Positions 1 to 34,477 of a stretch of 34,477 nucleotides of DNA are shown here, in pieces (position 1 is the first letter of the stretch; the number at the start of each line of letters is the position of its first letter). Location of the stretch: positions 1 through 34,477 of the forward strand of contig CAZFKY010000001.1 in NCBI GenBank assembly GCA_964519485.1, in the 5' to 3' direction. The stretch comes from an uncultured Candidatus Saccharibacteria bacterium. Its GTDB lineage: Bacteria; Patescibacteriota; Minisyncoccia; Phycocordibacterales; UBA9973. The translations under genes were made by a program, and so were the position numbers. The notes beneath the pieces were generated by a model. It saw only the letters and a program-made list of their open reading frames with translations, was not told where the DNA came from and made no database searches.

Positions 1-2050
1 TGTGTTCATTGCCACCATTGTACCAATCCACCGGCATCCAATATTTCAATTTTTTCTTATCTGCAAAAGCTTTATTATTTTTCACATCTGCGTAGCGTAA
101 GAAATACCAAGAAGAACCTGCCCAGTTTGGCATGGTGTCTGTCTCCCTTTTAGCCTTGCCCTTACATTTTGGGCATTTGGTATTTACCCATTTTGTAATA
201 TTTGCTAGTGGACTCTCGCCATTGTCAGTAGGCTGGTAATTTTTTACCTTTGGAAGCTCTAGCGGTAGGTCTTTTTCCGGAAGTGGCACAATACCGCAAT
301 ACTCGCAATGCACTACTGGTATAGGCTCACCCCAATATCTCTGACGAGAAAAAACCCAATCTCGAAGCTTGAAGGTGGTCTTCAATCTACCACCCACAAA
401 CTCGGTGATTTTCTTTTTCGCTTCTTCGGAAGTAAGATCATTGAACTTTCCAGAATTTACCAAAATACCGTATGGAGAATAAAATAAATCTGATCTACCA
501 ATTCTGTTGAATGGTGTAGGATTGGTGGTGATAAAAGAAACAACTTTTTCTCTCTTCACCCAAACAATATCATGTTTCTGTTTTTCTTCTTCCGTAATTT
601 CCTTTCTTTCTTCATTTTCTAATTCAAAATAAAGACCATAAAAGTCTGCGTTTCTGTTTTCATTTTTTTGAGGATGCCAAAACGAAGCCCTCATGGGGTT
701 ACCTAAGTATTGTATAAATTTTAAATTTTTATAACCTGTTTCTTCATAAATCTCCCTTTTTGCTGCTTCTATCATATCTTCACCTTCTTCAACACCCCCA
801 GTGATTGGACTCTTCCATTTAGCATCTTTTTTCCAATCCAACAATAAAAACTCATCTGTCTTTGGATTTCTAACATAACATTCTACACACTTTCTAAATA
901 CAAAAGGCAAACCCACTTTAGGAGGATGAAGTTTTTCTACTTCATGTTCTGCAACTACATACTTGATCTCAAGACCATGCTTCTTTGCAAATTCCCAGTC
1001 TCGTTCATCGTGCGCAGGTACAGCCATCACAGCCCCTGTACCATAATTTGCGAGCACATAATCCGCCACCCACACAGGTATTTCCGCACCATTCGCAGGA
1101 TTGATGGCTTTTATGCCTTTCAATTCTACTCCGGTCTTTTCTTTATCAGTAGCGAGGCGGACTGCTTCATCTTTCTTCTTTACTTCATTGATATATTTTT
1201 CTACCTCTCCCCAATTTGATATTTTATTCTTCAAATCTAACACCACTTTGTGTTCTGGGGCTAAAACCAAATAAGTAGCTCCAAAGATGGTGTCTGCACG
1301 AGTGGTGAAAATATCTACTACATCTAGTTTTAAACTATTGGCTACGAGCTGAAAGCTAATCTGAGAGCCCTCGGACTTTCCTATCCAATTCCTCTGAGAG
1401 AGCTTCACATGAGGTAAATAATCCACTGTGTCCAGATCTTCATAGAGCCTATCTGCATATTTGGTAATAGCGAGCATCCATTGCTCTTTTTCTCTTTTTT
1501 CTACTGGAGCCCCACAACGCTCGCAACAACCATTGATCACCTCTTCATTCGCAAGACCAGTCTTGTCATTTGGACACCAATTTATATTTATTTTAGCTTT
1601 ATAGGCCAAACCTTTCTTTAAGAATTGCAAAAAGATCCACTGGGTCCATTTGTAATATTTCGGATCAGTAGTATTTATTTCCCTCTTCCAATCAAAAGAA
1701 ATACCGATAGATTTTATTTGTTTACGAAAATTATCTGTATTCGTTTTGGTAACCACTCTAGGATCTTTGCCTGTCTTGATAGCATAGTTTTCTGTAGGTA
1801 AACCAAAAGCATCCCAACCTATAGGATAAAGCACATTATAGCCCTCCATCCTCTTCTTTCTGGAAATAAGATCCATACCTATATATGGCCTAGGATGCCC
1901 TACATGTAGACCATCACCAGATGGATATGGAAACTCTATCAAAGAATAAAACTTTTTAGCCTTACTCTTGTCTTTGGCATTATAGATACCTTTTTTATCC
2001 CAGTAATTCTGCCATTTCTTTTCGATTTTCTTGTGATCGTAGTCCTTCAT
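1..2050 (-). CDS. leuS: Leucyl-tRNA synthetase, first ~683 codons; the 3' end runs off the window at position 1. It is absent from the ORF track because no stop codon lies in the window.
   Basis: My own reverse-complement translation from ATG 2050-2048 stays open to position 1. It reads [34 protein letters not shown] (HIGH motif)..[28 protein letters not shown] (Zn knuckle)..[21 protein letters not shown] and [24 protein letters not shown] (CP1 editing domain)..[55 protein letters not shown]. Confidence 0.95.
470..955 (-). other. Nudix-hydrolase domain inserted inside LeuRS, between the end of the CP1 editing domain and the LVNSGKF segment
   Basis: [23 protein letters not shown] (nt 731-799) fits the Nudix box G-x5-E-x7-R-E-U-x-E-E-x-G-U at every fixed position. 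About 160 residues separate HGLEIKYV from [15 protein letters not shown]; as I recall, E. coli LeuRS has only a short linker there. Confidence 0.75.
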
Positions 2051-2058
2051 ATATAGTG

Positions 2059-2087
2059 ATAATACCTAAAAAACCACCTTTTTGCAA
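2059..2087 (-). promoter_or_regulatory. Candidate sigma70-type promoter for leuS: TTGCAA-17 nt-TATTAT, with the -10 ending 8 nt before the ATG
   Basis: Minus strand reads TTGCAA (2087-2082), a 17-nt spacer, TATTAT (2064-2059), then cactatat ATG(2050). No Shine-Dalgarno sequence lies between them. Confidence 0.35.
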
Positions 2088-2107
2088 AAGTAATTTTTTT
2101 TATTTAT

Positions 2108-3427
2108 TTAATTAGAAGAGATGTATTTCTTATTAATATTTATCGATACATAACCAAGACCAATAAACAAAAATCCTAATATGACCAAAGCCATAGGCCA
2201 ACCAATTGAATCCGCAAAATACTCGCCAGTAATGTATGAAATATAACCTAATAAAAACAAAGTACTTACAATAAGAACACTGCGACTCCTGGAATAGATG
2301 GAGTACATAAATCCACTAAAAACCAAGGCAACATAAAACAATTGCCAAACTGGTGAACCATAAATTCTAGAAAAGGCAGCTCCTAATAATCCAAGGATGC
2401 CGAAAAAATCTAGAAACAAAACCAGCTTGTTGTTCCAACCATTTCGAAATGTATGCGACAACAATAAATATACTATACCTATAACCATAGTTAGATAAGA
2501 ATATATTTCTCCATTTTGATAAAAATATCCCCCAACCAATGCTCCGATTAAAACATACATGAAGGCTGTACCATTTATTATGGTTAATAGAGTAAGAAGA
2601 GTTTTTTTAACAAAAAAATTAAAAAATAAACAAAACAAGAAAACCAATAATAATGAAAAAGTAACTGGCCATAAAGTTTCATTGTTGTAAAAAGAAACAC
2701 TAGAATACTGCACGAAAGTTGCGAGCTCTACTCCACCAAAACCAAGAAAGTAAAGCGTCTGAGAAAGTTTACTATTCCACCCGCCACGGAATGAATATGC
2801 CAACAGTACATAACAAAATCCTATAGTTATAGTTAAATATGCATATAGATTAGTATAGTCAGTGAACATGCCTTCTGTTATCGCATATAAAGTAGAATAA
2901 ATAAAAATGGTTCCGTTTAGAATAGCAAAAAAAGTAAGCATTGCATTTCTATGTATATACGTTAGCAATAAATAAAATAAGAAGATTAAACTAAAAATAA
3001 AAGCTGTCGGACCAGAAGAAGGAATACTGCCTGTCATTTCATATAAAGCAACCATAGAACCACCAGGTATCAACATTCCACCAATAAAGTGGAAAACTGT
3101 TCCCACGGTATGTTCAGGATTATTTTTTGAAAGAAACGAACCGAGCCCGGTAATAATGAGACCAAGTCCTAAGGTGATGAAAATTCTCCCAAAAGAACCT
3201 ATATCATTCCAAATCTGTGACGCAAATAATACTAAACCCACAATAGCAATAATAGATCCCAAGACATAAAGTAGCTTTGTTACAGAAAAGGAAGGTGTTT
3301 TAATCTTGCTCAAAGTCGACGCAGTAGATACCGAAGACAAACCCAGCATATTGGAAACCTCACTTTTACTTATTTCTCCTGTTGTAATTTTATTAGAAAG
3401 TTCTTGTAATAGCTCGTCTTTAGTCAT
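2108..3427 (-). CDS. Polytopic integral membrane protein with an internal duplication, function unknown. I prefer the ATG at 3427 over the track start at 3457.
   Basis: More than 10 hydrophobic segments. GGAGG (3443-3439) lies 11 nt upstream of ATG 3427 (MTKDELLQEL..). The 3457 start would overlap the upstream gene by 25 nt. The short soluble N-terminus is followed by two homologous halves (..LTFFAILNGTIFIYSTLY..YAYLTITIGFCYVLLAYSFRGGWNSKL and ..LTLLTIINGTAFMYVLIG..YSYLTMVIGIVYLLLSHTFRNGWNNKL). Confidence 0.75.
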   Translation of the reverse strand: MTKDELLQELSNKITTGEISKSEVSNMLGLSSVSTASTLSKIKTPSFSVTKLLYVLGSIIAIVGLVLFASQIWNDIGSFGRIFITLGLGLIITGLGSFLSKNNPEHTVGTVFHFIGGMLIPGGSMVALYEMTGSIPSSGPTAFIFSLIFLFYLLLTYIHRNAMLTFFAILNGTIFIYSTLYAITEGMFTDYTNLYAYLTITIGFCYVLLAYSFRGGWNSKLSQTLYFLGFGGVELATFVQYSSVSFYNNETLWPVTFSLLLVFLFCLFFNFFVKKTLLTLLTIINGTAFMYVLIGALVGGYFYQNGEIYSYLTMVIGIVYLLLSHTFRNGWNNKLVLFLDFFGILGLLGAAFSRIYGSPVWQLFYVALVFSGFMYSIYSRSRSVLIVSTLFLLGYISYITGEYFADSIGWPMALVILGFLFIGLGYVSININKKYISSN

Positions 3428-3432
3428 AAAAT

Positions 3433-4026
3433 TTAATTCCTCCCTGGAAGAACCCATCCAAGAAATTGAAAGTTATTTTGATAATAATATCGATCATTAT
3501 TATTAATAAGATTTAATTTACTATGACTCTTACCCTTCACTAGTGAGTAGCCGTAAGATGATCCCCCACAACCACCAAAAATAAAGAAATCACATCCCCC
3601 ATGGTAAACAGAATCCCAGGATACACTGACACCATCCTGAGAGGTCAATAAGCCACTCAAATTAAGCGCCTGTGCTTCTTCTAGGCTAATCTCTCTACTT
3701 TCATTCTTTTCTGTATCATGTAGAAAAATTCTTGCTGTGTAATTTTCTTTAATATCTGGAATTTTATTATTATTTAAATCCTGTTCGGGATCTATCGCAC
3801 GAATCACCAACTTACCATTCTCTACAAAATATTTTTTCTGTAAAAAGTCATTGCAGTTATAGGGATAATAATTATTATTTTCTACACAAACAGTATAAAT
3901 AAAATTATATTTCGTTTTTAAAAAAATCGAAGGAAGGTATGTGGTAAGGACAACAATAATAATCAATAAAACTGGCAACAAAAAAGCCAATAAAACTGCA
4001 AAATTTCTTTTTATAAAGTCTTTCAT
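3433..4026 (-). CDS. Hypothetical protein with one N-terminal TM anchor. The ATG at 4026 is preferred; the track start at 4044 is a TTG.
   Basis: MKDFIKRNFAVLLAFLLPVLLIIIVVLTTYL forms a signal-anchor. I recognise no motif in the Cys/Gly-containing C-terminal part (HGGCDFFIFGGCGG). Confidence 0.6.
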   Translation of the reverse strand: MKDFIKRNFAVLLAFLLPVLLIIIVVLTTYLPSIFLKTKYNFIYTVCVENNNYYPYNCNDFLQKKYFVENGKLVIRAIDPEQDLNNNKIPDIKENYTARIFLHDTEKNESREISLEEAQALNLSGLLTSQDGVSVSWDSVYHGGCDFFIFGGCGGSSYGYSLVKGKSHSKLNLINNNDRYYYQNNFQFLGWVLPGRN

Positions 4027-4032
4027 TTCTTT

Positions 4033-4041
4033 ATTATACCA
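4033..4041 (-). promoter_or_regulatory. Extended -10 element TGgTATAAT, 6 nt upstream of ATG 4026
   Basis: Minus strand reads t-TGg-TATAAT-aaagaa-ATG, with no SD sequence. The geometry fits a leaderless transcript. Confidence 0.35.
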
Positions 4042-4045
4042 CAAA

Positions 4046-5023
4046 TTAAAGAGACTTGCTCCAGACTGCTGTATTGGCTAGTGGTATAACCCTATTGTTG
4101 GACTTTTCTAGTACACACATCTCTCCTGCTTCTACACCACCTTTAAAATCCTTCATTTTTTCAGACAAAGCATAACCGAGTGAGAGAGCAGACGCATCGA
4201 TAGCATAAGAAGTGAGGATTACAAACAGAGGGTCATCTGATAAAACCTTTTTTACTAAATCCAAAAGTTTCGGCAAATTTTCCTCCAATTTCCAAACTTC
4301 ACCCTTAGGACCACGTCCAAACTTTGGTGGATCCATAATCACTGCATCATATTTATTGCCTCTTTTTACTTCCCTTTCTAGAAATTTTATTACATCATCT
4401 TCTATGATACGCATCGGTAGATTTTCAAGTCCAGACAACTCTTGATTTTCTTTTGCTATTTTTAAAGATTGAGAAGATGCATCGAGATGGGTGACCTCTG
4501 CACCTGCCCGAAGAGCAAAAAGGCTAGCCACCCCGGTGTAACCAAACAAGTTTAAAAACTTAAGCCCTGAAGCACGAGATAAATTTTGACCTGGGGCTCG
4601 CCCGCTTGCGGGTAAAGCGGCAAAATTTTTCTCGTGCGCAAGGGCCTCATTAATCTTTTGCTCAATAAAATCCCAATGGGTAGCCTGCTCAGGAAAAAAG
4701 CTCAAGTGGCGAAAAGGTGTAGGAGAAGCCATGAATTTTATACCTTTATATTCCATTGGCCAACGTTCTGCAAACTTTTTCTCCATTTTCCAACCAGCTT
4801 TAGCACCTGTCTTGGAAGACCAAAATTTACCATCAATACTAGCCCAATCTTTTTTGGGTAGAGTTTTAGGCCAAACTGCATCTTCGTATGGACGCACAAA
4901 AACATGCTGACCAAAACGCTCCAGCTTTTCACCTTCTCCTGTATCAAGAAGCTCATAATCTGGTTTACCTGTTCCTGTGGCGGGCCAATCTTTGGTATAA
5001 AATATTTTTAATTTATTTTCCAT
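4046..5023 (-). CDS. Class I SAM-dependent methyltransferase (COG1092 / RlmI-like rRNA methyltransferase family, lacking an obvious PUA domain)
   Basis: FLNLFGYTGVASLFALRAGAEVTHLDAS is a Rossmann SAM-binding motif I region and DAVIMDPPKFGRGPKGE is a DPPxF motif IV. The N-terminal DYELLDTGEGEKLERFG is typical of this family. The start lies 1 nt after the ychF stop. Confidence 0.75.
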   Translation of the reverse strand: MENKLKIFYTKDWPATGTGKPDYELLDTGEGEKLERFGQHVFVRPYEDAVWPKTLPKKDWASIDGKFWSSKTGAKAGWKMEKKFAERWPMEYKGIKFMASPTPFRHLSFFPEQATHWDFIEQKINEALAHEKNFAALPASGRAPGQNLSRASGLKFLNLFGYTGVASLFALRAGAEVTHLDASSQSLKIAKENQELSGLENLPMRIIEDDVIKFLEREVKRGNKYDAVIMDPPKFGRGPKGEVWKLEENLPKLLDLVKKVLSDDPLFVILTSYAIDASALSLGYALSEKMKDFKGGVEAGEMCVLEKSNNRVIPLANTAVWSKSL

Positions 5024-5024
5024 A

Positions 5025-6014
5025 TTATATTTTAAATTCTATTACATCTCCGTCTTTCACTATGTATTCCTTGCCTTCTGTGCGTACTAGGCCCTTACCA
5101 CGCGCATTGCCATAAGAACCAGCGTTAAGTAAATCCTGCCAATTTATAACCTCAGCACGGATAAATTTGTCTTTAAAATCTGTATGGATAGCTGTACCAG
5201 CAATAGGAGCTGTTGAGCCTATTTTTATGGTCCAAGCCCGGCTCTCATCCTCACCCGTAGTAAAAAAAGTCTCAAGACCGAGGAGCTTGTAGCTAGCAAC
5301 GATAAGATCATCAAAACCTTTTTCAAACACAGAATCTATTTTTACAAAAGCCCCTGGTACATCAAATTCCACGTTTTGATTTGCTTCTGAAGTATTGAGA
5401 ACAAAAAGCATGGGCTTTAAGGTAAGCAAATTTAGTGATTTTATTTTAAACTTTTCATCATCAGTCAAGTTTGCAGTAGTGGCCATCTTGCCCTCTTCAA
5501 GCACTTTTTCAATTCTTTTCAAAATAGCTTCCTCGGTAATTGCATCCTTGCTACCCTTTTTTAAATCTCCAGCTAAAGATTTTATTCTCTTGGAAACTAT
5601 TTCCATGTCAGAGAGCACAAGCTCGAGATTAATCACCCCTATATCTTGCATTGGGTCGATCTTATTCGCCACATGGATTACAGATGGATCTTCGAATACT
5701 CGCACTACGTGCGCAATAGCATCCACTTCGCGAATATTTGTGAGAAATTTATTACCCAAACCTTCTCCTTTGGATGCTCCAGCCACTAGACCGGCAATAT
5801 CTACGAATTCTATCACTGCTGGCACTGTCTTAGCTGATTTAGAAAATTCAGAAAGTTTATAGAGTCTCTCATCTGGCACAGGCACAATACCTACAGAGGG
5901 ATCAATAGTACAAAAAGGGTAATTCTCTGCTGGGACACTCTTTTTAGTAAGTGCATTAAAAAGCGTGGATTTACCCACGTTTGGCAAACCTACGATTCCA
6001 ATACTTAATGACAT
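5025..6014 (-). CDS. ychF: Ribosome-binding ATPase YchF (Obg-family P-loop NTPase)
   Basis: MSLSIGIVGLPNVGKSTLFNALT (G1 P-loop), PFCTIDP (G2), FVDIAGLVAGASKGEGLGNKFL (G3), and a C-terminal TGS-type segment RAWTIKIGSTAPIAGTAIHTDFKDKFIRAEV. Confidence 0.93.
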   Translation of the reverse strand: MSLSIGIVGLPNVGKSTLFNALTKKSVPAENYPFCTIDPSVGIVPVPDERLYKLSEFSKSAKTVPAVIEFVDIAGLVAGASKGEGLGNKFLTNIREVDAIAHVVRVFEDPSVIHVANKIDPMQDIGVINLELVLSDMEIVSKRIKSLAGDLKKGSKDAITEEAILKRIEKVLEEGKMATTANLTDDEKFKIKSLNLLTLKPMLFVLNTSEANQNVEFDVPGAFVKIDSVFEKGFDDLIVASYKLLGLETFFTTGEDESRAWTIKIGSTAPIAGTAIHTDFKDKFIRAEVINWQDLLNAGSYGNARGKGLVRTEGKEYIVKDGDVIEFKI

Positions 6015-6020
6015 AGCTAT

Positions 6021-6049
6021 AATGTAGCAAAATTAGAAAATATTGTCAT
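6021..6049 (-). promoter_or_regulatory. Weak candidate promoter for ychF: ATGACA-17 nt-TACATT, with the -10 ending 6 nt before the ATG
   Basis: Read on the minus strand of the 38-nt VIT1-ychF spacer. No SD sequence is present. Confidence 0.2.
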
Positions 6050-6052
6050 TTC

Positions 6053-6775
6053 TTATATCCCAGCTACACCGAAAAGTTTTCCTATACCAAAAGTTATAAG
6101 CATAGCGAGTAAGCCACCTAAAACTACTCTCAAGGTAGCTTTTCTTTTACTAGCCCCACCAGCGTGGGCACTAAGTGCGCCAGTGATAACAAGAGCTACT
6201 AAAACACCTAAGAAGGTGGCGTAAATGCGCCAAGTTGCAGGTGATAAGGAAATCATAATAATTGGAATGATGGCCCCACACACAAAAGATAAAGCTGAAG
6301 CATAAGCTGCGTGCCAAGGATCAGTAAGGTCATCCGGATCAATACCGAGTTCTGCGTCTAGATGAGCAGCAAAAGCATCACCCTTGGTAAACTCTTCCGC
6401 TACTATTTGCGCTGTCTTTCTAGAAAGACCTTTGCGCTCATAAATATCTACAAGCTCTTGTAATTCTTTTTCTGGATGCTCGATTAATTCTTGGCGTTCT
6501 TGCTCGATGAGGGCTCTCTCTGTATCTCTCTGAGTACTGACGGACACATACTCTCCCACCCCCATAGACAAAGCTCCTGCCACCAAGCCCGCCACACCTG
6601 CTGTCAAAACTACAGACAAAGAGTGCTCTGCGCCCGCCACACCCACCACCAATGAAGCCACAGACACAATACCGTCATTCGCTCCTAATACAGCCGCTCG
6701 AAGCCAATTCAATTTTTTATTTGAAGTCGAAGACTGTGCTTCACTATGCACAATAGAGTCACGAAACATATTCAT
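6053..6775 (-). CDS. VIT1/CCC1-family iron/manganese transporter
   Basis: NWLRAAVLGANDGIVSVASLVVGVAGA is the family signature. An acidic cytoplasmic helix region (ERALIEQERQELIEHPEKELQELVDIYE) and three C-terminal TM helices follow. The SD-like AAGGAAG sits ~11 nt upstream of the ATG. Confidence 0.88.
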   Translation of the reverse strand: MNMFRDSIVHSEAQSSTSNKKLNWLRAAVLGANDGIVSVASLVVGVAGAEHSLSVVLTAGVAGLVAGALSMGVGEYVSVSTQRDTERALIEQERQELIEHPEKELQELVDIYERKGLSRKTAQIVAEEFTKGDAFAAHLDAELGIDPDDLTDPWHAAYASALSFVCGAIIPIIMISLSPATWRIYATFLGVLVALVITGALSAHAGGASKRKATLRVVLGGLLAMLITFGIGKLFGVAGI

Positions 6776-6781
6776 ATATTT

Positions 6782-8236
6782 TTAGACTTCCTTAATTTCG
6801 TTACTAATGACTTCTTCTGCTGCTTCAATGTCTTTTTTAAATTGAGTGATAAAAGCACGCTCATCTGGGGCAAGAGGTTGCAAAGCTTTTATTTTCTTTA
6901 GAATTTTCATTTGTTCTTCTGCGTCTTCTTCCAAGATAGAAAAGCTCTTATTTACCATAGATTTTGCATGAGCCAATCTCTTGCGCATATCTTCTCTATA
7001 ATGAAGTACTTTATACCAACCCCAGGTAGAAATAAAGATGAGCATTATTATCACGGCTACCATCGGTATAAGTAGAGAGAAAGTATTTACTACATTATTC
7101 ACGATAGTATCAGATTTTAATACATTGACCTTGATAGATTCAGATTTAGAGCTCTCAGTGCCGCCTTTGGTCTTACTATAAGCAGTAATCTCATATACAC
7201 CGCTATTTGCTTTGTCAGAAACATAAGTAAATACACCCTTGTCATCAGCCTTAATTTTATAAGTATTGTTTAAAACATTATCTACCTCACCCAAAGAAGA
7301 TGTAGAATTATTAAGTACAGCAGACACATCCATATATACATCGATACTTGGATCAGCCAAACCTTTCACTACTATATATTCTTTTTCTTTTATATTTTCA
7401 GAGTATTCAGTAAAAGATGGTGTGATGAGCCCACTGATATTGAAAGAGTCCGTATTAGAAACCACATCGTTATTTATAGTATCCATAGATACCTTGAGGG
7501 TGTGGCTACCCTTAGGCAAAGCTGGTGCTTCGTATATACCTGAAGATTGACTCTCCCAAGGATATGACACATCATCAATACTAATCCTATAATTAGAATT
7601 TTTCTTTTTTCCTGTACTAGAGATCAAGAACTTGGTGACAGAATCTACACTATCCTTCTTTTTCAACTCTTCTATTTGAATACTAGGTGCTGGTTTATCT
7701 TTCTCTACCACTGGAGCTGGGGCTGTCACTGGAGGAGTCTCTTTTACTGGCGCAGTATTTATAGTAAAATTCGCCTGACCAGATTTAGATATTATATTTG
7801 TGCCCTGACCATCGTTTGCCAAGACAGAAGAGGAGTTAAATTTTATATTAGCAGAACCAGTAGATTTTGCCTTGAAGGACAAAGTGGCTACAGTACCACT
7901 AGATCCAGTATATCCAGACAAGATAACGCCTTCCATATCTATGGTGCCCAGAGAATTTGAATAAGTCGGCTCCTGTGCCCAAAGAGTAATAAGAGAACCA
8001 GACTTTGATACCGAATTTAAAGAAAGTATATCCTGAGAAAACTTTAGTGAGCCAGAGACAGCATTGGCTGATTCACCACCTGTAGATAGTAGTATTTTTA
8101 CGGTAATAGTATCTCCTACTTTATAGGTTCCAGATGAAGGAGATAAGTTTAAATCAGCTGCAAAAACATTTTGTGCAGAAAAAAATAATATAAATAAAAA
8201 TAAAATAGAGAAAAGTACTTTAGAAACTTTTATCAT
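6782..8236 (-). CDS. Surface protein: signal peptide, cohesin-like domain, Pro-rich linker, Ig-like domains, C-terminal TM anchor and an ~85-aa charged cytoplasmic tail
   Basis: Signal peptide is MIKVSKVLFSILFLFILFFSAQNVFA. The cohesin-like block (nt ~7817-8158) reads LNLSPSSGTYKVGDTITVKILLSTGGESANAVSGSLKFSQDILSLNSV..GTVATLSFKAKSTGSANIKF. The TM segment is FSLLIPMVAVIIMLIFISTWGW, followed by the tail REDMRKRLAHAKS..EEVISNEIKEV. Confidence 0.7.
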   Translation of the reverse strand: MIKVSKVLFSILFLFILFFSAQNVFAADLNLSPSSGTYKVGDTITVKILLSTGGESANAVSGSLKFSQDILSLNSVSKSGSLITLWAQEPTYSNSLGTIDMEGVILSGYTGSSGTVATLSFKAKSTGSANIKFNSSSVLANDGQGTNIISKSGQANFTINTAPVKETPPVTAPAPVVEKDKPAPSIQIEELKKKDSVDSVTKFLISSTGKKKNSNYRISIDDVSYPWESQSSGIYEAPALPKGSHTLKVSMDTINNDVVSNTDSFNISGLITPSFTEYSENIKEKEYIVVKGLADPSIDVYMDVSAVLNNSTSSLGEVDNVLNNTYKIKADDKGVFTYVSDKANSGVYEITAYSKTKGGTESSKSESIKVNVLKSDTIVNNVVNTFSLLIPMVAVIIMLIFISTWGWYKVLHYREDMRKRLAHAKSMVNKSFSILEEDAEEQMKILKKIKALQPLAPDERAFITQFKKDIEAAEEVISNEIKEV

Positions 8237-8242
8237 ACTTAA

Positions 8243-8248
8243 ATTATA
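8243..8248 (-). promoter_or_regulatory. Perfect TATAAT 6 nt upstream of ATG 8236; it overlaps the TAA stop of the upstream gene
   Basis: Minus strand reads agg-gTATAAt-ttaagt-ATG. It could be an internal leaderless-type promoter, or a coincidence created by the GTA TAA codons. Confidence 0.25.
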
Positions 8249-9077
8249 CCCTAACTCTCTTTAAATATCTATACAAAAAGTAAATAAATAGTGTTGATAA
8301 CAACAATAATAGATACATATAAGGCGAGACCACAGTAGAGGAAGAAAAATTACCATTTAGATCATACGCTTTCACTTTAAAATAATAAAATGGTGTCTGA
8401 TTTTTTAATAAATAAGGACTATCCGTATTTACACAAGAGAAAAATTCACAGACTTGATATTGGCCAATACCTGAACCTTTGTCATTGGTACTAAAAACAA
8501 TAAAATATTTGCCATCAAAAATGGCTGGATCTCTAGAACGCACCACAGAAAAACTCTCTGGTGCAATTTTGTCATCCAACACAAAATTAGGATCAGCCTT
8601 ACCATCTAAATTAGGGGTAATTTTAATAGAATCATTAAATACAGTATTTTTTACGACAGTACCCTTACCATCATTTAAAAAAGTACTTACATTATTTAAA
8701 GATAACTTTGCCAAACCTATAGCCTTTGCCCTAAACACCACTTGAAATACTTCCCCCTTATTAACTAAAACACCTCCGGGGGTTATGCCAGAAAAATGAA
8801 TCAATCCTGGTATTTTGTTTTCTGGTTTTTCTACCCAAAAACTGACAAAAGAAGATCCTGTATTTATGACCTCTATTTGGAGTAGACTTTTATCATAAGA
8901 TAAATCACCTTCTAGGGTGTTTATCTGCTCTCCTTCGGTATTTAAATAGACAGTGCTAGTAAAAGTTGTACTTTCAGGTTTAATCTTGCTGTCAGATTCC
9001 AAACTCAAACTAGCAGCAAAAGATTTATCTGCCACAAATAACAAAACTATAACAAATATAAATTTAAATTTTTTCAT
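8244..9077 (-). CDS. Surface protein: signal peptide, cohesin-like domain, Ig/FN3-like domain and C-terminal TM anchor
   Basis: Signal peptide is MKKFKFIFVIVLLFVADKSFA. The cohesin-like block (nt ~8673-9014) reads LSLESDSKIKPESTTFTSTVYLNTEGEQINTLEGDLSYDKSLLQIEVINTG..GEVFQVVFRAKAIGLAKLSLNN. The C-terminal anchor is YMYLLLLLSTLFIYFLYRYLKRVRV. Confidence 0.65.
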   Translation of the reverse strand: MKKFKFIFVIVLLFVADKSFAASLSLESDSKIKPESTTFTSTVYLNTEGEQINTLEGDLSYDKSLLQIEVINTGSSFVSFWVEKPENKIPGLIHFSGITPGGVLVNKGEVFQVVFRAKAIGLAKLSLNNVSTFLNDGKGTVVKNTVFNDSIKITPNLDGKADPNFVLDDKIAPESFSVVRSRDPAIFDGKYFIVFSTNDKGSGIGQYQVCEFFSCVNTDSPYLLKNQTPFYYFKVKAYDLNGNFSSSTVVSPYMYLLLLLSTLFIYFLYRYLKRVRV

Positions 9078-9078
9078 A

Positions 9079-10401
9079 TTATCCAGTCCAATAATAAGCC
9101 ATAATACTAAAGTCGATTAAATTAATCTTGCCATCGCCATTTAATTTACTAGCATCAAAAGAAGTTGAAGCATTATTTAAATTTTTCTTATACCAAAAAG
9201 CAGCAATAGAAAAGTCTACTAGGTTCACCCGACAATCTCCATTCAAATCTCCTTTAGCTGGACATTTCTTGGTCTTATCTACTTCAGTGTTTTTATTACC
9301 TACCGTAAAAGCCACTACCTTACTATAAGAACTAATTTGACCATCTTTAGCTGATTTTGATTTAGCATTGTGATCTCCTAGCTCAAGAGGTGAAGAATCT
9401 ACCACTTGGAGATACACACCCTGAGCATCTGCATTTACTTTTTTGAAGATTTCTTCTTCTGAGTGGATAGAAATAGTAATTTCACTAGAAGGTATAGATT
9501 GACCAAAGAAAGTTATATTATCTCCTTTTTTAACCTGACTTTTATCTACTCCAAGAGTCGGCGCTAAAAAGATGCCTCCGATATTTGTGGTTGAACCAGA
9601 AGTCAAAGATACTGGGAAAGTAAGGAGGGATGATCTATTACCTTGGTAGTCTTCGGAGTAAACAGAGAAAATATAATTACCAGCATTTAAATTATTTACA
9701 GTTATAGTGAAATTCGCATCACTACCAGCCACAGTAGAAGATAATATTTGTGCATCTTTGAGTAGAGTCACATTACTACTCGGATAAGCCCTTCCCGAAA
9801 ATACAGCGGATGCATCAGAAGAAACTATGAAAATTCCGCCGCCTCCGCCGCCTCCGCCTCCGCCGCCATTATTATTGTTATTACTAGAAGCTACTGGTGT
9901 AGCAGAGACTTCATCGGATTCACTTAAGAGTATCCCAGAAGCATAAGATCGGATCTTAAAATAATAATGCGTGCCATTCGTAAGACCAGTTTTAGTAGTA
10001 GTCAAAACATCTCCAACAGAAGTATAAACATGACCACTGCCTGAAGTTGTACTTACACCTAACTCATAACTAGTAATATTTGCCAGAACCCCCACAGAAG
10101 CTGTCCAAGAAATTATTGCTTGTGAATCACCGGCTGTAGCTGATACTACTGGTGATGTAGCTATTGGAAAATAAAGCAATCCTATATTATGAAGAAAACT
10201 AATACTAGAACTCTGCCCAATATCGAGCTCACCAGTACTGCTAATATATTGGAAACTAGAAGAACTGGACTGACCGCCACCGATAGTATTTATAGGATTT
10301 TCTACTTTAAAACTAGGACTAGATACATCTGCTCTAGCTGAAGAATAAAATAAAAAACTAAAAACTAAAATAATTAAAAGGTTTTTCTGAAAAACTTTCA
10401 T
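9079..10401 (-). CDS. Secreted FN3/Ig-domain protein with a C-terminal dockerin
   Basis: Signal peptide is MKVFQKNLLIILVFSFLFYSSARA. The FN3-like block (nt ~9892-10155) reads PVVSATAGDSQAIISWTAS..YELGVSTTSG..TGLTNGTHYYFKIRSYA. An N5G11 linker, two Ig-like segments and the dockerin follow. Confidence 0.85.
   Translation of the reverse strand: MKVFQKNLLIILVFSFLFYSSARADVSSPSFKVENPINTIGGGQSSSSSFQYISSTGELDIGQSSSISFLHNIGLLYFPIATSPVVSATAGDSQAIISWTASVGVLANITSYELGVSTTSGSGHVYTSVGDVLTTTKTGLTNGTHYYFKIRSYASGILLSESDEVSATPVASSNNNNNGGGGGGGGGGGIFIVSSDASAVFSGRAYPSSNVTLLKDAQILSSTVAGSDANFTITVNNLNAGNYIFSVYSEDYQGNRSSLLTFPVSLTSGSTTNIGGIFLAPTLGVDKSQVKKGDNITFFGQSIPSSEITISIHSEEEIFKKVNADAQGVYLQVVDSSPLELGDHNAKSKSAKDGQISSYSKVVAFTVGNKNTEVDKTKKCPAKGDLNGDCRVNLVDFSIAAFWYKKNLNNASTSFDASKLNGDGKINLIDFSIMAYYWTG
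9082..9270 (-). other. Dockerin module (two Ca-binding loop-helix segments)
   Basis: GDLNGDCRVNLVDFSIAAFWY and KLNGDGKINLIDFSIMAYYW form a duplicated D-x-N-x-D-x-x-(I/V)-N-x-x-D-F motif, as in type I dockerins. Confidence 0.85.
9835..9882 (-). repeat. Imperfect trinucleotide tract encoding N5-G11 (inter-domain linker)
   Basis: Plus strand reads tccgccgcctccgccgcctccgcctccgccgcc followed by attattattgttatt. Confidence 0.85.
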
Positions 10402-10408
10402 TGTTTTA

Positions 10409-10417
10409 ATTATATCA
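10409..10417 (-). promoter_or_regulatory. Extended -10 element TGaTATAAT, 7 nt upstream of ATG 10401 (dockerin gene)
   Basis: Minus strand reads tt-TGa-TATAAT-taaaaca-ATG, with no SD sequence. It lies immediately downstream of the hairpin terminator. Confidence 0.4.
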
Positions 10418-10435
10418 AATAAAAATACCTACCTA

Positions 10436-10462
10436 CAAACAAAAAACACCATTTCTGGTGCC
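10436..10462 (-). terminator. Rho-independent terminator downstream of the 139-aa gene
   Basis: Minus strand reads GGCACCA-GAAA-TGGTG followed by TTTTTTGTTTG. The stem is 5 bp, or 7 with G:U pairs, and a T-run follows. Confidence 0.5.
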
Positions 10463-10491
10463 TTTTGTTTTTTGTAGACTTAATTCAAATA

Positions 10492-10911
10492 TTAAGGCTT
10501 CTTTGGAGTTGTGGTAGATGTACTACTTGGTGGAGTAACCCCTTTTTGATTACCAATATTTAAAGGTGCTACATCGATAATCTTGTTTAGGGTAACACTG
10601 TACAATACAGCCTTTTTGGCTTGAGCATATATAAGCACCTTGTCTCCTTTTTGAGCATTTGCAAAGAAAGATTGATCTTTTAAAGCTTCAGGGTCAGATA
10701 CGGTAGCTACTGTTGGACTCTCACCTACAGGCAAGATTGCCAACTTTGAAACCTTAGCTACTAAATCAGCTACCTCTTTTTGAGCTATAGCTTGAGGATT
10801 TTGCTTCAACACTCTCAATTGAGAGTAAAAATAACCAGCCAAAACCACAGCTATGATAGCTATAAATGGCACCTCAACACGCATTAAATTCTTTTGTGAC
10901 ATATTTTCCAT
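10492..10911 (-). CDS. Small membrane-anchored protein with an exported Ser/Thr/Pro-rich tail, function unknown
   Basis: The N-terminal anchor is VPFIAIIAVVLAGYFY. A soluble domain (..PTVATVSDPEALKDQSFFANAQKGDKVLIYAQAKKAVLY..) follows, and the protein ends in PPSSTSTTTPKKP. Confidence 0.6.
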   Translation of the reverse strand: MENMSQKNLMRVEVPFIAIIAVVLAGYFYSQLRVLKQNPQAIAQKEVADLVAKVSKLAILPVGESPTVATVSDPEALKDQSFFANAQKGDKVLIYAQAKKAVLYSVTLNKIIDVAPLNIGNQKGVTPPSSTSTTTPKKP

Positions 10912-10951
10912 ATTATTTGTTAATAACTAATAATTTATAGATAAGAATATA

Positions 10952-10995
10952 CTTACCAACCAAATAATTATACAGCAAGCTTATTTGGTAAGCAA
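10952..10995 (-). promoter_or_regulatory. Interrupted 12-bp hairpin after the giant gene, overlapping a promoter-like TTGCTT-17 nt-TATAAT
   Basis: Minus strand reads CTTACCAAATAA-gcttgctgtataa-TTATTTGG(TT)GGTAAG. The -35 TTGCTT (10995-10990) and the -10 TATAAT (10972-10967) lie within it. No clean T-run follows, so the terminator and promoter readings remain unresolved. Confidence 0.3.
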
Positions 10996-11004
10996 TAGTA
11001 TATT

Positions 11005-14000
11005 TTAGGGTGCATCCCCGCCGCCACCTCCACCGCCACCTCCTTGAGAAGCTAGGCTGTCTGCATAGAAATCATCTCCACGGGTATCACTAGAATTACC
11101 CTTTCCTACCAATCCTGGTCTACCTGTAGAATACGTAGAATCAGTAGTCGTGGTTACGACCACACCATCTTGTTTTAGAGTAAGTGTGGTGCCTGTGATT
11201 TCAAGTCTGATTCTCTCACCGGGATTAAATGCTGTACCAGTGTACAATGTAGTAGGAGCACCGGAAGACCATTTTATAATTTTTACATTTGTACTATCAG
11301 AATAAGCACCATAGCCACTCTGTGCGCCAGACTGCAATCTAACTCCGACACCCATGTAATTTCCGGAAGATAAAGCCGGTAATACAAGCTCAGCAAATTG
11401 ATTATCATTAAATGCTCCCACGTTCCATCTTGCCATAGTATCTACTCCAGCAGCATTACTCATAACTGCATTACTATTTAAGGCAAAAGCTCCATTCAAA
11501 ACATTCCAGCTCGAATCATAACCCACCAAAGGCACACCATTAGACCCTGTAAAGGCTTGAGGCAATTCACCACCACCGCCACCAGAATTACCTTCTCCAC
11601 CGCCACCATTAAATCCTCCGTGGCCAAAACCTCCACCACCGACAGCTGTACCACCACCAGAATCTCCTCCACCACCTCCACCACCGACAGCTGTACCACC
11701 ACCAACAGCCACAAAGCCCCAACAAGAACCATTATTTACACCCACTTTAAATATATGATCTTTCGGACCAGAGTAATTTTGACTAGCGTTACATCCCACA
11801 TCAGACAAAACTACGAAATCTAATATTCCATTTGGAGTTGTAGAAAAAGTGATATACCAAATAGAGCCATTATCAGGAGAACCGATCCAAATAGGCTCTG
11901 TAGGGGTACCGTGGAAATTCATCTGATTTGCAATAATAAGATTCCCGGCGACCGCAAAATTTATTCTGTGTCCTGGTGTTTCATTATTTAAATTATAATA
12001 AGTAGCAGATTTTATTAACACCACATCTGGTATTGGATCTAAAACCACTGTGCCATTATTATGAGTAAATGTGCCTTGCACTGCAAAATTTCCTCGCAAT
12101 GTAAGGATACCTGTATTTGAAGCAATTACATTACCATGAGTATCAAAATCAGCATTTACAGTAAGATTTGGGTCATTGGTATTTAGATTTATATTTGGAT
12201 TACCAGCATTGGTTCCATCTAAGCGATGAACAATCATAGTGCCAGAAGAAGGCACAAAAGTTCCCGGACCTTTCATAGTCAAATCATAATAAGTAATATT
12301 ACCTGGAATATTTGTAGTATTACCGGAACCTGAATTAAAGATTATATTACTACCGGTAGTAGAAGCAGAGAGGGTTCCATTTAATGTAATTGGTGTACCA
12401 TTGTTCAAAGAAAATTCTAGCGTATGCGCACCCACTGAAAGAGTTTGATTAGCATCGATAATAGCGCTTGTTGCAACAACATCAGATAATATAGAAAGTG
12501 TTGTATTTCCTGTATTTGCAGAAATTTGAATAATACCCAAATCAGAATTATTACCATTTGTATTTAAAGTCTGAGTACCAGCCAAACCTTTTGCAAATAT
12601 TACCTTGTTGCTTGCACTTTTATTTACAGTAGGTCCAGAAGAAACTACAGTATTACCACGAACAGTAATATCAGAAGATGGTAATGTAAATGTGCCTGAA
12701 CCTGTAAGTGTGAGGTTATTATAAATACTAGCAACCACATTTTGAGTTGATCCAGAATAAACCACAGTACTATTGCCTGAAGCAAATGTACCGTTAATCA
12801 CGAGAGGTGTGGCCCCTGTAAGCTCTAAAACTCTATTATCTGAGCCCATGTTAAGGGTAGTATTTAAAGATACAGTAACAACACCAACAATAATATTTCC
12901 AGTACCACCAGTAGAGACAGCTACGGCCTGTGACCCAGATGAAGAAGACAAAGTCAAAGTATTAAAAGTCCAATTATTGTTTCCAGATGTTTGACCAAGG
13001 TTTTTAGTAGAAGCTACTTGCATAGTCACAGGGACATCGGTATTTACAGTTCCTGCGCCAGTCATATTTCCGTTTACTATCAAGCTTCCTCCGCCAGTAC
13101 TACCGTTCAAAGTACCATCTACCACAACATCACCAACCAAGGTAGTATTCGCACTACTTCCCAAAGACAGGGTGGCATTATTCGATATAGTGGTAGTGCC
13201 GTTTATAGTCACAGTAGGGTTGTTCACAGCAAAAGAAAATGCTGCTGGATTAGAGCCGTTACCCACTGTAAAATATCCGTTCACAATAGTAGTTCCCGAA
13301 AGGAATTTACTAGCAGAAGCACCTGCGCTTGGACTAATTTGCAAATTATTATAAGTAAGAGCAGGAAGATTTGTCCCACCTGGTCCAGTATAAATCACAG
13401 TAGAACTTCCCGCAGAAAGTGTAGACTTACTGTTAGCAAAAGACAAAGTGCTAGTGGTTAAGCTTGAAGAACCTAGTGATAATGTATCTGTGTTAGTAGA
13501 GCCAGCATTTCCTACAGTAAGAGTTCCAGACACAACATTGCTGCCCGACATATTATATGTAACCCCTGTCAATGCGTCAGAAGTACCTCCGAGTGTCAGA
13601 TTACCGTAAGTCGTAGTCTCTACATCAGTTGTTCCTGTTTGTCCTTCGTAATCAATTGTACTACTAGTGCCACTAAATATACCGTTGTTTATAAATGGTC
13701 TTGATGATCCAGTTCCAGTGCCTGTAATTGTTGTTGTGTAAAAAGATGGGGCAAAAGTCTGAGACGCATCTACGAGCAAAGTCGTCACTTTGGTATCACC
13801 ACTCAAAGCCAAAGTCGTAGCTCCAGAATTTGCTGATATTTGTATATTACCTAAATCACTACTACCACCATTTAGGTTCTGAGTACCTCCACCACCTTTA
13901 GCAAATATTATTTTATTGCTTGCACTCTTGGTGACTGTAGCACTAGCATTCACAACCAGATTACCTCTGATAGTAATATCTGAAGCTGGTAATGTGTATG

Positions 14001-17000
14001 TACTACTGCCACCTAGTGTAAGATTATTGTAAGTAGTAGCAGTGACATTTTGCAATGTTCCAGTATAAGCTACAGTTCCTGTATTTGGCACAAAGCTACC
14101 AGTTATTACAAAAGGACTAGAAAATGCTGTAGATGTGAAATAAAGATTTCTATTACCTGAACCTAGATCAAGGGTAGTGCCTGCACCTACTGTCAAAGAG
14201 TATCCAACATATATATTAGAGGTACCAGCAGAATTTAAAGTGACAGTCGAAGAAGGACTAGAATTTATATTCAAAACCTGGAATTTCCAATCACCAGCAG
14301 GAATAGATCCTGAACCTCCAAAATTCTTATTACTAGCCACATCAATATTCACAATACAAGTAGTACCAAAACAAGTTGAAAAATCAATAACGCCCGAACC
14401 AGTAAGATTGCCCGATACGTTTATGGTGCCTGTACCTGATCCAGATTTATTTATAGTTCCATTAACAATAAGATCATTTGTAGTAATTGATGATACTCCA
14501 GAAGCAACTCCATACACAGCCCCAGCTGCGATGGTGGTAGACCCTGTGACATTTATCACCGGATTGTTTGTTGTTATCACACCTGCATGAGAGCCATCAC
14601 CTATAACCAAGTTATTCGCAACATTTGTAGTGCCAGAAGCTATGGTAATACCAGTCGAAGACGACGAAAGGAACTCTAAATTATAATAACTAGCTGCTGC
14701 TGAAGTAACAACACCGAGAACACTTCCAGTATATCTTACAGTCGATGTTCCATAAACAATTGTGCCTTTGTTTGAACCCGATAAAGACAGAGGTGTCCCT
14801 ATACCAGATGAAAGTGTCAACGTAGTGGAACCTAAATCTAAAATATCTGCATTAAAAGATGAATTATTACCCACAGCTAGAATACCTGCAACAATAACAT
14901 TGCCATTCATAGTATAGGTAACACCGGAAGCAAGGTCCATAGTCGTACCCAAAGACAAAGTATTGTAACCAACATTTGTGGTCTCTATATCTGTAGCTGA
15001 TGTGCCTTCATAATCCATATTAATGTTAGTTATCGTAGTACCATTGTTTATAAATGGCCTAAGAGCACCTGACCCAGAACCAGTCACAGTAAAAGTAGAG
15101 GCCACAGTAGATAGTGTTTGACTAGCATCGACTAAAATTGTCGTGACCTTTGTATTACCAGTCAGAGCCAGAGTCGTAGCTCCAGAATTTGCTGATATTT
15201 GAATATCACCTAAATCACTACTACCGCCATTTAGGTTCTGAGTACCTCCACCACCTTTTGCAAATATTATTTTATTACTTGCACTCTTAGTGACTGTACC
15301 CCCGTTTGAAATCCAGTTGCCTCTTATGGTTATATCAGATGCTGGTAAGGTATAAGTCCCAGCTCCACCTAGGGTAATATTATTGTATGTAGTAGGGGCA
15401 ACATTGGAAGTAGCTCCTGTATACTGCACTGTTCCTGTGTTTGGTATAAATGTACCAGATATTACAAGAGGAGTACCTGTACCAGACAATATAATAGTCT
15501 TGGATCCTGAATCTAAGCTAGTACTACTAGAAATAGTCATTACACCAGACACAGTGATAGACCCTGAGCCAGATTGAATAGTAGAAGTAGTAGAAGAACC
15601 CGTAAATGTAAGACTGCCAAAAGTCCAATTATTGGTGCCACTAGTCGTACCGAAATTTTTATTTATTCCAGCAAAATTATGAGTGAAAGTATTTCCAGAA
15701 ATATTTATAGTGCCTGTACCTGCGACATTACCAGTCGCAGAAATATTCCCCGCACCAGAGCCAGACATAGTGCCATTTACAGTAAGATCAGCCAGTGACA
15801 CTGCTCCACCTCCAGTAGTAAATGTAGCATTGGCTGCGATAGTGGTAGCTCCAGTGACATTTATTATTGGGTTATTAGTAGCAGCTGTTGCTCCATTGTT
15901 TGTGCCATTCCCCACGGTGAGTGTGCCACCGATATTGTAAGTACCAGCACCCATTATATTTTGAGTGGCACCAGCAGGACTCAATTCTAAATTGTTGTAT
16001 GAAGCCGCCGTACTAGTAGCACCATTACCTGTATATTTCACAGTGGAAGTACCAGGAGAGAGTAGACCCTTACTACTACCTGCAAATACTAGAGGCGTAC
16101 CTGTGCCTGATAAAGTCAAAGTGGTAGAACTTAAAACAAAAGTATCTGCATTTGTAGAAGAAGCATTGCCCACAGTAAGAACATTTTGTACTGTGATATT
16201 ACCTGAAGCAGTAAATGTCCCGCCTGCCACTGTATCAGATATTGAACCGATGTTTAAATTATAATAAGTAGCACTAGCTACAGAATTTCCAGTAGAAAAA
16301 CCTTCAAAGCCAAAAGTAGAAGCATTAGGAGTAAATACACCGCGTGAGGCATTTACCACCAAAGATCCGTTAGTTGAACCACCTGTCGAAGCTTGACCAG
16401 TAACCCAAGTCCTAGAACCAGCATCGAGAGTCGTGCTAGCAGAATCAGCACCTAAACCAACATTAACACTAAAAAATCCATATATACCACCAGAACCCCC
16501 AGAAGAAGCTGTAATAGTGACAGGTGAACCAGAAGAATTTGAAAACTTCAATGTAGCAAAATCCCAATTATTAGACCCAGATGTAGTACCAAAATTTTTA
16601 CTACTTGCTACTCTTTGCTCAAAAGTTGCATTAAATAAATTTATTCTACCCACACCTACTACATTTCCATTTGCAAAAACATTGTGAACTGCTCCACCAG
16701 ACAAAGTACCGTCGACTGTTAAATCACCGACAAAGTTAAACACACCATCACCATCTGTAAAGATAGCGTTCGCAGCAATTGTGGTAGTACCATTGACTGT
16801 AAAGGCTGGGTCATTAAGAACAGCACTGACTCCTGCATTTGTTCCATCTCCAACAGTAAGTGCCCCTCCTATAGTATAAGTACCAGCACTCAAGATCTGC
16901 TGAGAAGAACTAGAAGGTTTAAATCCTACATTGTTGAAAGTTGTACCGGCTGGTTGCGCAGGAATAGTAACTCCGTTACCAGTAAAATCAAGAGTGGAAG

Positions 17001-20000
17001 TTGCTCCAGTAAATACACCTTGAGGTGAAGATAGTATTACGAGTGGTGTCGAAGCAGAAGAAAGCGTCCATGTCTTTCCTCCTGCGTTTAATGTAGTCAC
17101 AGCACCTACAGCATCCCCTGCCTTACCCACGAGCAAACTTCCAGTTACTGTTATGCCACCTGTACCAGATTGAGTTGTTATAGTAAAAGGAGAAGATGCA
17201 TGAGAATTTGAAAAAGTTAAATTATTAAAAGTCCAATTGTTGGTGCCACTAGTTGTGCCAAAGTTTTTTGCAGCTGATACTCTTTGTTCAAAAGTATTCC
17301 CTGAAATATTTATAGTGCCTGTACCTACAACTGCGCCATTTACTGTAATACTTCCTGCGCCAGAACCAGACAATGTACCATTTACTGTAAGATCTCCTGG
17401 TATAGTTAACGTATTAGCGCTAGTGGTCAAAGTACCAGCTGTAATGGTAACACCGCCGACAGTAGTAAGACCAGAAGAAAATGTCCATCCCCCTCCGCTA
17501 CCATTAAATACTAAAGTGTCGAAATTACTAGATCCGTCTTCAATGGTAAAACCTGTTCCTGTCGCGGTGAATGTTGTTGTTTGTCCACCACCATAAGTAA
17601 ATGTTCCGCCATTGGTGAAATCTCCTCCCACAGAGAGAGCATTTGTACCCATTGCAAGAGTTGCACCAGATTGGATCAACACATCACCATCTGGGTTGCC
17701 AGAAGTTGATGCTGCGGTTGTTGTCACTGTTCCTCCTGGAGTAAATGTATTACCTGTCCAGACTAGGAGCTTGTTGCCAGAAGCCACAGTCAAATTTCCA
17801 GCACTTTCAGTAAACTTAATATTTGCATTATTCGCACTGTCATAAGCCCCCATATTTGTATTAGTTGTAGCCACTCCATTTTCATTACGCACTATTACTC
17901 TTTGGGCATATAAATCTATTGTGACTGGGTTGGTTCCATCGGCTACTTTTGTCACCGCGGATGCTTGTTGAGATGGGGTTGCGCTATCTACAAAAATAGT
18001 AAACACATCCCCTGCCACAGCACTACCCACAGCCGGCAAAGTATATGCACCAGTTCCTGATACTGATGAAGCCGATTGGGCAAGCACTCCGTTCTTAGCC
18101 ACACGCACAGTGAGAGATACTCCTGTAAGAGGTGTAACCCCTTCATTAGTATATATAGTTCCAGAAACCACAACCCCCACGACTGGGAATGACCAACAAG
18201 TAGAATCATTTATAGTAGCAGTAGGATCATCCACAGAAGTAGAATCCAAGCTAACTACAGCAGAGGAAGAACATCCAGAGTGTTGTAGATTTACATATGT
18301 AACTGTATTTTGAGTATTCAAAAAATCTGCAAGCCATACAGCCGTGGATGTAGATGTAATTGTTATCAAGTTTCCAGATGTACCAGTAACTACAAAAGAA
18401 TTTGCCGGACCATTGAAATTAAAGGTGGTACCAGCAGTAAACCTCACTGTCTTGGCAGCACCAATACCAGAGACATCAAACCCATAAAATGTAGTCGCTC
18501 CAGCGATAGTCGCCGTAGATGTAGTATTAAACTTTACTGTACCATTATTGTGAGCAAAGCCAGTAGTAGTAGCAGGAGTATTAGTAAAATTGCCACCTAT
18601 CGTGAGAGTGCCAGAAGTAGAGGTAAATGCTCCTCCAGTATTCACAAGGAGGTTGCCAGTCAAATTGATAGCAGAGTTTCCTCCAGCAAAAATTCCAGAT
18701 GCCCCAGCACCTATAGTCAAATTTACTGCTCCCAAGGTAAATCCTGTGCCTTGAGTTAGAGTGGTGCCGTTGCCTACGGTAATATTACCTGTTACAGCGA
18801 GACTAGCACCTGTGGTCCAAGATACTGTGCCTGAAGTTGCTAAATCCCCTGTCACTGTAGTCACCGCGCAAGTCACAGTGCCACTACCAGTAAAATTTAA
18901 ATCATCATATGTGGTGACCTTACAATTTGGGGCTGCAGCGGTATAATTCACCACATTACCTGTGGCTGTGGCATCTAGAGTTGTGATGCTAGGAGCCGAA
19001 GCAAAGCCGATATTCAAAACTCCTGTAGCACCGTTGGTTAAAGTAGCTCCAGCCAAACCACCACTTACAGTGAGGGTGCTGTTGTTTGCAACTGCGGTTG
19101 TCGCAGTGAGAGTACCTGCTACTGTAGTGGTGCCACCTATAGTAGCAGTACCAGAACCATTCACAGTAAGATTATTATAAGTAGTAAGAGCAGTAATAGC
19201 TGGCGATGAACCTGTATAAGCTATGGTATTGCCTGTATTTGTCAGTGTGCCTGAAACAACAAGAGGGGTGCCAGACCCAGCGAGAGTAATAGTACCGGTA
19301 GTAGCAGCAGTTAATGTTCCTGTTACTGTCAGATTTTCAGTATTTATATTTTCAGAACCGGACAAGACTAAGGTATCACCAGATTCTATTTGTAATGTCT
19401 CCCCTGTATATGAATTTGCGCCACCGGCACACCCAGTACCTTGCACATTTAAAGTACTTGAACTGACAGAATACATTACGTCTTCATCATCTGTACAATC
19501 ATAACCAATGCTTGTAGGATCAAGATTTGTTAGAGTCATGGATTGGTCATCGACAGAACCTATAGATAAGACATTGGTATTTAGTACTATTCCAGTCATA
19601 TTTCCAGTACCATCATATTTAGCTATTGCCGTAGATTCAGCAGCATCAGCCACAGCATCTATCCATGCCACGAGGACTTGGCCAGAAGATATAGCAACAT
19701 TACTAGCACTCCAAGTGCCTCCACCAATTACAGCACTCTGACCTGAGAGCACTCCATTGATTGCAAACTTTACTGTTCCTGTAGTATTTGAAGTTCCTGA
19801 CACTGTAGTACCGCAACCACCGACTGTCCAAGTGGTGTCCCCTGATTTAGTAGAAGTGTAAATAGTGACAGAACCAGTCATATCATCCACATCTACGTTA
19901 TAGATATTAAATGTTCCCGTACCTGACCACGCTCTGGTAGTGTTGTTTACACTTGATCTAATCAAAATACTATCTGCTCCATCCACGCATTGTGTCCCAT

Positions 20001-23000
20001 TATTTGAGTTAATAGTTATGATACCAGAGTTGGTGACAGTACTAGCTAGAGTTATCTGCCCTGTTCCTATATTTTGCCATACACCAGCTGAAGCCACAGT
20101 GATAGTACTGTTTGCAACCAAAGTGCTTGCTTGATCAAAAGTTCCATTATTAACATTGAGAGCAGCTCCCAAGGTCACTGCTCCAGTTATAGACAAAGTT
20201 CCAATACCATTTTTTGTAAGTCCAGACGCTGAGCCCACAGTACCCGCCAAGGTTACAGTGTATCCATTAGTATCGATAACACCGACAGAAGTAAGGGTGA
20301 CTGCTCTAGTGGATGGTGAAGAAATATTCCCTCCTGCTTGGAGTGTACCTCCGTTAAATATAAGAGTGTTGGTAACACTTCCATTACCAATAGCAGTAGT
20401 ACTGTTGGCTCTCAATGTACCTAGAGTTATTGTAGTTGTACCTGTATAAGTATTACTACCAGAAAGGGTCACTGTACCTGCAGTAGTTTTCGTCATACCT
20501 ATAGCACCAGCCAATATTGCACTTACTGTTCCACTTGAAAATGCATATGAGGTACCGGTCAACACTCCCGAACTACTTGTAATTCCACCATTGGTGAGTG
20601 TCACAGTACCTACTGTGTCAGTAAAAGTTGCGAGGTTGGCAAAGCCACCGATTACAGTAAGGTTACCAGAAGACAGAGCATCGTTGATCCCCCACGCCAA
20701 AGTTCCCGCATTGATAGTGGTCAAACCTGTAAAAGTATTTGCAGCAGAAAGTGTCACCGTGCCTCCGGTGTTTTTATTTAAGGCAATAGCACCACCGGCT
20801 AGCACTGCACTGATTGTTCCATTTTCTACAGTATATGCTGCTGATGATGCTATAGTTGCCGCACCACCAGTGTTCACTATAGAACCATCGATCAAAGTCA
20901 CCGCACCAATAAGAGTGGTGCCTCCTTCAGAGAAGCCACCAAGGTCCCATGTACCACCAGCCACAGTCACCGCTGGTGTAGCAAGAGCATCTGCAATGCC
21001 GTATTTAAGTGTTCCTCCATTTATACGCACAAGACCTGTGGTTACACTTACCGCACTAATTGTAAGAGTACCTGAACCATATTTAGTTATTGTTGCTGTT
21101 GTTGCTGAAGCACCGTAGACACCTGATATCGTCACCGGACCTGAGCCATCAATTGCTAAATTTCTTAAGTTTGCAGCAGTAATAGTTCCACCAAAAGTAA
21201 GTATACCAGCACCATTATTTGTAATTCTGGTATTAGAGCTTACTGTCATGGCACCAAAATTACTGTTCCCTGTTGCTGAGCTCGTAAGAGCACCACCATT
21301 ACCTATGCCTGTACCACTTAGGTTTAGGGTTTCGTAAGTAGAAGCCCCACCCAAAGAAAAAGTACTAAGATCTAATACCGCACCATCAGACACAGTGACA
21401 CCTCCTGCATTTGTACCGAGAGGAGTGTTTGTTGCTCCACCACTAGCACCCAATTGAAGTTTACCTGTGCTTACTGTCATAGCACCTGTCATTGTGTTTT
21501 GACCTCCCAATATAAGAGTACCTGAACCCTCTTTCACTAAAGTACCTGTACCCGACCATACACTATTTGTGGCTTGAGTAAAATTACCTACAGCAACTAC
21601 TGTAAGCGCAAAATTACCTGAAATTGCACCAGATACAGTCCAAACTCCTGTGCCATGATTGGCGACACGAGAAGCCGCACCCATAACAATATTTCCAGTA
21701 TAAGATATAGTATTATTAGAGCTATTTATAAATGCTCCGGTACTTGCGATACCAGTACCATTTATAGTAGCAGTCTCTGCAGTGCCCAGGGTAAAACCAT
21801 TCAAATCAAAAATTGCACCGCTTGTAACTGACACACCACCAGCACTTGTTCCGAGTGGTGTGTTAGAGGCACCACCAGCTGCACCTAGTTTCAAAGTACC
21901 AGCACTCACTGTGACAGCTCCTGTAAAAGTACTCGTAGCTCCTGATATAGTCCAGACACCAAGACCATTTTTTGTAAGTGTGCCTGTTGTTGTATTTAAA
22001 TTACTTGAAAGTGTTCCATTTCCCGCTCCACCAATAGTTAAAGCAAAAGTATTTCCTGTAATATTTCCAGTATTAGTAATATTTATATCTCCGTAGTTAG
22101 AAATAATTGTACTTGCTGCACCTAATGTAATTAATCCACTGTAAGAAACAGCTGCACTAGACTGATTTTGTAATGCTCCGGCACCCAAAGCACCACTCAA
22201 GGTCAGAGCTTCGGATGTTCCTAATGTGTAACCATTTAAATCCAAAGCCGAATTTGCTCCGGAAATTGTAGTCCCCGCTCCTGTTGTTCCGAGTGGAGTA
22301 TTTGTTACCCCACCACTAGCCCCGAGGCGGAGTGTTCCTGCGCTCACAGTCGTTAGGCCAGTATAACTATTATCCCCAGCAAAAACCAACACTCCTGTTC
22401 CTGTGCTCTTTGTTGGAGCAAAAGCACCACTAATGACAGCAGTAATTACAGCATCATTATCCATAAGTCCATCTGCAATATCAAATGTTCTAGCTGCACC
22501 TAGTCCTAGGTTACCTGTAACTAAAGAAGTTTTATTTGCATCTGCAATAGTTGTGAAGGTGCCTCCCAGAGTAAGTGTGCCTGCACCAGTAGTCACAGTA
22601 CCCACACGAAGAGAGAGGGCACCTATGGTATCAGAGTTACCATTTAGATTTGCAGTTCCATCTACAATAGTCAAACCTCCACTCGAGAGAGCATTACTAA
22701 CACCCCAAGTAAGAGTGATGTCGTTTACATAAGTTATACCTGTATAAAGATTGGCCGCACTGAGCGTAATAGTATTTCCAGATCCACTTAATGTTAAAAG
22801 CCCTGTTGTGGCTGTGCCGATAACTGCAGAGATTGTGGCGTTAGCTGTTGCTAAGACATCGAGTTCAAAAGTAGTAATACCGATAGTGGTATTTGCTCCG
22901 GCTATGCTTGTGGCTGAGTTCATTAATATGTTTCCTGAAAGTGAAGCTGAGGCCATAGTGATAGTAGCAGCAGCATTAGTAATACCAAATCCGTTTAATG

Positions 23001-26000
23001 TCAGTGAGTTGATACTCACAGTGCTTGCCGCCACATTACCTGTCAATTTCACGTTTGCATTTGCAGCCAAGGTAGCAGAATATTCACCAGAAAATCCAGC
23101 ACCATTCAATAAACGTAGTCCATTGGTATTACCCACATTGTAGGTCACCATATCGCTACCTGTACCAGATAGAGAGCTATCTCCAAATGCACCTTTAATC
23201 ACGCTTATAGTAGTAGAGTTGGCAGCACCTGCCGCACCAGTGAGGGTCGGTGCTGTAGTAAACATGAGTGTTGATACATTGGCCGCTGGAGTAGAGCCAA
23301 AACTTGTCCCACGAAATAATACCGTAGCTCCAGCTGTTCTACTGAAACTAGTAGCAGCTCCAAATGTAAGCGTGGTGGATCCACCAGCTCCCGGAATCAC
23401 GGTCACAATATTATGACCAGAAGACAATAATAATTGCCCCATTGTCTCTGAAGATGTACCAGCTGCGTTACCAATAAAATTCAAATTACCGTCGTTCATG
23501 GTTAAGACCAAAGAATCTAATATACGACTAGCTACAGCAGTGGTGCTATTGTCCAGTGTTAGAGTAGCAGTAGGATTTATGGTAATAGCAGATACAGACA
23601 CAGCAGACCCAGAGCCACTGATAACCACCGTTCCAGCATTTATAGTCATAGTACTACTAATAGTATTTACTCCAGTTAGAGTAACTGTGTTGTTTGTGTT
23701 TTTTGTGACAGCCACTGCTCCAGCCAAAATACCGCTCACAGTTCCACTCTCAAGAGTATACGCGGTACCAGTAAGTGCTGCCGAGTTTGCAATAGTACCA
23801 CCCACGAGTGTTACCGTACCTATAGTGTCAGCATTGGCACCATTATTAAAAGTACCTCCATTCATTATCAGGTTAGTAGCCACCAGAGTTGTGGTTGCAG
23901 CATAAGCAAAAGTTCCCGCATCAACACGGGTGATACCAGTATAAAGATTGGCTCCTGTCACTGTAAAAGTTCCCGAACCCTGCTTGATGATAGATAAAGC
24001 CACTGCGGGTATTACCGCACTAAAGGTGATATTACCTGAACCACCTACATACAAAGAAAAAGCTCCACCCACAGCTCCTGTTATAGTCATCGTCCCAGAA
24101 TTGTTTGTAATACGGGAATCACTAGCTTGAGTAATAGAACCACCAAAAGTACCACTGCTACCGACAATGGATCCGCCATTACCAATTCCACGTCCATTGA
24201 TAGTCAACGTTTCAGTTGTTGGTAATGTAAAACCATTAAAATCAAATACAGCGCCACTGTAAACAAAGACACCCCCAGCGTTAGTTCCGACAGGTGTGTT
24301 GGTGGCGCCTCCACTAGCACCAAGTTTTAGTATGCCAAGGTTTACACTTAAAGCTCCAGTAAAAGTATTTTGTCCAGATAAAGTCCAAGTACCGATACCA
24401 ATTTTTGTCACTGTTGCTGATCCTGTTCCTATAATACTTGCCAAGGTTCCGACACCAGATCCACCTAAAGTAAGCGCGAATGTCGCTCCAGATATTGTCC
24501 CAGCATTAGTCAAACTAATATCACCCGAATCAGCTTTTATTAAAACACCAGTAGAACCTAATGTAATTAAACCACTGTAAGTAACAGCTGACCCCGAACT
24601 ATTTATTAAAGAACCTGAAGCAAAATCTCCCAATCCATACCCAACTCCGTTTAATGTCAAAGGCTCAGCTGTAACTAAATTAAAACCATTCAAATCTAGA
24701 CGAGCACCTAAAGCTACTGTGGTTATGCCTCCGGTAGTTCCAAGTGGAGTATTTGCTCCACTTCCTGCGCCACCAAGTTTTAATGTACCCATACTGATGG
24801 TGGTCGCTCCTGTATAAGTGTTGTTACCCGAAGCAATAAAATTTCCTATACCATCTTTAGTCAAAGCACCTGTAGTCAGAGCTATCACTCCTGAAATAGT
24901 GATATCACTAAAACCTCCGACTGTTAGACCTATAGCTGCACTATTGATAGCGCTACTTATAGTAAGAGCTCCGTAGTCAGCATTTATTCTAGCTGCTGCT
25001 GTGAGAGTGATCGTTCCGCTATAGCTCACGGGTGTGTTGACACTATTCATGAGTGCACCCATGTTGCTATTTCCGGCTGCCACCGAAGTACCAGGACCGT
25101 AACCCAATCCAGCCAAAGAGAGTGGCTCTGTAGTTGATAGCGTATATCCATTCAAATCAAGAGCAGCGATATTGGCAACGGTAGTTGCTCCGACAGCATC
25201 ACCGAGTGGAGAATTTACACCATCTCCGGCACCACCAATCTTCAAGATACCACTAGTGATAGTGGTTGCTCCTGTATATGTGTTGTTGCGAGTCATAAGG
25301 ACCACACTGTCTGCAGAAGTATTTGTAGCTATACGAGTCACAACAACTCCAGTACCTCCAATAATAGCGCTCACTGTTCCCTCTCTAAAGTTATATGAGG
25401 TACCAGTGAGCACACCTGTTGAACCAGTGATGGTTCCGTTTTGAAGAATAACTGCACCCACTGAATCAGTAAAGGTAGCAATATCTAAAATACCTCCATT
25501 CACAGTGACATTACCTGTTGAAATAGCATTATTTATGCCATAAAGAAGTGTGCCTTCATTTACAGAGGTAAGTCCTGTATAAGTCTTTGCGGTAGAAAAA
25601 GTAAGAGTGCCAGCCCCATCTTTAGTCAAACCACCAGTAGTGGTGATAAGTGAAGAAATGGTTATATTACTAGAAGCATTTATAGTAAGCTCAACTGAAC
25701 CTCCTGCTATGGTCGTATTTGCACCATCAATAGTAGCACTAGAAGCTGTATTTAAAACATTACCAGAAGTAAGTGTCACGACTTGGGCACTGCCAGGGTT
25801 GGATATAGATCCACTCCCACTCAATATAAGAGAATTTATAGTAGAAGTAACCGCCGCTGTGCTGGCTGTGAGTTTTACATTGGCATTTGTTGTTGCAAAA
25901 TCACTTGCATACTCTCCACTAAAACCTGCACCGTTGAGCAAGCGTAAACCATTGGAATTTCCTCTACCATAAGTCACCATATCTGTACCGTCCCCACTCA

Positions 26001-28188
26001 AAGAATCATCTCCGAAAGCTCCTTGGATAATACTGAGAGTTGTAGAATTTGGAGCACCTGCACCACCGGTCAGTGTGGGAGCAGTCTTAAACAAAAGTGT
26101 AGATACTCCAGCCCCCGGACTAGCACCCAAAGAAGTACCTCTAAATAAAACAGAGGCTCCGGCCGTGCGTGTCAGAGATGCAAATTGCATTGTAGTAGAC
26201 CCTCCCGACCCGGGCGTGATAGTAACGACATTGTCACCCGATTGCGTTGCTATACCTATAGTGAGAGCTCCGGCGGTCTCATCTGAAGCTTCAGAACTTG
26301 AACCAATAAAATTAAAATTACCACCATTCATAGTGAGGGCTAGGGTATCGGCAATACGATCAACCACATCAGTAGTGCTATTGTCGAGTGTAAGTGTAGA
26401 TCCAGCACTTATGGTCATAGTAGTAGAAAGTGGCATAGCACCAGAACTATTCAAAACCAAAGAACCACCATTTATATTTGTAGCTCCAGTAAAGTTATTG
26501 AAGGCTTGCAGAGTCAAAACACCACCATTGGTTTTTGTCAGTGTTGCAGTCGTACCATATATAGGAGCAGTGGAGGTAAAAGTAGTATTTCCCTCACCAC
26601 CGATAGTCAAGCCCAAGGTCGTAGCTGAGAGACCCTTGCTATCTATAGTAAGAGTAGTGCTTATGTCGGATTCAATCATCGCTGCCGCACCTAGGGTGAG
26701 TAATCCAGTGATAGTGTTATTACCAGTAGTGTTTCTTATTGCGCCACTATATAAATGACCTGTTCCTGAAAATGTAATATACTCTGGTATTGATAAACCC
26801 GTGCCGTCTATCTGCAAAGTGGCTCCTGCAGTAACAGTAGTAATACCATCTATAGTACCCAAGGCCAAGCTGTCTTGAATTTTTAGTACGCCGAGGCTCA
26901 CAGTGGTAGCACCAGTATATTTATTGGCTCTTGTTAGAGTCACAGTTCCTGTTGTACTTTTTGTTAATGTACCAGCTGCACCAGAAATAATCGCACTAAT
27001 AGTACCATTATAGACTGTCCAAGTAGCACTAGAAAGCACGCCTGTTGACCCAGTAATTGTACCATTGGCTAAATCCAGTGTTCCCAAAGTGACGGTTCCC
27101 ACCATATCAGAAAAAGTTGAAATATCTAGAGTTCCGCCTGTTATCGTAACAGCACTAGAAAGAAGCGCATTGTCTACTCCATACAACACAGTTCCTGCAT
27201 TAATGGTAAATACACCCGAATTGGTATTTGGGAAATTAAAAGTTATTGTCCCAGAACCATTTTTAGTAATAGAGCCACTACCCGATATGGGTGCTTTAGA
27301 AAAAGCCATATTACCAGATCCATCAAAAACCAATGCAAAATTTCCAGTAATACCCCCTGTCATATTAAGAGTACCGGCGTCTGAAGCTATTTCTGTACCA
27401 CCAGTTGAAGTTAAAGTAATTAGACCACCGAAAGTATTTGTACCACTAATATTTCTCAATGCGCCACCATTAGACACTCCATATCCTCTCAGTGTTAGAG
27501 CTTCATAACTGACATTAATATCGCCTTGAAGCTCCAACGCAGCACCACCCACAACTTCTGTACCAGCTAGAATTGTACCCAGTGCTGTAGAATGACGGGC
27601 ATTAATTACTCCAACATTTATTTTAGTAATACCACCATATGTATTGGCTCCAGTTAGTATCAACGTTCCAGTTCCTTCTTTGTTAAAACCACCCGCACCA
27701 GATATTCTGCCACTTATTGTTAAAGATTCAGATGTATTGTTTACATAAATATCACGAACAACATCTATACGAATATCAAGAGCAATAGTGTTTCCACCAG
27801 AAGCCACACTATCTGTAATACCAGCAAGACCTTGCCCTAATATTATTCTATTACCAGATAATGTATAACCACTGCCAGATAAAGTAATAGAGTTTATGAT
27901 TGTGTTTTCTGTGAGATCGTTTGAGTTTGAAAGATTAGAAGCTCCACCCGGGAACACAAGATCATCACCAGTGACAGGTGCAGTACCTCCCCAGTTGCCA
28001 GGATTAGACCAGAGATTGCTAGATGCTCCTGTCCAAGTCCTAGTGGCTGCTTCTACTTTTGGAGTGTTAAAAGAAAATAATACTATTAAAATAGAAATAA
28101 AAAATCCAAGCCTAAAAAACGACTTTGTAAAATTAGTTTTGTGAAATTTATCTACAACATTTCTCAAGATATATTTATTATACAACAA
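11005..28188 (-). CDS. Giant (5,727-aa) secreted fibre/adhesin-like protein with a PATR-repeat N-terminal half, beta-helix-like super-repeats and a C-terminal lectin-like domain
   Basis: A single uninterrupted 17,184-nt frame. It has an N-terminal signal peptide and more than a dozen GxGTLxLxGxNTYTGxTTIxxGTLxLG-type repeats. Composition is Thr/Gly/Ser/Ala/Asn-rich and it ends in a poly-Gly tail. The frame starts at a TTG (28188, or 28167), and there is no in-frame ATG for roughly the first 290 codons. Confidence 0.93.
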   Translation of the reverse strand: MLYNKYILRNVVDKFHKTNFTKSFFRLGFFISILIVLFSFNTPKVEAATRTWTGASSNLWSNPGNWGGTAPVTGDDLVFPGGASNLSNSNDLTENTIINSITLSGSGYTLSGNRIILGQGLAGITDSVASGGNTIALDIRIDVVRDIYVNNTSESLTISGRISGAGGFNKEGTGTLILTGANTYGGITKINVGVINARHSTALGTILAGTEVVGGAALELQGDINVSYEALTLRGYGVSNGGALRNISGTNTFGGLITLTSTGGTEIASDAGTLNMTGGITGNFALVFDGSGNMAFSKAPISGSGSITKNGSGTITFNFPNTNSGVFTINAGTVLYGVDNALLSSAVTITGGTLDISTFSDMVGTVTLGTLDLANGTITGSTGVLSSATWTVYNGTISAIISGAAGTLTKSTTGTVTLTRANKYTGATTVSLGVLKIQDSLALGTIDGITTVTAGATLQIDGTGLSIPEYITFSGTGHLYSGAIRNTTGNNTITGLLTLGAAAMIESDISTTLTIDSKGLSATTLGLTIGGEGNTTFTSTAPIYGTTATLTKTNGGVLTLQAFNNFTGATNINGGSLVLNSSGAMPLSTTMTISAGSTLTLDNSTTDVVDRIADTLALTMNGGNFNFIGSSSEASDETAGALTIGIATQSGDNVVTITPGSGGSTTMQFASLTRTAGASVLFRGTSLGASPGAGVSTLLFKTAPTLTGGAGAPNSTTLSIIQGAFGDDSLSGDGTDMVTYGRGNSNGLRLLNGAGFSGEYASDFATTNANVKLTASTAAVTSTINSLILSGSGSISNPGSAQVVTLTSGNVLNTASSATIDGANTTIAGGSVELTINASSNITISSLITTTGGLTKDGAGTLTFSTAKTYTGLTSVNEGTLLYGINNAISTGNVTVNGGILDIATFTDSVGAVILQNGTITGSTGVLTGTSYNFREGTVSAIIGGTGVVVTRIATNTSADSVVLMTRNNTYTGATTITSGILKIGGAGDGVNSPLGDAVGATTVANIAALDLNGYTLSTTEPLSLAGLGYGPGTSVAAGNSNMGALMNSVNTPVSYSGTITLTAAARINADYGALTISSAINSAAIGLTVGGFSDITISGVIALTTGALTKDGIGNFIASGNNTYTGATTISMGTLKLGGAGSGANTPLGTTGGITTVALGARLDLNGFNLVTAEPLTLNGVGYGLGDFASGSLINSSGSAVTYSGLITLGSTGVLIKADSGDISLTNAGTISGATFALTLGGSGVGTLASIIGTGSATVTKIGIGTWTLSGQNTFTGALSVNLGILKLGASGGATNTPVGTNAGGVFVYSGAVFDFNGFTLPTTETLTINGRGIGNGGSIVGSSGTFGGSITQASDSRITNNSGTMTITGAVGGAFSLYVGGSGNITFSAVIPAVALSIIKQGSGTFTVTGANLYTGITRVDAGTFAYAATTTLVATNLIMNGGTFNNGANADTIGTVTLVGGTIANSAALTGTAYTLESGTVSGILAGAVAVTKNTNNTVTLTGVNTISSTMTINAGTVVISGSGSAVSVSAITINPTATLTLDNSTTAVASRILDSLVLTMNDGNLNFIGNAAGTSSETMGQLLLSSGHNIVTVIPGAGGSTTLTFGAATSFSRTAGATVLFRGTSFGSTPAANVSTLMFTTAPTLTGAAGAANSTTISVIKGAFGDSSLSGTGSDMVTYNVGNTNGLRLLNGAGFSGEYSATLAANANVKLTGNVAASTVSINSLTLNGFGITNAAATITMASASLSGNILMNSATSIAGANTTIGITTFELDVLATANATISAVIGTATTGLLTLSGSGNTITLSAANLYTGITYVNDITLTWGVSNALSSGGLTIVDGTANLNGNSDTIGALSLRVGTVTTGAGTLTLGGTFTTIADANKTSLVTGNLGLGAARTFDIADGLMDNDAVITAVISGAFAPTKSTGTGVLVFAGDNSYTGLTTVSAGTLRLGASGGVTNTPLGTTGAGTTISGANSALDLNGYTLGTSEALTLSGALGAGALQNQSSAAVSYSGLITLGAASTIISNYGDINITNTGNITGNTFALTIGGAGNGTLSSNLNTTTGTLTKNGLGVWTISGATSTFTGAVTVSAGTLKLGAAGGASNTPLGTSAGGVSVTSGAIFDLNGFTLGTAETATINGTGIASTGAFINSSNNTISYTGNIVMGAASRVANHGTGVWTVSGAISGNFALTVVAVGNFTQATNSVWSGTGTLVKEGSGTLILGGQNTMTGAMTVSTGKLQLGASGGATNTPLGTNAGGVTVSDGAVLDLSTFSLGGASTYETLNLSGTGIGNGGALTSSATGNSNFGAMTVSSNTRITNNGAGILTFGGTITAANLRNLAIDGSGPVTISGVYGASATTATITKYGSGTLTISAVSVTTGLVRINGGTLKYGIADALATPAVTVAGGTWDLGGFSEGGTTLIGAVTLIDGSIVNTGGAATIASSAAYTVENGTISAVLAGGAIALNKNTGGTVTLSAANTFTGLTTINAGTLAWGINDALSSGNLTVIGGFANLATFTDTVGTVTLTNGGITSSSGVLTGTSYAFSSGTVSAILAGAIGMTKTTAGTVTLSGSNTYTGTTTITLGTLRANSTTAIGNGSVTNTLIFNGGTLQAGGNISSPSTRAVTLTSVGVIDTNGYTVTLAGTVGSASGLTKNGIGTLSITGAVTLGAALNVNNGTFDQASTLVANSTITVASAGVWQNIGTGQITLASTVTNSGIITINSNNGTQCVDGADSILIRSSVNNTTRAWSGTGTFNIYNVDVDDMTGSVTIYTSTKSGDTTWTVGGCGTTVSGTSNTTGTVKFAINGVLSGQSAVIGGGTWSASNVAISSGQVLVAWIDAVADAAESTAIAKYDGTGNMTGIVLNTNVLSIGSVDDQSMTLTNLDPTSIGYDCTDDEDVMYSVSSSTLNVQGTGCAGGANSYTGETLQIESGDTLVLSGSENINTENLTVTGTLTAATTGTITLAGSGTPLVVSGTLTNTGNTIAYTGSSPAITALTTYNNLTVNGSGTATIGGTTTVAGTLTATTAVANNSTLTVSGGLAGATLTNGATGVLNIGFASAPSITTLDATATGNVVNYTAAAPNCKVTTYDDLNFTGSGTVTCAVTTVTGDLATSGTVSWTTGASLAVTGNITVGNGTTLTQGTGFTLGAVNLTIGAGASGIFAGGNSAINLTGNLLVNTGGAFTSTSGTLTIGGNFTNTPATTTGFAHNNGTVKFNTTSTATIAGATTFYGFDVSGIGAAKTVRFTAGTTFNFNGPANSFVVTGTSGNLITITSTSTAVWLADFLNTQNTVTYVNLQHSGCSSSAVVSLDSTSVDDPTATINDSTCWSFPVVGVVVSGTIYTNEGVTPLTGVSLTVRVAKNGVLAQSASSVSGTGAYTLPAVGSAVAGDVFTIFVDSATPSQQASAVTKVADGTNPVTIDLYAQRVIVRNENGVATTNTNMGAYDSANNANIKFTESAGNLTVASGNKLLVWTGNTFTPGGTVTTTAASTSGNPDGDVLIQSGATLAMGTNALSVGGDFTNGGTFTYGGGQTTTFTATGTGFTIEDGSSNFDTLVFNGSGGGWTFSSGLTTVGGVTITAGTLTTSANTLTIPGDLTVNGTLSGSGAGSITVNGAVVGTGTINISGNTFEQRVSAAKNFGTTSGTNNWTFNNLTFSNSHASSPFTITTQSGTGGITVTGSLLVGKAGDAVGAVTTLNAGGKTWTLSSASTPLVILSSPQGVFTGATSTLDFTGNGVTIPAQPAGTTFNNVGFKPSSSSQQILSAGTYTIGGALTVGDGTNAGVSAVLNDPAFTVNGTTTIAANAIFTDGDGVFNFVGDLTVDGTLSGGAVHNVFANGNVVGVGRINLFNATFEQRVASSKNFGTTSGSNNWDFATLKFSNSSGSPVTITASSGGSGGIYGFFSVNVGLGADSASTTLDAGSRTWVTGQASTGGSTNGSLVVNASRGVFTPNASTFGFEGFSTGNSVASATYYNLNIGSISDTVAGGTFTASGNITVQNVLTVGNASSTNADTFVLSSTTLTLSGTGTPLVFAGSSKGLLSPGTSTVKYTGNGATSTAASYNNLELSPAGATQNIMGAGTYNIGGTLTVGNGTNNGATAATNNPIINVTGATTIAANATFTTGGGAVSLADLTVNGTMSGSGAGNISATGNVAGTGTINISGNTFTHNFAGINKNFGTTSGTNNWTFGSLTFTGSSTTSTIQSGSGSITVSGVMTISSSTSLDSGSKTIILSGTGTPLVISGTFIPNTGTVQYTGATSNVAPTTYNNITLGGAGTYTLPASDITIRGNWISNGGTVTKSASNKIIFAKGGGGTQNLNGGSSDLGDIQISANSGATTLALTGNTKVTTILVDASQTLSTVASTFTVTGSGSGALRPFINNGTTITNINMDYEGTSATDIETTNVGYNTLSLGTTMDLASGVTYTMNGNVIVAGILAVGNNSSFNADILDLGSTTLTLSSGIGTPLSLSGSNKGTIVYGTSTVRYTGSVLGVVTSAAASYYNLEFLSSSSTGITIASGTTNVANNLVIGDGSHAGVITTNNPVINVTGSTTIAAGAVYGVASGVSSITTNDLIVNGTINKSGSGTGTINVSGNLTGSGVIDFSTCFGTTCIVNIDVASNKNFGGSGSIPAGDWKFQVLNINSSPSSTVTLNSAGTSNIYVGYSLTVGAGTTLDLGSGNRNLYFTSTAFSSPFVITGSFVPNTGTVAYTGTLQNVTATTYNNLTLGGSSTYTLPASDITIRGNLVVNASATVTKSASNKIIFAKGGGGTQNLNGGSSDLGNIQISANSGATTLALSGDTKVTTLLVDASQTFAPSFYTTTITGTGTGSSRPFINNGIFSGTSSTIDYEGQTGTTDVETTTYGNLTLGGTSDALTGVTYNMSGSNVVSGTLTVGNAGSTNTDTLSLGSSSLTTSTLSFANSKSTLSAGSSTVIYTGPGGTNLPALTYNNLQISPSAGASASKFLSGTTIVNGYFTVGNGSNPAAFSFAVNNPTVTINGTTTISNNATLSLGSSANTTLVGDVVVDGTLNGSTGGGSLIVNGNMTGAGTVNTDVPVTMQVASTKNLGQTSGNNNWTFNTLTLSSSSGSQAVAVSTGGTGNIIVGVVTVSLNTTLNMGSDNRVLELTGATPLVINGTFASGNSTVVYSGSTQNVVASIYNNLTLTGSGTFTLPSSDITVRGNTVVSSGPTVNKSASNKVIFAKGLAGTQTLNTNGNNSDLGIIQISANTGNTTLSILSDVVATSAIIDANQTLSVGAHTLEFSLNNGTPITLNGTLSASTTGSNIIFNSGSGNTTNIPGNITYYDLTMKGPGTFVPSSGTMIVHRLDGTNAGNPNINLNTNDPNLTVNADFDTHGNVIASNTGILTLRGNFAVQGTFTHNNGTVVLDPIPDVVLIKSATYYNLNNETPGHRINFAVAGNLIIANQMNFHGTPTEPIWIGSPDNGSIWYITFSTTPNGILDFVVLSDVGCNASQNYSGPKDHIFKVGVNNGSCWGFVAVGGGTAVGGGGGGGDSGGGTAVGGGGFGHGGFNGGGGEGNSGGGGGELPQAFTGSNGVPLVGYDSSWNVLNGAFALNSNAVMSNAAGVDTMARWNVGAFNDNQFAELVLPALSSGNYMGVGVRLQSGAQSGYGAYSDSTNVKIIKWSSGAPTTLYTGTAFNPGERIRLEITGTTLTLKQDGVVVTTTTDSTYSTGRPGLVGKGNSSDTRGDDFYADSLASQGGGGGGGGGDAP
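11050..11560 (-). other. C-terminal concanavalin-A/LamG-like (lectin-type jelly-roll) domain of the giant protein
   Basis: LPQAFTGSNGVPLVGYDSSWNVLNGAFALNSN..ARWNVGAFNDNQFAELVL..YMGVGVRLQSGAQSGYGAY..IKIIKWSSGAPTTLYTG..GERIRLEITGTTLTLKQDGVVV..GRPGLVGKGNSSDTRGDDFYA. The alternating beta pattern and the W/F/Y landmarks resemble LamG/ConA-like domains. This call rests on recognition only. Confidence 0.5.
11560..11710 (-). repeat. Gly-rich linker with a direct DNA repeat
   Basis: It encodes GGGTAVGGGGGGGDSGGGTAVGGGGFGHGGFNGGGGEGNSGGGGGE. On the plus strand, ctccaccaccgacagctgtaccaccacca occurs twice (about 11631-11659 and 11676-11704). Confidence 0.8.
13814..13939 (-). repeat. 126-nt high-identity core, copy A
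   Basis: 120 of 126 nt are identical to 15183-15308 (offset exactly 1,369 nt). The flanks of the same repeat unit are clearly more diverged, roughly 70% by eye. Confidence 0.9.
15183..15308 (-). repeat. 126-nt high-identity core, copy B
   Basis: Same comparison as 13814-13939, counted by hand: six mismatches (T/A, T/C, A/G, A/T, G/A, G/A). Confidence 0.9.
20150..28040 (-). repeat. PATR (autotransporter-associated beta-strand repeat, TIGR02601/PF12951-type) array, ~2,600 aa
   Basis: Examples: KEGTGTLILTGANTYGGITKINVGVINA, KDGAGTLTFSTAKTYTGLTSVNEGTLLYG, KDGIGNFIASGNNTYTGATTISMGTLKLGG, KSTGTGVLVFAGDNSYTGLTTVSAGTLRLGA, KEGSGTLILGGQNTMTGAMTVSTGKLQLGA, KTTAGTVTLSGSNTYTGTTTITLGTLRAN. Confidence 0.85.
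28048..28188 (-). other. Sec-type signal peptide of the giant protein
   Basis: ..KSFFRLGFFISILIVLFSFNTPKVEA|ATRTW shows a basic n-region, a hydrophobic core and a V-E-A cleavage motif. Confidence 0.7.
28177..28182 (-). promoter_or_regulatory. TATAAT hexamer at the 5' end of the giant gene
   Basis: Minus strand reads ttg-TATAAT-aaatatatc-TTG(28167). The hexamer lies inside the ORF if translation starts at TTG 28188, and 9 nt upstream of the alternative TTG at 28167. Confidence 0.25.
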
Positions 28189-28286
28189 TTAATTTTCAAT
28201 TGCGCTAATAAAATTAAAAGAGCACAATAAAATATATATTAGTGTCAATATATTAAATTCAAATACATAAAAAGCAAATTTTGTTA

Positions 28287-28292
28287 TATAAT
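28287..28292 (+). promoter_or_regulatory. TATAAT hexamer 10 nt upstream of ATG 28303
   Basis: ttgt-TATAAT-taatgtgagt-ATG. No convincing -35 or SD sequence is present. Confidence 0.3.
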
Positions 28293-28302
28293 TAATGTGA
28301 GT

Positions 28303-29082
28303 ATGGACGAAGAGCAGGAAAACCTAATAAAAAAATACGATACGAAAATTCGTCGTACTTTTAATGAAAAGTCAGGTAAATGGTACTTTTCTATTGTTGA
28401 TGTTATAGAAGTTACAGGCAAAACCTCTGATGCCAGAAATTATTGGAAGGTTTTAAAAAATCGTTTGAATAAAACTCAAAACCAGTTGGTTACAAGCTGT
28501 AACCAGCTTAAAATGGAGTCCTCTGATGGTAAATTCTACCTTACCGATACCGGAGATAGAAGTACGATAATAGAATTGCTTAGGCTGGTTTCCAGTAATC
28601 ATATACCCTCTTTTGAGGCATATTTTGACTCTTTGTCTTCCCCAAAAAGCGAGAATGTGATCTCTTTGAACAAAATCAAACTTGAGCCAATAATAAAATC
28701 TAAAAACCAAAAAGAATATGCTGCCTTGAGTTATCCACAGACAGAAGACACGGGAGCTGATTTTTTAATTTCGATCGATCTATATCGTAAAGAAAATTTT
28801 TTAATCTTAGAAGCCTTCATAGCTGGAGTATACCTAGCTGATTTAGAAATCATAGCCACTTGTGACAACCTGACCATACGAGGTAAAAGAGAGTTCAGAA
28901 ATAAAATAAATATCCAAGACTATCATAACCAAGAAATATCTTGGGGTATATTTTATCGTAAAATCAAACTACCTTTCGAAATAGATATAAATAGAATCGA
29001 AGCATTCGATAACCGAGGTCTCCTAACTGTTAAAATGAAAACAATAGATAAATCTTACTCCAGGAAAATAAAAATAATGTAA
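28303..29082 (+). CDS. Bro-N (phage antirepressor-type DNA-binding) domain fused to an Hsp20/alpha-crystallin domain. ATG 28303 is preferred; the track start at 28297 is a GTG.
   Basis: The Bro-N-like block (nt ~28333-28611) reads IRRTFNEKSGKWYFSIVDVIEVTGKTSDARNYWKVLKNRL..GKFYLTDTGDRSTIIELLRLV. The alpha-crystallin domain (nt ~28759-29046) reads ISIDLYRKENFLILEAFIAGVYLADLEIIATCDNLTIRGKRE..EISWGIFYRKIKLPFEIDINRIEAFDNRGLLTVKMKTI. Confidence 0.75.
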   Translation: MDEEQENLIKKYDTKIRRTFNEKSGKWYFSIVDVIEVTGKTSDARNYWKVLKNRLNKTQNQLVTSCNQLKMESSDGKFYLTDTGDRSTIIELLRLVSSNHIPSFEAYFDSLSSPKSENVISLNKIKLEPIIKSKNQKEYAALSYPQTEDTGADFLISIDLYRKENFLILEAFIAGVYLADLEIIATCDNLTIRGKREFRNKINIQDYHNQEISWGIFYRKIKLPFEIDINRIEAFDNRGLLTVKMKTIDKSYSRKIKIM

Positions 29083-29086
29083 TCTT

Positions 29087-30109
29087 CTATTTCAGGCTAT
29101 CAGAAAATTCATTTACTGCATCGTAAATTTTCTTTGAAATTTTCTGAATTTGCAATTTTTCAGAGTTTAAATTTCCACCTTTAGTCATAATACAAAGTAT
29201 ATAAGGTGTCTTTGTATGATACACAATTCCACAATCATGGAGCTCTATCTTAAGACTTTTGTCTCCTTGAAATAATTCTCGTTCTCCATACTTATGACTA
29301 ACCACAACATCATTTGGCACTCCACCAACAATACCATCTTTAAACACAGCTTTTGATAATATTTGCAGAGCCTCTTCTGAGTTTTCAGGACTCAGATAAG
29401 AAGCGTTATATAGAACCAATAAAAATCGAGCTATGTCTCTAGTGGTAACAAAATCTTTCTCAGCAATTTCTCCATCAGTTGATGGTAATGGGATTTTCAT
29501 GTCATCGAAAATAGACCGAAGAGAATCCTTTCTGTATTTATAAAGTAATTGAAGTGCATTATTATCAGAATTGATAATCATTTCAATCATCAATTCTTTG
29601 ACTGTATAAGTTCTACCAGGGGTAATAGTGCCGTTGCCTAGATTTTGAACAGTATTGAAGTCTTTTCCTTGGTATATAATCTTTTGCTCAAATAAATCTT
29701 TTTCTGTCTCGTGGAGTTTATAATATGAGATAAGCATTGGTAGCTTTAATAAACTTGCAGGAATAAAGGTATCTGAAGCATTAACACTAAACCAGCCTGA
29801 ATTCTTCAAATTTAAAAAAAATACTCCTGTTTTTATATCACTCCTTTCTGCCATCACATCTTGCACGAGAATTTTTAACTTTCTTTCTGCGGGAAACCAC
29901 TTTAAGGTCTCCTCTTCGTTACCATAACCAGAATTTAATATTGGTTTAATAAATTTATATTTACCATTATCTAAACGGCTGTCTGCATTGATTGGACTAT
30001 TTTTATAGATATCAGTAAAAAACCCTGCGTAAGAAAACAAAAACACAATAACTCCCCCAAAAACAAAGCCTATTACTAATAATTTATATTTATTAATTAA
30101 ATCTTTCAT
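29087..30109 (-). CDS. Membrane-anchored class-A beta-lactamase-fold serine hydrolase (PBP/DD-peptidase-like)
   Basis: The N-terminal TM is LLVIGFVFGGVIVFLFSYAGFF. S-x-x-K is present in PASLLKLP (nt 29745-29756) and S-D-N in INSDNNA. HKYGE sits at the KTG position. Confidence 0.75.
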   Translation of the reverse strand: MKDLINKYKLLVIGFVFGGVIVFLFSYAGFFTDIYKNSPINADSRLDNGKYKFIKPILNSGYGNEEETLKWFPAERKLKILVQDVMAERSDIKTGVFFLNLKNSGWFSVNASDTFIPASLLKLPMLISYYKLHETEKDLFEQKIIYQGKDFNTVQNLGNGTITPGRTYTVKELMIEMIINSDNNALQLLYKYRKDSLRSIFDDMKIPLPSTDGEIAEKDFVTTRDIARFLLVLYNASYLSPENSEEALQILSKAVFKDGIVGGVPNDVVVSHKYGERELFQGDKSLKIELHDCGIVYHTKTPYILCIMTKGGNLNSEKLQIQKISKKIYDAVNEFSDSLK

Positions 30110-30118
30110 ATTAAATAA

Positions 30119-31075
30119 TTATTTACTAACATTATAAGCACGCTCTGATATCTCCTTCATTAAACTAGTCGCCCATTGCCTAGTCTCCGAAGACCAGTCG
30201 GATCCTTTAATCATTACTGTGAGCATGTATGGTCTATTTGGTACATACACAACCCCAGAATCTGCAAAAAGATAATGTTCTTTATTTTCTCCATATTTAT
30301 GTGCAAACTTTATATTTTTTGGTATACCTTGAGATAAATAATCGGTAAAATTTGCCCTAGCCATATATTCCAATATCTTTTCTGAATTTTCTGATTTCAA
30401 AAAATTTGAAGTATATAAAACCCTTAATATTCTAGTATATTCTTTCGCTGAGACAAAACCTTGCTCATTATACAAGTCCTCCAACCCTGTAGCTTGCTGA
30501 AACGCGACATAGTCTTCAAAATTTAAATAATGCTTGAAAGTATTCTGAGCTGTATTATCTGAATTAATAATGAGTTCTTCTAACAATTTTTCTAGAGAAA
30601 ATTGATTCTGTCCTACCCTCTTATATAAATCACCAGATTCAAAAGATATGTCTTTTGGTAAAATTGATATTTTCTGACCCCAAGACAAAAAGCCATTCTC
30701 AACTTTTTTTGTTATCAAAATAGCCTGGACCAGCTTACTAAGCGAGGCAGGAAAAAGCCTCAAGTTTTTATTTACTGAGATATTAGATCCAGAATTTACT
30801 TGCTCGTAATATATAGAAATTGAATCTGGATATTTTAATTCAAGACCGTGTAAATATACTCTTAAATCTTGAAGGTTAATTATATAGTTCTCTGGGGCTA
30901 TATATTCTCTAGCTGGATCTAATAAAGGATAATTTCCCAACAATATATGAACACGACCCATACCAAAAAAAATCCACCAAGCAAGCAATAAAACTAAAAA
31001 TACGAGAACAGCGACTAATATTTTGTAAGTCTTTATTTGTTTTAATAACAATCTATCGAAATAATCTTTTACCAT
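30119..31075 (-). CDS. Membrane-anchored class-A beta-lactamase-fold serine hydrolase, diverged tandem paralogue
   Basis: The N-terminal TM is ILVAVLVFLVLLLAWWIFFGMG. S-x-x-K is present in PASLSKLV and S-D-N in INSDNTA. HKYGE sits at the KTG position. Confidence 0.75.
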   Translation of the reverse strand: MVKDYFDRLLLKQIKTYKILVAVLVFLVLLLAWWIFFGMGRVHILLGNYPLLDPAREYIAPENYIINLQDLRVYLHGLELKYPDSISIYYEQVNSGSNISVNKNLRLFPASLSKLVQAILITKKVENGFLSWGQKISILPKDISFESGDLYKRVGQNQFSLEKLLEELIINSDNTAQNTFKHYLNFEDYVAFQQATGLEDLYNEQGFVSAKEYTRILRVLYTSNFLKSENSEKILEYMARANFTDYLSQGIPKNIKFAHKYGENKEHYLFADSGVVYVPNRPYMLTVMIKGSDWSSETRQWATSLMKEISERAYNVSK

Positions 31076-31089
31076 AAATATTTTAATTA

Positions 31090-34000
31090 TTAATTACTTT
31101 CAGAAATTTCGCCGTCCCCTGGTGGAGCTACTTCTGGTGTGGGTTCATTAGGTGGTGCAACCTCGCCTTCATTATTACTACCTTCTGGTGGGGCAACCTC
31201 GCCTTCACCGCCTTCACTAGGAGTACCATTATCTCCCTGTGGAGCTACTTCTGGTGTGGGTTCATTAGGTGGTGCAACCTCCCCTTCACTATTACTACCT
31301 TCTGGTGGTGTCACCTCCTCTCCTCCGCCTTCACTAGGATTGCCAGCATCTCCTGGTGGCACTACCTCTGGGGTTGGCTCTGGTGATGGAGGTGGATTAA
31401 ATATCAATCCTTCTACTACACTTTCATATACATGAGCGTCTTTTATAGCCAATGCTGTCCAAGAAAACCTAATATCCCTAGGAGCATTCTTATTTATAAG
31501 TATTGTAAACCCTTCTTGGCTCTTATTTACAACCAAATATTGTATTGCGCTAGCAAAAAGAGCCTCTGTGTCAACCTCTGCAAGATTGTCTCCAGTTTCA
31601 AATGCCATAGTAACATTTACCACAGGTTGTGCAACATATGGATGCTCGAAGGTTACACTCACTCTCTTATCTCCTTGCTTGATCACAGCAAAACCTCCTG
31701 TGTCTTTATTAAAGAGTGGTGGAAGAGTAAATTCTACACCTTTATTAAAAGTCACATCTCCTTCAAAAGACACTGTCTCTTGTGAAAAAGTGAGGCCACC
31801 TACATTCAATTCTGGGTTGAAATAGAAATTTTTTACTAATACTACTACTTGACCCAACTCATCGAATGTAGTCAAAACCTGACCCACTACCCAGCCAGCT
31901 TCTGTAGCCTTCATAGCCTTTCCAGGGATAGTCTTTGATGCAGTCACATAATCTCCAGGCACGACTGCGCCATTCTCATCTGAGAAGTTTACTGGCACAC
32001 GACCGTTCAATGCTATAGGCACAGGCTTGATATCAGTCCTACCAGAAGCATTTACAGAGGTTTGTATGTCTTCTCCGTATGTCTGCCAAGGTCCTGTAGA
32101 CACTATACCTATCAAGTGATTCTCATAAGTAGCCTTATCTAGGATGCCGATTGTCTTTATACCTAGCTCCGTAGGTGCGCCACTCACAGGATCAGTACCT
32201 TGTGCTCTGTATTGGAATTGATCAGTAGTCATAGCTACTATGTCACCAGGTATAACTTGTGATTTTGCGGCATACCATTCGGCCATGTCTCCAGGGGCTC
32301 CGTTACAATCTGTGAACTTCACATCTGTCTCCGCGCCATTATTTGCGTGACAAATACCCCAAGTTCCTGTAGCAGCAGCCAGTGTGCCATAGATATTACC
32401 AGCTGAATCTATATGGGCCTTTTGTGTTCCAGCATTTTTCAAAGACAAGAAATTTCCAGATGCAAATGAACCAGAACCATTTCCAAGATCTATCATAAGA
32501 CCAGTACCAGTGAAGGCTGCTGTGTCTGTGTATATAGATACCATAGTAGCACCTGTAGCCTTATCAGAATAAGCACGGATAGCGTTACCAGTAGAAGTAG
32601 CTGAAGTATTTTGCAAGTATGCAAACACTGCGGCTGGGGTAGACTGTGAACCAGCAAGAGCATCTGTTGTACCTGAAATACCGAAAGTCTTACCATAAGC
32701 GTCCACACCTATATTTGTTCCGTTTACGTTACTACCATTCCAAGCCTGCACATTAAGACCACGGACAACATGAGTGCTACCAGTGAGTGATGTATCATCC
32801 TGAAGTCTCATAAATGTACCATCGTGAGCACCAGCAGTACCTGACACAACTCTTCCAATAAATCTTGATCCGTAAACAAAACCTGAAGAGGTAGCATTGT
32901 TTAAGTTTGTATCTAGGGTCATACCATTACTGCCTTGGAAAGCCAAAGCTGAAGCTAATGTTTTAACATAAATACCTGGTGAATCTTGCTTTTCGAGTTG
33001 AGCACCCCAACCATATATGGTTCCTGTTCCCCCTGAAGTACCTGGATAAATTCTTGCTCTCACATTTCCTGTAAAGCCTCCTACTGCTTGAGTCACAGAG
33101 TATCTTCTCCAATTTGTGTCAGCTAAATATGTACGCTCTGTACCAGTGCCTGTTGTAGTGCCATCAATTCTCAAACTAAAACTCTGAGTTCCAGAAGATG
33201 CCTTTACCCAAACAGAGAATGTGTAGTTTACAGACGCAACTGCGGTAGATGTATCAAAGGTAACAGATCCACCACTTGAGCTTGTAGCCAAAGATTCAGC
33301 TGTAGTGGTGCCATCTGGTGCTGTTTGAGTATCTGCTGTAGGAGAAGTAACGTTTGTCTTTGTCCAAGAAGCACTGTCAAACTCCTCAGAACGTGATACA
33401 TAGTTTTCATATCTACCAATACCTCCAAATGGAGAATTGAGTACAGTGCCTGAAGAAGCTTCATTCACATTTATCGCTGTTGTAAATTTACCATTAACAA
33501 TATCTATACCGTTTGCTATTCCTCCTGCCGTTGCACTTGTTGGGCCTTCAAGTTTGATAGCGTTTTCTGTTATCTGAGCAGTAGGGCCAGTAGCATTTAG
33601 GGCGATTCTCATACCACTCCAAACTCCAGCAGCAGTAGAACCCGGAGTAAGGTCAATCCTCTGAGCTGCTGCTTCTACTGCTGCAGCGCCTCCGGTGTAA
33701 TTCAATGAAATACCATTTACGTTAGCTGTAGTAACTGCTTGGCCAGAGTTTGTAATAGCCACCATATCTACCGCTGGCACTCCTGTAGCTGTGATTTGTA
33801 GATTTGTATTTGAATCAGGATTAAATACCAAATCTCCAGAGCCATTTGGAGAAAGAGTAATAGCTCCGTTTGCTCCAGAGGCAATAGTGAGGGCACCACT
33901 GTCTGCAATGTTGTTTGTGGTAAATGTTTGGCTTCCGATGACTGTGCCTGAAGATCCAGTAGCCACACCAATATTAGGTGTAGTAAATACAGGTGATGTA

Positions 34001-34477
34001 GCAAGAGCAACTACTGTGCCAGATCCTGTGGTGGTCATTTCTCCTACTACACCCGCGTTGTTATAAAGAATATTTCCACCACTACCACTAGTGATAGATG
34101 TTGAGCCAATTGTTATACCACTACCTCCACCTGAGACATCGTTTGCACAAGCTACGTGACCTGAAGCATCAGCAGTCAATTTTCCACCATTTGTAAATCC
34201 TGAACAGTCCACAGCTGATCCACCACTCTGGAGGGTAAAGAACCCTGACGTACCCTTTGCAAGAGTGACGCCGGTGTTTGTAGCTGAACCTCCGATGGTT
34301 ATAGACTTATCTCCAGAAGCAGTATTACCTATTTTAATATTTTCATTCGAAGTATCAGAACCTATGATAATCTGACCAGTTGTGCCAGAGTTAAGGGTAA
34401 GGTCTGTGCCAGCACCTGTTGCAATAGTCAAAGCTCCAGAGTCTGCAATGTTGTTTGTGGTAAATGTTTGGCTTCCG
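31090..34477 (-). CDS. C-terminal >=1,128 aa of a second large fibre-like surface protein; the 5' end is beyond the right edge, and the 34431 'start' in the track is an internal TTG
   Basis: The frame stays open from 34431 to 34477 (..GSQTFTTNNIADSGA-L-TIATGAG..). It contains Gly/Thr/Ser-rich beta repeats, a central jelly-roll domain, a conserved block (..GDMAEWY..PGDIV..IALNGRVPVNFSDENGAVVPGDYVTAS..PGKAMKAT) and a Pro/Glu-rich C-terminal tandem repeat. Confidence 0.85.
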   Translation of the reverse strand, partial: GSQTFTTNNIADSGALTIATGAGTDLTLNSGTTGQIIIGSDTSNENIKIGNTASGDKSITIGGSATNTGVTLAKGTSGFFTLQSGGSAVDCSGFTNGGKLTADASGHVACANDVSGGGSGITIGSTSITSGSGGNILYNNAGVVGEMTTTGSGTVVALATSPVFTTPNIGVATGSSGTVIGSQTFTTNNIADSGALTIASGANGAITLSPNGSGDLVFNPDSNTNLQITATGVPAVDMVAITNSGQAVTTANVNGISLNYTGGAAAVEAAAQRIDLTPGSTAAGVWSGMRIALNATGPTAQITENAIKLEGPTSATAGGIANGIDIVNGKFTTAINVNEASSGTVLNSPFGGIGRYENYVSRSEEFDSASWTKTNVTSPTADTQTAPDGTTTAESLATSSSGGSVTFDTSTAVASVNYTFSVWVKASSGTQSFSLRIDGTTTGTGTERTYLADTNWRRYSVTQAVGGFTGNVRARIYPGTSGGTGTIYGWGAQLEKQDSPGIYVKTLASALAFQGSNGMTLDTNLNNATSSGFVYGSRFIGRVVSGTAGAHDGTFMRLQDDTSLTGSTHVVRGLNVQAWNGSNVNGTNIGVDAYGKTFGISGTTDALAGSQSTPAAVFAYLQNTSATSTGNAIRAYSDKATGATMVSIYTDTAAFTGTGLMIDLGNGSGSFASGNFLSLKNAGTQKAHIDSAGNIYGTLAAATGTWGICHANNGAETDVKFTDCNGAPGDMAEWYAAKSQVIPGDIVAMTTDQFQYRAQGTDPVSGAPTELGIKTIGILDKATYENHLIGIVSTGPWQTYGEDIQTSVNASGRTDIKPVPIALNGRVPVNFSDENGAVVPGDYVTASKTIPGKAMKATEAGWVVGQVLTTFDELGQVVVLVKNFYFNPELNVGGLTFSQETVSFEGDVTFNKGVEFTLPPLFNKDTGGFAVIKQGDKRVSVTFEHPYVAQPVVNVTMAFETGDNLAEVDTEALFASAIQYLVVNKSQEGFTILINKNAPRDIRFSWTALAIKDAHVYESVVEGLIFNPPPSPEPTPEVVPPGDAGNPSEGGGEEVTPPEGSNSEGEVAPPNEPTPEVAPQGDNGTPSEGGEGEVAPPEGSNNEGEVAPPNEPTPEVAPPGDGEISESN
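31121..31396 (-). repeat. Tandem 117-nt (39-aa) Pro/Glu/Gly-rich repeat, ~2.3 copies
   Basis: ggagctacttctggtgtgggttcattaggtggtgcaacctc is identical at 31124-31164 and 31241-31281. The protein reads EVAPPNEPTPEVAP(P/Q)GD..PSEGG.GEV.PPEGSN.EG. Confidence 0.9.
32977..33414 (-). other. Carbohydrate-binding-module-like jelly roll of the kind seen in phage tail-fibre and adhesin proteins
   Basis: YENYVSRSEEFDSASWTKTNVTSPTADTQTAPDGTTTAESL..VNYTFSVWVKASSGTQSFSLRI..TNWRRYSVTQ..IYGWGAQLEK. The pattern (SE-F--A-W-K..APDG--TA--L..YT-S-W-K..W-R-S..GAQLE) is one I associate with such domains. Confidence 0.5.
33901..34477 (-). repeat. 540-nt (180-aa) period repeat in the second fibre gene
   Basis: The 37-nt string gtctgcaatgttgtttgtggtaaatgtttggcttccg is identical at 33901-33937 and 34441-34477. 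The second copy is cut by the window edge. Confidence 0.7.

Follow-up and report, generated by a model that had tools for sequence, protein, structure and literature searches.

Few enzymes are as conserved as the aminoacyl-tRNA synthetases, and added catalytic domains in the bacterial ones are, to our knowledge, rare. The window analysed here, a stretch of 34,477 nucleotides, begins with a leucyl-tRNA synthetase (LeuRS) gene whose editing domain appeared to be interrupted by a Nudix hydrolase domain, and the locus therefore raises the questions of whether that domain is a genuine part of the synthetase and what it might do there. We consider it very probable that the gene belongs to a bacterium of the Patescibacteria or candidate phyla radiation (CPR), a group of ultra-small bacteria, near Nomurabacteria, and that its product is a bifunctional LeuRS which carries a complete, self-folding Nudix pyrophosphohydrolase domain of ~150 residues in frame in a surface loop of its CP1 editing domain, and that this domain belongs to a clade found mostly in LeuRS of CPR bacteria, usually at one CP1 loop (site 2), sometimes at another (site 1), in one to three copies.

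Translation of the minus strand of window positions 1-2050 yielded a stop-free frame of 683 codons, which runs off the window start and for this reason is absent from the ORF list. The encoded protein, though truncated and interrupted, scored 719.3 bits against the bacterial LeuRS model TIGR00396 (leuS_bact; equivalog cutoff 548.4) and was 40% identical to solved bacterial LeuRS structures, with TMq values of 0.6-0.69. With the canonical enzymes of Thermus thermophilus (1H3N/2V0C/2BTE), E. coli (4AQ7/4ARC) and Neisseria gonorrhoeae (6Q89) it has in common the class I core, the HIGH motif, the ZN-1 region and the CP1 motifs (Table 1). The editing-site motifs (T-rich, GTG and AHD-x-RD) were invariant or nearly so in 37 Nudix-bearing LeuRS. 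The KMSKS motif and the anticodon-binding domain of the window gene lie beyond the window start, and KMSKS and PF08264 are both present in full-length relatives (L004 and L006). In searches for the 3' part of the gene through its neighbours, no record was found for the DUF2157 protein, and the YchF search retrieved only a 3-kb contig without leuS. Because its HIGH and editing motifs are intact, the host protein presumably functions as a LeuRS.

Table 1. Features of the leuS locus, with residue numbers of the 683-residue window protein and positions in the window (Tt, T. thermophilus LeuRS)
Feature	Residues (aa)	Window positions	Strand	Basis or remark
leuS (bacterial-type leucyl-tRNA synthetase), 5' 683 codons	1-683	1..2050	(-)	ATG at 2050, no stops; 3' end beyond window start
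HIGH motif (HVGH), class I catalytic core	49-52	1895..1906	(-)	from translation
CP1 editing domain, N-terminal part	220-369	944..1393	(-)	PF13603
T-rich motif TTRADT, CP1	249-254	1289-1306	(-)	
GTG motif, CP1		1028-1045	(-)	
AHDERD, CP1	346-351	998-1015	(-)	contains conserved Asp of AHD-x-RD
Inserted Nudix domain and linkers (154 residues)	370-523	482..943	(-)	two-block alignment to 2v0c
Pfam NUDIX (PF00293) match	386-503	542..895	(-)	E=3.2e-14 whole protein; 3e-15 insert alone
Nudix box, 23 residues; putative catalytic E433, E436, E437	418-440	731..799	(-)	translation
Putative X-loop region past the box: F457/W458 pair and K462-x-x-N465-R466		653..685	(-)	family column conservation
CP1 C-terminal remainder and return strand to catalytic core		371..481	(-)	aligns Tt 377 onward
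GILVNSGKF, CP1 C-terminal remainder		443-469	(-)	
17-residue segment		317-367	(-)	

Alignment to the T. thermophilus enzyme fell into two blocks, with residues 1-369 of the window protein corresponding to Tt 1-364 and residues 524-683 to Tt 377-541. A 12-residue CP1 loop of canonical LeuRS (Tt 365-376) is therefore replaced by a Nudix module of 154 residues, a net gain of ~142. The PF13603 model, which matched aa 220-372 with its positions 1-146 of 185 (E=2e-60), is broken at position 146, and the insert therefore lies within CP1. A Pfam scan of the 683-aa protein retrieved tRNA-synt_1, tRNA-synt_1g, tRNA-synt_1_2 and NUDIX only, the last of these with a PF00293 score of 53.5-56.9 bits against a gathering threshold of 21.1, and the Nudix box fits the consensus GX5EX7REUXEEXGU at all fixed positions. 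The first-pass annotation of this DNA had described a true Nudix domain with every fixed position of the box matched, placed in frame inside the LeuRS editing domain, between positions 470 and 955, of a gene cut by the window edge. Profile match, box and predicted fold (below) all agree with that description, the insert interrupts PF13603 with both junctions in frame and is correctly enclosed by the proposed span, and no stop precedes the window start; the accompanying count of ~160 extra residues was right as to an insertion at this place but too high as to the net gain.

A structure prediction, which the same annotation had proposed as a check, modelled the insert as a Nudix fold. The AF2 model of aa 355-540 reached a pLDDT of 91.5 and a pTM of 0.85, and in the model of all 683 residues (pTM 0.79) the pLDDT was 94-98 over aa 361-510. 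The 50 best matches listed by Foldseek against the PDB were all Nudix-family proteins (probability 1.00, TMt up to 0.77), and the structural neighbours among the matches listed included ADP-ribose, RppH, NudI, Ap4A and NudB enzymes. All NCBIfam Nudix equivalogs were far under cutoff (the best, NF001938 for RppH, at 31.7 bits against 116), and a PDB sequence search with the insert gave Ap4A hydrolases as the nearest, though weak, matches (3u53, E=6e-4; 3i7u, E=3e-3). Since NCBIfam, the PDB sequence search and Foldseek pointed to no consistent subfamily, we rejected an assignment of substrate class by sequence or structure. The insert shares the fold, the full box and, in its putative X-loop, an aromatic residue with free-standing Nudix enzymes such as E. 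coli RppH (4S2X/7SP3), Aquifex aeolicus aq_158 (3I7U), human NUDT2 (3U53) and the T. thermophilus ADP-ribose pyrophosphatase (1V8L); it differs from these RppH, Ap4A and ADP-ribose types in being embedded in another enzyme, and is 15-22% identical to them.

The putative catalytic glutamates were retained nearly throughout the related domain copies, second and third copies included (E433 in 228 of 229, E436 in 225 and E437 in all 229). Departures from the strict box occurred in 42 of the 229 copies (about 18%), mostly as E7->Q together with R15->A/M, and these substitutions may alter activity. Conservation also extends past the box, into the region of the X-loop, a segment that in ApnA hydrolases contains a substrate-stacking Tyr (PMC5389931). 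The F457/W458 pair follows the box at 17 and 18 residues, a position assigned from the sequence, and over 232 domain copies the corresponding columns hold F/Y at 457 and Y/F at 458, followed by K462 (196/219), N465 (172/215) and R466 (163/215). We regard F457/W458, K462, N465 and R466 as candidate substrate-binding residues on the strength of this column conservation. Residues conserved specifically in the clade are R386, W406, W412, K462, N465, R466, H493 and W497.

The window LeuRS is one member of a large family. LeuRS with an embedded Nudix domain make up at least ~150 clusters of public proteins at 50% identity; 208 representatives were retrieved at E<=1e-30, and most of the best 150 matched contiguously across flank, Nudix domain and flank. 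Independent metagenome-assembled genomes of Nomurabacteria, Saccharibacteria, Liptonbacteria, Peribacteria, Paceibacterota and a lineage that reads UGA as Gly carried this insert at an identical place in intact LeuRS genes, including long ORFs (L004, 1168 aa; L006, 925 aa; and L005). Between one and three Nudix copies occur per LeuRS, distributed over two CP1 loops and sometimes in tandem: the usual site 2 is the loop occupied in the window protein, and site 1 is the loop right before the T-rich motif. Site-1 copies share 50-65% identity with the copies that other proteins carry at site 2. Further domains were present at varied positions in the 37 Nudix-bearing LeuRS, namely Ser_hydrolase/alpha-beta hydrolase domains in 11, HAD in three, DUF559 in two and Ham1 in one. 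The Nudix clade was almost confined to CP1 of LeuRS and scarcely seen at termini or in other hosts, in searches whose queries contained LeuRS flanks and were therefore biased toward LeuRS hosts. Two free-standing homologues were found, P0004 (164 aa, 50% identical, from Candidatus Parcubacteria GCA_019661865.1) and a 223-aa ORF in L007. Their identity to the Nudix domain of the insert is 50-57%, and both its N-terminal strand and its KNLK motif downstream of the box recur in them. Each is encoded by a gene of its own, with LeuRS sequence absent from the several kb around it, and these proteins are likely the donor or an escaped form of the module. A further candidate for a free-standing Nudix protein, P0197, was rejected as a fragment of a broken leuS.

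An artefactual origin of the architecture, through mis-assembly of leuS with a Nudix gene, a pseudogene, or an intein-like insertion removed post-translationally, might be suspected from the GC3 of the insert (0.235, as compared to 0.37-0.40 in the rest of leuS) and from the several database relatives that are short fragments. However, both junctions are in frame and stops are absent, and neither an intein/Hint nor a homing-endonuclease domain was among the Pfam matches of the window protein. In L005 and L006 the insert has the same low GC3, which is therefore a family trait rather than a product of this assembly; a recent horizontal acquisition, which the low value might also suggest, is not supported, for the same reason. 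The short fragments are due to UGA recoding (L001), frameshifts (L002) and contig ends. Partial editing domain plus Nudix "proteins" of 153-243 aa had suggested a split LeuRS, but L001, with six in-frame TGA codons, forms a continuous frame encoding a 979-aa LeuRS with the insert when UGA is read as Gly, and L002 was ruled out as a split LeuRS because its contig is ridden with frameshifts. Mis-assembly, the alternative that the first-pass annotation had set against its own reading, is excluded, since numerous assemblies and lineages independently show the identical architecture, with its insert at that site. An artefact is already refuted for the family at large, and we regard it as exceedingly improbable for the window copy.

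What the domain does within LeuRS is a harder question. Overall, we think that the observations are probably best explained by a Nudix domain embedded in CPR LeuRS as a separate site, in loops that are permissive for insertion. As to mechanism, we tentatively favour, at a level slightly short of probable, a Nudix module that would form a separate catalytic site, fused for co-expression or co-localisation in permissive CP1 loops. The module would be a metal-dependent site tethered to LeuRS, a predicted pyrophosphohydrolase for small substrates of the nucleotide-diphosphate-X type. Adenine-containing substrates are the most plausible, either dinucleoside polyphosphates or NDP-X compounds of the "house-cleaning" kind, and neither aminoacylation nor editing chemistry would involve the module. 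The main benefit of the fusion would be that the hydrolase is expressed together with, and kept close to, a translation enzyme that a streamlined genome cannot do without, and the CP1 loops may be permissive docking sites that repeatedly take in small hydrolase domains. The kinship between site-1 and site-2 copies, the tandems, the unrelated hydrolase inserts, the free-standing homologues and the low Ap4A output of LeuRS suggest such a separate site in permissive loops. On the other hand, the clade is nearly exclusive to CP1 and was re-inserted there in a second loop, and both facts may indicate that closeness to the editing site or to the tRNA acceptor end matters, which would speak against a mere passenger.

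Alternative readings take several forms. The Nudix domain might hydrolyse Ap4A, Ap3A and adenylyl by-products formed by the LeuRS synthetic site under tRNA scarcity and so link aminoacylation to alarmones, a possibility raised in outline by the first-pass annotation and one that we consider rather unlikely. The weak similarity to Ap4A hydrolases (3u53, 3i7u), the presence of RppH and Ap4A hydrolases among the structural neighbours, and the near restriction of the clade to LeuRS CP1 are consistent with it, as is the conserved aromatic pair at the putative X-loop position of the stacking Tyr of ApnA hydrolases (PMC5389931). However, LeuRS belongs to the "low" group in Ap4A synthesis, while the synthetases for Lys, Phe and His rank high (PMC10148737), the similarity to Ap4A hydrolases is unspecific as well as weak, and no Nudix subfamily model reaches its cutoff. 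Coupling to Ap4A is weakened by this poor production together with the unrelated hydrolases in the same protein, for it leaves the HAD, serine-hydrolase and Ham1 domains of the same host unexplained; one to three copies at two sites also argue against a precise geometric coupling. A broader version, which would make the Nudix domain a third, coupled active site of CPR LeuRS that either clears Ap4A/Ap3A or acts on the bound tRNA at its acceptor or 5' end, a level of quality control or signalling not known before in a synthetase, with the Ser-hydrolase, HAD and Ham1 inserts as further modules of an expanded "editing platform", seems to us unlikely. An RppH-like module directed at RNA would act on a 5'-terminal triphosphate, NAD or Np4A cap, either of tRNALeu or of some other RNA, while CP1 holds the acceptor stem. 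CP1 is established to contact the tRNA acceptor end in LeuRS, the LeuRS editing complexes 2bte and 4arc were among the structural matches of the window LeuRS, the best NCBIfam Nudix matches were RNA pyrophosphohydrolase models (NF001938, E=9e-8; NF001936), and E. coli RppH structures were among the top Foldseek matches; but these model scores fall far short of the equivalog cutoffs, the 5' end of a mature tRNA is normally a monophosphate, and an RNA-binding extension is not evident, so that we hold this activity to be improbable. Quite improbable, finally, is a Nudix domain without catalysis that regulates LeuRS by sensing a ligand or as a structural appendage, in the manner of the non-enzymatic Nudix domains of other multidomain proteins. 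It is in multidomain proteins that non-catalytic Nudix domains typically occur (PMC5389931), and the sub-lineage with E7->Q and R15->A/M would fit such a role, but the REUXEE glutamates are retained in 225-229 of 229 copies, the window copy included, which fits metal-dependent catalysis rather than mere binding.

The joining of an adenylate-forming enzyme to a domain that modifies or hydrolyses small molecules has parallels in the synthetase fusion IleRS-GNAT (NF040702, ileS_w_GNAT) and in a HIGH-motif nucleotidyltransferase, NadM-Nudix (NADM_SYNY3), which combines NMN adenylyltransferase and ADP-ribose pyrophosphatase. The window LeuRS differs from both in that its added domain is an internal editing-domain insertion of variable copy number. 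The NF040702 model was among the NCBIfam matches of the window protein, and NADM_SYNY3 is mentioned in the Nudix clan review (PMC5389931). One LeuRS lineage across CPR/Patescibacteria keeps one to three Nudix domains in CP1 with their catalytic residues intact, and relatives add esterase-like, HAD and Ham1 domains. Were these coupled to LeuRS chemistry, they would represent a new kind of synthetase-linked nucleotide control in organisms of minimal metabolism; were they passengers, they would show streamlined genomes packing house-cleaning enzymes into essential genes, and the CP1 loops to be natural sites that tolerate domain insertion.

The first-pass annotation knew of no description of a LeuRS with an internal Nudix domain, and this holds for the literature that we searched on synthetases, Nudix proteins, CPR/Patescibacteria and the editing domain. 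The words "tRNA" and "synthetase" are both absent from the Nudix clan review (PMC5389931), no structure combining LeuRS and Nudix was among the listed PDB matches of the LeuRS fragment or of the insert, none of the solved LeuRS structures among these matches has a second enzyme within its editing domain, and no curated LeuRS-with-Nudix model was among the NCBIfam matches of the window protein. Among the conditions that would refute its reading, that annotation had also named an insert that is common and already annotated in LeuRS families; this applies in part, as the insert is indeed common, but its carriers are annotated only generically. Their public labels are "class I tRNA ligase family protein", "NUDIX domain-containing protein", "leucyl-tRNA synthetase" and "RdgB/HAM1 family...", with the proteins listed by the word-indexed record search all shorter than 500 aa, and a curated architecture model would improve on this inconsistent automated naming.

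The feature is almost certainly a Nudix hydrolase domain embedded in the CP1 editing domain of a leucyl-tRNA synthetase (LeuRS). The leuS gene runs without a stop codon and is missing from the mechanical ORF list because its frame leaves the window at the window start. Its product scores 719 bits against TIGR00396, the bacterial-type LeuRS model (cutoff 548), has Pfam matches to tRNA-synt_1, tRNA-synt_1g and the LeuRS editing domain PF13603, is 40% identical to Thermus thermophilus LeuRS, and contains the LeuRS motifs HIGH (HVGH), T-rich (TTRADT), GTG and AHDERD; by every test that the truncated gene permits, it is a LeuRS. Its alignment to the Thermus enzyme falls into two blocks (residues 1-369 on Thermus 1-364, and 524-683 on Thermus 377-541), between which 154 residues (aa 370-523) replace a 12-residue Thermus loop. 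Since the PF13603 match ends at model position 146 of 185, the insert lies within CP1 rather than behind it. The Pfam scan of the window protein found no intein features. The insert itself matches Pfam NUDIX (E=3e-15) and contains a complete 23-residue Nudix box (aa 418-440) that fits at every fixed position, bearing out the first-pass annotation of a Nudix domain inside LeuRS. The coordinates proposed for it agree with the Thermus alignment and Pfam, while the proposed gain of about 160 residues was too large, the net gain being about 142.

Structure prediction, which had been suggested as a check, gave the same answer as profile and motif, placing the insert in the Nudix superfamily. For aa 355-540, AlphaFold2 run on an 80-sequence alignment gave a model with a mean pLDDT of 91.5 and a pTM of 0.85, its strands and helices following the order of a Nudix domain. 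Foldseek returned 562 PDB matches at E<=0.001, and the best 50 of these were all Nudix-family proteins (probability 1.00, TMt up to 0.77) of mixed specificity, including an uncharacterised E. faecalis MutT/Nudix protein, T. thermophilus ADP-ribose pyrophosphatase, E. coli RppH, NudI and NudB, and the Ap4A hydrolases of human, Plasmodium and Aquifex. In a model of the full 683-residue fragment (pLDDT 89.9, pTM 0.79), block means were 94-98 over aa 361-510 and 79-87 in the C-terminal linker (aa 511-530). The LeuRS part superposed on the Thermus, Neisseria and E. coli enzymes with TMq of 0.6-0.69, about as expected because 23% of the query is extra domain.

The same architecture recurs in other genomes. 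Searching with the insert and its flanks as first query retrieved only short proteins with a partial editing domain and a Nudix domain, which are fragments of this architecture. One related locus, L001, holds a leuS whose continuous frame contains six in-frame TGA codons, including one at the conserved Gly of LVNSG; read with UGA as Gly (code 25), it encodes an intact LeuRS carrying the Nudix insert. Standard gene callers fragment or mistranslate such lineages, and the database entries P0006 and P0143 have W in place of an expected conserved G. Another contig, L002, is full of frameshifts, its other genes being broken too. Intact carriers (L004, L006) turned up when GTDB species genomes were scanned. 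A profile search run exhaustively over 1.84 billion cluster representatives yielded 208 proteins at E<=1e-30, the best 150 of which mostly show flank, Nudix and flank in a single contiguous match. The mis-assembly that the first-pass annotation had allowed for is therefore rejected, given the recurrence in L001, L004, L005, L006 and the profile-search relatives.

Sources of these proteins include Parcubacteria GW2011_GWB1_43_66, the ACD_7C "uncultured bacterium", Candidatus Liptonbacteria, Saccharibacteria, Peribacteria, Paceibacterota and "Patescibacteria group", indicating that the architecture is widespread over the candidate phyla radiation (CPR), a UGA=Gly lineage included. Judging from their names, we take ACD_7C and GW2011 to be early metagenome projects, in which case public data have probably contained the architecture for years. 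The insert is thus common, as the first-pass annotation had considered, but is not annotated as such: carriers go under unspecific or misleading names ("class I tRNA ligase family protein", "NUDIX domain-containing protein", "8-oxo-dGTP pyrophosphatase MutT", "RdgB/HAM1 family..."). NCBIfam has a model for IleRS with a GNAT domain (ileS_w_GNAT), whereas no curated counterpart for LeuRS with Nudix was among the matches to the window protein. In agreement with the first-pass annotation, the literature searched yielded no description of a LeuRS with an internal Nudix domain, and the words tRNA and synthetase are absent from a comprehensive review of the Nudix clan (PMC5389931). The window gene belongs to a large family whose sequences are in the databases but which, as far as we found, the literature does not describe; its product is a LeuRS holding a second enzyme internally.

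Across 229 usable Nudix copies from LeuRS relatives, the three glutamates of REUXEE are kept in 228, 225 and 229 copies. Of the box glycines, G1 is kept in 224 copies and the last one in 220; a further 3 and 6 copies, respectively, have W there, which fits UGA=Gly genes being translated with Trp. The strict box is satisfied by 187/229; the exceptions belong mostly to one sub-lineage in which E7 becomes Q together with R15 becoming A, M or T, these two residues being normally salt-bridged, and in which the metal-binding glutamates are intact. Residues conserved outside the box are R386, W406, W412, K462, N465, R466, E489, H493 and W497. An aromatic pair, F/Y457 and Y/F458, lies 17 and 18 residues past the box in the presumed "X-loop" region, where Nudix enzymes touch the X moiety of their substrates and ApnA hydrolases carry a stacking Tyr (PMC5389931).

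Most copies (187) occupy the window's site, after AHD-x-RD (site 2), and 20 copies in about 14 proteins lie in the CP1 loop directly before the T-rich motif (site 1). Some proteins (P0016, P0017) combine a tandem pair at site 1 with one copy at site 2, and P0019 has a tandem pair at site 2; P0020 and P0022 likewise hold two or three copies of the clade. Site-1 copies share 50-65% identity with site-2 copies from other proteins, implying that the module was duplicated or moved among CP1 loops. Two free-standing homologues were verified, one of 164 aa (P0004, 50% identical), whose 188-kb Parcubacteria contig has no LeuRS in its vicinity, and a 223-aa ORF in L007.

In a set of 37 Nudix-bearing LeuRS of 1000 aa or more, further inserted domains are common, at site 1, behind the Nudix domain or farther downstream: a Ser_hydrolase/alpha-beta-hydrolase in 11, HAD in 3, DUF559 (Vsr-like endonuclease) in 2, and in 1 a complete Ham1/ITPase between the catalytic and anticodon-binding domains, this carrier representing a six-member cluster with one record from Candidatus Paceibacterota. 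Catalytic and editing-site motifs are (near-)invariant in 37/37, so that, by sequence, these proteins still look like working LeuRS enzymes. Carriers of an alpha/beta-hydrolase domain include P0047, P0065 and P0099; HAD lies at aa 654-808 of P0023; and Ham1 lies at aa 984-1167 of P0076 and its 1330-aa cluster (P0261 etc.), which NCBI names after this domain.

The LeuRS-Nudix feature is thus real, conserved and ordinary among CPR bacteria: a complete, independently folding module with conserved catalytic residues, placed in the CP1 of a LeuRS that is normal in other respects, and spread over a deep bacterial radiation. We infer that it is an active metal-dependent pyrophosphohydrolase. NCBIfam Nudix equivalogs all score far under cutoff for the window protein (best RppH, 31.7 vs 116 bits), the PDB sequences nearest to the insert belong to Ap4A hydrolases (E about 1e-3), and structural neighbours are mixed, which does not demonstrate membership in the Ap4A-hydrolase or RppH subfamily. 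A quite plausible account, though short of probable, is that LeuRS would carry the Nudix domain as a separate house-cleaning site. This account is favoured because unrelated hydrolases of several kinds sit in the same host, because copy number and insertion site vary, because free-standing homologues exist, and because LeuRS is a poor Ap4A producer according to the passage of PMC10148737 that cites Goerlich 1982.

Alternatively, the domain could be a coupled third active site, working on adenylyl compounds from LeuRS or on the bound tRNA end. The near-exclusive association of this clade with CP1 (its link to LeuRS being partly search bias, as the profile queries included LeuRS flanks), its re-insertion at a second CP1 loop and not at a terminus, and the putative X-loop aromatic pair all point that way; still, we consider such coupling unlikely. 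Its Ap4A form, against which the poor Ap4A output of LeuRS speaks, is possible yet doubtful, an RNA-end activity is improbable, and a non-catalytic role of a domain with such conserved glutamates is very improbable. Identity and mechanism blended, an embedded Nudix domain serving as a separate house-cleaning site is, on balance, a rather probable explanation. The family is unstudied, and its interest lies in a CP1 elaborated with multiple copies and multiple domains.

Features of the window and of related loci
Sequence	Positions	Strand	Feature	Remark
Window	1-2050	-	leuS, 683 codons	ATG at 2050; open at window start
Window	482-943	-	Nudix insert
Window	731-799	-	Nudix box
Window	3433-4044	-	ORF, 203 aa	no Pfam match at E<=0.001
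Window	6782-8236	-	ORF, 484 aa	no Pfam match at E<=0.001
Window	8244-9077	-	cohesin-domain protein	adjacent to next
Window	9079-10401	-	Big_6/fn3 protein	ends in type I dockerin
Window	10492-10911	-	ORF, 139 aa	no Pfam match at E<=0.001
Window	11005-28188	-	giant ORF, 5727 codons	nine PATR repeats in 4997-residue scanned part (11005-25998)
Window	29087-30109	-	Beta-lactamase2 family	tandem with next
Window	30119-31075	-	Beta-lactamase2 family	weak likeness to D-Ala-D-Ala carboxypeptidases also
Window	31090-34431	-	ORF, 1113 aa	no Pfam match at E<=0.001
L001	4894-7836		LeuRS with Nudix, 979 residues	code 25
L004	2279-5785		LeuRS with Nudix, 1168 residues, intact	Candidatus Nomurabacteria MAG; alpha/beta-hydrolase (Ser_hydrolase-like) at aa 259-409, upstream CP1 loop
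L005			LeuRS with Nudix, truncated by contig	MAG labelled Saccharibacteria
L006			LeuRS with Nudix, 925 residues, intact	another Nomurabacteria MAG
L009	1758-3776		P0028	TAA at ~3774-3776

Elsewhere in the window, the giant ORF with its PATR (autotransporter passenger-associated) repeats is probably a huge surface protein, adjoined by what looks like a cohesin-dockerin pair. GC3 of the window's Nudix insert is 0.235 vs 0.37-0.40 for the remaining leuS; the corresponding values are 0.20 vs 0.34-0.35 in L006 and 0.27 vs 0.35-0.40 in L005, and L004 has no such drop. The closest relative of the window insert (66% identity) is that of P0028, which also has a DUF559/Vsr-like endonuclease domain in its upstream CP1 loop. 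In its contig (coverage 5x), TAA replaces the invariant Ser codon of LINSGKF and the LeuRS frame goes on beyond; either a sequencing error or a genuine nonsense mutation may be the cause.

Follow-up and report, generated by a model that had tools for sequence, protein, structure and literature searches.

In the Patescibacteria (CPR), little is known about how the cell surface is built and how hosts are attached, and most surface proteins carry no annotation. The window analysed here, a stretch of 34,477 nt from an uncultured member of this group close to 'Nomurabacteria'/Paceibacteria, contains a gene for a giant secreted fibre followed by genes for a small membrane protein, a dockerin protein and two cohesin proteins (cohesin-1 and cohesin-2). 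This arrangement raises the question of which of the five genes belong together and what their products would do at the cell surface. In our analyses, conservation marks out the last three genes (the trio), and not all five, as the functional unit. We consider it rather probable that the trio encodes a membrane-embedded complex that is dedicated to anchoring cell-surface proteins and relies on a predicted cohesin-dockerin pairing.

Organisation of the locus

The five genes lie on one strand in the order first annotated, and the coordinates of all five ORFs were confirmed. The intergenic gaps, from the giant gene to cohesin-2, are 93, 90, 1 and 7 nt. The following features were distinguished:

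11005-28188, minus strand: giant secreted protein, 5727 aa, TTG start (ORF and translation)
10492-10911, minus strand: bitopic membrane protein, 139 aa (ORF and hydropathy scan)
10441-10460, minus strand: short hairpin CACCAGAAATGGTG, then a T-run, between the 139-aa and dockerin genes (direct sequence reading)
10409-10414, minus strand: TATAAT, 7 nt ahead of the ATG of the dockerin gene (direct sequence reading)
9079-10401, minus strand: secreted dockerin protein, 440 aa (ORF; Pfam fn3, Big_6 and Dockerin_1)
8244-9077, minus strand: cohesin-1, 277 aa (ORF; Pfam Cohesin PF00963)
6782-8236, minus strand: cohesin-2, 484 aa (ORF; paralogue of cohesin-1)

The hairpin with its T-run and the TATAAT, both placed between the 139-aa and dockerin genes, form a pattern that hints at separate transcription of the trio. 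In the consensus scan this hairpin appeared on the plus strand only; scans for promoter and terminator consensus sequences revealed no enrichment and listed no sites in the key gaps, and manual reading of these gaps yielded only weak promoter and terminator candidates. A tRNA scan of the window found none. A phage or prophage origin of the cassette was rejected, as tblastn against 50,697 phage records gave no match.

The giant protein is composed of the following regions:

aa ~1-47, minus strand: signal peptide (hydrophobic N-terminus, hydropathy scan)
aa ~150-2680, minus strand: PATR (autotransporter-type) beta-strand repeat region
aa ~3590-5310, minus strand: second repeat region (internal-repeat analysis)
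aa ~5545-5715, minus strand: C-terminal domain, after a Gly-rich linker

Its N-terminal half holds 13 PATR (PF12951) or 14 TIGR02601 repeats, and a unique middle region holds 8 of the 12 Cys residues. With these repeats and its Thr/Gly/Ser/Asn-rich repetitive sequence the protein resembles autotransporter/PATR beta-helix adhesins, but it differs from type V autotransporters in having neither a beta-barrel translocator nor a membrane anchor. Family-profile searches, including the C-terminal 2927 aa, found no autotransporter barrel family, profile and hydropathy scans detected no dockerin and no hydrophobic segment beyond the signal peptide, and direct reading of the C-terminus showed no LPXTG, in agreement with the original description of the fibre as devoid of all four (dockerin, LPXTG, TM helix and beta-barrel). 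The C-terminal domain has no Pfam match, the C-terminal 230 aa have no PDB sequence match, and among the large upstream proteins of the loci compared this domain is shared only with that of locus L070.

In the 139-aa protein, the N-terminal TM helix is followed by another helix, a small ectodomain rich in beta-strand and a tail rich in Thr and Pro. Its family numbers about 1000 clusters, of which the 120 best listed share ~65-80% identity, and the protein matches no Pfam or NCBIfam family. An AF2 model based on 80 homologues reached a pLDDT of only 66, and Foldseek comparison of this model with the PDB gave nothing below E 0.18.

Cohesin and dockerin modules

Within the products of the trio, the following modules were recognised:

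Dockerin protein, aa 25-82, nt 10156-10329, minus strand: N-terminal triple 'SSxSF' beta-motif
Dockerin protein, aa 89-166, minus strand: FN3 domain (Pfam fn3)
Dockerin protein, aa ~190-375, minus strand: two Ig-like domains
Dockerin protein, aa 379-440, nt 9082-9267, minus strand: C-terminal dockerin module (PF00404)
Cohesin-1, aa 22-154, nt 8616-9014, minus strand: cohesin module, after the signal peptide
Cohesin-1, aa 178-250, minus strand: FN3-like domain
Cohesin-1, aa 249-268, minus strand: C-terminal TM helix (hydropathy scan; overall extent aa ~250-275)
Cohesin-2, aa 27-165, nt 7742-8158, minus strand: cohesin module, after the signal peptide (by homology)
Cohesin-2, aa 381-408, nt 7013-7096, minus strand: TM helix (hydropathy scan)
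Cohesin-2, nt 6785-7012, minus strand: charged helical cytoplasmic tail of 76 aa

Both kinds of module named in the initial annotation are real, the cohesins by Pfam, AF2/Foldseek and paralogy and the dockerin by Pfam. Cohesin-1 scored 27.4 bits against Cohesin (PF00963), above the gathering score of 24.1, and the top 50 Foldseek matches to its AF2 model (pLDDT 92.5) were cohesins, with a target-normalised TM of up to 0.83. The best structural match was the cohesin+FN3 double module of Clostridium perfringens GH84C (2w1n, E 3e-11); other non-cellulosomal cohesins (2vo8, TM 0.83 and rmsd 2.6 A; 2jh2; 2xdh) were also among the top matches, and the fold was matched as well by the cohesins of the cellulosomal scaffoldins OlpC and OlpA (4dh2, 3ul4). 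In sequence, the solved cohesins are only 11-20% identical to it, and profile matches in the PDB were weak (E 0.027). Some proteins of the cassette are already named 'cohesin domain-containing' in the NCBI annotation.

The Pfam cohesin match anticipated for both membrane proteins was obtained for cohesin-1 only, whereas cohesin-2 gave no direct match at E <= 0.1. Judged by homology, cohesin-2 is a cohesin paralogue of cohesin-1 (BLASTP E 2e-19, 30% identity across the cohesin module); the profile of the cohesin-1 family finds it at E 6e-37, and its orthologues carry precomputed PF00963 matches. Downstream of the cohesin module it has a Pro-rich linker and then Ig-like domains. Both paralogues have in common an invariant N in an early strand, S..W..P and NDGxG, and the presence of the same invariant residues in both fits a conserved protein-protein interface.

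The topology ascribed to the two proteins (signal peptide, one cohesin, C-terminal TM anchor) was borne out by the hydropathy scan, which also flagged an N-terminal hydrophobic segment in each, and by the topology of orthologues; for cohesin-2 the cohesin itself was assigned through homology. Each carries one cohesin and the window holds no multi-cohesin scaffoldin, in keeping with the original view of these partners as single-cohesin, membrane-embedded proteins. Cohesin-1 ends in a very short, basic cytoplasmic tail, kept short in its orthologues. The charged cytoplasmic tail foreseen for one of the pair is present on cohesin-2, at 76 aa and not the estimated ~85 aa, and is conserved (median 76 aa in 73 orthologues with a detected C-terminal TM).

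The dockerin protein bears a signal peptide (MKVFQKNLLIILVFSFLFYSSARA) that falls below the threshold of the hydropathy scan and was read from the sequence. Its dockerin consists of two loop-helix segments, DLNGDCRVNLVD-FSIAAFWY and KLNGDGKINLID-FSIMAYYW, and the protein scored 27.2 bits against Dockerin_1 (PF00404; gathering score 22.9), which upholds the original assignment. Loop 1 is fully canonical (Asp/Asn pattern at positions 1, 3, 5, 9 and 12). Among 79 orthologues the Asp/Asn positions of the calcium loops are conserved, with Asp invariant at positions 1 and 12 of loop 1, and each helix retains its FSI motif almost without exception. In the window, loop 2 has Lys instead of Asp at its first position, where many of the 79 orthologues have Lys, Arg or His; one of the two calcium sites may therefore depart from the usual type. 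Of the modules of the trio, the dockerin varies least (mean p-distance 0.375, compared with 0.50 for cohesin-2 and 0.64 for cohesin-1). The dockerin-protein family exceeds 2132 homologous clusters; full-length matches among the 120 best relatives listed are ~50-68% identical, and some relatives are named 'dockerin type I repeat-containing protein' by the NCBI annotation.

From these modules we infer the following assembly. The Ig-Ig-dockerin protein would be secreted through Sec and retained on the outside of the cytoplasmic membrane, where its C-terminal calcium-type dockerin would bind the cohesin of one or both of the single-pass proteins encoded downstream. Cohesin-1 would have almost no cytoplasmic part, and cohesin-2 would extend its conserved helical tail of ~76 aa into the cytoplasm. 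The dockerin protein and both cohesins would form a dedicated three-protein anchoring complex and not an enzyme scaffold; the dockerin-cohesin binding and its stoichiometry are predictions made from sequence.

Conservation of the trio and its possible link to the upstream genes

The three-gene set was found in at least 145 related species, adjoining large surface-protein genes. A gene-order count of 80 species-level Patescibacteria loci showed a core unit that runs from the dockerin gene through cohesin-1 to cohesin-2: cohesin-1 is immediately preceded by the dockerin gene in 65 of 66 scorable loci and immediately followed by cohesin-2 in 69 of 73. The recurrence of this order in dozens of independent genomes is more than chance. 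The trio occurs in lineages that the databases name Nomurabacteria, Kaiserbacteria, Wolfebacteria, Taylorbacteria, Falkowbacteria, Uhrbacteria, Doudnabacteria and Gracilibacteria, and in the enrichment-culture organism Ca. Microsyncoccus archaeolyticus PMX.50. The PMX.50 metatranscriptome paper was set aside as expression evidence, its text and supplements containing no mention of cohesin or dockerin. Mirror-tree comparison of the dockerin and cohesin distance matrices at 64 loci gave partial r values of 0.21 (cohesin-1) and 0.23 (cohesin-2), which do not single out either cohesin as the partner; a paired alignment of cohesin-1, dockerin and cohesin-2 comprised 32 loci.

The longer, five-gene order is more restricted than had been supposed: the trio is conserved, but the giant and 139-aa genes accompany it only in one Nomurabacteria-like subgroup, in which the dockerin protein has an extra N-terminal module (beta-motif and FN3). 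The anchoring complex probably helps to hold or organise the large secreted surface proteins encoded next to it. In the subgroup of the window, its clients would be the variable giant beta-helix-type fibre and the highly conserved 139-aa bitopic protein, with the N-terminal beta-motif and FN3 domain of the dockerin protein as the candidate coupling piece; in other lineages, they would be a WxL-like cluster with a WxL-interacting-protein-like (WxLIP-like) gene.

It is possible, if somewhat doubtful, that the giant gene and the trio are unrelated, the fibre being an independent, fast-evolving adhesin that is retained in some other way or released, and the trio serving another conserved envelope function. 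The giant gene is absent from more than half of the loci, and the fibre could for this reason be a mere neighbour. At least four unrelated families are represented among the giants at this position, and the large upstream proteins have no common anchoring module (their C-termini fall into several unrelated groups and their N-termini differ). In two loci (L006 and L044) an IS200-like transposase lies between the giant and dockerin genes, and in the window the hairpin and TATAAT separate the 139-aa gene from the trio. Against this stands the finding that, of the loci in which the dockerin protein is extended at its N-terminus, 16 of 18 have an upstream gene of at least 800 aa, versus 6 of 32 loci without the extension (Fisher 2e-6, phylogeny ignored). 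The 139-aa gene likewise occurs in 10 of 18 loci with the extension versus 1 of 32 without it (phylogeny ignored); its place is after the large gene (or an extra cohesin gene) and before the dockerin gene, and in all further contexts examined it is upstream of the dockerin gene. Moreover, a large gene persists at the upstream position even as one giant is exchanged for another, a pattern suggestive of selection for adjacency, and giant-less loci also carry secreted surface-protein genes at this position. The connection of the fibre with the trio, as originally drawn, is thus retained for the association of the extension with a large upstream gene, but this holds in one subgroup only and the giants are non-homologous. 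The complex may anchor the neighbouring fibre, and the fibre may act in host attachment.

In giant-less loci, a WxLIP-like gene stands at the position of the giant, in a WxL-like cluster, and two proteins with a common C-terminal domain are encoded directly upstream of the trio in the loci with this gene. PF06030 was found in 13 of 20 members of the WxLIP-like family (A5), with a Pfam E no better than 1.6e-4, and the family profile matched PDB 9i25 weakly (E 4e-4); the putative WxL-like domain (A6) has no detectable Pfam or PDB similarity. The WxL/csc clusters of Lactobacillales and Bacillales encode a large and a small secreted surface protein with a membrane-anchored helper that keeps them on a monoderm envelope, and the part of their description consulted names no cohesin or dockerin genes (PMC10599100). 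The likeness, based on weak matches, lies in the related Patescibacteria loci in which a WxLIP-like gene directly precedes the trio. The window itself differs: a family-profile search found no WxLIP-like or WxL-like ORF in it, and it lacks the combination that marks such clusters (a DUF916-DUF3324-TM WxLIP with two WxL-domain proteins within a few genes).

The proposed anchoring complex, its alternatives and known systems

The modules might also share a role in the envelope without pairing, the cohesin folds being structural or glycan/peptidoglycan-binding beta-sandwiches and the dockerin a calcium-binding stabiliser or a binder of some other ligand. The cohesin fold is a generic jelly-roll, here far from solved cohesins in sequence (identity and profile E value given above), cohesin-2 lacks a direct Pfam match, and the dockerin has an atypical loop 2. 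Outside cellulosomes, orphan modules of the cohesin-like and dockerin-like kinds are generally known to be frequent, and Peer and colleagues reportedly described, in 2009, non-cellulosomal modules without demonstrated partners. We regard this reading as unlikely in view of the near-obligate adjacency of one dockerin gene to two cohesin genes in very divergent lineages, the tight gene spacing, the almost invariant helices of the dockerin and the identical invariant residues of the two cohesin paralogues.

The initial annotation had inferred a general docking platform, in which the two membrane cohesins would be minimal anchoring scaffoldins displaying various dockerin proteins encoded elsewhere, beside an adhesin fibre. 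With 2-4 cohesin genes for the single dockerin gene of a locus, more cohesins are available than the local dockerin could occupy, and because of this excess some cohesins may have another ligand. A few multi-dockerin proteins (P0295, P0328, P0334 and P0339) are present among the distant relatives of the dockerin, and Southlakia (Saccharibacteria) has an essential dockerin-domain protein (PMC10633639). The latter (SEML1_0315) was rejected as a member of the cassette, being encoded by a solitary gene with no cohesin neighbours. Each of 79 loci (~20 kb each) encodes exactly one dockerin protein, 79 in all, and a profile search found no second dockerin elsewhere in the 34-kb window. Among 1.84 billion representative proteins searched, the best 150 relatives of the dockerin are nearly all C-terminal dockerins with the same Ig-Ig-dockerin architecture, in proteins nearly all of 290-630 aa. 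Since there is one dockerin per locus, the subtype is found almost only on this protein family and no carbohydrate enzymes are encoded nearby, a platform for many dockerin-tagged proteins is not supported, and we consider it distinctly improbable. A cellulosome-like complex degrading polysaccharide, suggested solely by the presence of cohesin and dockerin modules, is already contradicted and hardly credible, as family-profile searches found no glycoside hydrolase, esterase, lyase or CBM family in the window ORFs scanned (which sustains the initial statement on glycoside hydrolases and carbohydrate esterases), only single-cohesin proteins are present, the dockerin is borne by a non-catalytic Ig-Ig protein, and the neighbouring genes are housekeeping genes (YchF, methyltransferase, VIT1 and Hsp20).

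The anchoring complex that we favour can be compared with the anchoring scaffoldins of cellulosomes (OlpA, OlpC and SdbA of C. thermocellum, ScaE of R. flavefaciens), which are likewise fixed to the envelope, carry one or few cohesins and have a dockerin partner; the two-segment calcium-loop design of the dockerin is also the same. However, the cellulosomal scaffoldins are anchored via SLH domains or sortase, whereas the cohesin proteins of the trio have no Pfam SLH match and end in C-terminal TM helices, not LPXTG. Their predicted partner is a single non-catalytic Ig-Ig protein in place of scaffoldin or enzymes, with no carbohydrate enzymes, and the host is a non-cellulolytic, ultra-small Patescibacteria bacterium. 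Non-cellulosomal systems (the glycosidase/toxin complexes of C. perfringens and the cohesin of Archaeoglobus fulgidus), like the trio, use these modules outside cellulose degradation. In C. perfringens the modules reside on secreted enzymes that pair mutually; the trio, in contrast, comprises membrane-anchored non-enzymes with one Ig-Ig protein, and its three genes form a fixed cassette that is conserved throughout a phylum-level group.

No paper describing the cassette was found in the literature searched, which included a 2026 review of the phylum; as far as these searches reach the cassette is undescribed, with module annotation of some members pre-existing at NCBI. Its parts, a dockerin of 70 aa and two cohesins of 140 aa, are small, soluble and amenable to in vitro tests, and they can be sought in PMX.50 enrichment cultures, which bear the cassette. 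A conserved, enzyme-free, membrane-anchored cassette would widen the uses of cohesin-dockerin modules beyond the cellulosome. A bolder and rather speculative proposal, which we hold to be doubtful, is a Patescibacteria-wide, membrane-embedded cohesin-dockerin fastening of large appendages, in which one symmetric dockerin would bridge two cohesins and the tail of cohesin-2 would couple inward. If true, a phylum-wide module would replace sortase or SLH anchoring on a monoderm envelope, it would fasten giant beta-helix fibres or WxL-like complexes, depending on the lineage, and it would be a core part of the host-attachment apparatus in episymbiotic ultra-small bacteria.

Gene content of the window

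ORF calling recovered, at exactly the positions of the initial annotation, five co-directional genes on the minus strand, separated by 93, 90, 1 and 7 nt. These genes, followed by those lying beyond the giant gene, are:

11005-28188, minus, giant secreted-type protein (5727 aa, TTG start)
10492-10911, minus, 139-aa ORF
9079-10401, minus, dockerin protein (440 aa)
8244-9077, minus, cohesin-1 (277 aa)
6782-8236, minus, cohesin-2 (484 aa)
29087-31075, minus, two tandem Beta-lactamase2 genes (340 and 318 aa), between both large surface-protein genes
31090-34431, minus, second large secreted-type protein (1113 aa) with an NCBIfam NF048003 phage-head/GTA spike-fibre domain (E 3.5e-24)

Family searches assigned the other scanned ORFs of the window to housekeeping or envelope functions (VIT1, YchF, a methyltransferase, a DUF2157 membrane protein and Hsp20). 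The 1113-aa protein had no Pfam match, and the second Beta-lactamase2 gene of the tandem also weakly matched D-Ala-D-Ala carboxypeptidase S11. None of the window ORFs scanned matched a glycoside hydrolase, esterase or CBM family, in agreement with the reported absence of glycoside hydrolase and carbohydrate esterase genes.

The gap after the giant gene (10912-11004) contains TTGCTT-17-TATAAT within an imperfect inverted repeat (CTTACCAAATAA / TTATTTGGTTGGTAAG), while the gap before the dockerin gene (10402-10491) contains a hairpin, CACCAGAAATGGTG, with T6 (10441-10460). A TATAAT lies 7 nt before the dockerin-gene ATG, and a leaderless transcript could be possible.

Architecture of the dockerin and cohesin proteins

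The 440-aa protein exceeded the gathering score of Dockerin_1 (27.2 bits; threshold 22.9), as had been predicted, and that of Big_6 (28.7; threshold 27.6), and was just under that of fn3 (24.6; threshold 25). The dockerin consensus of 79 orthologues is KGDLNxDxRVNLVDFSIAAYWYKR...[ED]xxxLNGDGKVDLVDFSIMAYYWTG, in which both helices are nearly invariant, loop 1 has an invariant Asp at positions 1 and 12, and loop 2 frequently has Lys, Arg or His at position 1 (Lys in the window). The two segments are strongly alike, and in this they resemble dockerins having two equivalent binding faces.

Cohesin-1 passed the gathering score of Pfam Cohesin (27.4 bits; threshold 24.1). Its AlphaFold2 model (113-sequence alignment, pLDDT 92.5) retrieved exclusively cohesins among the top 50 Foldseek matches in the PDB, the best being the cohesin+FN3 double module of Clostridium perfringens GH84C (2w1n, E 3e-11); the archaeal non-cellulosomal cohesin 2xdh also matched, and 2vo8 superimposed with a target-normalised TM score of 0.83 (rmsd 2.6 A). 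A hydropathy scan showed a hydrophobic N-terminus and a C-terminal TM helix (aa 249-268). Cohesin-1 is therefore composed of a signal peptide, a cohesin, an FN3-like domain and a TM helix. Cohesin-2 alone fell below the Pfam Cohesin level, but it was recognized by the profile of the 277-aa family (E 6e-37); it also aligns with cohesin-1 (E 2e-19), and its orthologues include proteins with PF00963 matches. Its N-terminus is hydrophobic, and its C-terminal TM helix (aa 381-408) is followed by a charged tail of 76 aa. Across orthologues, cohesin-1 has almost no tail and cohesin-2 a median of 76 aa, and both paralogues keep the same invariant residues. The topologies given in the initial annotation were thus mostly reproduced by the hydropathy scan, except that the signal peptide of the 440-aa protein was under the scan threshold and was read from the sequence.

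In some loci, additional cohesin paralogues (423-562 aa) flank the trio formed by the dockerin, cohesin-1 and cohesin-2 genes, giving 3-4 cohesin genes per dockerin gene (L010, 7324-8637 and 12346-13659; L011, 6624-7982; L070, 11967-14706; L088, 8556-9905 and 14226-15914; L numbers denote related loci). In the ones checked (L010, L011, L012, L028, L038, L043 and L070), a signal peptide and a cohesin are combined with a C-terminal TM helix and a charged tail.

Conservation of the cassette and its upstream genes

Homologues of cohesin-1 occur in Nomurabacteria, Nealsonbacteria and "Paceibacterota." Scanning a single genome for each species revealed relatives in 145 genomes, from which 80 loci were fetched, all labelled Patescibacteria or unclassified save a few automatic labels, and including Ca. 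Microsyncoccus archaeolyticus PMX.50. In ORFs that we called ourselves and searched with phmmer and HMMs, the dockerin gene lay immediately upstream of cohesin-1 in 65 of the 66 loci whose flank was long enough, and a cohesin-2-type gene immediately downstream in 69 of 73. Of the five-gene order put forward for a test of conservation, the trio stands, whereas the giant and 139-aa genes are confined to a subgroup (type A, including the window and Nomurabacteria). The YchF GTPase gene lies shortly downstream of the trio in the window (5025-6014, minus) and in L006, L008, L025, L041 and L044, placing the cassette in a conserved chromosomal neighbourhood rather than a mobile island; a phage-borne cassette was rejected by phage searches. 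Just upstream of cohesin-1, a 23S_rRNA_IVP/bAvd-like four-helix gene was observed in L077 (3851-4195), L022, L075 and L052, in the first three between the dockerin gene and cohesin-1. Proteins of the bAvd type serve as accessory factors in diversity-generating retroelements.

The core of the dockerin protein conserved across loci is Ig-Ig-dockerin (about 300-350 aa). It defines a large, well-conserved family of more than 2132 clusters, with ~50-68% identity for the full-length matches within the best 120 listed, and some members are labelled "dockerin type I repeat-containing protein" by NCBI. The suggested platform for many dockerin-tagged proteins is not supported, in view of two results: (i) each locus encodes exactly one dockerin protein (79/79), and (ii) when 1.84 billion representative proteins were searched with the dockerin alone, 1447 matched, and nearly all of the best 150 are 290-630 aa long with the dockerin at the C-terminus, indicating that this dockerin is not a tag shared by many different proteins.

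The giant has a hydrophobic N-terminal segment, and its N-terminal half contains beta-strand repeats of the autotransporter type (13 PATR and 14 TIGR02601). Internal repeats occur in two regions (~aa 150-2680 and ~aa 3590-5310); the unique sequence separating these holds 8 of its 12 Cys, and a Gly-rich linker precedes the C-terminal domain. The latter matched nothing in Pfam or among solved-structure sequences. Family, profile and hydropathy searches found no dockerin, barrel or anchor, and direct reading of the C-terminus no LPXTG. The 139-aa protein carries a TM helix at its N-terminus, and its ectodomain was modelled, with moderate confidence only, as four short strands after two helices. 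This bitopic protein (window 10492-10911, minus) belongs to an unusually conserved set of ~1000 clusters (the best 120 listed ~65-80% identical), yet matches no Pfam or NCBIfam family. Its gene lies just upstream of the dockerin gene and is sometimes preceded by an extra cohesin paralogue.

Type A dockerin proteins carry an added N-terminal module of three short SSxSF-type strands and an FN3 domain. Upstream genes of at least 800 aa occur in 16 of 18 loci with this extension and 6 of 32 without (Fisher 2e-6, phylogeny uncorrected), the 139-aa gene in 10 of 18 and 1 of 32 (likewise uncorrected). The proposed link between giant and trio is partly supported by this co-occurrence, but it is limited to type A, and the large proteins come from families with no relation to one another (PATR type, Peptidase_S74 type and others). 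The position of the large gene is retained while the gene itself is replaced. An IS200-like Y1 transposase gene between the large surface-protein and dockerin genes (L006, 7826-8530; L044, 3024-3698) fits such exchange.

In type B loci, which lack the giant, one large and one or two small secreted proteins with a common C-terminal domain are encoded immediately upstream of the dockerin gene, together with a helper bearing a signal peptide and a C-terminal TM helix. The helper family profile weakly matched the Enterococcus WxL-interacting protein (PDB 9i25/9i1y, E 4e-4), and 13 of 20 members matched PF06030 WxLIP_PGBD. WxL-cluster-like sets, present immediately before the dockerin gene in many Patescibacteria loci (L037, 5758-8949; L014, 3057-8499; also L047, L059 and L076), consist of secreted proteins of ~950 aa (one) and ~350 aa (one or two), all with a C-terminal domain that ends in ...TLTYxATANF, and a ~330-aa C-terminal-TM protein. 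In profile searches, no window ORF matched the helper or putative WxL-like families. To our knowledge, published WxL clusters come almost entirely from Lactobacillales and Bacillales. They are thought to construct a peptidoglycan-bound surface platform (PMC10599100). In both locus types, the trio therefore follows large secreted surface-protein genes and a small membrane-anchored helper.

Relation to known systems and proposed role

At the module level, the trio is a cohesin-dockerin system. It is not a cellulosome, all of whose defining features it lacks: multi-cohesin scaffoldin, dockerin-bearing enzymes, and anchoring by SLH domains or sortase. It shows similarities to anchoring scaffoldins and to the non-cellulosomal C. 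perfringens pairs, but differs in its transmembrane anchoring, its fixed 1:2 gene cassette and its occurrence in Patescibacteria. A full-text literature search found no description of a cohesin/dockerin cassette in CPR, Patescibacteria or Parcubacteria, nor is one present in the PMX.50 paper, its supplements or the 2026 phylum review; the essential dockerin-domain protein of Southlakia is encoded by a solitary gene and was ruled out as a member. The cassette is thus undescribed as far as this search reached.

The best-supported reading, on genetic and structural rather than biochemical grounds, is that the trio would form a dedicated three-protein complex, as suggested by near-obligate gene adjacency, tight spacing, the near-invariant dockerin and the invariant residues shared by the cohesins. 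On this reading, cohesin-1, cohesin-2 or both would bind the dockerin and tether the Ig-Ig-dockerin protein to the membrane, a single dockerin possibly bridging the two cohesins, and the complex may hold the neighbouring fibre through the dockerin N-extension or the 139-aa protein. Retention of the adjacent fibre is suggested by co-occurrence, and a possible role in host attachment by the known lifestyle of these bacteria. The cassette is widespread and experimentally tractable.

Follow-up and report, generated by a model that had tools for sequence, protein, structure and literature searches.

A giant PATR-containing surface protein of Patescibacteria and its conserved C-terminal module, a candidate retention device

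PATR rods are the textbook passengers of outer-membrane autotransporters. In type Va adhesins, such as Fusobacterium Fap2, Salmonella ShdA and pertactin, an N-terminal Sec signal precedes a very long right-handed β-helix rod of the PATR/TIGR02601 type, and toward the C-terminus come a flexible linker and a β-barrel translocator. The giant protein described here resembles these adhesins in its signal, its rod, its linker and, presumably, its adhesin-type role, but lacks the C-terminal barrel and belongs to a monoderm-type Patescibacterium; its rod is also about twice as long as those of Fap2-type adhesins and combines PATR with non-PATR solenoids. A second group comprises the PATR proteins, with PEP-CTERM or other C-terminal anchors, of Planctomycetota, Verrucomicrobiota, Gemmatimonadota and relatives, with which our protein shares the opening motif W.G....W....NW...P...D.L.F; a homologue search places its N-terminal 440 aa at 35-50% identity to hundreds of them. 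Members of this group have a terminal PEP-CTERM (PF07589), or else S8 peptidase or DUF11 domains, and because many PATR homologues have C-terminal PEP-CTERM anchors, tethering by the C-terminus is the rule for PATR proteins. In contrast, the C-terminal end of our protein is made up of a Gly hinge, a CBM66-like domain and a poly-Gly-x-P tail, with no TM helix. Omnitrophota and other bacteria possess giant proteins that exceed 30,000 aa and contain SecA-like domains and numerous TM regions; attachment to other cells was the role proposed for them (West-Roberts et al. 2023, bioRxiv 10.1101/2023.11.21.568195). The likeness to these lies in the very large investment by small-celled, host-dependent bacteria and in the combination of a long β-helix with carbohydrate-binding modules, whereas our protein measures 5.7 kaa, bears one signal peptide and is built of other domains.

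The window, that is, the whole stretch of DNA analysed, is a complete NCBI contig of 34,477 nucleotides, of which 17,184 (49.8%) belong to a single intact ORF, in agreement with an earlier sequence-only reading in which a 5,727-aa frame took up half of the window. The predicted product of the coding sequence is a secreted rod-like surface protein of 5,720 residues. The features of the locus are as follows, with residues numbered along the ORF.

6782-10401, minus strand: downstream surface-protein genes (Pfam)
6782-8236, minus strand: 484-aa signal-plus-TM protein, downstream of the giant gene
8244-9077, minus strand: cohesin protein with a C-terminal TM segment (Pfam)
9079-10401, minus strand: dockerin/FN3/Big_6 protein, 440 aa (Pfam)
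11005-28188, minus strand: full ORF, 5,727 codons plus TAA stop (11005-11007)
11005-28167, minus strand: probable CDS of the giant gene, start TTG 28167
11008-11043, minus strand: last residues of the chain, GGGGGGGGGDAP (aa 5716-5727), with mixed GGN codons
11044-11565, minus strand: CBM66-like C-terminal domain (aa 5542-5715), a jelly-roll of the lectin fold (AF2, Foldseek)
11566-11703, minus strand: Gly-rich flexible linker (aa 5496-5541), from sequence
11704-18183, minus strand: third cassette (aa 3336-5495), from self-similarity and an AF2 model of aa 4880-5500
18184-19803, minus strand: second cassette (aa 2796-3335), from homology to segments of the relatives P0004, P0006 and L002p
19804-20091, minus strand: end-cap-like segment of the PATR rod (aa 2700-2795), with Cys2734 and Cys2792
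20119-28047, minus strand: PATR β-helix region (aa 48-2690), from Pfam, NCBIfam, a local profile and self-similarity
28048-28167, minus strand: predicted Sec-type signal peptide (aa 8-47), the only hydrophobic window of the protein
28165-28167, minus strand: probable start codon TTG (ORF codon 8), aligned with orthologue starts
28177-28182, minus strand: candidate -10 box, a perfect TATAAT, 9 nt upstream of TTG 28167
28297-29082, plus strand: HSP20-domain gene, divergent, a conserved neighbour of the giant gene (Pfam)

The orthologues and homologues of the giant locus come from MAGs named as Patescibacteria/Minisyncoccota, which together with the synteny confirms a Patescibacteria-like host, and the patescibacterial orthologues are 65-73% identical to our protein at the N-terminus. 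Close relatives share an order of two Beta-lactamase2 genes, the HSP20 gene and the giant gene. The HSP20 gene holds the same position at three orthologous loci (L006, L007 and L002) and is 46% identical to the L002 copy; the dockerin protein shares 54% identity with the one encoded on the downstream side of the L002 giant gene. The L002 locus (MFUV01000010, 2039-10615) encodes a 2,858-aa protein, L002p, of Candidatus Nomurabacteria bacterium RIFCSPLOWO2_01_FULL_39_18. This positional orthologue keeps the HSP20 and dockerin flanks, shares cassettes with our protein and retains the C-terminal module at 67% identity, but the PATR half is missing, the cassettes stand in a shuffled order and the chain runs on for 20 aa past the poly-Gly. 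The Beta-lactamase2 pair was considered as a processing enzyme for the poly-Gly tail and dropped, being syntenic in three relatives and absent from the module-keeping Nomurabacteria locus.

Upstream, the ORF is bounded by an in-frame TAA (28191-28189), and the only canonical start codons between this stop and the hydrophobic segment are the TTG codons at 28188, 28185 and 28167. The earlier reading had named the first and the last of these and missed the TTG at 28185; similarly, it was right that the frame opens without an ATG, although the first in-frame Met is codon 276 and does not lie at roughly 290 codons. Its conclusion that translation must begin at a non-ATG codon follows from the sequence and is reinforced by three syntenic orthologues, L006, L007 and L005, whose start codons (ATG, GTG and GTG, respectively) align exactly with TTG 28167. 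Because of this alignment, TTG 28167 is most likely the start of the giant protein. As judged from the aligned sequences, the non-ATG start is real and recurrent, with a TTG or GTG in three of the four orthologues when the window gene is included, and the weak start codon plausibly throttles the synthesis of a costly protein. A frameshifted ATG start was rejected, since the sole ATG in the vicinity (28160-28158) lies in another frame, with TTG TAG after it. The candidate TATAAT box overlaps ORF codons 3-4, such that its use would leave TTG 28188 and TTG 28185 outside the mRNA; in L006, a TATACT is found 8 nt before the ATG. Generic scans returned neither a sigma-70 -35/-10 pair upstream of the giant gene nor a minus-strand terminator downstream of it. 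A reading of TGA as Gly (code 25) was also dropped, as it concerns a single in-frame TGA in L005, on a contig of 2.8x coverage, which we treat as an error or a pseudogene.

The predicted signal peptide consists of a basic n-region, a hydrophobic core FFRLGFFISILIVLFSF and the sequence PKVEA/ATRTW, where the slash marks the cleavage that would occur after VEA. An AxA-like site is kept in the orthologues (TEA/A, AEA/A and VLA/S). The hydrophobic segment at aa ~24-40 is the only one in the giant protein, and no lipobox is present. We find no LPXTG-like motif (LP.[TAS]G) and no NP.TN anywhere in the protein, which places it outside the sortase class; it has no PEP motif and no C-terminal hydrophobic segment, unlike what would be expected of exosortase, archaeosortase or rhombosortase substrates (PEP-CTERM, GlyGly-CTERM and others), and neither a Dockerin_1 (PF00404) match nor a D.N.DG..D motif, as cohesin-dockerin display would require. 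The protein also differs from T1SS adhesins such as LapA and MpIBP, having no RTX motif or HemolysinCabind match and bearing a Sec-type signal peptide. Thus, the earlier statement that barrel, sortase signal and TM segment are all missing is borne out by the lack of a Pfam or NCBIfam match to an anchor, of an anchor motif and of a second hydrophobic segment.

The N-terminal half of the mature protein belongs to the PATR/TIGR02601 family, with multiple significant matches to PATR (PF12951; E 5.1e-28 and 2.8e-27) and TIGR02601 (E 5e-36 and 1.1e-33) that are confined to this half. A local profile locates 18 PATR units within aa 166-2685. The region is a predicted β-helix with 18 spaced PATR motifs rather than a back-to-back array, which refines the earlier figure of ~2,600 aa of PATR repeats. 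It also contains large internal duplications, for example between aa 601-793 and aa 1545-1735 (64% identity). The rod appears to be closed by aa 2700-2795, to which we assign a cap role by analogy with two other caps. The second cassette opens in a β-sandwich-like manner, continues as a short β-helix and ends in a cap with Cys3306...Cys3331-W-S-F; it is 51-54% identical to segments of P0004, P0006 and L002p. The third cassette is a long non-PATR β-solenoid with ~440-aa super-repeats (aa 4003-4437, 4436-4890 and 4889-5333; up to 63% identity) and a terminal cap with Cys5466...Cys5489-W-G-F that is kept in 13 homologues.

The domain scan that the sequence-only reading had proposed, performed with Pfam and NCBIfam, detects PATR in the N-terminal half and nothing in aa 2800-5727, even at lax thresholds. 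Nor does aa 2800-5727 have a PDB sequence match, the PDB searches with four regions of the protein yielding Gly-linker noise only. That some 3,000 aa of β-solenoid-like repeats follow the PATR half nevertheless fits the internal repetition and the AF2 model of aa 4880-5500, in which this tile is an all-β solenoid with short strands only (pLDDT 83.9, pTM 0.79). The top Foldseek matches of the tile are nearly all β-solenoid proteins, and since none is significant (best E 0.036) we take them as a qualitative sign of a β-helix fold only. A word-indexed search with one ~455-aa super-repeat (aa 4436-4890) gave no homologue at E<=1e-5; we suspect that low-complexity T/G/S-rich proteins crowded out the rest among its 8,000 scored candidates. 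Candidates of the same kind are probably the reason why a first search with the C-terminal 431 aa returned three matches.

Beyond the third cassette, the chain passes through the Gly-rich linker into a jelly-roll formed by the last 187 aa (AF2 pLDDT 95.1) and closes in ...SQGGGGGGGGGDAP, the unprocessed C-terminal peptide would be ...QGGGGGGGGGDAP. The earlier description of a Gly-rich linker, a lectin-like domain and poly-Gly is accurate, and the ~175-aa domain is confidently modelled as a jelly-roll of the lectin/CBM type. Its best structural match is the CBM66 of Bacillus subtilis levanase SacC (4azz and 4b1m), together with the DUF1080/3-keto-disaccharide hydrolase superfamily. A Foldseek search of the PDB relates it to 4azz/4b1m with E 1e-8 to 3e-8 at ~20% identity (TMq 0.62-0.68, TMt 0.71-0.76), and the model can be superimposed on the concanavalin-like β-sandwich of CBM66. 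Unlike the CBM66 of SacC, the domain caps a fibre and not an enzyme, and it has no PF06439 match at E<=10 and reaches no other Pfam model and no curated CBM model by sequence; the homologues P0013 and P0021 give weak, sub-threshold PF06439 matches. In BFVD the domain resembles phage tail-fibre and minor-tail proteins, and phage receptor-binding proteins (DUF7257-type; the central fibre gp20 of Mycobacteriophage Douge) are also among its nearest folds; these phage proteins share the jelly-roll fold (TMq up to 0.81). A PHROGs search yielded only a weak virion-protein match. At the sequence level the domain family comprises 8,095 representative proteins at E<=1e-3, among them thousands of ~200-aa proteins, some of which weakly match phage virion or tail families.

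We define here an uncurated module of four elements: a D[AS]GC...GNN..CW.F cap, a Gly-rich linker of 30-50 aa, the ~175-aa domain and a terminus of the form G(5-11)-x(0-2)-P. All four are present in our protein and are shared with P0001-P0017 and L002p, P0004-P0017 being metagenomic proteins. A comparable linker occurs in all 13 homologues inspected, and in 18 of 18 close β-helix homologues the chain ends in poly-Gly, 0-2 further residues and a Pro; in phage proteins, by contrast, the domain is usually N-terminal or internal, and the poly-Gly-x-P terminus is missing from all 64 other proteins in which the domain comes last. By sequence comparison, the module as a whole is kept in 13-18 otherwise divergent giant proteins, and its conservation across these mosaic chains is new. 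Where their N-termini are present, all module-bearing giant proteins have Sec signal peptides. P0004 and P0006 carry tandem copies of the domain. By sequence reading, other family members bear LamG-type (DUF2341-like) or nuclease-like (EEP-like) insertions. Scans with the C-terminal alignment revealed two loci in genome contigs and one in metagenome contigs (L004), the latter with the match coordinates and identity of L002.

On balance, we regard it as probable, by a modest measure, that the giant gene of this Patescibacterium (CPR; Nomurabacteria/Minisyncoccia-like) encodes a Sec-exported adhesin-type fibre with the C-terminal module as its retention end. Translation would start at TTG 28167, and the signal peptide would route the chain across a single membrane. 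Outside the cell, the chain is expected to fold into three β-helical rods placed end to end, namely a PATR rod of ~2,640 aa, a cassette of ~540 aa and a non-PATR solenoid of ~2,160 aa, each closed by a Cys-pair cap. Scaling from Fap2, in which a helix of 2,905 residues spans 47 nm (PMC12397386), suggests a total fibre length of roughly 80-90 nm. The Gly-rich hinge would join the rods to the CBM66-like jelly-roll, which most likely binds glycan, and the conserved poly-Gly-x-x-Pro tail would terminate the chain. Because the signal peptide and the module are constant while the middle is mosaic, and because other PATR proteins are tethered by their C-terminus, we suggest that the module acts as a cell-proximal device that may hold the fibre non-covalently on the wall or S-layer glycan of the producer, leaving the variable rods to project outward and touch host cells or surfaces. 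The putative glycan-binding module is thus probably an unrecognised retention end, and of all the features of the protein it best fits the part of the ‘missing’ retention device. Each genome scanned yielded one module locus, whereas genuine wall-anchor modules are usually carried by several proteins; this counts weakly against a retention role, the scans having relied on two exact peptide patterns, so that absence elsewhere means little.

The fibre could also be oriented the other way, with the CBM66-like domain as a distal tip that grips host glycans in the manner of a phage receptor-binding protein and with the producer holding the fibre by other means, for instance through a partner protein or a signal-anchor that stays uncleaved. 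The phage tail-fibre, minor-tail and receptor-binding proteins among the nearest folds, the Douge central fibre included, are consistent with such a tip, as are the many ~200-aa family members with weak matches to virion or tail families, and the tandem domains of P0004 and P0006 would make binding to a target glycan more avid. We nonetheless consider this orientation rather unlikely, though a serious possibility. The signal peptide has a conserved AxA-type site and no lipobox, the giant protein contains no dockerin with which to engage the neighbouring cohesin proteins, and the module stays constant while the rest of these proteins is mosaic, a pattern that characterises sorting or anchoring modules rather than host-specificity tips; C-terminal tethering being the rule among PATR proteins argues in the same direction.

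A bolder version of the retention reading, which we hold to be improbable, is that the terminus, with its Cys-bridged cap, Gly hinge, CBM66-like domain and obligatory poly-Gly-x-x-Pro end, represents a new surface-retention or sorting system of Patescibacteria, with the jelly-roll seated on the cell's own wall glycan, the invariant poly-Gly-Pro end as a recognition or processing signal that operates without a TM helix and the start codon as a selected throttle. In such a system the poly-Gly-Pro end might serve covalent attachment or a termination pause, and, in a monoderm with a tiny genome, PATR-type fibres would rely on the module in place of the autotransporter barrel, PEP-CTERM or LPXTG.

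That the protein is released altogether, as a soluble or matrix exoprotein (a biofilm scaffold or an S-layer-associated fibre) whose CBM-like end binds environmental polysaccharide, we judge to be decidedly improbable. It would account for the lack of a covalent or membrane anchor of known type, and CBM66, the ligand of which is levan, is itself a polysaccharide-binding module of a secreted enzyme. However, an investment of 5,700 aa in a small genome suggests a cell-associated structure, as do the conserved synteny with the cohesin and dockerin genes of surface display and the conservation of the terminal module.

It is very improbable that the ORF arose as an error of assembly, whether as a chimera that joins a PATR gene to a separate β-helix gene or through the collapse or expansion of repeats. 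Every orthologous contig breaks inside the gene, so that there is no second full-length copy, the Nomurabacteria positional orthologue is without the PATR half, and the low-coverage orthologue L005 has its in-frame TGA. Against this, the longest exact DNA repeat within the gene is only 32 nt, which makes misassembly driven by repeats unlikely; the best long repeat covers 183 nt at 87% identity and no tandem repeats were found, and with exact repeats this short there is nothing to mislead the assembler. In addition, the frame stays open for 17 kb despite AT-rich DNA, GC content is even over the PATR/non-PATR junction, the PATR rod ends in a cap-plus-β-sandwich transition of the same type as between the other cassettes, and both flanks of the gene are syntenic with relatives.

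A type V autotransporter or TPS passenger with an unrecognised translocator, to which the PATR repeats and a weak partial match to the ShdA autotransporter model would point, is exceedingly improbable, since Pfam and NCBIfam detect no PF03797-type barrel and no other match in the C-terminal 2,900 aa, the cryptic C-terminal barrel that the earlier reading had allowed for gives way in AlphaFold and Foldseek to the CBM66-like β-sandwich of the last 187 aa, preceded by 620 aa of solenoid, the window contains no TpsB/Omp85-like gene and the host belongs to the Patescibacteria, which are regarded as having no outer membrane.

Among giant bacterial adhesin-like fibres, a class already known, the protein is an unusual member. 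Patescibacteria spend their lives attached to other microbes. Adhesin-like surface proteins are important in this group (PMC11665869), and the contig provides a complete and apparently artefact-free case of a very large one, where related assemblies break inside the gene. It extends the use of PATR rods to cells that have neither a barrel nor a known anchor for them. The conserved C-terminal module is a testable anchor candidate, and the jelly-roll family behind it spans over 8,000 representative clusters for which there is no Pfam model. Finally, between its conserved flanks the giant locus acts as a hotspot of cassette swapping, a behaviour that bears on the evolution of host range.

The window, a complete NCBI contig (34,477 bp), has the giant gene on its minus strand; the gene and its neighbours are:
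6782-10911, minus strand: surface-protein genes directly downstream of the giant gene
28188 to 11005, minus strand: giant ORF, 5,727 codons plus a TAA stop, 49.8% of the contig
28297-29082, plus strand: HSP20-domain gene, 261 aa, the HSP20 domain being the C-terminal ~90 aa only
29087-31075, minus strand: two tandem, N-terminally membrane-anchored Beta-lactamase2 paralogues (PF13354; weak Peptidase_S11 match), adjoining the giant gene
31090-34477, minus strand: second large Thr/Gly/Ser-rich ORF, at least 1,113 aa, running off the contig end
The frame is intact, in agreement with the sequence-only reading of a 5,727-aa ORF taking up half of the window, and the protein is rich in Thr (17%), Gly (15.5%), Ser (11%) and Asn (9%) with only 12 Cys. 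A Kyte-Doolittle scan of the 5,727 residues reveals a single hydrophobic segment (aa ~24-40, numbered by ORF codon) and no other hydrophobic window. A repeat-driven assembly artefact appears an unlikely source of the ORF, since exact DNA repeats within the gene reach at most 32 nt, the best long repeat shows 87% identity over 183 nt and no tandem repeats are detected by Tandem Repeats Finder; repeats this short or diverged would not lead an assembler to collapse or mis-join the gene, along which GC content is even.

The ORF begins immediately after a TAA stop (28191-28189). An early ATG is indeed lacking, as had been claimed, but the first in-frame Met is codon 276 rather than lying beyond ~290 ATG-free codons; likewise, the two TTG codons described before the signal peptide (28188 and 28167) are both present, but a third is found at 28185, these three being the only canonical start codons ahead of the hydrophobic segment. 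With the N-terminal 443 aa as query, three clear orthologues are retrieved, listed with their identity to this region:
P0166, Minisyncoccia MAG, 73%
P0167, ENA metagenome, 70%
P0168, 'Candidatus Pacebacteria' MAG, 65%
The contigs of two orthologues share the gene order of the window (two Beta-lactamase2 genes, divergent HSP20, PATR gene), which indicates true orthology, and break off inside the giant gene. In the 5' alignment, the starts on the orthologue contigs (ATG in L006, GTG in L007 and L005) fall exactly on TTG 28167, and neither L005 nor L007 has an alternative in-frame ATG upstream. The alignment thereby shows that the proposed non-ATG start is real, with a weak start codon in three of the four orthologues. 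The candidate signal peptide, MRNVVDKFHKTNFTKSFFRLGFFISILIVLFSFNTPKVEA followed by ATRTW, would be cut after VEA, and the AxA-type cleavage site is kept among the orthologues. In L005 (ENA ERZ3756520 NODE_39375, 2.8x coverage), a single in-frame TGA (L005:1441-1446), after which the frame is open again, sits exactly at a window Gly (YSDMV-stop-TFTLG versus FSDMVGTVTLG). TGA is recoded as Gly (code 25) in some CPR lineages; for the L005 codon, a sequencing error or pseudogenisation is the likeliest cause.

A perfect TATAAT, a candidate -10 box, lies 9 nt upstream of TTG 28167 and overlaps both upstream TTGs, which would place these outside the mRNA and leave a leader of only ~3 nt if the box is used. 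L006 carries TATACT 8 nt ahead of its ATG, and a generic promoter scan detects no -35/-10 pair upstream of the giant gene. Perfect TATAATs end 4-10 nt before the start codons of five window genes, where ~0.08 such coincidences are expected by chance given the 23 minus-strand TATAATs in the window:
28177-28182, minus strand: giant gene
10409-10414, minus strand: dockerin gene
8243-8248, minus strand: 484-aa gene
4033-4038, minus strand: 203-aa gene, counted from an internal ATG
28287-28292, plus strand: HSP20 gene
No Shine-Dalgarno-like sequence is visible ahead of any gene start in the window, which, together with the start-adjacent TATAATs, suggests that the mRNAs of this organism may be leaderless or near-leaderless. 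We also note a two-codon mini-ORF (ATG TTG TAG, 28152-28160, minus strand) over codons 10-13 of the giant ORF, whose ATG is the first past the putative transcription start and is out of frame with the giant ORF.

Matches to PF12951 and TIGR02601 are confined to the first ~2,700 residues. The ~2,600 aa of PATR repeats proposed earlier are thus confirmed as to kind and location, but comprise 18 units (aa 166-2685, iterated local profile) spaced 100-400 aa apart; the region also contains large diverged duplications (for example aa 601-793 versus aa 1545-1735, 64% identity). Beyond it, the chain is a succession of cassettes:
Cys2734 and Cys2792: cap-like segment after the PATR region
aa ~2796-3335: second cassette, ending in GC...CWSF (Cys3306 and Cys3331)
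~2,160 aa: third cassette, three ~440-aa super-repeats (up to 63% identity) and an equivalent end cap, GC...CWGF (Cys5466 and Cys5489)
Residues 2800-5727 have no sequence match in Pfam, NCBIfam or the PDB. An AlphaFold2 model of aa 4880-5500 (15-row alignment; pLDDT 83.9, pTM 0.79) contains ~66 short strands and no helices. Foldseek returns no significant match to it, and the weak top matches are nearly all beta-solenoids (SepA, EspC, Hap, Hbp, pertactin, Ag43, VacA, PL6 lyases and the MpAFP antifreeze helix). The all-strand model and these solenoid-type matches support the earlier description of 'other beta-solenoid-like repeats' for the non-PATR half; this solenoid has no close solved relative. 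Outside Patescibacteria, the PATR rod is most closely related to PATR proteins from Gemmatimonadota, Chloroflexota, Planctomycetota and Verrucomicrobiota, and a PEP-CTERM anchor forms the end of many of these. NCBI labels orthologue fragments 'autotransporter-associated beta strand repeat-containing protein', and our literature search found no paper linking PATR proteins with Patescibacteria (Minisyncoccota in current phylum nomenclature).

The last cap is followed by a 46-aa Gly-rich linker, a 175-aa domain and GGGGGGGGGDAP. The window's copy of the domain matches no Pfam model, and an exhaustive profile search with it finds 8,095 representative proteins at E<=1e-3, of which 100 reach E<=1e-30. 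AlphaFold2 (37-row alignment) models it as an all-beta sandwich (pLDDT 95.1) that best matches, in the PDB, the B. subtilis CBM66 carbohydrate-binding module (E~1e-8, TM 0.68/0.76, ~20% identity); galectins, L-type lectins, GH16 glucanases and the mycobacteriophage Douge central fibre rank next. In BFVD, it is closest to tail-fibre, minor-tail and receptor-binding proteins of actinophages (TMq up to 0.81). The label 'lectin-like' was therefore correct, and a cryptic C-terminal barrel, previously reported absent, is ruled out by the lectin/CBM-type sandwich. A motif search finds no LPXTG, PEP, dockerin-like, RTX or lipobox motif anywhere in the giant protein and, with the hydrophobicity scan, bears out the absence of a sortase signal or transmembrane anchor. 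The same jelly-roll (MALPATDAFTGTNGT...) stands at the very start of thousands of ~200-aa proteins, whose C-terminal tails are short and either basic or hydrophobic; Pfam scans of a few of these gave no match, and one protein weakly resembles virion and tail families of phages. The jelly-roll family appears very large, with most members lacking a curated model.

The closest domain homologues are also giant (942-4,982 aa), carry Sec signal peptides where their N-termini are present and contain no PATR. In 13 of them, a D[AS]GC...GNN..CW.F cap, a 30-50-aa Gly-rich linker and the domain stand near the end, and all 18 such giant proteins terminate in poly-Gly, 0-2 residues and Pro (for example GGGGGGSP, GGGGGGGGEAP and GGGGGGGPTP), a terminus found in 0/64 other proteins ending with the same domain. 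The nine Gly of the window's tail use mixed GGN codons, a pattern that favours selection acting on the peptide over slippage of the DNA. Beyond this module, the giant homologues are scarcely alignable, and their inserts, read by eye, differ (LamG/DUF2341-like and nuclease-like segments). The new element is a conserved terminal module in otherwise mosaic proteins. Two homologues (P0004, P0006) each carry two tandem jelly-rolls, P0006 and P0011 have LamG plus DUF2341-like inserts and P0004 has an endonuclease/exonuclease/phosphatase-like one, again by eye; with such variety, the beta-helix acts as a common framework for different modules.

Among GTDB representative genomes, the only close match is Candidatus Nomurabacteria bacterium RIFCSPLOWO2_01_FULL_39_18 (L002), whose 2,858-aa protein lacks PATR, has a terminal module 67% identical to that of the window and runs 20 residues past the poly-Gly (ASVINAAPDWLQRLWNWLLH, L002:10531-10615). 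Its neighbours are those of the window (divergent HSP20 gene, 46% identical; downstream dockerin/Big_6 gene, 54%), and the cassettes common to both proteins stand in different order. Matching flanks and shuffled cassettes mark a conserved site whose surface protein is modular and subject to rapid rearrangement; the window version has either gained or kept the 2.6-kaa PATR rod. The HSP20 gene is also conserved and divergent in L006 and L007, where the Beta-lactamase2 pair occupies the same position; the pair is absent at L002. The conserved N-terminal ~110 aa of the HSP20 protein (KWYFSIVDVIEVT...RNYWKVLKNRL) have no Pfam match and by eye resemble a Bro-N/KilA-N-type DNA-binding domain, and translation of the gene probably begins two codons past the listed GTG, at an ATG. 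Of the downstream genes, one encodes a 139-aa TM protein, one a signal-peptide protein in which FN3 and Big_6 are accompanied by a C-terminal dockerin, one a cohesin protein whose TM anchor is C-terminal, and one a 484-aa protein that is cohesin-like and has a signal peptide plus a TM segment. Together they resemble a cohesin-dockerin display set in miniature; no dockerin is present in the giant protein. The ORF at 31090-34477, which has no Pfam match and ends in Pro/Glu-rich tandem repeats (PPNEPTPEVAP..GD..PSEGG.GEVAPPEGSN.EGEVA), is probably another surface fibre.

The giant protein is a PATR family member that works like a long beta-helical adhesin, in contrast to autotransporters, sortase or exosortase substrates, dockerin proteins and RTX adhesins, whose defining features it lacks. 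The overall class is already known, and the protein is not a new kind; rather, the novelty is the combination, in a Patescibacterium, of a PATR rod with a second solenoid, a conserved cap-hinge-CBM66-like-poly-Gly-Pro terminus and a weak start codon. That the terminal module represents a new retention or sorting signal is quite improbable.

The giant protein is Sec-targeted, has no known anchor, and consists of PATR and non-PATR beta-solenoids, which a Gly hinge connects to a terminal CBM66-like jelly-roll. The Cys pairs may close off each rod through disulfides, the jelly-roll may bind glycan, and the fibre would measure ~80-90 nm if its rods had the proportions of the Fap2 helix, where 2,905 residues span 47 nm (PMC12397386). 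We favour a cell-proximal C-terminal module because it is constant while the rest is mosaic, a signature of sorting or anchoring modules, because all known PATR proteins are C-terminally tethered, by barrel or PEP-CTERM, because the C-terminus leaves the Sec channel last, and because the flexible linker of Fap2 adjoins its anchor (PMC12397386). The main rival, a reversed fibre with the jelly-roll as a host-binding tip, recalling the phage fibres matched by its fold, seems rather unlikely to us. By analogy, an attachment role would fit the giant protein, in line with known Patescibacteria surface proteins (PMC11665869), and such a role has been proposed for giant proteins of other small-celled, host-dependent bacteria (10.1101/2023.11.21.568195).
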